Source: Squalus acanthias (Eukaryota). From it: a stretch of DNA of 64,000 nucleotides. The notes under the pieces are model-generated. The model was not told the origin of the DNA. It worked only from the letters and a program-made list of their open reading frames with translations, and searched no databases. A program made the translations under genes and the position numbers. The stretch's first letter is position 1, and each line of letters opens with the position of its first letter. Shown one piece after another: positions 1 through 64,000 of this stretch. Location of the stretch: assembly GCA_030390025.1 (NCBI GenBank), contig JASTWF010000157.1, positions 744,001-808,000 on the forward strand, in the 5' to 3' direction.

Positions 1-1160
1 ATTCAGTATAATTTCAGTGCATGAATTGTATTGAAACTAATGATCCCCACATTTTCCAGAGTGCTGTCTTCTGTATGTTTGGGAGCAGCGGAAACTAGCC
101 TGTTTTAAATCGTACACTTCCTGCTCTTCCCTCCTGTGAAGAAATCCTCCAGCATTTACTTTCAAGTGCCAATAGCACAAAATGCTGAAGGTTCACAGCT
201 AAGTTTAGACCTCTGTTTTTTGCCCTGTGTCTCATTGAACATCAGGAAGATAATCTGCTGTTAATGGAGAGACATCGAGCAGCCTCCAATATATAATGTA
301 TGTTCCTGTGCTTGGCAATTCCAGCAACAAAATTAGCACCTGTTCAAAATAGACTCTCTGAATTAGACAACTTTGCAACCACTGAGTATTTTCTGCCCTT
401 TCATCTGCTTCATTCACTCACAAATATCTGTGGTTTGTTGCGACATCCAACATCTCCATGTGTTCCTCTGGGCAGAAAAATGTTACTGGCTGTAGAAGGA
501 TGACAGCAGTTTCAGTCTCCCCCTGATTTTCTCTGTTTTGCTCATTTTTATATTTTGTTTTCATGGTCCCTCCGTACCTCACCCTTTTATCCAGTCTGTC
601 AGTCACCTTCTGTGTTGTGTTGACATCTCACATTTTCAAGCCTTGTTTGAGATGCAGATAAGTGTTGTTCTGGTGATTTTAATGGCAATCCACAGTATTG
701 TGTGCAATTTGAAGAGGGCCCTTATCATCACAGGTCAGATTAGAAACTTGCCTGGTGAGGACATCTGAGGGCTCACAACTCAAAAGGCACACTGCATGGT
801 CTCATATCATTGCTGACAATACAAGCGGGCGAATACTTATTGACCTCTTCGGACATTGTTCTGTCTGCATTTCTAAAGCAAGCACAAACTCAATCAAACG
901 AATTAACAGCAGCATTAAAATAGCAGATTTAAGAATGTTATATGAGATGATGAAATGTTTAGCTGCTAATATCATCAGTAGTAATTACCATGCCCAACGC
1001 CATTTCCTTGAGCTGTAACATTCTTAAATATTATCCATAGAGCCTTGTCCTTATTGCTTAAATGTCAATATATGAGACACAGTTGTCTCCATCTATAATT
1101 TCTGAATGAAGAATTGCTATTAGATGCCTAAATCCTCATTTCCATTGTGTTTGCTTACAG

Positions 1161-1379
1161 GGCAGGCTATCGTGAGTTCTGCAGGGAAATCAGGCTTCTG
1201 TAATTTCACACTATGTACCAAGAGTTGTGAAATTTTGAATTATACGGGAAAATGTGAAACCACCACAGCACCCACCACTACGCCCAGCACATCCGAATCT
1301 ACAACAGTAACAATGACTCCCACCTCCACAGCAACAACAACCTGCTCCTGCAATGTCGATGGACAAATAATGTCACCTG
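1161..1379 (+). CDS. Mucin repeat exon 1 (219 bp, phase 1/1; NYT variant, NVDG)
   Basis: ttgcttacag|GG...TCACCTG|gtaagt; 73 codons, open, 6 Cys plus a Thr-rich linker. Confidence 0.9.
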
Positions 1380-4300
1380 GTAAGTGTATCAGTTATTAAC
1401 AATCTGATGCAATCAAAGTCACACAAGAAACTTGGGAGCAATATCGAATATGAATCACAATTGACGACAATAATTGAATCAGTTCATTGAAGTGAAGCTC
1501 CAGCCCGTTCCATGACATAGAAACATAGAAACACAGAAAATAGGTGCAGGAGTAGACCATTCGGTCCTTCGAGCCTGCACCGCCATTTAATGCGTTCATG
1601 GCTGAACATGCTACCTCAGTACCCCATTCCTGCTTTCTCGCCATACCCCTTGATACCCCTAGTTGTGAGTATTATATCTAACTCCCTTTTGAATATATTT
1701 AGCGAACTAGCCTCAACAACCTTCTGTGGTAGAGAATTGCACAGATTCACCACTCTCTGGGTGAAGAAATTCCTCCTCATCTCAGTCTTAAATGGCTTCC
1801 CCTTTATCCTTAGACTGTGACCCCTGGTTTTAGTTTTCCCTGACATTGGAAACATTCTGCCCGCATCTAATTTGTCTAAACCAGTCAGGATTTTAAACGT
1901 CTCTATAAGATCCCCCCTCATTCTTCTGAACTCCAGAGGATACAAGTTCAGTTGATCCAGTCTTTCTTGATATGTCAGTCTGGACATCCCAGGAATCAAT
2001 CTAGTGAACCTTCGTTGCACTCCCTCAATAGCAAGAATGTCCTTCCTCAAGTTAGGAGACCAAAACTGCACACAATACTCCAGGTGTGGTCTCACCAAGG
2101 CCCTGTACAACTGTAGCATCACCTCCCTACTCCTGTACTCAAATCCCCTTGCTATGAAGGCCATCATGCCATTTGCTTTCTTGACTGCCTGCTGCACTTG
2201 CCTTCCCACCTTCAGTGACTGATGTACATGACGCCCAGGTCTCGTTGCACCTCCCCTTTCCCTAATCTGCCACCATTCAGGTAATAGTCTGCCTCCCTAT
2301 TTTTACCACCAAAGTGGATAACCTCACATTTATCCACATTGTACTTCATCTGCCATACATTTGCCCATTCACCCAACCTGTCCAAGTCACTCTGTAGCCT
2401 CCTAGCATCCTCCTCATTGTTCACACTGCCTCCCAATTTAGTGTCATCCGCAAATTTGGAGATATTACAATTAATCCCTTCGTGCAAATCATTAATATAT
2501 AATGTAAACAGCTGGGGCCCCAGCACCGAACCCTGCGGTACCCCGCTGGTCACTGCCTGCCATTCTGAAAAGTACCCATTTACTCCTACTCTTTGTTTCC
2601 TGTGTGCCAACCAGTTCTCAATCCACGTCAACACATTACCCCCAATCCCATGTGCTTTAACATTGCACACCAATCTCTTGTGTGGGACCTTGTCGAAGGC
2701 CTTCTGAAAGTCCAAATACACCACATCTACTGGTTCCCCCCCGTCCACCCTATTGGAAACATCCTCAAAAAATTCCAGAAGATTTGTCAAGCATGATTTC
2801 CCTTTCACAAATCCATGCTGACTTGGACCTATCATGTCGCCACTTTCCAAATGGTCTGTTGTGACATCTTTAATAATTGATTCCATCATTTTACCCACCA
2901 CCGATGTCAGGCTGACCGGTCTATAATTCCCTGCTTTCTCCCTCCCTCCTTTTTTAAAAAGAGGGGTTACATTAGCCACCCTCCACTCCTTCGGAACTGA
3001 TCCAGAGTCTAAGGAATGTTGGAAAATGATCGTCAATGCATCCACTATTTCCAAGGCCACCTCCTGAAGTACTCTGGGATGCAGACCATCAGGCCCTGGG
3101 GATTTATCAGCCTTCAGTCCCATCAATTTCCCCAACACCTTTTCCCGACTGATAAGGATTTCCCTCAGCTCCTCCCTCTTACCAGATCCTTTGATCTCTT
3201 TTATTTCCAGAAGGTTGTTTGTGTTCTCCACAGTAAACACTGAACCAAAGTACTTGTTCAATTGATCTGCCATTTCTTTGTTCCCCATTATGACTTCCCC
3301 TGTTTCTGACTGCAGGGGACCTACGTTTGTTTTTACTAACTTCTTTCTTTTTACATATTTATAGAAGCTTTTGCAGTCCGTTTTAATGTTCTCCGCAAGC
3401 TTCCTTTCATATTTTATTTTCCCTGCCCTAATCAAACCCTTCGTCCTCCTCTGCTGAGTTTTAAAGTTCTCCCAGTCCCCGGGTTTGCTGCTACTTCTGG
3501 CCAATTTGTATGCCACTTCCTTGCTTTTAATACTATCCCTGATTTCCCTTGTTAGCCATGGTTGAGCCACCTTCCCTTTTTTATTTTTACACCAGACAGG
3601 GATGTACAATTGCTGTAGTTCATCCATGCGATCTCTAAATGTCTGCCATTGCCCTTCCACTGATAACCCCTTAAATATCGCTTGCCAATCTAACCTCGCC
3701 AATTCACGCCTCATACCCTCAAAGTTGCCCTTATTTAAGTTCTGGACCATGGTCTCTGAATTAACTGTTTCCTTCTCCATCCTAATGTAGAACTCCACCA
3801 TACTATGGTCACTCTTCCCCAAGGGGCCTCGCACCACAAGATTGCTGATTAGTCCTTCCTCATTACACAACACCCAGTCCAGGATGGCCTCCCCTCTAGT
3901 TGGTTCCTCAACATATTGGTTTAGGAAACCATCCCTTAAACACTCCAGGAAATCCTCCTCCACCGTATTGCTTCCAGTTTGAGTAGCCCAATCTATATGC
4001 ATATTAAAGTCACCCATGATAACTGCTGCGCCTTTTTTGCATGCACCTCTGATTTCCTGTTTCATACCCTCCCCCACCTCACTACTACTGTTTGGAGGTC
4101 TGTACACAACCCCCACTAACGTTTTCTGCCCTTTGGTGTTCTGCAGCTCAACCCATATTGATTCCACATCCTCCAAGCTAATGTCCTTCCTAGCTATTGC
4201 ATTAATCTCCTTTTTAACCAGCAATGCTACCCCACCCCCTTTTCCTTTTATTCTATCCTTCCTGAATGTTGAATACCCCTGGATATTCAGTTCCCAGCCT

Positions 4301-7300
4301 TGATTGTTCTGGAGCCACGTCTCTGTAATCCCAATCACATCATATCCGTTAACATCAATTTGCACAGTCAATTCATCCACCTTATTACGGATACTCCTTG
4401 CATTAAGACACAGAGCCTTTAGGCTTGTTTTATTAACACCCTTTGTCCTTTTAGACTTATGATTTAGTATGGCCCTTTGTGTTTCTTGCCTTTGTTTACT
4501 TGGATTTCCCTTATTGTTTCTCACCCTTCTAACATTTGTTTCTGACTGCATATTACTTCCCCCTGTTTTGCTACATAGGTTCCCATTCCCCTGCCATATT
4601 AGTTTAAATCCTCCCGAACTGCCTTAGCAAATATTACCCCGAGGACATCGGTTCCAGTCCTGCCTAAGTGCAGACCGTCCCTTTTGTACAGGTCCCACTT
4701 CCCCCAGAACTGGTTCCAATGCCTCAGGTATTTGAATCCCTCCCTCCTGCACCACTGCTCAAGCCACGTATTTAATCTCGCTATCCTGTTCATGCTACTC
4801 TGATTAGCACGTGGCACTGGTAGCAACCCAGAGATTACTACCTTTGAGGTCCTACTTTTCAATTTAGCTCCTAGCTCCCTAAATTCTGCTTGTAGGACCT
4901 CTTCCCGCTTTTTACCTATATCGTTGGTACCTACATGCACCACGACAGCTGGCTCTTCACCCTCCCTTTCCAGAATGTTCTGCAGCCGCTCCGAGACATC
5001 CTTGACCCTTGCACCAGGGAGGCAACATACCATCCAGCAATCTCGGTTGCGGCCACAGAAACTCCTGTCTATTCCCCTTACAATTGAGTCCCCTATCACT
5101 ATAGCTCTACCACTCTTTTTCCCGCCCTGCTGTGCAGCAGAGCCAGCCATGGTGCCATGAACCTGGCTGCTGGTGCCTTCCCCTGGTAGGTCATTTCCCC
5201 CAACAGTATCCAAAACGGTATATCTGTTTTGGAGGGAGACGACCGCAGGGGACTCCTGCACTACCTTCCTGATATTGCCCTGCCTCTTGGTCACCCATTT
5301 ACTGTCTGACCTAGCCTTTACCCGTGGTGTGTTCAACTCACTAAATGAGTAATCCACAAAGTTCTCGGCATCGTGGATGCTCCAGAGTGAGTCCATCCGC
5401 AGCTCCAGTGTCGCCAAGCGGTCCGTCAGGAGCTGCAGCTGGACGCACTTCCTGCACACATAGTTGTCAGGGACACTGGAAGTGTCCCTGATTTCCCACA
5501 TAGCACAGGAGGAGCACGACACGGCTCCGAGATTTCCTGCCATGACTTAACCCTTATATTACGTAATTAAGTTAAGTCCCTGAAAACAAAATATAAATCG
5601 AACCTACCTTTTAAATTCCCTCTACCCCTAAAGGTTAGAGGAGGTGGGAGGGTGGGAGACACTACTAGTGTAGTGTCTCGGGCTTAGCAACAGCTCCACC
5701 TATATACGGGTACCAATGAATTGGCCCCACCCTCTGACTTTGCAAAAAGCCCACGAAGCTCCTTCCCCGCTGCCGACCGCTCTGTGGAAGAAAGAAAGGC
5801 TCCTCTTCCTCCGCCGCTGTCGACGCTGGTGTGAGGCCTACCTGAGCCTCGGGGCTCCCTTTATCTACTCGCCGCCGCTCCCGCCGCTCCAACCAGGTCA
5901 GCTCCTCCTTCCCCGCTGCCGACCGCTCTGTGGAAGAAAGAAAGGCTCCTCCTCCTCCGCCGCTGTCGACGCTGGTTTATATTAAGTGGATGTCTTTGTA
6001 AATCATTCAGTATAATTTCAAAGTATGAATTGTATTGAAACTAATGATCCCCACATTTTCCAGAGTGCTGTCTTCTATATGTTTGGGAGCAGCGGAAATT
6101 AGCCTGATTTAAATTGTGCACTTCCTTCTCTTCCGATCTCTGAAGAAATCCTCCAGCTTTTTCTTTCACATGACAATAGCACAAAATGCTGAAGGTTCAC
6201 AGCTAAGTTTTGACCTCTGCTTTTTGCCCTGTGTCTCATTGAACATCAGGAAGATAATCTGCTGTTAATGGAGCGACATCGAGCAGACTCCAATATATAA
6301 TGTATGTGCCTGTAAATGGCAATTCCAGCAAAAAAATTAGCACCTGTTCAAAATAGATTCTCTGAATTAGACAACTTTGCAACCACTGAGTATTTTCTGC
6401 GCTTTCATCTGCTTCATTCACTCACAAATATCTGTGGTTTGTTGCGACATCCAACATCTCCATGTGTTCCTCTGGGCAGAAAAATGTTACTGGCTGTAGA
6501 AGGATGACAGCAGTTTCAGTCTCCCCATGATTTTCTCTGTTTTGCTCATTTTTCGGTTTAGTGTTCATGGTCCCACCATACCTCACCCTTTTACCCAGTC
6601 TGTCAGTCACCTTCTGTGTTGTGTTGACATCTCACATTTTCAAGCATTGTTTGAGTTGCATATAAGTGTTGTTCTGGTGATTTTAATGGCAATCCACAAT
6701 ATTGTGTGCAATTTGAAGAGGGCCCTTATCATCACAGGTCAGATTAGAAACTTGCCTGGTGAGGACATCTGAGGGCACACAACTCAAAAGGAACACTGCA
6801 TGGTCTCATATCATTGCTGACAATACAAGCGGGCGAATACTTATTGACCTGTTCGGACATTGTTCTGTCTCCATTTCTAAAGCAAGCACAAAGCCAATCA
6901 AATAATTAACAGCAGCATTAAAATAGCAGATTTAAGAATGTTATATGAGATGATGAAACATTTAGCTGCTAATATCATCAGTAGTAATTTCCATGCCCAA
7001 TGCCATTTCCTTGAGGTGTAACATTCTTAAATATTAACCATAGAGCCTTGTTCTTATTGCTTAAATGTCAATATATGAGACACAGTTGTCGACATCTGTA
7101 ATTTCTGAATGAAGAATTGCGATTAGATGCCTAAATCCTCATTTCCATTGTGTTTGCTTACAGGGCAGGCTATCGTGAGTTCTGCAGGGAAATCAGGCTT
7201 CTGTAATTTCACACTATGTACTAAGAGTTGTGAAATTTTGAATTATACGGGAAAATGTGAAACCACCACAGCGCCCACCACTACGCCCAGCACATCCGAA

Positions 7301-10300
7301 TCTACAACAGTAACAATGACTCCCACCTCCACAGCAACTACAACCTGCTCCTGCAATGTCGATGGACAAATAATGTCACCTGGTAAGTGTATCAGTTATT
7401 AACAATCTGATGCAATCAAAGTCACACAAGAAACTTGGGAGCAATATCTAATATAAATCACAATTGACGACAATAATTGAATCAGTTCATTGAAGTGAAG
7501 CTCCAGCCCGTTCCATGACATAGTTTATATTAAGTGGATGTCTTTGTAAATCATTCAGTATAATTTCAGTGCATGAATTGTATTGAAACTAATGATCCCC
7601 ACATTTTCCAGAGTGCTGTCTTCTGTATGTTTCAGAGCAGCGGCAACTAGCCTGTTTTAAATCGTACACTTCCTGCTCTTCCCTCCTGTGAAGAAATCCT
7701 CCAGCATTTACTTTCACGTGCCAATAGTTCAAAATGCTGAAGGTTCACAGCTAAGTTTTGACCTCTGCTTTTTGCCCTGTGTCTCATTGAACATCAGGAA
7801 GATAATCTGCTGTTAATGGAGGGACATCGAGCAGACTCCGAAAGGTCTTCGACCTGAAACGTTAACTCTGTTTCTCTCTCCATGGATGCTGCCTCGCCTG
7901 CTGAGTTTTTCCAGTGTTTTCTGTTGTGATTTCCAATATATAATGTATGTTCCTGTACTTTGCCATTCCAGCAAAAAAATTAGCACCTGTTCAAAATAGA
8001 TTCTCTGAATTAGACAACTTTGCAACCACTGAGTATTTTCTGCCCTTTCATCTGCTTCATTCACTCACAGATATCTGTGGTTTGTTGCGACATCCAACAT
8101 CTCCATGTGTTCCTCTGGGCAGAAAAATGTTACTGGCTGTAGAAGGATGACAGCAGTTTCAGTCTCCCCCTGATTTTCTCTGTTTTGCTCATTTTTATAT
8201 TTTGTTTTCATGGTCCCTCCGTACCTCACCCTTTTACCCAGTCTGTCAGTCACCTTCTGTGTTGTGTTGACATCTCACATTTTCAAGCCTTGTTTGAGAT
8301 GCAGATAAGTGTTGTTCTGGTGATTTTAATGGCAATCCACAGTATTGTGTGCAATTTGAAAGGGCCCTTATCATCACAGGTCAGATTAGAAACTTGCCTG
8401 GTGAGGACATCTGAGGGCACGCAACTCAAAAGGAACACTGCATGGTCTCATATCATTGCTGACAATACAAGCGGGCGAATACTTATTGACCTCTTCGGAC
8501 ATTGTTCTGTCTGCATTTCTAAAGCAAGCACAAACCCAATCAAACGAATTAACAGCAGCATTAAAATAGCAGATTTAAGAATGTTATATGAGATGATGAA
8601 ACGTGTAGCTCCTAATATCGTCAGTAGTAATTTCCATGCCCAATGCCATTTCCTTGAGGTGTAACATTCTTAAATATTAACCATAGAGCCTTGTTCTTAT
8701 TGCTTCAATGTCAATATATGAGACACAGTTGTCTCCATCTATAATTTCTGAATGAAGAATTGCGATTAGATGCCTAATTCCTCATTTCCATTGCGTTTGC
8801 TTACAGGGCAGGCTATCGTGAGTTCTGCAGGGAAATCAGGCTTCTGTAATTTCACACTATGTACTAAGAGTTGTGAAATTTTGAAGTATACGGGAAAATG
8901 CGTAACCACCACAGCACCCACCACTACGCCCAGCACATCCGAATCTACAACAGTAACAATGACTCCCACCTCCACAGCAACTACAACCTGCTCCTGCAAT
9001 GTCAATGGACAAATAATGTCACCTGGTAAGTGTATCAGTTATTGACAATCTGATGCAATCAAAGTCACACAAGAAACTTGGGAGCAATATCTAATATAAA
9101 TCACAATTGACGACAATAATTGAATCATTTCATTGAAGTGAAGCTCCAGCCCGTTCCATGACATAGTTTATATTAAGTGGATGTCTTTGTAAATCATTCA
9201 GTATAATTTCAGAGTATGAATTGTATTGAAACTAATGATCCTCACATTTTCCAGAGTGCTGTCTTCTATATGTTTGGGAGCAGCGGAAACTAGCCTGTTT
9301 TAAATCGTACACTTCCTGCTCTTCCCATCTGTGAAGAAATCCTCAGCATTTACTTTCACATGCCAATAGCACAAAATGCTGAAGGTTTACACCTAAGATT
9401 AGACCTCTGTTTTTTGCCCTGTGTCTCATTGAACATCAGGAAGATAATCTGCTGTTAATGGAGAGACATCGAGCAGACTCCAATATATAATGTATGTTCC
9501 TGTACTTGGCAATTCCAGCAACAAAATTAGCACCTGTTCAAAATAGACTCTCTGAATTAGACAACTTTGCAACCACTGAGTATTTTCAGCCCTTTCATCT
9601 GCTTCATTCACTCGCAAATATCTGTGGTTTGTTGCGACATCCAACATCTCCATGTGTTCCTCTGGGCAGAAAAATGTTACTGGCTGTAGAAGGATGACAG
9701 CAGTTTCAGTCTCCCCCTGATTTTCTCTGTTTTGCTCATTTTTCGGTTTTGTTTTCATGGTCCCACCATACCTCACTCTTTTACCCAGTCTGTCAGTCAC
9801 TTTCTGTGTTGTGTTGACATCTCACATTTTCAAGCATTGTTTAAGAGGCATATAAAGTGTTGTTCTGGTGATTTTAATGGTAATCCACAGTATTGTGTGC
9901 AATTTGAAGAGGGCCCTTATCATCAGAGGTCAGATTAGAAACTTGCCTGCTGAGGACATTTGAGGGCTCACAACTCAAAAGGCAGACTGCATGGTCTCAT
10001 ATCATTGCTGACAATACAAGCGGGCGAATACTTATTGACCTGTTCGGACATTGTTCTGTCTCCATTTCTAAAGCAAGCACAAAGCCAATCAAATAATTAA
10101 CAGCAGCATTAAAATAGCAGATTTAAGAATGTTATATGAGATGATGAAACGTTTAGCTGCTAATATCGTCAGTAGTAATTTCCATGCCCAATGCCATTTC
10201 CTTGAGGTGTAACATTCTTAAATATTAACCATAGAGCCTTGTTCTTATTGCTTAAATGTCAATATATGAGACACAGTTGTCGACATCTGTAATTTCTGAA

Positions 10301-13300
10301 TGAAGAATTGCGATTAGATGCCTAAATCCTCATTTCCATTGTGTTTGCTTACAGGGCAGGCTATCGTGAGTTCTGCAGGGAAATCAGGCTTCTGTAATTT
10401 CACACTATGTACTAAGAGTTGTGAAATTTTGAATTATACGGGAAAATGTGAAACCACCACAGCGCCCACCACTACGCCCAGCACATCCGAATCTACAACA
10501 GTAACAATGACTCCCACCTCCACAGCAACTACAACCTGCTCCTGCAATGTCAATGGACAAATAATGTCACCTGGTAAGTGTATCAGTTATTAACAATCTG
10601 ATGCAATCAAAGTCACACAAGAAACTTTGGAGCAATATCGAATATGAATCACAATTGACGACAATAATTGAATCAGTTCATTGAAGTGAAGCTCCAGCCC
10701 GTTCCATGACATAGTTTATATTAAGTGGATGTCTTTGTAAATCATTCAGTATAATTTCAGTGCATGAATTGTATTGAAACTAATGATCCCCACATTTTCC
10801 AGAGTGCTGTCTTCTGTATGTTTCAGAGCAGCGGAAACTAGCCTGTTTTAAATCGTACACTTCCTGCTCTTCCCTCCTGTGAAGAAATCCTCCAGCATTT
10901 ACTTTCACGTGCCAATAGTTCAAAATGCTGAAGGTTCACAGCTAAGTTTTGACCTCTGCTCTTTGCCCTGTGTCTCATTGAACATCAGGAAGATAATCTG
11001 CTGTTAATGGAGGGACATCGAGCAGACTCCGAAAGGACTTCGACATGAAACGTTAACTCTGTTTCTCTCTCCATGGATGCTGCCTCGCCTGCTGAGTTTT
11101 TCCAGTGTTTTCTGTTGTGATTTCCAATATATAATGTATGTTCCTGTACTTTGCCATTCCAGCAAAAAAATTAGCACCTGTTCAAAATAGATTCTCTGAA
11201 TTAGACAACTTTGCAACCACTGAGTATTTTCTGCCCTTTCATCTGCTTCATTCACTCACAGATATCTGTGGTTTGTTGCGACATCCAACATCTCCATGTG
11301 TTCCTCTGGGCAGAAAAATGTTACTGGCTGTAGAAGGATGACAGCAGTTTCAGTCTCCCCATGATTCTCTCTGTTTTGCTCATTTTTATGTTTTGTGTTC
11401 ATGGTCCCTCCGTACCTCACCCTTTTACCCAGTCTGTCAGTCACCTTCTGTGTTGTGTTGACATCTCACATTTTCAAGCCTTGTTTGAGATGCAGATAAG
11501 TGTTGTTCTGGTGATTTTAATGGCAATCCACAGTATTGTGTGCAATTTGAAGAGGGCCCTTATCATCACAGGTCAGATTAGAAACTTGCCTGGTGAGGAC
11601 ATCTGAGGGCACGCAACTCAAAAGGAACACTGCATGGTCTCATATCATTGCTGACAATACAAGCGGGCGAATACTTATTGACCTCTTCGGACATTGTTCT
11701 GTCTGCATTTCTAAAGCAAGCACAAACCCAATCAAACGAATTAACAGCAGCATTAAAATAGCAGATTTAAGAATGTTATATGAGATGATGAAACGTGTAG
11801 CTCCTAATATCGTCAGTAGTAATTTCCATGCCCAATGCCATTTCCTTGAGGTGTAACATTCTTAAATATTAACCATAGAGCCTTGTTCTTATTGCTTCAA
11901 TGTCAATATATGAGACACAGTTGTCTACATCTATAATTTCTGAATGAAGAATTGCGATTAGATGCCTAATTCCTCATTTCCATTGCGTTTGCTTACAGGG
12001 CAGGCTATCGTGAGTTCTGCAGGGAAATCAGGCTTCTGTAATTTCACACTATGTACTAAGAGTTGTGAAATTTTGAAGTATACGGGAAAATGCGTAACCA
12101 CCACAGCACCCACCACTACGCCCAGCACATCCGAATCTACAACAGTAACAATGACTCCCACCTCCACAGCAACTACAACCTGCTCCTGCAATGTCAATGG
12201 ACAAATAATGTCACCTGGTAAGTGTATCAGTTATTGACAATCTGATGCAATCAAAGTCACACAAGAAACTTGGGAGCAATATCTAATATAAATCACAATT
12301 GACGACAATAATTGAATCATTTCATTGAAGTGAAGCTCCAGCCCGTTCCATGACATAGTTTATATTAAGTGGATGTCTTTGTAAATCATTCAGTATAATT
12401 TCAGAGTATGAATTGTATTGAAACTAATGATCCCCACATTTTCCAGAGTGCTGTCTTCTATATATTTGGGAGCAGCGGAAACTAGCCTGTTTTAAATCGT
12501 ACACTTCCTGCTCTTCCCATCTGTGAAGAAATCCTCAGCATTTACTTTCACATGCCAATAGCACAAAATGCTGAAGGTTTACACCTAAGATTAGACCTCT
12601 GTTTTTTGCCCTGTGTCTCATTGAACATCAGGAAGATAATCTGCTGTTAATGGAGGGACATCGAGCAGACTCCAATATATAATGTATATGCCTGTACTTG
12701 GCAATTCCAGCAACAAAATTAGCGCCCGTTCAAAATAGACTCTCTGAATTAGACAACTTTGCAACCACTGAGTATTTTCAGCCCTTTCATCTGCTTCATT
12801 CACTCGCAAATATCTGTGGTTTGTTGCGACATCCAACATCTCCATGTGTTCCTCTGGGCAGAAAAATGTTACTGGCTGTAGAAGGATGACAGCAGTTTCA
12901 GTCTCCCCCTGATTTTCTCTGTTTTGCTCATTTTTCGGTTTTGTTTTCATGGTCCCACCATACCTCACTCTTTTACCCAGTCTGTCAGTCACTTTCTGTG
13001 TTGTGTTGACATCTCACATTTTCAAGCATTGTTTAAGAGGCATATAAAGTGTTGTTCTGGTGATTTTAATGGTAATCCACAGTATTGTGTGCAATTTGAA
13101 GAGGGCCCTTATCATCAGAGGTCAGATTAGAAACTTGCCTGCTGAGGACATTTGAGGGCTCACAACTCAAAAGGCACACTGCATGGTCTCATATCATTGC
13201 TGACAATACAAGCGGGCGAATACTTATTGACCTCTTCGGACATTGTTCTGTCTGCATTTCTAAAGCAAGCACAAACCCAATCAAACGAATTAACAGCAGC

Positions 13301-16300
13301 ATTAAAATCGCAGATTTAAGAATGTTATATGAGATGATGAAATGTTTAGCTGCTAATATCGTCAGCAGTAATTTCCATGCCCAATGCCATTTCCTTGAGG
13401 TGTAACATTCTTAAATATTAACCATAGAGCCTTGTTCTTATTGCTTAAATGTCAATATATGAGACACAGTTGTCGACATCTATAATTTCTGAATGAAGAA
13501 TTGCGATTAGATGCCTAAATCCTCATTTCCATTGTATTTGCTTACAGGGCAGGCTATCGTGAGTTCTGCAGGGAAATCAGGCTTCTGTAATTTCACACTA
13601 TGTACTAAGAGTTGTGAAATTTTGAATTATACGGGAAAATGTGAAACCACCACATTACCCACCACTACGCCCAGCACATCCGAATCTACAACAGTAACAA
13701 TTACTCCCACCTCCACAGCAACTACAACCTGCTCCTGCAATGTCAATGGACAAATAATGTCACCTGGTAAGTGTATCAGTTATTAACAATCTGATGCAAT
13801 CATAGTCACACAAGAAACTTGGGAGCAATATCGAATATAAATCACAATTGACGACAATAATTGAATCAGTTCATTGAAGTGAAGCTCCAGCCCGTTCCAT
13901 GACATAGTTTATATTAAGTGGATGTCTTTGTAAATCATTCAGTATAATTTCAGAGTATGAATTGTATTGAAACTAATGATCCCCACATTTTCCAGAGTGC
14001 TGTCTTCTGTATGTTTGGGAGCAGCGGAAAGTAGCCTGTTTTAAATCGTACACTTCCTGCTCTTCCCTCCTGTGAAGAAATCCTCCAGCATTTACTTTCA
14101 CGTGCCAATAGCACAAAATGCTGAAGGTTCACAGCTAAGTTTCGACCTCTGCTTTTTGCCCTGTGTCTCATTGAACATCAGGAAGATAATCTGCTGTTAA
14201 TGGAGGGACATCGAGCAGACTCCGAAAGGTCTTCGACCTGAAACGTTAACTCTGTTTCTCTCTCCATGGATGCTGCCTCGCCTGCTGAGTTTTTCCAGCG
14301 TTTTCTGTTGTGATTTCCAATATATAATGTATGTTCCTGTATTTTGCCATACCAGCAAAAAAATTAGCACCTGTTCAAAATAGATTCACTGAATTAGACA
14401 ACTTTGCAACCACTGAGTATTTTCTGCCCTTTCATCTGCTTCATTCACTCACAAATATCTGTGGTTTGTTGCGACATCCAACATCTCCATGTGTTCCTCT
14501 GGGCAGGAAAATGTTACTGGCTGTAGAAGGATGACAGCAGTTTCAGTCTCCCCATGATTTTCTCTGTTTTGCTCATTTTTATATTTTGTTTTCATGGTCC
14601 CTCCGTACCTCACCCTTTTATCCAGTCTGTCAGTCATCTTCTGTGTTGTGTTGACATCTCACATTTTCAAGCCTTGTTTGAGATGCAGATAAGTGTTGTT
14701 CTGGTGATTTTAATGGCAATCCACAGTATTGTGTGCAATTTGAAGAGGGCCCTTATCATCACAGGTCAGATTAGAAACTTGCCTGGTGAGGACATCTGAG
14801 GGCACAGAACTCAAAAGGCACACTGCATGGTCTCATATCATTGCTGACAATACAAGCGGGCGAATACTTATTGACCTCTTCGGACATTGTTCTGTCTGCA
14901 TTTCTAAAGCAAGCACAAACTCAATCAAACGAATTAACAGCAGCATTAAAATAGCAGATTTAAGAATGTTACATGAGATGATGAAATGTTTAGCTGCTAA
15001 TATCATCAGTAGTAATTTCCATGCCCAACGCCATTTCCTTCAGGTATAACATTCTTAAATATTAACCATAGAGCCTTGTCCTTATTGCTTAAATGTCAAT
15101 ATATGAGACACAGTTGTCTACATCTATAATTTCTGAATGAAGAATTGCTATTAGATGCCTAAATCCTCATTTCTATTGCGCTTATTTACAGGGCAGGCTA
15201 TCGTGAGTTCTGCAGGGAAATCAGGCTTCTGTAATTTCACACTATGTACTAAGAGTTGTGAAATTTTGAAGTATACGGGAAAATGTGAAACCACCACAGC
15301 GCCCACCACTACGCCCAGCACATCCGAATCTACAACAGTAACAATGACTCCCACCTCCACAGCAACAACAACCTGCTCCTGCAATGTCAATGGACAAATA
15401 ATGTCACCTGGTAAGTGTATCAGTTATTAACAATCTGATGCAATCAAATTCACACAAGAAACTTTGAAGCAATATCGAATATGAATCACAATTGACGACA
15501 ATAATTGAATCAGTTCATTGAAGTGAAGCTCCAGCCCGTTCCATGACATAGTTTATATTAAGTGGCTGTCTTTGTAAATCATTCAGTATAATTTCAGAGT
15601 ATGAATTGTATTGAAACTAATGATCCCCACATTTTCCAGAGTGCTGTCTTCTATATATTTGGGAGCAGCGGAAACTACCCTGTTTTAAATCGTACACTTC
15701 CTGCTCTTCCCATCTGTGAAGAAATCCTCAGCATTTACTTTCACATGCCAATAGCACAAAATGCTGAAGGTTTACACCTAAGTTTAGACCACTGTTTTTT
15801 GCCCTGTGTCTCATTGAACATCAGGAAGATAATCTGCTGTTAATGGAGAGACATCGAGCAGACTCCAATATATAATGTATGTTCCTGTACTTGGCAATTA
15901 CAGTAAAAAAATTAGCGCCCGTTCAAAATAGACTCTCTGAATTAGACAACTTTGCAACCACTGAGTATTTTCTGCCCTTTCATCTGCTTCATTCACTCAC
16001 AGATATCTGTGGTTTGTTGCGACATCCAACATCTCCATGTGTTCCTCTGGGCAGAAAAATGTTACTGGCTGTAGAAGGATGACAGCAGTTTCAGTCTCCC
16101 CCTGATTTTCTCTGTTTTGATCATTTTTCGGTTTTGTTTTCATGGTCCCACCGTACCTCACCCTTTTACCCAATCTGTCAGTCACTTTCTGTGTTGTGTT
16201 GACATCTCACATTTTCAAGCATTGTTTAAGAGGCATATAAAGTGTTGTTCTGGTGATTTTAATGGCAATCCACAGTATTGTGTGCAATTTGAAGAGGGCC

Positions 16301-19300
16301 CTTATCATCAGAGGTCAGATTAGAAACTTGCCTGGTGAGGACATCTCAGGGCTCACAACTCAAAAGGCACACTGCATGGTCTCATATCATTGCTGACAAT
16401 ACAAGCGGGCGAATACTTATTGACCTCTTCGGACATTGTTCTGTCTGCATTTCTAAAGCAAGCACAAACCCAATCAAACGAATTAACAGCAGCATTAAAA
16501 TAGCAGATTTAAGAATGTTATATGAGATGATGAAACGTGTAGCTCCTAATATCGTCAGTAGTAATTTCCATTCAAAAATGCCATTTCCTTCAGGTGTAAC
16601 ATTCTTAAATATTAACCATAGAGCCTTGTTCTTATTGCTTCAATGTCAATATATGAGACACAGTTGTCTACATCTATAATTTCTGAATGAAGAATTGCGA
16701 TTAGATGCCTAATTCCTCATTTCCATTGCGTTTGCTTACAGGGCAGGCTATCGTGAGTTCTGCAGGGAAATCAGGCTTCTGTAATTTCACACTATGTACT
16801 AAGAGTTGTGAAATTTTGAATTATACGGGAAATTGCGTAACCACCACAGCACCCACCACTACGCCCAGCACATCCGAATCTACAACAGTAACAATGACTC
16901 CCACCTCCACAGCAACTACAACCTGCTCCTGCAATGTCAATGGACAAATAATGTCACCTGGTAAGTGTATCAGTTATTAACAATTTGATGCAATCAAAGT
17001 CACACAAGAAACTTGGGAGCAATATCTAATGTAAATCACAATTGACGACAATAATTGAATCAGTTCATTGAAGTGAAGCTCCAGCCCGTTCCATGACATA
17101 GTTTATATTAAGTGGATGTCTTTGTAAATCATTCAGTATAATTTCAGAGTATGAATTGTATTGAAACTAATGATCCCCACATTTTCCAGAGTGCTGTCTT
17201 CTATTTGTTTGGGAGCAGCGGAAATTAGCCTGATTTAAATTGTGCACTTCCTGCTCTTCCGATCTGTGAAGAAATCCTCCAGCTTTTCCTTTCACATGAC
17301 AATAGCACAAAATGCTGAAGGTTCACAGCTAAGTTTTGACCTCTGCTTTTTGTCCTGTGTCTCATTGAACATCAGCAAGGTAATCTGCTGTTAATGGAGG
17401 GACATCGAGCAGACTCCAATATATAATGTATGTTCCTGTACTTGGCAATTCCAGCAACAAAATTAGCACCTGTTCAAAATAGACTCTCTGAATTAGACAA
17501 CTTTGCAACCAATGAGTATTTTCAGCCCTTTCATCTGCTTCATTCACTCGCAAATATCTGTGGTTTGTTGCGACATCCAACATCTCCATGTGTTCCTCTG
17601 GGCAGAAAAATGTTACTGGCTGTAGAAGGATGACAGCAGTTTCAGTCTCCCCCTGATTTTCTCTGTTTTGCTCATTTTTCGGTTTTGTTTTCATGGTCCC
17701 ACCATACCTCACCCTTTTACCCAGTCTGTCAGTCACTTTCTGTGTTGTGTTGACATCTCACATTTTCAAGCATTGTTTAAGAGGCATATAAAGTGTTGTT
17801 CTGGTGATTTTAATGGTAATCCACAGTATTGTGTGCAATTTGAAGAGGGCCCTTATCATCAGAGGTCAGATTAGAAATAACAACAGAAAACGCTGGAAAA
17901 ACTCAGCAGGCCAGGCAGCATCCGTAGAGAGAGAAAGAGAGTTGACGTTTCAGGTCGATGACCTTTCATCAGAACTGGGAAGAGCTGGAAATCAAATAGA
18001 TTTAAGGCCAGGGTAAAGCTGGGAAAAGGGGGAGGGGATAAAGGAACAAAGGAGGAGATGAAGAGACATTAAGGGACATTAAGAGATATGCAAGGCTAGA
18101 GGTGGTGTTAATGTGACAGATTAAGGCTGAATGAAGTGTGAAATCCACTGGCAGAATGAAGGACAGCTGCCAGCTTCTAGGAGGAAAAAAAAAGGTGGGG
18201 GGGACAAATAAAAGGGTGGATAAAATAAAATATAAATGTGATTGGAGCTGAGGTTATGATCTAAAATTGTTGAACTCGATATTGAGTCCAGAGGGCTGTA
18301 GCGTGCCTAAACGAAAGATGAGGTGCTGTTCCTCGAGCTTACGCTGAGCTTCCGTGGAACAGTGTAATAGGCCGAGGACGGTGAGGTCAGAGTGGGAGTG
18401 AAGCGGTGAATTAAAGTGACAGGCCACCGGGAGCTCGGGGTCCCCCTTACGGACTGAACGGAGGTGTTCCGCAAAGCGGTCACCCAATCTGCGTTTGGTC
18501 TCCCCAATGTAGAGGAGTCCACATCGTGAGCAGCGAATACAGTATACTAAATTGCAGGAAGTACAAGTAAATCGCTGTTTCACCTGGAAGGGGTGTTTGG
18601 GGCCCTGGACAGTGGGAAGAGGGGAGGTATAAGGGCATGTGTTGCATCTCCTGCGCGTGCACGGGAAGGTGCCGGGCGAAGGGGAAGGGGTGCTGGGGGT
18701 GGTAGAGGAGTGGACTAGGGTGTCGCGGAGGGAGCGGTCCCTGCGGAATGCTGAAAGGGGAGGTGAGGGGAAGATGTGTTTGGTGGTGGGATCACGCTGG
18801 AGGTGGCGGAAATGGCGGAGGATGATCCGTTGAATGTGGAGGCTGGTAGGGTGAAAGGTGAGGACAAGGGGAACCCTATCGTGGTTCCGGGAGGGAGGGG
18901 CAGGGGTGAGGGCAGATGTGCGGGAGATAGAACGGACACGGTCGAGGGCCGTGTCGACCACGGTAGAGGGGAATCCTCGGTTGAGGAAAAAGGAAGACAT
19001 GTCGGAAGCACTGGTATGGAAGGTGGCATCATCAGAGCAGATGCGGCGGAGACGGAGAAACTGGGAGAATGGAATAGAGTCCTTACAGGAGGCGGGGTGG
19101 GAGGAAGTGTAGTCCAGGTAGCTGTGGGAGTCGGTGGGCTTGTAGTGAATGTTAGTCAATAACCTATCCCCAGAGATGGAGATGGAGAAGTCGAGGAAGG
19201 GAAGGGAAGAGTCGGAGATGGACCATGTGAAGGTGAGGGAAGGGTGGAAATTGGAAGCATAGTGAATGAAATGTTCTAGTTCAGGGCGAGAGCAGGAGAC

Positions 19301-22300
19301 GGCACCGATACAGTCATCAATGTACCGGAAAAAGAGGTGAGGGAGGGGACCCGAGTAGGACTGGAACAAAGAGTGTTCCACATATCCCATGAAAAGGCAG
19401 GCATAGCTAGGACCCATGCGGGTACCCATAGCAACACCTTTAATTTGGAGGAAATGGGTAGAGTCAAAGGAGAAGTTGTTCAATGTGAGAACAAGTTCAG
19501 CCAGGCGGAGGAGGGTGGTCGTGGATGGGGACTGGTTGGGCCTCTGTTCAAGGAAGAAGCGGAGCGCCCACAGGCCATCCTGGTGGGGAATGGAGGTGTA
19601 GAGGGATTGTACGTCCATAGTGAAGAGGAGACGGTTGGGGCCGGGAAACTGGAAACTGTTAAAATGGCGGAGGGCATCGGAAGAGTCGCGGATGTAGGTG
19701 GGAAGAGACTGGACAAGGGGAGAAAAAATAGAGTCGAGATAGGAAGAGATAAGTTCCGTGGGGCAAGAACAGGCTGAAACGATGGGTCTACCGGGGCAGT
19801 CCTGTTTGTGGATCTTGGGAAGGAGGTAGAAGCGGGCTGTGCGGGGTTGGGGAACTATGAGGTTGGCGGCCGTGGGGGGAAGATCTCCAGAGGAGATGAG
19901 GTCAGTGACAGTCTTGGACACGGTGGCTTGATGTTCGGTAGTGGGGTCATGGTCCAGGTGGAGGTAGGAGGAGGTGTCAGAGAGTTGGCGTTCAACTTCC
20001 GCTAGGTAGAGGTCGGTTCGCCAAACAACAACAGCGCCACCCTTGTCAGCAGGTTTAATGACAATGTCAGGGTTGGATCGGAGAGAATGGAGTGCTGCAA
20101 GTTCAGAGGGAGGTAGGTTGGAGTGAGTGAGGGGAGCAGAGAAATTGAGCTGGCCGATGTCACGGCGGCAGTTAGCAATGAAACAGATTAGAAACTTGCC
20201 TGCTGAGGACATTTGAGGGCTCACAACTCAAAAGGCACACTGCATGGTCTCATATCATTGCTGACAATACAAGCGGGCGAATACTTATTGACCTCTTCGG
20301 ACATTGTTCTGTCTGCATTTCTAAAGCAAGCACAAACCCAATCAAACGAATTAACAGCAGCATTAAAATCGCAGATTTAAGAATGTTATATGAGATGATG
20401 AAATGTTTAGCTGCTAATATCGTCAGCAGTAATTTCCATGCCCAATGCCATTTCCTTGAGGTGTAACATTCTTAAATATTAACCATAGAGCCTTGTTCTT
20501 ATTGCTTAAATGTCAATATATGAGACACAGTTGTCGACATCTATAATTTCTGAATGAAGAATTGCGATTAGATGCCTAAATCCTCATTTCCATTGTATTT
20601 GCTTACAGGGCAGGCTATCGTGAGTTCTGCAGGGAAATCAGGCTTCTGTAATTTCACACTATGTACTAAGAGTTGTGAAATTTTGAATTATACGGGAAAA
20701 TGTGAAACCACCACAGTACCCACCACTACGCCCAGCACATCCGAATCTACAACAGTAACAATTACTCCCACCTCCACAGCAACTACAACCTGCTCCTGCA
20801 ATGTCAATGGACAAATAATGTCACCTGGTAAGTGTATCAGTTATTAACAATCTGATGCAATCATAGTCACACAAGAAACTTGGGAGCAATATCGAATATA
20901 AATCACAATTGACGACAATAATTGAATCAGTTCATTGAAGTGAAGCTCCAGCCCGTTCCATGACATAGTTTATATTAAGTGGATGTCTTTGTAAATCATT
21001 CAGTATAATTTCAGAGTATGAATTGTATTGAAACTAATGATCCCCACATTTTCCAGAGTGCTGTCTTCTGTATGTTTGGGAGCAGCGGAAAGTAGCCTGT
21101 TTTAAATCGTACACTTCCTGCTCTTCCCTCCTGTGAAGAAATCCTCCAGCATTTACTTTCACGTGCCAATAGCACAAAATGCTGAAGGTTCACAGCTAAG
21201 TTTCGACCTCTGCTTTTTGCCCTGTGTCTCATTGAACATCAGGAAGATAATCTGCTGTTAATGGAGGGACATCGAGCAGACTCCGAAAGGTCTTCGACCT
21301 GAAACGTTAACTCTGTTTCTCTCTCCATGGATGCTGCCTCGCCTGCTGAGTTTTTCCAGCGTTTTCTGTCGTGATTTCCAATATATAATGTATGTTCCTG
21401 TATTTTGCCATACCAGCAAAAAAATTAGCACCTGTTCAAAATAGATTCACTGAATTAGACAACTTTGCAACCACTGAGTATTTTCTGCCCTTTCATCTGC
21501 TTCATTCACTCACAAATATCTGTGGTTTGTTGCGACATCCAACATCTCCATGTGTTCCTCTGGGCAGGAAAATGTTACTGGCTGTAGAAGGATGACAGCA
21601 GTTTCAGTCTCCCCATGATTTTCTCTGTTTTGCTCATTTTTATATTTTGTTTTCATGGTCCCTCCGTACCTCACCCTTTTATCCAGTCTGTCAGTCATCT
21701 TCTGTGTTGTGTTGACATCTCACATTTTCAAGCCTTGTTTGAGATGCAGATAAGTGTTGTTCTGGTGATTTTAATGGCAATCCACAGTATTGTGTGCAAT
21801 TTGAAGAGGGCCCTTATCATCACAGGTCAGATTAGAAACTTGCCTGGTGAGGACATCTGAGGGCACAGAACTCAAAAGGCACACTGCATGGTCTCATATC
21901 ATTGCTGACAATACAAGCGGGCGAATACTTATTGACCTCTTCGGACATTGTTCTGTCTGCATTTCTAAAGCAAGCACAAACTCAATCAAACGAATTAACA
22001 GCAGCATTAAAATAGCAGATTTAAGAATGTTATATGAGATGATGAAATGTTTAGCTGCTAATATCATCAGTAGTAATTTCCATGCCCAACGCCATTTCCT
22101 TCAGGTATAACATTCTTAAATATTAACCATAGAGCCTTGTCCTTATTGCTTAAATGTCAATATATGAGACACAGTTGTCTACATCTATAATTTCTGAATG
22201 AAGAATTGCTATTAGATGCCTAAATCCTCATTTCTATTGCGCTTATTTACAGGGCAGGCTATCGTGAGTTCTGCAGGGAAATCAGGCTTCTGTAATTTCA

Positions 22301-25300
22301 CACTATGTACTAAGAGTTGTGAAATTTTGAAGTATACGGGAAAATGTGAAACCACCACAGCGCCCACCACTACGCCCAGCACATCCGAATCTACAACAGT
22401 AACAATGACTCCCACCTCCACAGCAACAACAACCTGCTCCTGCAATGTCAATGGACAAATAATGTCACCTGGTAAGTGTATCAGTTATTAACAATCTGAT
22501 GCAATCAAATTCACACAAGAAACTTTGAAGCAATATCGAATATGAATCACAATTGACGACAATAATTGAATCAGTTCATTGAAGTGAAGCTCCAGCCCGT
22601 TCCATGACATAGTTTATATTAAGTGGCTGTCTTTGTAAATCATTCAGTATAATTTCAGAGTATGAATTGTATTGAAACTAATGATCCCCACATTTTCCAG
22701 AGTGCTGTCTTCTATATATTTGGGAGCAGCGGAAACTACCCTGTTTTAAATCGTACACTTCCTGCTCTTCCCATCTGTGAAGAAATCCTCAGCATTTACT
22801 TTCACATGCCAATAGCACAAAATGCTGAAGGTTTACACCTAAGTTTAGACCACTGTTTTTTGCCCTGTGTCTCATTGAACATCAGGAAGATAATCTGCTG
22901 TTAATGGAGAGACATCGAGCAGACTCCAATATATAATGTATGTGCCTGTACTTGGCAATTACAGTAAAAAAATTAGCGCCCGTTCAAAATAGACTCTCTG
23001 AATTAGACAACTTTGCAACCACTGAGTATTTTCTGCCCTTTCATCTGCTTCATTCACTCACAGATATCTGTGGTTTGTTGCGACATCCAACATCTCCATG
23101 TGTTCCTCTGGGCAGAAAAATGTTACTGGCTGTAGAAGGATGACAGCAGTTTCAGTCTCCCCCTGATTTTCTCTGTTTTGATCATTTTTCGGTTTTGTTT
23201 TCATGGTCCCACCGTACCTCACCCTTTTACCCAATCTGTCAGTCACTTTCTGTGTTGTGTTGACATCTCACATTTTCAAGCATTGTTTAAGAGGCATATA
23301 AGTGTTGTTCTGGTGATTTTAATGGCAATCCACAGTATTGTGTGCAATTTGAAGAGGGCCCTTATCATCAGAGGTCAGATTAGAAACTTGCCTGGTGAGG
23401 ACATCTCAGGGCTCACAACTCAAAAGGCACACTGCATGGTCTCATATCATTGCTGACAATACAAGCGGGCGAATACTTATTGACCTCTTCGGACATTGTT
23501 CTGTCTGCATTTCTAAAGCAAGCACAAACCCAATCAAACGAATTAACAGCAGCATTAAAATAGCAGATTTAAGAATGTTATATGAGATGATGAAACGTGT
23601 AGCTCCTAATATCGTCAGTAGTAATTTCCATTCAAAAATGCCATTTCCTTCAGGTGTAACATTCTTAAATATTAACCATAGAGCCTTGTTCTTATTGCTT
23701 CAATGTCAATATATGAGACACAGTTGTCTACATCTATAATTTCTGAATGAAGAATTGCGATTAGATGCCTAATTCCTCATTTCCATTGCGTTTGCTTACA
23801 GGGCAGGCTATCGTGAGTTCTGCAGGGAAATCAGGCTTCTGTAATTTCACACTATGTACTAAGAGTTGTGAAATTTTGAATTATACGGGAAATTGCGTAA
23901 CCACCACAGCACCCACCACTACGCCCAGCACATCCGAATCTACAACAGTAACAATGACTCCCACCTCCACAGCAACTACAACCTGCTCCTGCAATGTCAA
24001 TGGACAAATAATGTCACCTGGTAAGTGTATCAGTTATTAACAATTTGATGCAATCAAAGTCACACAAGAAACTTGGGAGCAATATCTAATATAAATCACA
24101 ATTGACGACAATAATTGAATCAGTTCATTGAAGTGAAGCTCCAGCCCGTTCCATGACATAGTTTATATTAAGTGGATGTCTTTGTAAATCATTCAGTATA
24201 ATTTCAGAGTATGAATTGTATTGAAACTAATGATCCCCACATTTTCCAGAGTGCTGTCTTCTATTTGTTTGGGAGCAGCGGAAATTAGCCTGATTTAAAT
24301 TGTGCACTTCCTGCTCTTCCGATCTGTGAAGAAATCCTCCAGCTTTTCCTTTCACATGACAATAGCACAAAATGCTGAAGGTTCACAGCTAAGTTTTGAC
24401 CTCTGCTTTTTGTCCTGTGTCTCATTGAACATCAGCAAGGTAATCTGCTGTTAATGGAGGGACATCGAGCAGACTCCAATATATAATGTATGTTCCTGTA
24501 CTTGGCAATTCCAGCAACAAAATTAGCACCTGTTCAAAATAGACTCTCTGAATTAGACAACTTTGCAACCAATGAGTATTTTCAGCCCTTTCATCTGCTT
24601 CATTCACTCGCAAATATCTGTGGTTTGTTGCGACATCCAACATCTCCATGTGTTCCTCTGGGCAGAAAAATGTTACTGGCTGTAGAAGGATGACAGCAGT
24701 TTCAGTCTCCCCCTGATTTTCTCTGTTTTGCTCATTTTTCGGTTTTGTTTTCATGGTCCCACCATACCTCACCCTTTTACCCAGTCTGTCAGTCACTTTC
24801 TGTGTTGTGTTGACATCTCACATTTTCAAGCATTGTTTAAGAGGCATATAAAGTGTTGTTCTGGTGATTTTAATGGTAATCCACAGTATTGTGTGCAATT
24901 TGAAGAGGGCCCTTATCATCAGAGGTCAGATTAGAAACTTGCCTGCTGAGGACATTTGAGGGCTCACAACTCAAAAGGCACACTGCATGGTCTCATATCA
25001 TTGCTGACAATACAAGCGGGCGAATACTTATTGACCTCTTCGGACATTGTTCTGTCTGCATTTCTAAAGCAAGCACAAACCCAATCAAACGAATTAACAG
25101 CAGCATTAAAATCGCAGATTTAAGAATGTTATATGAGATGATGAAATGTTTAGCTGCTAATATCGTCAGCAGTAATTTCCATGCCCAATGCCATTTCCTT
25201 GAGGTGTAACATTCTTAAATATTAACCATAGAGCCTTGTTCTTATTGCTTAAATGTCAATATATGAGACACAGTTGTCGACATCTATAATTTCTGAATGA

Positions 25301-28300
25301 AGAATTGCGATTAGATGCCTAAATCCTCATTTCCATTGTATTTGCTTACAGGGCAGGCTATCGTGAGTTCTGCAGGGAAATCAGGCTTCTGTAATTTCAC
25401 ACTATGTACTAAGAGTTGTGAAATTTTGAATTATACGGGAAAATGTGAAACCACCACAGCACCCACCACTACGCCCAGCACTTCCGAATCTACAACAGTA
25501 ACAATGACTCCCACCTCCACAGCAACTACAACCTGCTCCTGCAATGTCAATGGACAAATAATGTCACCTGGTAAGTGTATCAGTTATTAACAATCTGATG
25601 CAATCAAAGTCACACAAGAAACTTGGGAGCAATATCTAATATAAATCACAATTGACGACAATAATTGAATCAGTTCATTGAAGTGAAGCTCCAGCCACTT
25701 CCATGACATAGTTTATATTAAGTGGATGTCTTTGTAAATCATTCAGTATAATTTCAGAGTATGAATTGTATTGAAACTAATGATCCCCACATTTTCCAGA
25801 GTGCTGTCTTCTGTATGTTTGGGAGCAGCGGAAAGTAGCCTGTTTTAAATCGTACACTTCCTGCTCTTCCCTCCTGTGAAGAAATCCTCCAGCATTTACT
25901 TTCACGTGCCAATAGCACAAAATGCTGAAGGTTCACAGCCAAGTTTTGACCTCTGCTTTTTGCCCTGTGTCTCATTGAACATCAGGAAGATAATCTGCTG
26001 TTAATGGAGGGTCATCGAGCAGACTCCGAAAGGTCTTCGACCTGAAACGTTAACTCTGTTTCTCTCTCCATGGATGCTGCCTCGCCTGCTGAGTTTTTCC
26101 AGCATTTTCTATGTGTTTTCCAATATATAATATATGTGCCTGTACTTTGCCATTCCAGCCAAAAAATTAGCACCTGTTCAAAATAGATTCTCTGAATTAG
26201 ACAACTTTGCAACCACTGAGTATTTTCTGCCCTTTCATCTGCTTCATTCACTCACAGATATCTGTGGTTTGTTGCGACATCCAACATCTCCATGTGTTCC
26301 TCTGAGCAGAAAAATGTTACTGGCTGTAGAAGGATGGGAGCAGTTTCAGTCTCCCCCTGATTTTCTCTGTTTTGCTCATTTTTATGTTTTGTGTTCATGG
26401 TCCCTCCGTACCTCACCCTTTTACCCAGTCTGTCAGTCACCTTCTGTGTTGTGTTGACATCTCACATTTTCAAGCCTTGTTTGAGATGCAGATAAGTGTT
26501 GTTCTGGTGATTTTAATGGCAATCCACAGTATTGTGTGCAATTTGAAGAGGGCCCTTATCATCACAGGTCAGATTAGAAACTTGCCTGGTGAGGACATCT
26601 GAGGTCACACAACTCAAAAGGAACACTGCATGGTCTCATATCATTGCTGACAATACAAGCGGGCGAATACTTATTGACCTCTTCGGACATTGTTTTGTCT
26701 GCATTTCTAAAGCAAGCACAAACCCGATCAAATGAATTAACAGCAGCATTAAAATAGCAGATTTAAGAATGTTATATGAGATGATGAAACGTTTAGCTGC
26801 TAATATCGTCAGTAGTAATTTCCATGCAAAAATGCCATTTCCTTCAGGTGTAACATTCTTAAATATTAACCATAGAGCCTTGTTCTTATTGCTTAAATGT
26901 CAATATATGAGACACAGTTGTCTACATCTATAATTTCTGAATGAAGAATTGCTATTAGATGCCTAATTCCTCATTTCCATTGCGTTTGCTTACAGGGCAG
27001 GCTATCGTGAGTTCTGCAGGGAAATCAGGCTTCTGTAATTTCACACTATGTACTAAGAGTTGTGAAATTTTGAAGTATACGGGAAAATGCGTAACCACCA
27101 CAGCACCCACCACTATGCCCAGCACATCCGAATCTACAACAGTAACAATGACTCCCACCTCCACAGCAACTACAACCTGCTCCTGCAATGTCAATGGACA
27201 AATAATGTCACCTGGTAAGTGTATCAGTTATTGACAATCTGATGCAATCAAAGTCACACAAGAAACTTGGGAGCAATATCTAATATGAATCACAATTGAC
27301 GACAATAATTGAATCAGTTCATTGAAGTGAAGCTCCAGCCCGTTCCATGACATGTTTATATGAAGTGGATGTCTTTGTAAATCATTCAGTATAATTTCAG
27401 AGTATGAATTGTATTGAAACTAATGATCCCCACATTTTCCAGAGTGCTGTCTTCTATATATTTGGGAGCAGCGGAAACTAGCCTGTTTTAAATCGTACAC
27501 TTCCTGCTCTTCCCATCTGTGAAGAAATCCTCAGCATTTACTTTCACATGCCAATAGCACAAAATGCTGAAGGTTTACACCTAAGATTAGACCTCTGTTT
27601 TTTGCCCTGTGTCTCATTGAACATCAGGAAGATAATCTGCTGTTAATGGAGAGACATCGAGCAGACTCCAATATATAATGTATGTTCCTGTACTTGGCAA
27701 TTCCAGCAACAAAATTAGCACCTGTTCAAAATAGACTCTCTGAATTAGACAACTTTGCAACCACTGAGTATTTTCAGCCCTTTCATCTGCTTCATTCACT
27801 CGCAAATATCTGTGGTTTGTTGCGACATCCAACATCTCCATGTGTTCCTCTGGGCAGAAAAATGTTACTGGCTGTAGAAGGTTGACAGCAGTTTCAGTCT
27901 CCCCCTGATTTTCTCTGTTTTGCTCATTTTTCGGTTTTGTTTTCATGGTCCCACCATACCTCACTCTTTTACCCAGTCTGTCAGTCACTTTCTGTGTTGT
28001 GTTGACATCTCACATTTTCAAGCATTGTTTAAGAGGCATATAAAGTGTTGTTCTGGTGATTTTAATGGTAATCCACAGTATTGTGTGCAATTTGAAGAGG
28101 GCCCTTATCATCAGAGGTCAGATTAGAAACTTGCCTGCTGAGGACATTTGAGGGCTCACAACTCAAAAGGCACACTGCATGGTCTCATATCATTGCTGAC
28201 AATACAAGCGGGCGAATACTTATTGACCTCTTCGGACATTGTTCTGTCTGCATTTCTAAAGCAAGCACAAACCCAATCAAACGAATTAACAGCAGCATTA

Positions 28301-31300
28301 AAATCGCAGATTTAAGAATGTTATATGAGATGATGAAATGTTTAGCTGCTAATATCGTCAGCAGTAATTTCCATGCCCAATGCCATTTCCTTGAGGTGTA
28401 ACATTCTTAAATATTAACCATAGAGCCTTGTTCTTATTGCTTAAATGTCAATATATGAGACACAGTTGTCGACATCTATAATTTCTGAATGAAGAATTGC
28501 GATTAGATGCCTAAATCCTCATTTCCATTGTATTTGCTTACAGGGCAGGCTATCGTGAGTTCTGCAGGGAAATCAGGCTTCTGTAATTTCACACTATGTA
28601 CTAAGAGTTGTGAAATTTTGAATTATACGGGAAAATGTGAAACCACCACAGTACCCACCACTACGCCCAGCACATCCGAATCTACAACAGTAACAATTAC
28701 TCCCACCTCCACAGCAACTACAACCTGCTCCTGCAATGTCAATGGACAAATAATGTCACCTGGTAAGTGTATCAGTTATTAACAATCTGATGCAATCATA
28801 GTCACACAAGAAACTTGGGAGCAATATCGAATATAAATCACAATTGACGACAATAATTGAATCAGTTCATTGAAGTGAAGCTCCAGCCCGTTCCATGACA
28901 TAGTTTATATTAAGTGGATGTCTTTGTAAATCATTCAGTATAATTTCAGAGTATGAATTGTATTGAAACTAATGATCCCCACATTTTCCAGAGTGCTGTC
29001 TTCTGTATGTTTGGGAGCAGCGGAAAGTAGCCTGTTTTAAATCGTACACTTCCTGCTCTTCCCTCCTGTGAAGAAATCCTCCAGCATTTACTTTCACGTG
29101 CCAATAGCACAAAATGCTGAAGGTTCACAGCTAAGTTTCGACCTCTGCTTTTTGCCCTGTGTCTCATTGAACATCAGGAAGATAATCTGCTGTTAATGGA
29201 GGGACATCGAGCAGACTCCGAAAGGTCTTCGACCTGAAACGTTAACTCTGTTTCTCTCTCCATGGATGCTGCCTCGCCTGCTGAGTTTTTCCAGCGTTTT
29301 CTGTTGTGATTTCCAATATATAATGTATGTTCCTGTATTTTGCCATACCAGCAAAAAAATTAGCACCTGTTCAAAATAGATTCACTGAATTAGACAACTT
29401 TGCAACCACTGAGTATTTTCTGCCCTTTCATCTGCTTCATTCACTCACAAATATCTGTGGTTTGTTGCGACATCCAACATCTCCATGTGTTCCTCTGGGC
29501 AGGAAAATGTTACTGGCTGTAGAAGGATGACAGCAGTTTCAGTCTCCCCATGATTTTCTCTGTTTTGCTCATTTTTATATTTTGTTTTCATGGTCCCTCC
29601 GTACCTCACCCTTTTATCCAGTCTGTCAGTCATCTTCTGTGTTGTGTTGACATCTCACATTTTCAAGCCTTGTTTGAGATGCAGATAAGTGTTGTTCTGG
29701 TGATTTTAATGGCAATCCACAGTATTGTGTGCAATTTGAAGAGGGCCCTTATCATCACAGGTCAGATTAGAAACTTGCCTGGTGAGGACATCTGAGGGCA
29801 CAGAACTCAAAAGGCACACTGCATGGTCTCATATCATTGCTGACAATACAAGCGGGCGAATACTTATTGACCTCTTCGGACATTGTTCTGTCTGCATTTC
29901 TAAAGCAAGCACAAACTCAATCAAACGAATTAACAGCAGCATTAAAATAGCAGATTTAAGAATGTTATATGAGATGATGAAATGTTTAGCTGCTAATATC
30001 ATCAGTAGTAATTTCCATGCCCAACGCCATTTCCTTCAGGTATAACATTCTTAAATATTAACCATAGAGCCTTGTCCTTATTGCTTAAATGTCAATATAT
30101 GAGACACAGTTGTCTACATCTATAATTTCTGAATGAAGAATTGCTATTAGATGCCTAAATCCTCATTTCTATTGCGCTTATTTACAGGGCAGGCTATCGT
30201 GAGTTCTGCAGGGAAATCAGGCTTCTGTAATTTCACACTATGTACTAAGAGTTGTGAAATTTTGAAGTATACGGGAAAATGTGAAACCACCACAGCGCCC
30301 ACCACTACGCCCAGCACATCCGAATCTACAACAGTAACAATGACTCCCACCTCCACAGCAACAACAACCTGCTCCTGCAATGTCAATGGACAAATAATGT
30401 CACCTGGTAAGTGTATCAGTTATTAACAATCTGATGCAATCAAATTCACACAAGAAACTTTGAAGCAATATCGAATATGAATCACAATTGACGACAATAA
30501 TTGAATCAGTTCATTGAAGTGAAGCTCCAGCCCGTTCCATGACATAGTTTATATTAAGTGGCTGTCTTTGTAAATCATTCAGTATAATTTCAGAGTATGA
30601 ATTGTATTGAAACTAATGATCCCCACATTTTCCAGAGTGCTGTCTTCTATATATTTGGGAGCAGCGGAAACTACCCTGTTTTAAATCGTACACTTCCTGC
30701 TCTTCCCATCTGTGAAGAAATCCTCAGCATTTACTTTCACATGCCAATAGCACAAAATGCTGAAGGTTTACACCTAAGTTTAGACCACTGTTTTTTGCCC
30801 TGTGTCTCATTGAACATCAGGAAGATAATCTGCTGTTAATGGAGAGACATCGAGCAGACTCCAATATATAATGTATGTGCCTGTACTTGGCAATTACAGT
30901 AAAAAAATTAGCGCCCGTTCAAAATAGACTCTCTGAATTAGACAACTTTGCAACCACTGAGTATTTTCTGCCCTTTCATCTGCATCATTCACTCACAGAT
31001 ATCTGTGGTTTGTTGCGACATCCAACATCTCCATGTGTTCCTCTGGGCAGAAAAATGTTACTGGCTGTAGAAGGATGACAGCAGTTTCAGTCTCCCCCTG
31101 ATTTTCTCTGTTTTGATCATTTTTCGGTTTTGTTTTCATGGTCCCACCGTACCTCACCCTTTTACCCAATCTGTCAGTCACTTTCTGTGTTGTGTTGACA
31201 TCTCACATTTTCAAGCATTGTTTAAGAGGCATATAAGTGTTGTTCTGGTGATTTTAATGGCAATCCACAGTATTGTGTGCAATTTGAAGAGGGCCCTTAT

Positions 31301-34300
31301 CATCAGAGGTCAGATTAGAAACTTGCCTGGTGAGGACATCTCAGGGCTCACAACTCAAAAGGCACACTGCATGGTCTCATATCATTGCTGACAATACAAG
31401 CGGGCGAATACTTATTGACCTCTTCGGACATTGTTCTGTCTGCATTTCTAAAGCAAGCACAAACCCAATCAAACGAATTAACAGCAGCATTAAAATAGCA
31501 GATTTAAGAATGTTATATGAGATGATGAAACGTGTAGCTCCTAATATCGTCAGTAGTAATTTCCATTCAAAAATGCCATTTCCTTCAGGTGTAACATTCT
31601 TAAATATTAACCATAGAGCCTTGTTCTTATTGCTTCAATGTCAATATATGAGACACAGTTGTCTACATCTATAATTTCTGAATGAAGAATTGCGATTAGA
31701 TGCCTAATTCCTCATTTCCATTGCGTTTGCTTACAGGGCAGGCTATCGTGAGTTCTGCAGGGAAATCAGGCTTCTGTAATTTCACACTATGTACTAAGAG
31801 TTGTGAAATTTTGAATTATACGGGAAATTGCGTAACCACCACAGCACCCACCACTACGCCCAGCACATCCGAATCTACAACAGTAACAATGACTCCCACC
31901 TCCACAGCAACTACAACCTGCTCCTGCAATGTCAATGGACAAATAATGTCACCTGGTAAGTGTATCAGTTATTAACAATTTGATGCAATCAAAGTCACAC
32001 AAGAAACTTGGGAGCAATATCTAATATAAATCACAATTGACGACAATAATTGAATCAGTTCATTGAAGTGAAGCTCCAGCCCGTTCCATGACATAGTTTA
32101 TATTAAGTGGATGTCTTTGTAAATCATTCAGTATAATTTCAGAGTATGAATTGTATTGAAACTAATGATCCCCACATTTTCCAGAGTGCTGTCTTCTATT
32201 TGTTTGGGAGCAGCGGAAATTAGCCTGATTTAAATTGTGCACTTCCTGCTCTTCCGATCTGTGAAGAAATCCTCCAGCTTTTCCTTTCACATGACAATAG
32301 CACAAAATGCTGAAGGTTCACAGCTAAGTTTTGACCTCTGCTTTTTGTCCTGTGTCTCATTGAACATCAGCAAGGTAATCTGCTGTTAATGGAGGGACAT
32401 CGAGCAGACTCCAATATATAATGTATGTTCCTGTACTTGGCAATTCCAGCAACAAAATTAGCACCTGTTCAAAATAGACTCTCTGAATTAGACAACTTTG
32501 CAACCACTTGAGTATTTTCTGCGCTTTCATCTGCTTCATTCACTCACAAATATCTGTGGTTTGTTGCGACATCCAACATCTCCATGTGTTCCTCTGGGCA
32601 GGAAAATGTTACTGGCTGTAGAAGGATGACAGCAGTTTCAGTCTCCCCCTGATTTTCTCTGTTTTGCTCATTTTTCGGTTTTGTTTTCATGGTCCCACCA
32701 TACCTCACTCTTTTACCCAGTCTGTCAGTCACTTTCTGTGTTGTGTTGACATCTTACATTTTCAAGCATTGTTTAAGAGGCATATAAAGTGTTGTTCTGG
32801 TGATTTTAATGGTAAGCCACAGTATTGTGTGCAATTTGAAGAGGGCCCTTATCATCAGAGGTCAGATTAGAAACTTGCCTGGTGAGGACATCTGAGGGCT
32901 CACAACTCAAAAGGCACACTGCATGGTCTCATATCATTGCTGACAATACAAGCGGGCGAATACTTATTGACCTCTTCGGACATTGTTCTGTCTGCATTTC
33001 TAAAGCAAGCACAAACCCAATCAAACGAATTAACAGCAGCATTAAAATCGCAGATTTAAGAATGTTATATGAGATGATGAAATGTTTAGCTGCTAATATC
33101 GTCAGCAGTAATTTCCATGCCCAATGCCATTTACTTCAGGTGTAACATTCTTAAATATTAACCATAGAGCCTTGTTCTTATTGCTTAACTGTCAATATAG
33201 GAGACACAGTTGTCTACATCTATAATTTCTGAATGAAGAATTGCGATTAGATGCCTAAATCCTCATTTCCATTGTGTTTGCTTACAGGGCAGGCTATCGT
33301 GAGTTCTGCAGGGAAATCAGGCTTCTGTAATTTCACACTATGTACTAAGAGTTGTGAAATTTTGAATTATACGGGAAAATGTGAAACCACCACAGCACCC
33401 ACCACTACGCCCAGCACTTCCGAATCTACAACAGTAACAATGACTCCCACCTCCACAGCAACTACAACCTGCTCCTGCAATGTCAATGGACAAATAATGT
33501 CACCTGGTAAGTGTATCAGTTATTAACAATCTGATGCAATCAAAGTCACACAAGAAACTTGGGAGCAATATCTAATATAAATCACAATTGACGACAATAA
33601 TTGAATCAGTTCATTGAAGTGAAGCTCCAGCCACTTCCATGATATAGTTTATATTAAGTGGATGTCTTTGTAAATCATTCAGTATAATTTCAGAGTATGA
33701 ATTGTATTGAAACTAATGATCCCCACATTTTCCAGAGTGCTGTCTTCTGTATGTTTGGGAGCAGCGGAAAGTAGCCTGTTTTAAATCGTACACTTCCTGC
33801 TCTTCCCTCCTGTGAAGAAATCCTCCAGCATTTACTTTCACGTGCCAATAGCACAAAATGCTGAAGGTTCACAGCCAAGTTTTGACCTCTGCTTTTTGCC
33901 CTGTGTCTCATTGAACATCAGGAAGATAATCTGCTGTTAATGGAGGGTCATCGAGCAGACTCCGAAAGGTCTTCGACCTGAAACGTTAACTCTGTTTCTC
34001 TCTCCATGGATGCTGCCTCGCCTGCTGAGTTTTTCCAGCGTTTTCTGTTGTGATTTCCAATATATAATATATGTGCCTGTACTTTGCCATTCCAGCCAAA
34101 AAATTAGCACCTGTTCAAAATAGATTCTCTGAATTAGACAACTTTGCAACCACTGAGTATTTTCTGCCCTTTCATCTGCTTCATTCACTCACAGATATCT
34201 GTGGTTTGTTGCGACATCCAACATCTCCATGTGTTCCTCTGAGCAGAAAAATGTTACTGGCTGTAGAAGGATGGGAGCAGTTTCAGTCTCCCCCTGATTT

Positions 34301-37300
34301 TCTCTGTTTTGCTCATTTTTATGTTTTGTGTTCATGGTCCCTCCGTACCTCACCCTTTTACCCAGTCTGTCAGTCACCTTCTGTGTTGTGTTGACATCTC
34401 ACATTTTCAAGCCTTGTTTGAGATGCAGATAAGTGTTGTTCTGGTGATTTTAATGGCAATCCACAGTATTGTGTGCAATTTGAAGAGGGCCCTTATCATC
34501 ACAGGTCAGATTAGAAACTTGCCTGGTGAGGACATCTGAGGTCACACAACTCAAAAGGAACACTGCATGGTCTCATATCATTGCTGACAATACAAGCGGG
34601 CGAATACTTATTGACCTCTTCGGACATTGTTTTGTCTGCATTTCTAAAGCAAGCACAAACCCGATCAAATGAATTAACAGCAGCATTAAAATAGCAGATT
34701 TAAGAATGTTATATGAGATGATGAAACGTTTAGCTGCTAATATCGTCAGTAGTAATTTCCATGCAAAAATGCCATTTCCTTCAGGTGTAACATTCTTAAA
34801 TATTAACCATAGAGCCTTGTTCTTATTGCTTAAATGTCAATATATGAGACACAGTTGTCTACATCTATAATTTCTGAATGAAGAATTGCTATTAGATGCC
34901 TAATTCCTCATTTCCATTGCGTTTGCTTACAGGGCAGGCTATCGTGAGTTCTGCAGGGAAATCAGGCTTCTGTAATTTCACACTATGTACTAAGAGTTGT
35001 GAAATTTTGAAGTATACGGGAAAATGCGTAACCACCACAGCACCCACCACTATGCCCAGCACATCCGAATCTACAACAGTAACAATGACTCCCACCTCCA
35101 CAGCAACTACAACCTGCTCCTGCAATGTCAATGGACAAATAATGTCACCTGGTAAGTGTATCAGTTATTGACAATCTGATGCAATCAAAGTCACACAAGA
35201 AACTTGGGAGCAATATCTAATATGAATCACAATTGACGACAATAATTGAATCAGTTCATTGAAGTGAAGCTCCAGCCCGTTCCATGACATGTTTATATGA
35301 AGTGGATGTCTTTGTAAATCATTCAGTATAATTTCAGAGTATGAATTGTATTGAAACTAATGATCCCCACATTTTCCAGTGTGCTGTCTTCTATTTGTTT
35401 GGGAGCAGCGGAAATTAGCCTGATTTAAATTGTGCACTTCCTGCTCTTCCGATCTGTGAAGAAATCCTCCAGCTTTTCCTTTCACATGACAATAGCACAA
35501 AATGCTGAAGGTTCACAGCTAAGTTTTGACCTCTGCTTTTTGTCCTGTGTCTCATTGAACATCAGCAAGGTAATCTGCTGTTAATGGAGGGACATCGAGC
35601 AGACTCCAATATATAATGTATGTTCCTGTACTTGGCAATTCCAGCAACAAAATTAGCACCTGTTCAAAATAGACTCTCTGAATTAGACAACTTTGCAACC
35701 AATGAGTATTTTCAGCCCTTTCATCTGCTTCATTCACTCGCAAATATCTGTGGTTTGTTGCGACATCCAACATCTCCATGTGTTCCTCTGGGCAGAAAAA
35801 TGTTACTGGCTGTAGAAGGATGACAGCAGTTTCAGTCTCCCCCTGATTTTCTCTGTTTTGCTCATTTTTCGGTTTTGTTTTCATGGTCCCACCATACCTC
35901 ACCCTTTTACCCAGTCTGTCAGTCACTTTCTGTGTTGTGTTGACATCTCACATTTTCAAGCATTGTTTAAGAGGCATATAAAGTGTTGTTCTGGTGATTT
36001 TAATGGTAATCCACAGTATTGTGTGCAATTTGAAGAGGGCCCTTATCATCAGAGGTCAGATTAGAAACTTGCCTGCTGAGGACATTTGAGGGCTCACAAC
36101 TCAAAAGGCACACTGCATGGTCTCATATCATTGCTGACAATACAAGCGGGCGAATACTTATTGACCTCTTCGGACATTGTTCTGTCTGCATTTCTAAAGC
36201 AAGCACAAACCCAATCAAACGAATTAACAGCAGCATTAAAATCGCAGATTTAAGAATGTTATATGAGATGATGAAATGTTTAGCTGCTAATATCGTCAGC
36301 AGTAATTTCCATGCCCAATGCCATTTCCTTGAGGTGTAACATTCTTAAATATTAACCATAGAGCCTTGTTCTTATTGCTTAAATGTCAATATATGAGACA
36401 CAGTTGTCGACATCTATAATTTCTGAATGAAGAATTGCGATTAGATGCCTAAATCCTCATTTCCATTGTATTTGCTTACAGGGCAGGCTATCGTGAGTTC
36501 TGCAGGGAAATCAGGCTTCTGTAATTTCACACTATGTACTAAGAGTTGTGAAATTTTGAATTATACGGGAAAATGTGAAACCACCACAGTACCCACCACT
36601 ACGCCCAGCACATCCGAATCTACAACAGTAACAATTACTCCCACCTCCACAGCAACTACAACCTGCTCCTGCAATGTCAATGGACAAATAATGTCACCTG
36701 GTAAGTGTATCAGTTATTAACAATCTGATGCAATCATAGTCACACAAGAAACTTGGGAGCAATATCGAATATAAATCACAATTGACGACAATAATTGAAT
36801 CAGTTCATTGAAGTGAAGCTCCAGCCCGTTCCATGACATAGTTTATATTAAGTGGATGTCTTTGTAAATCATTCAGTATAATTTCAGAGTATGAATTGTA
36901 TTGAAACTAATGATCCCCACATTTTCCAGAGTGCTGTCTTCTGTATGTTTGGGAGCAGCGGAAAGTAGCCTGTTTTAAATCGTACACTTCCTGCTCTTCC
37001 CTCCTGTGAAGAAATCCTCCAGCATTTACTTTCACGTGCCAATAGCACAAAATGCTGAAGGTTCACAGCTAAGTTTCGACCTCTGCTTTTTGCCCTGTGT
37101 CTCATTGAACATCAGGAAGATAATCTGCTGTTAATGGAGGGACATCGAGCAGACTCCGAAAGGTCTTCGACCTGAAACGTTAACTCTGTTTCTCTCTCCA
37201 TGGATGCTGCCTCGCCTGCTGAGTTTTTCCAGCGTTTTCTGTCGTGATTTCCAATATATAATGTATGTTCCTGTATTTTGCCATACCAGCAAAAAAATTA

Positions 37301-40300
37301 GCACCTGTTCAAAATAGATTCACTGAATTAGACAACTTTGCAACCACTGAGTATTTTCTGCCCTTTCATCTGCTTCATTCACTCACAAATATCTGTGGTT
37401 TGTTGCGACATCCAACATCTCCATGTGTTCCTCTGGGCAGGAAAATGTTACTGGCTGTAGAAGGATGACAGCAGTTTCAGTCTCCCCATGATTTTCTCTG
37501 TTTTGCTCATTTTTATATTTTGTTTTCATGGTCCCTCCGTACCTCACCCTTTTATCCAGTCTGTCAGTCATCTTCTGTGTTGTGTTGACATCTCACATTT
37601 TCAAGCCTTGTTTGAGATGCAGATAAGTGTTGTTCTGGTGATTTTAATGGCAATCCACAGTATTGTGTGCAATTTGAAGAGGGCCCTTATCATCACAGGT
37701 CAGATTAGAAACTTGCCTGGTGAGGACATCTGAGGGCACAGAACTCAAAAGGCACACTGCATGGTCTCATATCATTGCTGACAATACAAGCGGGCGAATA
37801 CTTATTGACCTCTTCGGACATTGTTCTGTCTGCATTTCTAAAGCAAGCACAAACTCAATCAAACGAATTAACAGCAGCATTAAAATAGCAGATTTAAGAA
37901 TGTTATATGAGATGATGAAATGTTTAGCTGCTAATATCATCAGTAGTAATTTCCATGCCCAACGCCATTTCCTTCAGGTATAACATTCTTAAATATTAAC
38001 CATAGAGCCTTGTCCTTATTGCTTAAATGTCAATATATGAGACACAGTTGTCTACATCTATAATTTCTGAATGAAGAATTGCTATTAGATGCCTAAATCC
38101 TCATTTCTATTGCGCTTATTTACAGGGCAGGCTATCGTGAGTTCTGCAGGGAAATCAGGCTTCTGTAATTTCACACTATGTACTAAGAGTTGTGAAATTT
38201 TGAAGTATACGGGAAAATGTGAAACCACCACAGCGCCCACCACTACGCCCAGCACATCCGAATCTACAACAGTAACAATGACTCCCACCTCCACAGCAAC
38301 AACAACCTGCTCCTGCAATGTCAATGGACAAATAATGTCACCTGGTAAGTGTATCAGTTATTAACAATCTGATGCAATCAAATTCACACAAGAAACTTTG
38401 AAGCAATATCGAATATGAATCACAATTGACGACAATAATTGAATCAGTTCATTGAAGTGAAGCTCCAGCCCGTTCCATGACATAGTTTATATTAAGTGGC
38501 TGTCTTTGTAAATCATTCAGTATAATTTCAGAGTATGAATTGTATTGAAACTAATGATCCCCACATTTTCCAGAGTGCTGTCTTCTATATATTTGGGAGC
38601 AGCGGAAACTACCCTGTTTTAAATCGTACACTTCCTGCTCTTCCCATCTGTGAAGAAATCCTCAGCATTTACTTTCACATGCCAATAGCACAAAATGCTG
38701 AAGGTTTACACCTAAGTTTAGACCACTGTTTTTTGCCCTGTGTCTCATTGAACATCAGGAAGATAATCTGCTGTTAATGGAGAGACATCGAGCAGACTCC
38801 AATATATAATGTATGTGCCTGTACTTGGCAATTACAGTAAAAAAATTAGCGCCCGTTCAAAATAGACTCTCTGAATTAGACAACTTTGCAACCACTGAGT
38901 ATTTTCTGCCCTTTCATCTGCTTCATTCACTCACAAATATCTGTGGTTTGTTGCGACATCCAACATCTCCATGTGTTCCTCTGGGCAGAAAAATGTTACT
39001 GGCTGTAGAAGGATGACAGCAGTTTCAGTCTCCCCCTGATTTTCTCTGTTTTGATCATTTTTCGGTTTTGTTTTCATGGTCCCACCGTACCTCACCCTTT
39101 TACCCAATCTGTCAGTCACTTTTTGTGTTGTGTTGACATCTCACATTTTCAAGCATTGTTTAAGAGGCATATAAGTGTTGTTCTGGTGATTTTAATGGCA
39201 ATCCACAGTATTGTGTGCAATTTGAAGAGGGCCCTTATCATCAGAGGTCAGATTAGAAACTTGCCTGGTGAGGACATCTCAGGGCTCACAACTCAAAAGG
39301 CACACTGCATGGTCTCATATCATTGCTGACAATACAAGCGGGCGAATACTTATTGACCTCTTCGGACATTGTTCTGTCTGCATTTCTAAAGCAAGCACAA
39401 ACCCAATCAAACGAATTAACAGCAGCATTAAAATAGCAGATTTAAGAATGTTATATGAGATGATGAAACGTGTAGCTCCTAATATCGTCAGTAGTAATTT
39501 CCATTCAAAAATGCCATTTCCTTCAGGTGTAACATTCTTAAATATTAACCATAGAGCCTTGTTCTTATTGCTTAAATGTCAATATATGAGACACAGTTGT
39601 CTACATCTATAATTTCTGAATGAAGAATTGCGATTAGATGCCTAATTCCTCATTTCCATTGCGTTTGCTTACAGGGCAGGCTATCGTGAGTTCTGCAGGG
39701 AAATCAGGCTTCTGTAATTTCACACTATGTACTAAGAGTTGTGAAATTTTGAATTATACGGGAAATTGCGTAACCACCACAGCACCCACCACTACGCCCA
39801 GCACATCCGAATCTACAACAGTAACAATGACTCCCACCTCCACAGCAACTACAACCTGCTCCTGCAATGTCAATGGACAAATAATGTCACCTGGTAAGTG
39901 TATCAGTTATTAACAATTTGATGCAATCAAAGTCACACAAGAAACTTGGGAGCAATATCTAATATAAATCACAATTGACGACAATAATTGAATCAGTTCA
40001 TTGAAGTGAAGCTCCAGCCCGTTCCATGACATAGTTTATATTAAGTGGATGTCTTTGTAAATCATTCAGTATAATTTCAGAGTATGAATTGTATTGAAAC
40101 TAATGATCCCCACATTTTCCAGAGTGCTGTCTTCTATTTGTTTGGGAGCAGCGGAAATTAGCCTGATTTAAATTGTGCACTTCCTGCTCTTCCGATCTGT
40201 GAAGAAATCCTCCAGCTTTTCCTTTCACATGACAATAGCACAAAATGCTGAAGGTTCACAGCTAAGTTTTGACCTCTGCTTTTTGTCCTGTGTCTCATTG

Positions 40301-43300
40301 AACATCAGCAAGGTAATCGGCTGTTAATGGAGGGACATCGAGCAGACTCCAATATATAATGTATGTTCCTGTACTTGGCAAGTCCAGCAACAAAATTAGC
40401 ACCTGTTCAAAATAGACTCTCTGAATTAGACAACTTTGCAACCACTTGAGTATTTTCTGCGCTTTCATCTGCTTCATTCACTCACAAATATCTGTGGTTT
40501 GTTGCGACATCCAACATCTCCATGTGTTCCTCTGGGCAGGAAAAATGTTACTGGCTGTAGAAGGATGACAGCAGTTTCAGTCTCCCCATGATGTTCTCTG
40601 TTTTGCTCATTTTTCGGTTTTGTTTTCATGGTCCCACCATACCTCACTCTTTTACCCAGTCTGTCAGTCACCTTCTGTGTTGTGTTGACATCTCACATTT
40701 TCAAGCCTTGTTTGAGATGCAGATAAGTGTTGTTCTGGTGATTTTAATGGCAATCCACAGTATTGTGTGCAATTTGAAGAGGGCCCTTATCATCACAGGT
40801 CAGATTAGAAACTTGCCTGGTGAGGGCATCTGAGGTCACACAACTCAAAAGGAACACTGCATGGTCTCATATCATTGCTGACAATACAAGCGGGCGAATA
40901 CTTATTGACCTCTTCGGACATTGTTCTGTCTGCATTTCTAAAGCAAGCACAAACCCAATCAAACGAATTAACAGCAGCATTAAAATAGCAGATTTAAGAA
41001 TGTTATATGAGATGATGAAACGTTTAGCTGCTAATATCGTCAGTAGTAATTTCCATGCCCAATGCCATTTCCTTGAGGTGTAACATTCTTAAATATTAAC
41101 CATAGAGCCTTGTTCTTATTGCTTAAATGTCAATACATGAGACACAGTTGTCGACATCTGTAATTTCTGAATGAAGAATTGCGATTAGATGCCTAATTCC
41201 TCATTTCTATTGCGTTTAATAACAGGGCAGGCTATCGTGAGTTCTGCAGGGAAATCAGGCTTCTGTAATTTCACACTATGTACGAAGAGTTGTGAAATTT
41301 TGAAGTATACGGGAAAATGTGAAACCACCACAGCGCCCACCACTACGCCCAGCACATCCGAATCTACAACAGTGACAATGACTCCCACCTCCACAGCAAC
41401 AACAACCTGCTCCTGCAATGTCAATGGACAAATAATGACACCTGGTAAGTGTATCAGTTATTAACAATCTGATGCAATCAAAGTCACACAAGAAACTTTG
41501 GAGCAATATCGAATATGAATCACAATTGACGAAAATAATTGAATCAGTTCATTGAAGTGAAGCTCCAGCCCGTTCCATGACATAGTTTATATTAAGTGGC
41601 TGTCTTTGTAAATCTTTCAGTATAATTTCAGAGTATGAATTGTATTGAAACTAATGATCCCCACATTTTCCAGAGTGCTGTCTTCTGTATGTTTGGGAGC
41701 AGCGGAAACTAGCCTGTTTTAAATCGTACACTTCCTGCTCTTCCCTCCTGTGAAGAAATCCTCCAGCATTTACTTTCACGTGCCAATAGCTCAAAATGCT
41801 GAAGGTTCACAGCTAAGTTTTGACCTCTGCTTTTTGCCCTGTGTCTCATTGAACATCAGGAAGATAATCTGCTGTTAATGGAGGGACATCGAGTAGACTC
41901 CGAAAGGTCTTCGACCTGTAACGTTAACTCTGTTTCCCTCTCCATGGATGCTGCCTCGCCTGCTGAGTTTTTCCAGCGTTTTCTGTCGTGATTTCCAATA
42001 TATAATGTATGTTCCTGTACTTTGCGATTCCAGCAAAAAAATTAGCACCTGTTCAAAATAGATTCTCTGAATTAGACAACTTTGCAACCACTGAGTATTT
42101 TCAGCCCTTTCATCTGCTTCATTCACTCACAAATATCTGTGGTTTGTTGCGACATCCAACATCTCCATGTGTTCCTCTGGGCAGAAAAATGTTACTGGCT
42201 GTAGAAGGATGACAGCAGTTTCAGTCTCCCCCTGATTTTCTTTGTTTTGCTCATTTTTCGGTTTTGTTTTCATGGTCCCACCATACCTCACTCTTTTACC
42301 CAATCTGTCAGTCACTTTCTGTGTTGTGTTGACATCTCACATTTTCAAGCATTGTTTAAGAGGCATATAAGTGTTGTTCTGGTGATTTTAATGGCAATCC
42401 ACAGTATTGTGTGCAATTTGAAGAGGGCCCTTATCATCAGAGGTCAGATTAGAAACTTGCCTGGTGAGGACATCTCAGGGCTCACAACTCAAAAGGCACA
42501 CTGCATGGTCTCATATCATTGCTGACAATACAAGCGGGCGAATACTTATTGACCTCTTCGGACATTGTTCTGTCTGCATTTCTAAAGCAAGCACAAACCC
42601 AATCAAACGAATTAACAGCAGCATTAAAATAGCAGATTTAAGAATGTTATATGAGATGATGAAACGTGTAGCTCCTAATATCGTCAGCAGTAATTTCCAT
42701 GCAAAAATGCCATTTCCTTCAGGTGTAACATTCTTAAATATTAACCATAGAGCCTTGTTCTTATTGCTTCAATGTCAATATATGAGACACAGTTGTCTAC
42801 ATCTATAATTTCTGAATGAAGTATTGCGATTATATGCCTAATTCCTCATTTCCATTGCGTTTGCTTACAGGGCAGGCTATCGTGAGTTCTGCAGGGAAAT
42901 CAGGCTTCTGTAATTTCACACTATGTACTAAGAGTTGTGAAATTTTGAAGTATACGGGAAATTGCGTAACCACCACAGCACCCACCACTACGCCCAGCAC
43001 ATCCGAATCTACAACAGTAACAATGACTCCCACCTCCACAGCAACTACAACCTGCTCCTGCAATGTCAATGGACAAATAATGTCACCTGGTAAGTGTATC
43101 AGTTATTAACAATCTGATGCAATCAAAGTCACACAAGAAACTTGGGAGCAATATCTAATATAAATCACAATTGACGACAATAATTGAATCAGTTCATTGA
43201 AGTGAAGCTCCAGCCCGTTCCATGACATAGTTTATATTAAGTGGATGTCTTTGTAAATCATTCAGTATAATTTCAGAGTATGAATTGTATTGAAACTAAT

Positions 43301-46300
43301 GATCCCCACATTTTCCAGAGTGCTGTCTTCTATATGTTTGGCAGCAGCGGAAACTAGCCTGTTTTAAATCGTACACTTCCTGCTCTTCCCATCTGTGAAG
43401 AAATCCTCAGCATTTACTTTCACGTGCCAATAGCACAAAATGCTGAAGGTTTACACCTAAGTTTTGACCTCTGCTTTTTGCCCTGTGTCTCATTGAACAT
43501 CAGGAAGATAATCTGTTGTTAATGGAGGGACATCGAGCAGACTCCGAAAGGTCTTCGGCCTGAAACGTTAACTCTGTTGCTCTCTCCATGGATGCTGCCT
43601 CGCCTGCTGAGTTTTTCCAGCGTTTTCTGTCGTGATTTCCAATATATAATGTATGTTCCTGCACTTTGCCATTCCAGCAAAAAAATTAGCACCTGTTCAA
43701 AATAGATTCACTGAATTGGACAACTTTGCAACCACTGAGTATTTTCAGCCCTTTCATCTGCTTCATTCACTCACAAATATCTGTGGTTTGTTGCGACATC
43801 CAACATCTCCATGTGTTCCTCTGGGCAGAAAAATGTTACTGGCTGTAGAAGGATGACAGCAGTTTCAGTCTCCCCCTGATTTTCTCTGTTTTGCTCATTT
43901 TTATATTTTGTTTTCATGGTCCCTCCGTACCTCACCCTTTTACCCAGTCTGTCAGTCACCTTCTGTGTTGTGTTGACATCTCACATTTTCAAGCCTTGTT
44001 TGAGATGCAGATAAGTGTTGTTCTGGTGATTTTAATGGCAATCCACAGTATTGTGTGCAATTTGAAGAGGGCCCTTATCATCACAGGTCAGATTAGAAAC
44101 TTGCCTGGTGAGGACATCTGAGGGCACACAACTCAAAAGGCACACTGCATGGTCTCATATCATTGCTGACAATACAAGCGGGCGAATACTTATTGACCTC
44201 TTCGGACATTGTTCTGTCTGCATTTCTAAAGCAAGCACAAACCCAATCAAACGAATTAACAGCAGCATTAAAATAGCAGATTTAAGAATGTTATATGTGA
44301 TGATGAAATGTTTAGCTGCTAATATCATCAGTAGTAATTTCCATGCCCAACGCCATTTCCTTGAGCTGTAACATTCTTAAATATTAACCATAGAGCCTTG
44401 TCCTTATTGCTTAAATGTCAATATATGAGACACAGTTGTCTACATCTATAATTTCTGAATGAAGAATTGCTATTAGATGCCTAAATCCTCATTTCCATTG
44501 TGTTTGCTTACAGGGCAGGCTATCGTGAGTTCTGCAGGGAAATCAGGCTTCTGTAATTTCACACTATGTACCAAGAGTTGTGAAATTTTGAATTATACGG
44601 GAAAATGTGAAACCACCACAGCACCCACCACTACGCCCAGCACATCCGAATCTACAACAGTAACAATGACTCCCACCTCCACAGCAACAACAACCTGCTC
44701 CTGCAATGTCGATGGACAAATAATGTCACCTGGTAAGTGTATCAGTTATTAACAATCTGATGCAATCAAAGTCACACAAGAAACTTGGGAGCAATATCGA
44801 ATATGAATCACAATTGACGACAATAATTGAATCAGTTCATTGAAGTGAAGCTCCAGCCCGTTCCATGACATAGAAACATAGAAACATAGAAAATAGGTGC
44901 AGGAGTAGACCATTCGGTCCTTCGAGCCTGCACCGCCATTTAATGCGTTCATTGCTGAACATGCTACCTCAGTACCCCATTCCTGCTTTCTCGCCATACC
45001 CCTTGATACCCCTAGTTGTGAGTATTATATCTAACTCCCTTTTGAATATATTTAGCAAACTAGCCTCAACAACCTTCTGTGGTAGAGAATTGCACCGATT
45101 CACCACTCTCTGGGTGAAGAAATTCCTCCTCATCTCAGTCTTAAATGGCTTCCCCTTTATCCTTAGACTGTGACCCCTGGTTTTAGTTTTCCCTAACATT
45201 GGAAACATTCTGCCTGCATCTAATTTGTCTAAACCAGTCAGGATTTTAAACGTCTCTATAAGATCCCCCCTCATTCTTCTGAACTCCAGAGGATACAAGT
45301 TCAGTTGATCCAGTCTTTCTTGATATGTCAGTCTGGACATCCCAGGAATCAATCTAGTGAACCTTTGTTGCACTCCCTCAATAGCAAGAATGTCCTTCCT
45401 CAAGTTAGGAGACCAAAACTGCACACAATACTCCAGGTGTGGTCTCACCAAGGCCCTGTACAACTGTAGCATCACCTCCCTTCTCCTGTACTCAAATCCC
45501 CTTGCTATGAAGGCCATCATGCCATTTGCTTTCTTGACTGCCTGCTGCACTTGCCTTCCCACCTTCAGTGACTGATGTACATGACGCCCAGGTCTCGTTG
45601 CACCTCCCCTTTCCCTAATCTGCCACCATTCAGGTAATAGTCTGCCTCCCTATTTTTACCACCAAAGTGGATAACCTCACATTTATCCACATTGTACTTC
45701 ATCTGCCATACATTTGCCCATTCACCCAACCTGTCCAAGTCACTCTGTAGCCTCCTAGCATCCTCCTCATTGTTCACACTGCCTCCCAATTTAGTGTCAT
45801 CCGCAAATTTGGAGATATTACAATTAATCCCTTCGTCCAAATCATTAATATATAATGTAAACAGCTGGGGCCCCAGCACCGAACCCTGCGGTACCCCGCT
45901 GGTCACTGCCTGCCATTCTGAAAAGTACCCATTTACTCCTACTCTTTGTTTCCTGTGTGCCAACCAGTTCTCAATCCACGTCAACACATTACCCCCAATC
46001 CCATGTGCTTTAACTTTGCACACCAATCTCTTGTGTGGGACCTTGTCGAAGGCCTTCTGAAAGTCCAAATACACCACATCTACTGGTTCCCCCCCGTCCA
46101 CCCTATTGGAAACATCCTCAAAAAATTCCAGAAGATTTGTCCAGCATGATTTCCCTTTCACAAATCCATGCTGACTTGGACCTATCATGTCGCCACTTTC
46201 CAAATGGTCTGTTGTGACATCTTTAATAATTGATTCCATCATTTTACCCACCACCGATGTCAGGCTGACCGGTCTATAATTCCCTGCTTTCTCCCTCCCT

Positions 46301-49300
46301 CCATTTTTAAAAAGAGGGGTTACATTAGCCACCCTCCACTCCTTCAGAACTGATCCAGAGTCTAAGGAATGTTGGAAAATGATCGTCAATGCATCCACTA
46401 TTTCCAAGGCCAGCTCCTGAAGTACTCTGGGATGCAGACCATCAGGCCCTGGGGATTTATCAGCCTTCAGTCCCATCAATTTCCCCAACACCTTTTCCCG
46501 ACTGATAAGGATTTCCCTCAGCTCCTCCCTCTTACCAGATCCTTTGATCTCTTTTATTTCCAGAAGGTTGTTTGTGTTCTCCACAGTAAACACTGAACCA
46601 AAGTACTTGTTCAATTGATCTGCCATTTCTTTGTTCCCCATTATGACTTCCCCTGTTTCTGACTGCAGGGGACCTACGTTTGTTTTTACTAACTTCTTTC
46701 TTTTTACATATTTATAGAAGCTTTTGCAGTCCGTTTTAATGTTCTCCGCAAGCTTCCTTTCATATTTTATTTTCCCTGCCCTAATCAAACCCTTCGTCCT
46801 CCTCTGCTGAGTTTTAAAGTTCTCCCAGTCCCCGGGTTTGCTGCTACTTCTGGCCAATTTGTATGCCACTTCCTTGCTTTTAATACTATCCCTGATTTCC
46901 CTTGTTAGCCATGGTTGAGCCACCTTCCCTTTTTTATTTTTACACCAGACAGGGATGTACAATTGCTGTAGTTCATCCATGCGATCTCTAAATGTCTGCC
47001 ATTGCCCTTCCACTGATAACCCCTTAAATATCGCTTGCCAATCTAACCTCGCCAATTCACGCCTCATACCCTCAAAGTTGCCCTTATTTAAGTTCTGGAC
47101 CATGGTCTCTGAATTAACTGTTTCCTTCTCCATCCTAATGTAGAACTCCACCATACTATGGTCACTCTTCCCCAAGGGGCCTCGCACCACAAGATTGCTG
47201 ATTAGTCCTTCCTCATTACACAACACCCAGTCCAGGATGGCCTCCCCTCTAGTTGGTTCCTCAACATATTGGTTTAGGAAACCATCCCTTAAACACTCCA
47301 GGAAATCCTCCTCCACCGTATTGCTTCCAGTTTGAGTAGCCCAATCTATATGCATATTAAATTCACCCATGATAACTGCTGCGCCTTTTTTGCATGCACC
47401 TCTGATTTCCTGTTTCATACCCTCCCCCACCTCACTACTACTGTTTGGAGGTCTGTACACAACCCCCACTAACGTTTTCTGCCCTTTGGTGTTCTGCAGC
47501 TCAACCCATATTGATTCCACATCCTCCAAGCTAATGTCCTTCCTAGCTATTGCATTAATCTCCTTTTTAACCAGCAATGCTACCCCACCCCCTTTTCCTT
47601 TTATTCTATCCTTCCTGAATGTTGAATACCCCTGGATATTCAGTTCCCAGCCTTGATTGTTCTGGAGCCACGTCTCTGTAATCCCAATCACATCATATCC
47701 GTTAACATCAATTTGCACAGTCAATTCATCCACCTTATTACGGATACTCCTTGCATTAAGACACAGAGCCTTTAGGCTTGTTTTATTAACACCCTTTGTC
47801 CTTTTAGACTTATGATTTAGTATGGCCCTTTGTGTTTCTTGCCTTTGTTTACTTGGATTTCCCTTATTGTTTCTCACCCTTCTAACATTTGTTTCTGACT
47901 GCATATTACTTCCCCCTGTTTTGCTACATAGGTTCCCATTCCCCTGCCATATTAGTTTAAATCCTCCCGAACTGCCTTAGCAAATATTACCCCGAGGACA
48001 TCGGTTCCAGTCCTGCCTAAGTGCAGACCGTCCCTTTTGTACAGGTCCCACTTCCCCCAGAACTGGTTCCAATGCCTCAGGTATTTGAATCCCTCCCTCC
48101 TGCACCACTGCTCAAGCCACGTATTTAATCTCGCTATCCTGTTCATGCTACTCTGATTAGCACGTGGCACTGGTAGCAACCCAGAGATTACTACCTTTGA
48201 GGTCCTACTTTTCAATTTAGCTCCTAGCTCCCTAAATTCTGCTTGTAGGACCTCTTCCCGCTTTTTACCTATATCGTTGGTACCTACATGCACCACGACA
48301 GCTGGCTCTTCACCCTCCCTTTCCAGAATGTTCTGCAGCCGCTCCGAGACATCCTTGACCCTTGCACCAGGGAGGCAACATACCATCCAGCAATCTCGGT
48401 TGCGGCCACAGAAACTCCTGTCTATTCCCCTTACAATTGAGTCCCCTATCACTATAGCTCTACCACTCTTTTTCCCGCCCTGCTGTGCAGCAGAGCCAGC
48501 CATGGTGCCATGAACCTGGCTGCTGGTGCCTTCCCCTGGTAGGTCATTTCCCCCAACAGTATCCAAAACGGTATATCTGTTTTGGAGGGAGACGACCGCA
48601 GGGGACTCCTGCACTACCTTCCTGATATTGCCCTGCCTCTTGGTCACCCATTTACTGTCTGACCTAGCCTTTACCCGTGGTGTGTTCAACTCACTAAATG
48701 AGTAATCCACAAAGTTCTCGGCATCGTGGATGCTCCAGAGTGAGTCCATCCGCAGCTCCAGTGTCGCCAAGCGGTCCGTCAGGAGCTGCAGCTGGACGCA
48801 CTTCCTGCACACATAGTTGTTAGGGACACTGGAAGTGTCCCTGATTTCCCACATAGCACAGGAGGAGCACGACACGGCTCCGAGATTTCCTGCCATGACT
48901 TAACCCTTATATTACGTAATTAAGTTAAGTCCCTGAAAACAAAATATAAATCGAACCTACCTTTTAAATTCCCTCTACCCCTAAAGGTTAGAGGAGGTGG
49001 GAGGGTGGGAGACACTACTAGTGTAGTGTCTCGGGCTTAGCAACAGCTCCACCTATATACGGGTACCAATGAATTGGCCCCACCCTCTGACTTTGCAAAA
49101 AGCCCACGAAGCTCCTTCCCCGCTGCCGACCGCTCTGTGGAAGAAAGAAAGGCTCCTCTTCCTCCGCCGCTGTCGACGCTGGTGTGAGGCCTACCTGAGC
49201 CTCGGGGCTCCCTTTATCTACTCGCCGCCGCTCCCGCCGCTCCAACCAGGTCAGCTCCTCCTTCCCCGCTGCCGACCGCTCTGTGGAAGAAAGAAAGGCT

Positions 49301-52300
49301 CCTCCTCCTCCGCCGCTGTCGACGCTGGTTTATATTAAGTGGATGTCTTTGTAAATCATTCAGTATAATTTCAAAGTATGAATTGTATTGAAACTAATGA
49401 TCCCCACATTTTCCAGAGTGCTGTCTTCTATATGTTTGGGAGCAGCGGAAATTAGCCTGATTTAAATTGTGCACTTCCTTCTCTTCCGATCTCTGAAGAA
49501 ATCCTCCAGCTTTTTCTTTCACATGACAATAGCACAAAATGCTGAAGGTTCACAGCTAAGTTTTGACCTCTGCTTTTTGCCCTGTGTCTCATTGAACATC
49601 AGGAAGATAATCTGCTGTTAATGGAGCGACATCGAGCAGACTCCAATATATAATGTATGTTCCTGTAAATGGCAATTCCAGCAAAAAAATTAGCACCTGT
49701 TCAAAATAGATTCTCTGAATTAGACAACTTTGCAACCACTGAGTATTTTCTGCGCTTTCATCTGCTTCATTCACTCACAAATATCTGTGGTTTGTTGCGA
49801 CATCCAACATCTCCATGTGTTCCTCTGGGCAGAAAAATGTTACTGGCTGTAGAAGGATGACAGCAGTTTCAGTCTCCACCTGATTTTCTCTGTTTTGCTC
49901 ATTTTTCGGTTTTGTTTTCATGGTCCCACCATACCTCACCCTTTTACCCAGTCTGTCAGTCACCTTCTGTGTTGTGTTGACATCTCACATTTTCAAGCAT
50001 TGTTTGAGTTGCATATAAGTGTTGTTCTGGTGATTTTAATGGTAATCCACAGTATTGTGTGCAATTTGAAGAGGGCCCTTATCATCACAGGTCAGATTAG
50101 AAACTTGCCTGGTGAGGACATCTGAGGGCACACAACTCAAAAGGAACACTGCATGGTCTCATATCATTGCTGACAATACAAGCGGGCGAATACTTATTGA
50201 CCTGTTCGGACATTGTTCTGTCTGCATTTCTAAAGCAAGCACAAACCCGATCAAACGAATTAACAGCAGCATTAAAATAGCAGATTTAAGAATGTTATAT
50301 GAGATGATGAAACGTTTAGCTGCTAATATCATCAGTAGTAATTTCCATGCCCAACGCCATTTCCTTCAGGTATAACATTCTTAAATATTAACCATAGAGC
50401 CTTGTCCTTATTGCTTAAATGTCAATATATGAGACACAGTTGTCTCCATCAAAAATTTTTGAATGAAGAATTTCTATTAGATGCCTAATTCCTCATTTCT
50501 ATTGCACTTACTTACAGGGCAGGCTATCGTGAGTTCTGCAGGGAAATCAGGCTTCTGTAATTTCACACTATGTACTAAGAGTTGTGACATTTTGAAGTAT
50601 ACGGGAAAATGTGAAACCACCACAGCGCCCACCACTACGCCCAGCACATCCGAATCTACAACAGTAACAATGACTCCCACCTCCACAGCAACAACAACCT
50701 GCTCCTGCAATGTCAATGGACAAATAATGTCACCTGGTAAGTGTATCAGTTATTAACAATCTGATGCAATCAAAGTCACACAAGAAACTTTGAAGCAATA
50801 TCGAATATGAATCACAATTGACGACAATAATTGAATCAGTTCATTGAAGTGAAGCTCCAGCCCGTTCCATGACATAGTTTATATTAAGTGGATGTCTTTG
50901 TAAATCTTTCAGTAGAATTTCAGAGTATGAATTGTATTGAAACTAATGATCCCCACATTTTCCAGAGTGCTGTCTTCTATATATTTGGGAGCAGCGGAAA
51001 CTAGCCTGTTTTAAATCGTACACTTCCTGCTCTTCCCATCTGTGAAGAAATCCTCAGCATTTACTTTCACATGCCAATAGCACAAAATGCTGAAGGTTTA
51101 CACCTAAGTTTAGACCTCTGTTTTTTGCCCTGTGTCTCATTGAACATCAGGAAGATAATCTGCTGTTAATGGAGAGACATCGAGCAGCCTCCGATATATA
51201 ATGTATGTTCCTGTACTTGGCAATTACAGTAAAAAAATTAGCGCCCGTTCAAAATAGACTCTCTGAATTAGACAACTTTGCAACCACTGAGTATTTTCTG
51301 CCCTTTCATCTGCTTCATTCACTCACAAATATCTCTGGTTTGTTGCGACATCCAACATCTCCATGTGTTCCTCTGGGCAGAAAAATGTTACTGGCTGTAG
51401 AAGGATGACAGCAGTTTCAGTCTCCCCCTGATTTTCTCTGTTTTGCTCATTTTTATGTTTTGTGTTCATGGTCCCTCCGTACCTCACCCTTTTACCCAGT
51501 CTGTCAGTCACCTTCTGTGTTGTGTTGACATCTCACATTTTCAAGCCTTGTTTGAGATGCAGATAAGTGTTGTTCTGGTGATTTTAATGGCAATCCACAG
51601 TATTGTGTGCAATTTGAAAGGGCCCTTATCATCACAGGTCAGATTAGAAACTTGCCTGGTGAGGACATCTGAGGCCACACAACTCAAAAGGAACACTGCA
51701 TGGTCTCATATCATTGCTGACAATACAAGCGGGCGAATACTTAGTGACCTCTTCGGACATTGTTCTGTCTGCATTTCTAAAGCAAGCACAAACCCAATCA
51801 AACGAATTAACAGCAGCATTAAAATAGCAGATTTAAGAATGTTATATGAGATGATGAAACATGTAGCTCCTAATATCGTCAGTAGTAATTTCCATGCAAA
51901 AATGCCATTTCCTTCAGGTGTAACATTCTTAAATATTAACCATAGAGCCTTGTTCTTATTGCTTCAATGTCAATATATGAGACACAGTTGTCTACATCTA
52001 TAATTTCTGAATGAAGAATTGCGATTAGATGCCTAATTCCTCATTTCCATTGCGTTTGCTTACAGGGCAGGCTATCGTGAGTTCTGCAGGGAAATCAGGC
52101 TTCTGTAATTTCACACTATGTACTAAGAGTTGTGAAATTTTGAAGTATACGGGAAAATGTGAAACCACCACAGCACCCACCACTACGCCCAGCACATCCG
52201 AATCTACAACAGTAACAATGACTCCCACCTCCACAGCAACAACAACCTGCTCCTGCAATGTCAATGGACAAATAATGTCACCTGGTAAGTGTATCAGTTA

Positions 52301-55300
52301 TTAACAATCTGATGCAATCAAAGTCACACAAGAAACTTTGGAGCAATATCGAATATGAATCACAATTGACGACAATAATTGAATCAGTTCATTGAAGTGA
52401 AGCTCCAGCCCGTTCCATTACATAGTTTATATTAAGTGATTGTCTTTGTAAATCTTTCAGTATAATTTCAGAGTATGAATTGTATTGAAACTAATGATCC
52501 CCACATTTTCCAGAGTGCTGTCTTCTATATATTTGGGAGCAGCGGAAACTAGCCTGTTTTAAATCGTACACTTCCTGCTCTTCCCATCTGTGAAGAAATC
52601 CTCAGCATTTACTTTCACATGCCAATAGCACAAAATGCTGAAGGTTTACACCTAAGTTTTGACCTCTGTTTTTTGCCCTGTGTCTCATTGATCATCAGGA
52701 AGATAATCTGCTGTTAATGGAGAGACATCGAGCAGCCTCCAATATATAATGTATGTGCCTGTACTTGGCAATTACAGTAAAAAAATTAGCGCCCGTTCAA
52801 AATAGACTCTCTGAATTAGACAACTTTGAAACCACTGAGTATTTTCTGCGCTTTCATCTGCTTCATTCACTCACAGATATCTGTGGTTTGTTGCGACATC
52901 CAACATCTCCATGTGTTCCTCTGGGCAGAAAAATGTTACTGGCTGTAGAAGGATGACAGCAGTTTCAGTCTCCCCCTGATTTTCTCTGTTTTGCTCATTT
53001 TTCGGTTTTGTTTTCATGGTCCCACCGTACCTCACCCTTTTACCCAATCTGTCAGTCACTTTCTGTGTTGTGTTGACATCTCACATTTTCAAGCTTTGTT
53101 TAAGAGGCATATAAGTGTTGTTCTGGTGATTTTAATGGCAATCCACAGTATTGTGTGCAATTTGAAGAGGGCCCTTATCATCAGAGGTCAGATTAGAAAC
53201 TTGCCTGGTGAGGACATCTCAGGGCTCACAACTCAAAAGGCACACTGCATGGTCTCATATCATTGCTGACAATACAAGCGGGCGAATACTTATTGACCTC
53301 TTCGGACATTGTTCTGTCTGCATTTCTATAGCAAGCACAAACCCAATCAAACGAATTAACAGCAGCATTAAAATAGCAGATTTAAGAATGTTATATGAGA
53401 TGATGAAACATGTAGCTCCTAATATCGTCAGTAGTAATTTCCATGCCCAATGCCATTTCCTTGAGGTGTAACATTCTTAAATATTAACCATAGAGCCTTG
53501 TTCTTATTGCTTAAATGTCAATATATGAGTCACAGTTGTCGACATCTGTAATTTCTGAATAAAGCATTGCGATTAGATGCCTAAATCCTCATTTCCATTG
53601 TGTTTGCTTGCAGGGCAGGCTATCGTGAGTTCTGCAGGGAAATCAGGCTTCTGTAATTTCACACTATGTACTAAGAGTTGTGAAATTTTGAATTATACGG
53701 GAAAATGTGAAACCACCACAGTACCCACCACTACGCCCAGCACATCTGAATCTACAACAGTAACAATGACTCCCACCTCCACAGCAACAACAACCTGCTC
53801 CTGCAATGTCAATGGACAAATAATGTCACCTGGTAAGTGTATCAGTTATTAACAATCTGATGCAATCAAAGTCACACAAGAAACTTTGGAGCAATATCGA
53901 ATATGAATCACAATTGACGACAATAATTGAATCAGTTCATTGAAGTGAAGCTCCAGCCCGTTCCATTACATAGTTTATATTAAGTGGTTGTCTTTGTAAA
54001 TCTTTCAGTATATTTTCAGAGTATGAATTGTATTGAAACTAATGATCCCCACATTTTCCAGAGTGCTGTCTTCTATATATTTGGGAGCAGCGGAAACTAG
54101 CCTGTTTTAAATCGTACACTTCCTGCTCTTCCCATCTGTGAAGAAATCCTCAGCATTTACTTTCACGTGCCAATAGTTCAAAATGCTGAAGGTTCACAGC
54201 TAAGTTTTGACCTCTGCTTTTTGCCCTGTGTCTCATTGAACATCAGGAAGATAATCTGCTGTTAATGGAGGGACATCGAGCAGACTCCGAAAGGTCTTCG
54301 ACCTGAAACGTTAACTCTGTTTCTCTCTCCACGGATGCTGCCTCGCCTGCTGAGTTTTTCCAGCGTTTTCTGTTGTTATTTCCAATATATAATGTATGTT
54401 CCTGTACTTTGCGATTCCAGCAAAAAAATTAGCACCTGTTCAAAATAGATTCTCTGAATTAGACAACTTTGCAACCACTGAGTATTTTCTGCGCTTTCAT
54501 CTGCTTCATTCACTCACAAATATCTGTGGTTTGTTGCGACATCCAACATCTCCATGTGTTCCTCTGGGCAGAAAAAATGTTACTGGCTGTAGAAGGATGA
54601 CAGCAGTTTCAGTCTCCCCCTGATTTTCTCTGTTTTGCTCATTATTAGGTTTTGTGTTCATGGTCCCTCCGTACCTCACCCTTTTACCCAGTCTGTCAGT
54701 CACCTTCTGTGTTGTGTTGACATCTCACATTTTCAAGCATTGTTTGAGATGCAGATAAGTGTTGTTCTGGTGATTTTAATGGCAATCCGCAGTATTGTGT
54801 GCAATTTGAAGAGGGCCCTTATCATCACAGGTCAGATTAGAAACTTGCCTGGTGAGGACATCTGAGGTCACACAACTCAAAAGGAACACTGCATGGTCTC
54901 ATATCATTGCTGACAATACAAGCGGGCGAATACTTATTGATCTCTTCGGACATTGTTTTGTCTGCATTTCTAAAGCAAGCACAAACCCGATCAAACGAAT
55001 TAACAGCAGCATTAAAATAGCAGATTTAAGAATGTTATATGAGATGATGAAACGTTTAGCTGCTAATATCGTCAGTAGTAATTTCCATGCAAAAATGCCA
55101 TTTCCTTCAGGTGTAACATTCTTAAATATTAACCATAGAGCCTTGTTCTTATTGCTTAAATGTCAATATATGAGACACAGTTGTCTACATCTATAATTTC
55201 TGAATGAAGAATTGCTATTAGATGCCTAATTCCTCATTTCCATTGCGTTTGCTTACAGGGCAGGCTATCGTGAGTTCTGCAGGGAAATCAGGCTTCTGTA

Positions 55301-58300
55301 ATTTCACACTATGTACTAAGAGTTGTGAAATTTTGAATTATACGGGAAAATGCGTAACCACCACAGCACCCACCACTACGCCCAGCACATCCGAATCTAC
55401 AACAGTAACAATGACTCCCACCTCCACAGCAACTACAACCTGCTCCTGCAATGTCAATGGACAAATAATGTCACCTGGTAAGTGTATCAGTTATTGACAA
55501 TCTGATGCAATCAAAGTCACACAAGAAACTTGGGAGCAATATCTAATATGAATCACAATTGACGACAATAATTGAATCAGTTCATTGAAGTGAAGCTCCA
55601 GCCCGTTCCATGACATGTTTATATGAAGTGGATGTCTTTGTAAATCATTCAGTATAATTTCAGAGTATGAATTGTATTGAAACTAATGATCCCCACATTT
55701 TCCAGTGTCGTGTCTTCTGTTTGTTTGGGAGCAGCGGAAATTAGCCTGATTTAAATTGTGCACTTCCTGCTCTTCCGATCTGTGAAGAAATCCTCCAGCT
55801 TTTTCTTTCACATGACAATAGCACAAAATGCTGAAGGTTCACAGCTAAGTTTTGACCTCTGCTTTTTGTCCTGTGTCTCATTGAACATCAGCAAGGTAAT
55901 CTGCTGTTAATGGAGAGACATCGAGCAGACTCCAATATATAATGTATGTTCCTGTACTTGGCAATTCCAGCAACAAAATTAGCACCTGTTCAAAATAGAC
56001 TCTCTGAATTAGACAACTTTGCAACCACTTGAGTATTTTCTGCGCTTTCATCTGCTTCATTCACTCACAAATGTCTGTGGTTTGTTGCGACATCCAACAT
56101 CTCCATGTGTTCCTCTGGGCAGAAAAAATGTTACTGGCTGTAGAAGGATGACAGCAGTTTCAGTCTCCCCCTGATTTTCTCTGTTATCCTCATTTTTCGG
56201 TTTTGTTTTCATGGTCCCACCATACCTCACTCTTTTACCCAGTCTGTCAGTCACTTTCTGTGTTGTGTTGACATCTCACATTTTCAAGCATTGTTTAAGA
56301 GGCATATAAAGTGTTGTTCTGGTGATTTTAATGGTAATCCACAGTATTGTGTGCAATTTGAAGAGGGCCCTTATCATCAGAGGTCAGATTAGAAACTTGC
56401 CTGGTGAGGACATCTGAGGGCTCACAACTCAAAAGGCACACTGCATGGTCTCATATCATTGCCGACAATACAAGCGGGCGAATACTTATTGACCTCTTCG
56501 GACATTGTTCTGTCTGCATTTCTAAAGCAAGCACAAACCCAATCAAACGAATTAACAGCAGCATTAAAATAGCAGATTTATTAATGTTATATGAGATGAT
56601 GAAACGTTTAGCTGCTAATATCGTCAGTAGTAATTTCCATGCCCAATGCCATTTCCTTCAGGTGTAACATTCTTAAATATTAACCATAGAGCCTTGTTCT
56701 TATTGCTTAAATGTCAATATATGAGACACAGTTGTCGACATCTGTAATTTCTGAATAAAGAATTGCGATTAGATGCCTAAATCCTCATTTCCATTGTGTT
56801 TGCTTACAGGGCAGGCTATCGTGAGTTCTGCAGGGAAATCAGGCTTCTGTAATTTCACACTATGTACTAAGAGTTGTGAAATTTTGAATTATACGGGAAA
56901 ATGTGAAACCACCACAGCACCCACCACTACGCCCAGCACATCCGAATCTACAACAGTAACAATGACTCCCACCTCCACAGCAACAACAACCTGCTCCTGC
57001 AATGTCAATGGACAAATAATGTCACCTGGTAAGTGTATCAGTTATTAACAATCTGATGCAATCAAAGTCACACAAGAAACTTGGGAGCAATATCTAATAT
57101 AAATCACAATTGACGACAATAATTGAATCAGTTCATTGAAGTGAAGCTCCAGCCCGTTCCATGACATAGTTTATATTAAGTGGATGTCTTTGTAAATCAT
57201 TTAGTATAATTTCAGAGTATGAATTGTATTGAAACTAATGATCCCCACATTTTCCAGAGTGCTGTCTTCTGTATGTTTGGGAGCAGCGGAAACTAGCCTG
57301 TTTTAAATCGTACACTTCCTGCTCTTCCCTCCTGTGAAGAAATCCTCCAGCATTTACTTTCACGTGCCAATAGCTCAAAATGCTGAAGGTTCACAGCTAA
57401 GTTTTGACCTCTGCTTTTTGCCCTGTGTCTCATTGAACATCAGGAAGATAATCTGCTGTTAATGGAGGGACATCGAGCAGACTCCAATATATAATGTATG
57501 TTCCTGTACTTTGCGATTCCAGCAAAAAAATTAGCACCTGTTCAAAATAGATTCTCTGAATTAGACAACTTTGCAACCACTGAGTATTTTCTGCCCTTTC
57601 ATCTGCTTCATTCACTCACAGATATCTGTGGTTTGTTGCGACATCCAACATCTCCATGTGTTCCTCTGGGCAGAAAAATGTTACTGGCTGTAGAAGGATG
57701 ACAGCAGTTTCAGTCTCCCCCTGATTCTCTCTGTTTTGCTCATTTTTCGGTTTTGTTTTCATGGTCCCTCCGTACCTCACCCTTTTACCCAGTCTGTCAG
57801 TCACCTTCTGTGTTGTGTTGACATCTCACATTTTCAAGCATTGTTTAAGAGGCATATAAGTGTTGTTCTGGTGATTTTAATGGTAATCCACAGTATTGTG
57901 TGCAATTTGAAGAGGGCCCTTATCATCAGAGGTCAGATTAGAAACTTGCCTGGTGAGGACATCTGAGGGCTCACAACTCAAAAGGCACACTGCATGGTCT
58001 CATATCATTGCTGACAATACAAGCGGGCGAATACTTATTGACTTCTTCGGACATTGTTCTGTCTGCATTTCTAAAGCAAGCACAAGCCCGATCAAACGAA
58101 TTAACAGCAGCATTCCCATGGCCCAGAAATTGCAGTGTGAGGGTTCGTGCGAGGGTAAGCCCTTCCCGCGATGTCTCACTGCGCGTTGGCTTTTTCAGTC
58201 CCAGCTCGCTGGAACTTCATGTTCCAGGCATCAGCTGCGAGTGCATCGTGATCCCACAGTGCGAAGTTAGTTCGAGCGTACTGTGGGATCACGTGACTGA

Positions 58301-61300
58301 GTTACAGCCAATGGCAGCACACCAAGCTCTCATTCATAGAATTCACAGCGGCCATTGAACTGCTGTGAAAACTAGGAATACAACAAGCCCCCAAAAGAAG
58401 AGCTAAACCTCCATTAAATTAAAAAAAAAACCCATCACATAATTAAAATAAGTGTAATTAAATAAATTAACCTTTTTAAACAAAAAAATAAATTTTTGAA
58501 AATTTTTTAAATCTTTTAAAATGTTATAAAAATAAACTTACCTGTCTTTAAAGTCGCTACTAAAGATTTACCTGTAAAAAAAAATTCTAAATACTACTTA
58601 ATTATGTACTTACCTGGTTAAAAGAGTCTCCTGCGCTTCCTTTTTTCTTTTCCAGATTCTTCAATACTTACCTGCGTGCGCAAGCGATGAAGTGCACCGC
58701 GTGCGCGCAGCCTGTAGCGCGCACGCGGTGCACTGAGGACCCGCCCCCTTTTCGAAAGATCAATTGCCGGTTTTCAGTGCATGCGCAGTGCATGCTGAAA
58801 ACCGGCAATTGAAGTCTGGCTGCGTGAGTGTACACTGTGCGTACTCTCGCGCAGCCGGATCAATTTCTGGGCCATTATAGCAGATTTAAGAATGTTATAT
58901 GAGAGGATGAAACATTTAGCTGCTAATATCATCAGTAGTAATTTCCATGCCCAATGCCATTTCCTTGAGGTGTAACATTCTTAAATATTAACCATAGAGC
59001 CTTGTTCTTATTGCTTAAATGTCAATATATGAGACACAGTTGTCTACATCTGTAATTTCTGAATGAAGAATTGCGATTAGATGCCTAAATCCTCATTTCC
59101 ATTGTGTTTGCTTGCAGGGCAGGCTATCGTGAGTTCTGCAGGGAAATCAGGCTTCTGTAATTTCACACTATGTACTAAGAGTTGTGAAATTTTGAATTAT
59201 ACGGGAAAATGTGAAACCACCACAGCGCCCACCACTACGCCCAGCACATCCGAATCTACAACAGTAACAATGACTCCCACCTCCACAGCAACAACAACCT
59301 GCTCCTGCAATGTCGATGGACAAATAATGTCACCTGGTAAGTGTATCAGTTATAAACAATCTGATGCAATTAAAGTCACACAAGAAACTTGGGAGCAATA
59401 TCTAATATAAATCACAATTGACGACAATAATTGAATCAGTTCATTGAAGTGAAGCTCCAGCCCGTTCCATGACATAGTTTATATTAAGTGGATGTCTTTG
59501 TAAATCATTCAGTATAATTTCAGAGTATGAATTGTATTGAAACTAATGATCCCCACATTTTCCAGAGTGCTGTCTTCTGTATGTTTGGGAGCAGCGGAAA
59601 CTAGCCTGTTTTAAATCGTACACTTCCTGCTCTTCCCTCCTGTGAAGAAATCCTCCAGCATTTACTTTCACGTGCCAATAGCACAAAATGCTGAAGGTTC
59701 ACAGCTAAGTTTTGACCTCTGCTTTTTGCCCTGTGTCTCATTGAACATCAGGAAGATAATCTGCTGTTAATGGAGGGACATCGAGCAGCCTCCAATATAT
59801 AATGTTTGTGCCTGTACTTGGCAATTACAGTAAAAAAATTAGCACCCGTTCAAAATAGACTCTCTGAATTAGACAACTTTGCAACCACTGAGTATTTTCT
59901 GCCCTTTCATCTGCTTCATTCACTCGCAAATATCTGTGGTTTGTTGCGACATCCAACATCTCCATGTGTTCCTCTGGGCAGAAAAATGTTACTGGCTGTA
60001 GAAGGATGACAGCAGTTTCAGTCTCCCCCTGATTTTCTCTGTTTTGCTCATTTTTAGGTTTTGTTTTCATGGTCCCTCCGTACCTCACCCTTTTACCCAG
60101 TCTGTCAGTCACCTTCTGTGTTGTGTTGACATCTCACTTTTTCAAGCATTGTTTAAGAGGCAGATAAGTGTTGTTCTGGTGATTTTAATGGCAATCCACA
60201 GTATTGTGTGCAATTTGAAGAGGGCCCTTATCATCTCAGGTCAGATTAGAAACTTGCCTGGTGAGGACATCTGAGGGCTCACAACTCATATCATTGCTGA
60301 CAATACAAGCGGGCGAATACTTATTGACCTCTTCGGACATTGTTCTGTCTGCATTTCTAAAGCAAGCACAAACCCAATCAAACGAATTAACAGCAGCATT
60401 AAAATAGCAGATTTAAGAATGTTACATAAGATGATGAAACGTTTAGCTGCTAATATCGTCAGTAGTAATTTCCATGCCCAACGCCATTTCCTTGAGGTGT
60501 AACATTCTTAAATATTAACCATAGAGCCTTGTTCTTATTGCCTAAATGTCAATATATGAGACACAGTTGTCTACATCTATAATTTCTGAATGAAGAATTT
60601 CTATTAGATGCCTAATTCCTCATTTCCATTGCGTTTGCTTACAGGGCAGGCTATCGTGAGTTCTGTAGGGAAATCAGGCTTCTGTAATTTCACACTATGT
60701 ACTAAGAGTTGTGAAATTTTCAAGAATACGGGAAAATGTGAAACCACCACAGCGCCCACCACTACGCCCAGCACATCCGAATCTACAACAGTAACAATGA
60801 CTCCCACCTCCACAGCAACAACAACCTGCTTCTGCAATGTCAATGGACAAATAATTTCACCTGGTAAGTGTATCAGATATTAAAAGCCTCCAGTTATGTT
60901 CTCACCAATTTGGGTTCGGGATAAGCAGGTTTGTTAATGTATAAATAATAAATAGGAGAGTCAGAGCTTTGAAGTGCCCTCGCTAGTTTTCCACCTTTTG
61001 AAATCTGCCTCTTTTGAACATTTAACTCCTCAAGCCAAGACTGGTGCATCAACAAATTAACTTGTAATTAATGTGGATCTGTTTTCTGTTCATGGATTTT
61101 TTTATTGTTGTCGTTTTTATTTTTATCTCTTCTTTACATTCCACACCCCACCATCATCACTCACTCACCCAGGAAGGCAGTCTGTTTCGCTCCGCCCAGA
61201 CTTGTGTACTTATTTTCTGACATGCTGACATCTAGGATAGGTCCAAGAGTTGCCCCAATAACTGAACTGCCAATCTTCTCTCTCTTCTCACGTTGGAAAG

Positions 61301-61684
61301 AGAAGCAGTTCACAGACAGTACAGGTGAGATTTGCAACTTGCTCTGTGTGAAATTCTTGGCACAAACCTGCAATCAAAACTCCCATGATGCAACAAGTAA
61401 AATGCAATAATGACAGTGTACCCTTTAACTGAATAGTGAATTAATGTAACCAGTCAAAACTTGCCACTTATGATTTCCATTTGCATTTCTTTACAGGGCA
61501 GATAGTATACAATTCCACAGACAAAGCAGGCTGGTGTTTTTATGCATTATGTTCTAAGAACTGTAAAATTGTGAAGCATGTGGAGCCATGTGAAAGCACC
61601 ACATCATCTCTACCAACCACACAGACATCCAAACCAACAACAGCACCACCAGAAGGTTGCTCAGCCCTGCATCCTCCAAGAGCT
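1161..61684 (+). CDS. Partial multi-exon gene: gel-forming mucin of the MUC2/MUC5AC/MUC5B family (32 exons in the window; the gene extends beyond it)
   Basis: The exon 31/32 splice gives TCFCNVNGQIISPG|QIVYNSTDKAGWCFYALCSKNCKIVKHVEPCESTT...EGCSALHPPRA. From memory, this matches the cysteine spacing and motifs that precede the D4 assembly in MUC5AC/MUC5B/MUC2 (CxC...PG..IY...D.AG.C.YA.C...C, short PTS, then GC....PPR). All exons have canonical AG and GT splice sites. Orthology cannot be fixed from this window. Confidence 0.85.
1616..4551 (-). pseudogene. CR1 ORF2 (APE endonuclease plus reverse transcriptase) with a 1-bp frameshift near 2227
   Basis: NARSI, ITETW, GDFN, SDH, YLDFQKAFD, GVPQGSVLGP and FADD motifs. 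Restoring one G in ATG(G)TACATCAG joins the two ORF pieces as DLGVMVHQSLKVGRQVQ. Confidence 0.92.
4599..5543 (-). CDS. CR1 ORF1p: zinc finger, leucine zipper and SGNH esterase domain
   Basis: CSSC...CRKC, then the GDSIVR, HVGTND and DGLHL motifs; 314 aa, open. Confidence 0.9.
   Translation of the reverse strand: MAGNLGAVSCSSCAMWEIRDTSSVPDNYVCRKCVQLQLLTDRLATLELRMDSLWSIHDAENFVDYSFSELNTPRVKARSDSKWVTKRQGNIRKVVQESPAVVSLQNRYTVLDTVGGNDLPGEGTSSQVHGTMAGSAAQQGGKKSGRAIVIGDSIVRGIDRSFCGRNRDCWMVCCLPGARVKDVSERLQNILEREGEEPAVVVHVGTNDIGKKREEVLQAEFRELGAKLKSRTSKVVISGLLPVPRANQSSMNRIARLNTWLEQWCRREGFKYLRHWNQFWGKWDLYKRDGLHLGRTGTDVLGVIFAKAVREDLN
5761..5975 (-). repeat. GC/CpG-rich direct repeat in the CR1 5' UTR (about 70 bp repeated, 146-bp period); also at 49114-49328
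   Basis: ccttccccgctgccgaccgctctgtggaagaaagaaaggctcc...cgacgctggt starts at both 5761 and 5907. Confidence 0.85.
7164..7382 (+). CDS. Mucin repeat exon 2 (NYT, NVDG)
   Basis: cag|...|gtaagt, 219 bp, open frame. Confidence 0.9.
7840..7934 (+). mobile_element. 95-bp Penelope 3'-end fragment with a truncated hammerhead
   Basis: Matches the reverse complement of about 17875-17967; absent from short units; tcc is present on both sides. Confidence 0.85.
8807..9025 (+). CDS. Mucin repeat exon 3 (KYT, KCV)
   Basis: cag|...|gtaagt, 219 bp, open frame. Confidence 0.9.
10355..10573 (+). CDS. Mucin repeat exon 4 (NYT)
   Basis: cag|...|gtaagt, 219 bp, open frame. Confidence 0.9.
11031..11125 (+). mobile_element. 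95-bp Penelope 3'-end fragment (stem II mutated)
   Basis: gaaaggacttcgacatgaaacgtt... Confidence 0.85.
11999..12217 (+). CDS. Mucin repeat exon 5 (KYT, KCV)
   Basis: cag|...|gtaagt, 219 bp, open frame. Confidence 0.9.
13548..13766 (+). CDS. Mucin repeat exon 6 (NYT, TLP/ITP; A-like type)
   Basis: cag|...|gtaagt, 219 bp, open frame. Confidence 0.9.
14224..14318 (+). mobile_element. 95-bp Penelope 3'-end fragment
   Basis: Same insert at the same intron site. Confidence 0.85.
15192..15410 (+). CDS. Mucin repeat exon 7 (KYT; type B)
   Basis: cag|...|gtaagt, 219 bp, open frame. Confidence 0.9.
16742..16960 (+). CDS. Mucin repeat exon 8 (NYTGNCV; type C)
   Basis: cag|...|gtaagt, 219 bp, open frame. 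Confidence 0.9.
17940..17976 (-). ncRNA. Minimal type I hammerhead ribozyme in the Penelope 3' region
   Basis: The minus strand reads AGUU CUGAUGA A AGGUC AUC GACCU GAAAC GUC AACU. This gives a 4-bp stem I, the conserved core, a 5-bp stem II, a palindromic ACGU in place of stem III and a GUC cleavage triplet. Confidence 0.8.
18254..20183 (-). CDS. Penelope RT plus GIY-YIG endonuclease ORF (5'-truncated, no internal stops)
   Basis: KPADKG, LPKIHK, RPIVS, MDVQSLYT, GVAMG and RYIDD motifs; Cys linker CTRRRCNTC; NLVYCIRC..C.LLYIGET, RFAEH and GLN. Confidence 0.9.
20609..20827 (+). CDS. Mucin repeat exon 9 (NYT, TVP/ITP; type A)
   Basis: cag|...|gtaagt, 219 bp, open frame. Confidence 0.9.
21285..21379 (+). 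mobile_element. 95-bp Penelope 3'-end fragment
   Basis: Same insert at the same intron site. Confidence 0.85.
22253..22471 (+). CDS. Mucin repeat exon 10 (type B)
   Basis: cag|...|gtaagt, 219 bp, open frame. Confidence 0.9.
23802..24020 (+). CDS. Mucin repeat exon 11 (type C)
   Basis: cag|...|gtaagt, 219 bp, open frame. Confidence 0.9.
25352..25570 (+). CDS. Mucin repeat exon 12 (NYT; type D)
   Basis: cag|...|gtaagt, 219 bp, open frame. Confidence 0.9.
26028..26121 (+). mobile_element. Penelope 3'-end fragment (about 94 bp)
   Basis: Same insert with a slightly altered 3' end. Confidence 0.85.
26996..27214 (+). CDS. Mucin repeat exon 13 (KYT, KCV, TTMP; type E)
   Basis: cag|...|gtaagt, 219 bp, open frame. 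Confidence 0.9.
28544..28762 (+). CDS. Mucin repeat exon 14 (type A)
   Basis: cag|...|gtaagt, 219 bp, open frame. Confidence 0.9.
29220..29314 (+). mobile_element. 95-bp Penelope 3'-end fragment
   Basis: Same insert at the same intron site. Confidence 0.85.
30188..30406 (+). CDS. Mucin repeat exon 15 (type B)
   Basis: cag|...|gtaagt, 219 bp, open frame. Confidence 0.9.
31737..31955 (+). CDS. Mucin repeat exon 16 (type C)
   Basis: cag|...|gtaagt, 219 bp, open frame. Confidence 0.9.
33288..33506 (+). CDS. Mucin repeat exon 17 (type D)
   Basis: cag|...|gtaagt, 219 bp, open frame. Confidence 0.9.
33964..34058 (+). mobile_element. 95-bp Penelope 3'-end fragment
   Basis: Same insert at the same intron site. 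Confidence 0.85.
34933..35151 (+). CDS. Mucin repeat exon 18 (type E)
   Basis: cag|...|gtaagt, 219 bp, open frame. Confidence 0.9.
36482..36700 (+). CDS. Mucin repeat exon 19 (type A)
   Basis: cag|...|gtaagt, 219 bp, open frame. Confidence 0.9.
37158..37252 (+). mobile_element. 95-bp Penelope 3'-end fragment
   Basis: Same insert at the same intron site. Confidence 0.85.
38126..38344 (+). CDS. Mucin repeat exon 20 (type B)
   Basis: cag|...|gtaagt, 219 bp, open frame. Confidence 0.9.
39675..39893 (+). CDS. Mucin repeat exon 21 (type C)
   Basis: cag|...|gtaagt, 219 bp, open frame. Confidence 0.9.
41226..41444 (+). CDS. Mucin repeat exon 22 (KYT, IMTP; weakened acceptor)
   Basis: tttaataacag|...|gtaagt, 219 bp, open frame. 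Confidence 0.85.
41902..41996 (+). mobile_element. 95-bp Penelope 3'-end fragment (GAAA changed to GTAA)
   Basis: Same insert at the same intron site. Confidence 0.85.
42871..43089 (+). CDS. Mucin repeat exon 23 (KYTGNCV)
   Basis: cag|...|gtaagt, 219 bp, open frame. Confidence 0.9.
43546..43640 (+). mobile_element. 95-bp Penelope 3'-end fragment
   Basis: Same insert at the same intron site. Confidence 0.85.
44514..44732 (+). CDS. Mucin repeat exon 24 (same type as exon 1)
   Basis: cag|...|gtaagt, 219 bp; shares the tgtacc and gtcgat variants with exon 1. Confidence 0.9.
44969..47904 (-). pseudogene. CR1 ORF2, copy 2; frameshift near 45580 and endonuclease GDFN changed to GEFN
   Basis: Same motifs and same 1-bp deletion as copy 1. 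Confidence 0.92.
47952..48896 (-). CDS. CR1 ORF1p, copy 2
   Basis: 314 aa; differs from copy 1 at PDNY/PNNY. Confidence 0.9.
   Translation of the reverse strand: MAGNLGAVSCSSCAMWEIRDTSSVPNNYVCRKCVQLQLLTDRLATLELRMDSLWSIHDAENFVDYSFSELNTPRVKARSDSKWVTKRQGNIRKVVQESPAVVSLQNRYTVLDTVGGNDLPGEGTSSQVHGTMAGSAAQQGGKKSGRAIVIGDSIVRGIDRSFCGRNRDCWMVCCLPGARVKDVSERLQNILEREGEEPAVVVHVGTNDIGKKREEVLQAEFRELGAKLKSRTSKVVISGLLPVPRANQSSMNRIARLNTWLEQWCRREGFKYLRHWNQFWGKWDLYKRDGLHLGRTGTDVLGVIFAKAVREDLN
50518..50736 (+). CDS. Mucin repeat exon 25 (DILKYT)
   Basis: cag|...|gtaagt, 219 bp, open frame. Confidence 0.9.
52066..52284 (+). CDS. Mucin repeat exon 26 (KYT)
   Basis: cag|...|gtaagt, 219 bp, open frame. Confidence 0.9.
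53614..53832 (+). CDS. Mucin repeat exon 27 (NYT, TVP)
   Basis: gcttgcag|...|gtaagt, 219 bp, open frame. Confidence 0.9.
54289..54383 (+). mobile_element. 95-bp Penelope 3'-end fragment
   Basis: Same insert; ends ctgttgttattt like the large Penelope copy. Confidence 0.85.
55259..55477 (+). CDS. Mucin repeat exon 28 (NYT, KCV)
   Basis: cag|...|gtaagt, 219 bp, open frame. Confidence 0.9.
56810..57028 (+). CDS. Mucin repeat exon 29 (NYT)
   Basis: cag|...|gtaagt, 219 bp, open frame. Confidence 0.9.
58115..58876. mobile_element. Non-autonomous DNA transposon (MITE-like); superfamily uncertain, possibly PIF/Harbinger
   Basis: Terminal inverted repeats ATGGCCCAGAAATTG (58118-58132) and CAATTTCTGGGCCAT (58861-58875). 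GC-rich hairpin arms flank an AT-rich core, there is no transposase ORF, and it is absent from all other units. Confidence 0.8.
59118..59336 (+). CDS. Mucin repeat exon 30 (NYT, NVDG)
   Basis: gcttgcag|...|gtaagt, 219 bp, open frame. Confidence 0.9.
60645..60863 (+). CDS. Mucin repeat exon 31 (terminal, most divergent: SSVG, IFKNT, CFC, IISP)
   Basis: cag|...|gtaagt, 219 bp, open frame. Confidence 0.9.
61497..61684 (+). CDS. Unique mucin exon 32 (phase 1 to 0): second half of the Cys module, short PTS, GCSALHPPRA
   Basis: ttgcatttctttacag|GGCAGATAG...CCAAGAGCT|gtgagt; 188 bp; peptide QIVYNSTDKAGWCFYALCSKNCKIVKHVEPC... Confidence 0.88.
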
Positions 61685-61892
61685 GTGAGTAATGGTCATG
61701 ACAGTCATAATGGCCTCTCTATAATCTACATCCATCATGCCTTAGCAAATTTTTGTGAAAAAAATTAAGGGAAAATTGGATAGATATTTGAGTCAGTGGG
61801 TGATTGAGGAGTATTAGTTTTTCGGAGTGGCTAAATGTACTATAGGGCCTTTGCTAGTTCTGTACTTTCTGTTATCCCATTGGTATTTCTAT

Positions 61893-62135
61893 TGCTTCTG
61901 AAACTGTTCTGCACCCTTATCTACACCTTCATCGCCTTAATAATCAATTTCTAAAATATTTTCGTCACCTGTCACTCATCGCTTCCACCTTTCATAAATT
62001 TCAGCTAATCCAGATCTCAGTGGGCCGAAGTCAATCCTCTCCCACACAATTTTCACACACCCATCAGCATTGTCCTAACCAGCTCCACTACTCCATCTTC
62101 CCCAGCAGCTCATTTTGAATATCATCATCCTTATC
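61893..62135 (+). mobile_element. Old, degenerate L2-like LINE ORF2 C-terminal fragment
   Basis: By-eye resemblance to the L2 C-terminal coding region (cttatctacaccttcatc..., cataaatttcagctaatccag = HKFQLIQ, cacccatca..., tttgaatatcatcatcctt); heavily decayed. Confidence 0.45.
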
Positions 62136-62263
62136 ATCGCAAGAAATATGCAGATCAGGAAAATCAGCCAGCCATTCAAGCTTTCCCACCCAGAAAAAGA
62201 AGTGTAGACTTTTCAACACGACATTCTATATTTAGAATCGGATGTGTTTTCCCACCATTACAG

Positions 62264-62465
62264 CAACAACAACTTGCATTTATATAGCAATTTAACGCAG
62301 TAAAATACCCCAAGGCACTTCACAGGAGCGTAATTAGACAAAAATTGATAACAAGCCAGAAGGGGACATTGGGACAGGTGACCAAAAGTTGGTGAAAGAC
62401 ACATGTCTTAAGGAGCATCTTAAAGGAGGAGAAAGACGTGGTGAAAATTAGGGAGGGAATTCCAG
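62264..62465 (-). mobile_element. L2-like LINE 3'-end fragment
   Basis: (GTT)n tail seen as caacaacaac, followed by ttgcatttatatagc...aaggcacttcaca. The minus strand ctggaattccctcc encodes WNSLP, the LINE ORF2 C-terminal motif. Confidence 0.6.
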
Positions 62466-63880
62466 TGTCAGTTCAAAGTGAAAGAGTACAGGAGAGTGCC
62501 AGTTCAAACTGTTCACAGGACCAGAGAGTGCCAGTTCAAAGTGAAAGAGTACAAGAGAGTGCCAGTTCAAACTGTTCACAGGACCAGAGAGTGCCAGTTC
62601 AAACTGTTCACAGGACTGGAGAGTGTCAGTTCAAACTGTTCACAGGACCAGAGAGTGCCAGTTCAAAGTGAAAGAGTACAAGAGAGTGCCAGTTCAAACT
62701 GTTCACAGGACTGGAGAGTGTCAGTTCAAACTGTTCACAGGACTGGAGAGTGCCAGTTCAAACTGTTCACAAGACCAGAGAGTGCCAGTTCAAACTGTTC
62801 ACAGGACTGGAGAGTGCCAGTTCAAACTGTTCACAGGACTGGAGAGTGCCAGTTCAAAGTGAAAGAGTACAAGAGAGTGCCAGTTCAAACTGTTCACAGG
62901 ACCAGAGAGTGCCAGTTCAAACTGTTCACAGGACTGGAGAGTGCCAGTTCAAACTGTTCACAGGACTGGAGAGTGCCAGTTCAAACTGTTCACAGGACTG
63001 GAGAGTACCAGTTCAAACTGTTCACAGGACCAGAGAGTGCCAGTTCAAACTGTTCACAGGACTGGAGAGTGCCAGTTCAAACTGTTCACAGGACTGGAGA
63101 GTGTCAGTTCAAACTGTTCACAGGACTGGAGAGTGCCAGTTCAAACTGTTCACAGGACTGGAGAGTGTCAGTTCAAACTGTTCACAGGACTGGAGAGTGC
63201 CAGTTCAAACTGTTCACAGGACCAGAGAGTGCCAGTTCAAACTGTTCACAGGACCAGAGAGTGCCAGTTCAAACTGTACACAGGACTGGAGAGTGCCAGT
63301 TCAAACTGTTCACAGGACCAGAGAGTGCCAGTTCAAACTGTTCACAGGACCAGAGAGTGCCAGTTCAAACTGTTCACAAGACCAGAGAGTGCCAGTTCAA
63401 ACTGTTCACAGGACTGGAGAGTGCCAGTTCAAACTGTTCACAAGACCAGAGAGTGCCAGTTCAAACTGTTCACAGGACTGGAGAGTGCCAGTTCAAACTG
63501 TTCACAGGACCAGAGAGTGTCAGTTCAAACTGTTCACAGGACCAGAGAGTGTCAGTTCAAACTGTTCACAGGACCAGAGAGTGCCAGTTCAAACTGTTCA
63601 CAGGACTGGAGCGTGCCAGTTCAAACTGTTCACAGGACTGGAGAGTGCCAGTTCAAACTGTTCACAGGACTGGAGAGTGCCAGTTCAAACTGTTCACAGG
63701 ACCAGAGAGTGCCAGTTCAAACTGTTCACAGGACTGGAGAGTGCCAGTTCAAACTGTACACAGGACTGGAGAGTGCCAGTTCAAACTGTTCACAGGACCA
63801 GAGAGTGCCAGTTCAAACTGTTCACAGGACCAGAGAGTGCCAGTTCAAACTGTACACAGGACTGGAGAGTGCCAGTTCAA
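62464..63880. repeat. 32-bp minisatellite, about 44 copies, with a few 31-bp variant units
   Basis: Unit gagagtgccagttcaaactgttcacaggac(tg/ca); variant gagagtgccagttcaaagtgaaagagtacaa; degenerate units continue to about 63935. Confidence 0.95.
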
Positions 63881-64000
63881 AGAGAAAGGTGACAAGAGAG
63901 TGCTAGTTCCAACTATCACTGGACAGGAGAGTGCCAATATTCCCAGATTATCTTGGCATGCAAAGATAACTCCTGCTTCTCTTCTCCACTACAACCATCT

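Follow-up and report, generated by a model that had tools for sequence, protein, structure and literature searches.

A tandem array of short exons encoding a six-cysteine module in a probable gel-forming mucin of Squalus acanthias

The central region of a mucin is commonly viewed as PTS sequence plus CysD domains. CysD in the PTS region is the rule for mammals, birds, and reptiles and is absent from 15 of 26 frog mucins (PMC4948705). The central exons of human MUC5AC and MUC5B end with a 12-aa non-PTS piece, the sequence of which is not given in the source (PMC9712336). [quoted passage not shown] Among elasmobranchs, shark skin mucus contains mucin-2-like and 5B-like proteins (PMC10707392), which were not linked to the Squalus gene described here. 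Among the top-listed papers of a literature survey covering mostly open-access journals, none was found that describes an elasmobranch array or gives its domain a name.

Exon array of the Squalus window

The window, a 64,000-nt stretch of Squalus acanthias DNA, was searched with repeat exon 1 using BLASTN. Of 32 matches, one of 28 nt was discarded as spurious; the other 31 are full-length 219-nt exons (Table 1). An AG acceptor and a GTAAGTGT donor flank each of the 31, and each is in phase 1 at both ends. Joined, they comprise 6789 nt, or 2263 codons, with no stop, no Trp, and 186 Cys, in agreement with the 31 intact 73-codon exons and the spliced length given in a preliminary description. Exons 2 to 31 are 95.9 to 100% identical to exon 1; there are 19 distinct sequences, and no amino acid change affects a Cys codon in any exon. 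Each exon begins with the C-terminal part of one module, continues through a 29-aa PTS linker, and closes with the first 12 residues of the module that follows. Because the first bases of the window match the repeat intron, the array continues 5' beyond it, and 31 copies is a lower bound. Splice signals and the RefSeq models of relatives suggest that the exons are joined one to the next.

Table 1. Features of the window (repeat exon end = start + 218)
Feature	Position	Strand	Details
Further repeat intron, 3' part	1..1160	+	About 96.5% match to reference repeat intron
Repeat-exon array	1161..60863	+	31 exons, 219 nt each, phase 1-1
Repeat exon starts 1-16	1161, 7164, 8807, 10355, 11999, 13548, 15192, 16742, 20609, 22253, 23802, 25352, 26996, 28544, 30188, 31737	+	
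Repeat exon starts 17-31	33288, 34933, 36482, 38126, 39675, 41226, 42871, 44514, 50518, 52066, 53614, 55259, 56810, 59118, 60645	+	
30 repeat introns	1380..60644	+	26 of 1.31-1.43 kb, two main length classes; 4 lengthened by insertions
LINE	1521..5974	-	In repeat intron 1; esterase-type ORF1; ORF2 endonuclease and reverse transcriptase, two frames
Penelope-like retroelement	17878..20183	-	Repeat intron 8; weak RT and GIY-YIG matches, both below Pfam curated cut-offs
LINE, second copy	44874..49327	-	Repeat intron 24
MITE-like insertion	58118..58875	.	Repeat intron 29; perfect 15-nt terminal inverted repeats
Terminal intron	60864..61496	+	Same codon position inside module as repeat introns
Terminal non-repeated exon	61497..61684	+	Phase 1-0; pre-VWCN module C-terminal part, short PTS stretch, VWCN start

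The units are strongly homogenised, with a mean pairwise difference of 3.8% among 26 repeat introns versus 2.0% among exons. They fall into higher-order blocks (for example, units 6-8, 9-11, 14-15, and 19-20 are nearly identical by position), and units 9 and 19 show 0 differences at aligned positions. Over 30 units, segregating sites are fewer in exons than in introns (17/219 versus 213/1329; Fisher p=0.001). N/S within the array is 0.61, not significantly below 1 (p=0.18), and the zero count of exon indels is not significant by itself (P=0.12). The LINE in intron 24 was duplicated along with its repeat unit: it occupies the same site as the intron-1 copy and differs from it at 16 positions in 4454 nt. 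The terminal intron resembles the repeat intron only over about 20-25 nt at each end. A search of the window against Rfam gave no matches. Long plus-strand frames in a 32-bp satellite and a 200-aa frame at 51401-52003 were rejected as genes, having no credible support.

Host mucin and properties of the bead

RefSeq 'mucin-2-like' models with the same array are available for Carcharodon carcharias (P0003), Leucoraja erinacea (P0002), and Heptranchias perlo (P0001). These automatic annotations leave the bead, as we call the module, unnamed, and they contain fewer complete copies (11, 23, and at least 19, respectively) than the Squalus window (at least 31). In all of them the array, with PTS linkers of 27-30 aa, takes the same place before VWCN-D4, and the bead consensus is 73-89% identical to that of the window; modules are 85-99% identical within species, and 70-89% when the window is set against the others. 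The array is thus common to sharks and a skate, where the preliminary description spoke of 'this lineage'. The terminal exon is 71% identical to P0003 residues 2818-2879, bearing out the suggestion of a gel-forming mucin with a module just upstream of VWCN-D4, and 59% identical to P0002 residues 3177-3235.

In the full-length P0002 and P0003, Pfam detects VWD, C8, TIL, and VWC domains. In both proteins, three VWD-C8-TIL assemblies are N-terminal and a fourth VWD follows the PTS region, all outside the window, and a long plain PTS stretch adjoins the array in each. No Pfam knot family was matched in either at E<=0.01, and a Cys-rich C-terminus is visible in both. CysD is absent from both (no Mucin2_WxxW), which together with the Trp-free array upholds the earlier statement that CysD and WxxW are lacking; Mucin2_WxxW was also not found in P0005, P0006, or P0007. 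The preliminary description proposed to look for VWD4 exons downstream; in the last 2.3 kb of the window, most of it satellite, no further mucin exon was seen. When orthologue VWCN-D4-knot and D1-D3 parts were searched against the window by tblastn, only the repeat and terminal exons were among the matches listed.

The window almost certainly encodes part of an elasmobranch gel-forming mucin, namely the C-terminal portion of its central region. The layout that best explains the data for the host gene is D1-D2-D'D3-E3, a long PTS stretch, the array, VWCN, D4, VWC domains, and a knot at the C terminus. Bit scores for the D1-D3 part of P0003 (MUC5AC, 1578; MUC5B, 1567; MUC2, 1396) make this mucin look more like Muc5 than Muc2, its RefSeq name being mucin-2-like; faster evolution of mammalian MUC2 may account for the higher MUC5 scores.

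The array and terminal exon together encode 31 complete 44-aa beads, each with six cysteines in the pattern C-x-C-x22-C-x4-C-x3-C-x8-C, and 30 linkers of 29 aa. As originally described, 23 of 29 linker residues are P/T/S, a count found in 28/30 linkers (22 in the other 2/30); the P/T/S content over the array is 44%. Beads have one N-glycosylation sequon (14/31) or two (17/31), and glycans at these sites, one or two per bead, could mask contact surfaces, a point against a role in contacts. Non-cysteine positions are invariant between the beads of the window and those of six further elasmobranch-type proteins; in most comparisons, conservation is higher in the bead than in the linker.

Pfam assigned no family to the repeat exon or bead, giving only sub-threshold Crisp matches and no match of the bead to fn1 or VWC. 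The ESM Atlas gave no usable match for the bead and, for a four-Cys protein, one weak 0.77 lead in a Pacifastin/VWC-like cluster; a PDB search with the entire repetitive P0001 returned one chance row only. Structure prediction, proposed in the preliminary description for two or three modules, was carried out with AlphaFold2 on the Heptranchias bead and gave a compact FnI/VWE-like fold (mean pLDDT, 88.3; strands at 5-7, 10-12, 17-22, 27-33, and 39-45). The best 8 VIA-align rows are all FnI-containing chains, led by the tPA finger (Z 6.0; rmsd 2.7 over 47 residues), although these Z-scores are modest, being below 8, a range the tool calls common. Foldseek ranks chains of VWF D'D3, fibronectin FnI, and MUC2 highest, with nothing at E<=0.001.

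The bead is therefore predicted to be a five-stranded fibronectin-type-I/VWE-like domain. Like FnI, VWE, and the VWC N-leaf, it would consist of a beta-hairpin followed by a three-stranded antiparallel sheet, and its structural neighbours include the tPA finger, fibronectin and factor XII FnI, VWF, and MUC2 chains. Mucin E modules resemble the first 18-19 columns of the bead profile (90-94%, pairwise hhalign). Unlike these domains, the bead has one extra cysteine pair and stands alone between PTS linkers. In a hand-picked alignment (n=34), Cys1 and Cys5 covary (both in 27, neither in 6, Cys1 only in 1). This co-occurrence, read alongside the disulfide connectivity of FnI domains, suggests that all bead disulfides are intramolecular, with core pairs 2-4 and 3-6 and an extra pair 1-5.

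Origin and role of the beads

The array probably goes back to a duplication that spanned a conserved intron within the module. A phase-1 intron would have split the pre-VWCN module after residue 12, and unequal crossing-over between the PTS sequences on both sides would have duplicated the N-part, intron, and C-part as a block. This would yield a symmetric 1-1 exon, which could therefore be copied without a frameshift. Repeated unequal exchange would keep copies and introns nearly identical within a species, and amplification would have begun before the shark/batoid split. Gene models of frog (P0058 and P0059) and shark-type (P0001, P0004, and P0011) proteins break at the same point of the module.

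If the six cysteines pair inside the bead, beads would not be covalent cross-linkers. They would instead be compact, N-glycosylated, O-glycan-free patches, recurring every 73 residues, which interrupt the stiff glycan brush and provide weak, multivalent, noncovalent contacts between chains, in place of the CysD of tetrapod mucins. They may also alter stiffness, protease resistance, or cross-linking, as proposed in the preliminary description. In MUC2-C, the N-leaf of VWC domains mediates dimer contacts (PMC10082768). We regard the contact role as plausible, if a little short of probable. The combined account, an elasmobranch gel-forming mucin with duplicated-exon origin and contact-point beads, is in our judgment the best overall explanation and moderately probable.

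The beads might alternatively be passive length filler, with the symmetric exon being simply the easiest to amplify, selection acting on glycosylated length, and beads retained, without a binding role, for no other reason than the misfolding expected of a half-broken cysteine module. The duplication route requires no bead function, copy number varies widely (11, 19+, 23, and 31+), N/S shows no significant reduction within the array, and introns are homogenised as strongly as exons (3.8% versus 2.0%). Against this stand the invariant non-cysteine positions and the mostly higher conservation of bead than linker; moreover, filler is obtainable without beads, because a plain PTS stretch already adjoins the array in two orthologues. 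We consider filler a less likely reading, though the most credible of the rivals. A microbial or protein-binding role is improbable. Fibronectin type I modules bind bacterial adhesins through an exposed edge strand (tandem beta-zipper), and beads could by the same means act as decoys or as binding sites for microbes or other mucus proteins; the predicted fold is FnI-like, and one Foldseek row is 3cal, an FnI pair in complex with a fragment of a Staphylococcus adhesin. However, beads lie 29 glycosylated residues apart, unlike adjacent FnI modules, their sequence is conserved across species rather than diversifying, and fold likeness alone demonstrates no function.

Beads that tighten the mucus mesh covalently, through interchain disulfides or exchange after secretion, are very unlikely. 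The 186 cysteines, the extra interchain disulfide in the neighbouring VWCN domain of MUC2 (PMC10082768), and a post-E3 module copy with an odd Cys count within its own bounds would fit such cross-linking, but the Cys number is even (six) in each of the 31 beads, Cys1 and Cys5 come and go as a pair, and the monomer is confidently predicted as a compact domain. An assembly artefact, or a series of pseudo-exons left unspliced, is a hardly credible reading of the array. Some units do show little or no difference (none between 9 and 19 at aligned positions), and exon joining rests on splice signals and relatives' models, yet there are 19 distinct exon sequences and unit-specific transposon insertions, splice sites are intact in 31/31, and three named species share the array. 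The exact copy number may nonetheless be wrong or polymorphic.

Comparison with other mucins

The D assemblies of human MUC5AC, MUC5B, and MUC2 are homologous to those of the orthologue, whereas their central region lies in one giant exon carrying CysD domains. The bead itself is homologous to modules flanking the PTS region of ordinary mucins. Its profile finds a copy with five Cys immediately behind E3 in N-terminal constructs of human MUC5AC (E=1.5e-13), and P0005-P0007 likewise contain a full copy at this post-E3 position. Muc5-type mucins, human MUC5AC among them, thus have a second, five-cysteine copy following the D3 assembly. In 16/64 proteins, N-terminal and C-terminal copies lie apart from each other, and the module is accordingly not 'normally single-copy', as first assumed. 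Human MUC2 N-terminal constructs gave no match at E<=10, leaving a post-E3 copy there unsupported. No PDB construct matched at the pre-D4 position of human mucins, where a copy is suggested by unnamed vertebrate matches. The CysD motif is found in 0/25 tandem-module proteins versus 14/16 with separated copies (13 by motif, P0028 by Pfam), a comparison that spans few independent lineages and in which most tandem proteins are fragments; P0012 and P0035 have neither CysD motifs nor an array. In these counts the taxa of most bead-profile matches are inferred, and one match that may be human enters none of the counts or trees.

Tandem copies with PTS linkers also occur in Xenopus tropicalis (F6RMB8; XP_017948876.1, 'intestinal mucin-like'; and a 'kielin/chordin-like' protein) and X. 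laevis (LOC121402946), two of these database proteins running into VWCN-D4. Their six-Cys module is homologous to the shark bead (hhalign 97%, E 5.5e-11), with beads 2-3 aa longer and linkers of 13-19 aa. The repeats group into an elasmobranch clade (100/100) and a frog clade, and the D4 domains are likewise separate. The module was probably amplified separately in frogs, although the test of independent origin is borderline (AU p=0.0498) and repeat clades by lineage are weak evidence for it, because concerted evolution clusters repeats anyway. The frog repeats are presumably those PTS repeats with cysteines reported by Lang et al. 2007. A passage of PMC2515642 cites a proposal that Xenopus PTS-repeat cysteines act like CysD. 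The novelty of the array is thus reduced in part, by the frog copies and by shark and skate sequences already in RefSeq. Two other candidates for the same repeat were rejected: the 69-aa repeat of chicken MUC2, which is cysteine-free (PMC3549977), and that of MucXS/Otogl, a different bead with a CCxxxxC consensus, in a protein for which no D4 assembly is described (PMC5789918).

A broader and rather doubtful proposal is that the bead is an autonomous, unnamed, FnI-like, self-associating domain that brackets the PTS region of vertebrate mucins, including human ones, was amplified independently in elasmobranchs and frogs by way of the same symmetric exon, replacing CysD as a noncovalent cross-linker, and has a four-cysteine form in tandem PTS proteins of probably invertebrate animals. 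If so, the shark array would be its natural high-valency version, and the function of the human orphan domain would be directly testable. With self-association, the bead would also count as a second type of contact point in mucus and could serve engineered mucins as a compact part. In any case, a small domain without a Pfam family or solved structure flanks the PTS region of ordinary mucins, including human MUC5AC, and the exon anatomy offers a clear route for repeated domain amplification. The shark locus is a long-lived alternative, in sharks and a skate, to the central region built on CysD, which has about 100 aa, 10 Cys, and WxxW compared with the 44 aa, 6 Cys, and no Trp of the bead; as a mucin design it is a variant that has been little described, and it does not amount to a new kind of protein.

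Repeat exons and turnover of the array

A BLASTN search of the window with the first exon as the query retrieved 31 full exons of 219 nt; one further short match was spurious and was left out. All 31 have AG acceptors, GTAAGTGT donors, and phase 1 at both ends, and when joined by script they give 2263 codons with no stops, no Trp, and 186 Cys. In a six-frame scan, the cysteine motif appeared 31 times on the forward strand. With the different terminal exon included, the array encodes 31 complete 44-amino-acid (aa) modules of pattern C-x-C-x22-C-x4-C-x3-C-x8-C, here called beads, each with one or two N-glycosylation sequons. The 30 linkers between them are 29 aa long and contain 22-23 Pro/Thr/Ser (PTS) residues apiece. 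The beads-on-a-string feature of the preliminary description is real and was correctly described, down to its counts. The array is not fully contained in the window, whose bases 1-1160 are the final part of one more repeat intron.

Coordinates of features in the window
Feature	Positions	Strand	Remarks
Repeat exons (31)	1161 to 60863		219 nt each
Terminal exon	61497-61684		different from the repeat exons
LINE, two copies	1521-5974 and 44874-49327	-	4454 nt; GDSL-esterase ORF1; endonuclease-RT ORF2 in two frames
Penelope-like element	17878-20183	-	657-codon open frame; weak RT and GIY-YIG matches; intron 8 only
MITE-like element	58118-58875		15-nt perfect terminal inverted repeats; three internal hairpins, 17-18 nt
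32-bp satellite	62491-63881		43.6 copies, 92% identity

The repeated unit is an exon plus its intron, about 1.55 or 1.64 kb in length. Mean pairwise difference is 2.0% among the exons (19 distinct DNA versions and 14 distinct protein versions) and 3.8% among the 26 uninterrupted introns. The units have a higher-order block structure, and between units 9 and 19 no aligned position differs. Four repeat introns carry insertions, namely, the LINE (twice), the Penelope-like element, and the MITE-like element. The LINE copies occupy the same site in two units 43 kb apart and have 16 differences over their length; the pair records a very recent duplication of one unit, insertion included, over a long distance. 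The Penelope-like insertion is also very young, since neighboring, near-identical units lack it. Together, blocks and insertions show the pattern expected when unequal exchange has occurred recently and repeatedly. Segregating sites are fewer in exons (17/219) than in introns (213/1329; p=0.001), while neither the lack of indels in repeat exons (P=0.12) nor the N/S of 0.61 within the array (p=0.18) is significant alone. The satellite lies in the intron that follows the terminal exon and gives rise to long open frames, which probably do not code for protein.

Elasmobranch relatives and the wider module family

The repeat exon matched one of 740 candidates, a Heptranchias perlo "mucin-2-like" protein in which 19 complete modules recur every 74 aa. 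Searching with the Heptranchias module gave two matches among four candidates, which were full-length "mucin-2-like" models from Leucoraja erinacea (23 modules) and Carcharodon carcharias (white shark; 11 modules). Both share the order D1-D2-D'D3-E3, long plain PTS region, array, terminal module, VWCN, D4, and VWC domains. Mucin2_WxxW, the CysD domain, has no match in either full-length model. The terminal exon of the window is 71% identical to the corresponding white shark region, which marks the source of the window as a shark-like elasmobranch. Because shark and skate models carry the same array, sequence comparison places its origin before the shark-batoid split, some 250-300 million years ago. 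The white shark D1-D3 region scores 1578, 1567, and 1396 bits against MUC5AC, MUC5B, and MUC2, respectively, and we lean toward a mucin of Muc5 rather than Muc2 type.

A five-sequence module profile run against 1.84 billion representatives returned 55 proteins at E<=0.001, and a frog-centered search gave 11 matches among 29 candidates. From 65 proteins collected, one was set aside and 64 were examined. Tandem modules occur in 25, made up of 9 elasmobranch-type proteins (3 named), 8 frog-type proteins (6 of them named Xenopus sequences), and 8 proteins with a four-cysteine form. Another 16/64 carry separated copies, usually one with five Cys that follows E3 and one with six Cys that precedes VWCN; 20 proteins have one copy and 3 have none. 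Human MUC5AC N-terminal constructs match the profile just after E3 (E=1.5e-13), so the earlier characterization of the module as normally single-copy fails for Muc5-type mucins. No Pfam model covers the module, whether exon or bead is scanned. CysD motifs are found in 0/25 tandem-module proteins versus 14/16 with separated copies, a comparison comprising few independent lineages and many fragments. Two long mucins (P0012 and P0035) have both flanking copies and neither CysD motifs nor an array; CysD can therefore be absent without this module taking over.

In another mucin (P0028; 4939 aa), with 9 VWD, 9 C8, 2 CysD, and 4 module copies, the D4 assembly itself seems to be present in tandem; this may be genuine or the product of a fusion of gene models. 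The four-cysteine tandem proteins (P0015, P0026, P0029, P0032, P0037, P0053, P0063, and P0065) have PTS linkers between modules and lack VWD. Those scanned gave no confident Pfam family, and two of the eight have signal-peptide-like N termini. They apparently constitute a family without a name, and our guess is that they are of invertebrate origin.

Predicted fold and proposed role of the bead

The best eight structural matches to the bead model are FnI-containing chains (tPA finger, fibronectin, and factor XII), with the tPA finger at Z 6.0 and rmsd 2.7 over 47 residues. FCGBP, VWF C4, MUC2 D3, and other VWC domains follow. Foldseek retrieved the same families with no match significant, and overall the scores for a predicted FnI-like fold are modest yet consistent. 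Over its first 18-19 columns, the module profile is similar to the E modules of the mucin itself. The FnI core has disulfides 2-4 and 3-6; since Cys1 and Cys5 are jointly present or absent in 33/34 rows of a hand-picked alignment, the sequences suggest that a 1-5 bond has been added to this core.

Covalent cross-linking by the beads is very improbable, as an even cysteine count and a confidently predicted monomer fold speak for bonds within each bead. This argument for intramolecular bonding, the exclusion between CysD and tandem modules, and the dimer contacts made in the MUC2 C terminus by the structurally related VWC N-leaf (excerpt of PMC10082768) lead us to favor, tentatively, the beads as candidate weak multivalent contact points in place of CysD. 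That they are passive filler is conceivable but doubtful, and a function as putative microbial or protein binding sites is unlikely.

Origin of the array and comparison with known mucins

An intron splits each module after residue 12, such that every repeat exon consists of a C-part, a linker, and an N-part and is symmetric. Truncated frog and shark gene models break at one shared point. In human MUC5AC and MUC5B, the last piece of the central exons is 12 aa and non-PTS (excerpt of PMC9712336); this fits the same intron position, judged by piece length, the excerpt giving no sequence. Similarity of the terminal intron to the repeat intron is confined to the regions near its ends. The simplest route would begin with a duplication whose breakpoints lay in PTS sequence on both sides of the pre-VWCN module, after which unequal exchange would expand the duplicated symmetric exon. 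Any mucin with this intron could amplify likewise, which would explain a parallel in frogs.

In X. tropicalis (F6RMB8 and XP_017948876.1), tandem six-Cys modules with PTS-rich linkers of 13-18 aa lead into VWCN-D4. Shark and frog module profiles align at 97% probability, and a 48-column tree separates elasmobranch and frog repeats into two fully supported clades. When the tree is built on D4, the frog genes join a single-copy protein, away from the elasmobranch genes, and the rejection of a tree forcing the two together is borderline (p-AU 0.0498). On these trees, amplification was likely independent in frogs and elasmobranchs, which is not proven because concerted evolution would also group repeats by lineage. 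Other Xenopus tandem-module fragments are labeled "kielin/chordin-like" or uncharacterized; in two mucin fragments (P0059 and P0064), the label "kielin/chordin-like protein" is probably a mis-annotation due to the VWC-like fold.

Among the papers listed by our literature search, there was no account of the elasmobranch array or of the domain's elasmobranch-wide amplification, fold, or exon mechanism, and the domain appears to be without a name. In the excerpts concerned, the region after TIL3 is not resolved in MUC5AC structure papers (PMC11912381 and PMC11933400), a MUC2 review gives no domain before VWCN (PMC11207715), and shark skin proteomics lists mucin-2-like and 5B-like proteins but does not detail their architecture (PMC10707392). 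The cysteine-free 69-aa repeat of chicken MUC2 was ruled out as the same module (excerpt of PMC3549977). The excerpted account of frog and elephant shark mucins in PMC4948705 reports CysD in only 11/26 frog mucins and lists elephant shark mucins, with the shark-type array absent. Already known are the sequences, in RefSeq, and the beaded design, in frogs. The original source on cysteines in Xenopus PTS repeats is reportedly Lang et al. 2007. A CysD-like organizing of chain interactions was proposed earlier for these cysteines (cited in an excerpt of PMC2515642). The published beaded multi-exon Xenopus mucin, MucXS/Otogl (PMC5789918), differs from the shark protein in that its repeat is a different module from the shark bead.
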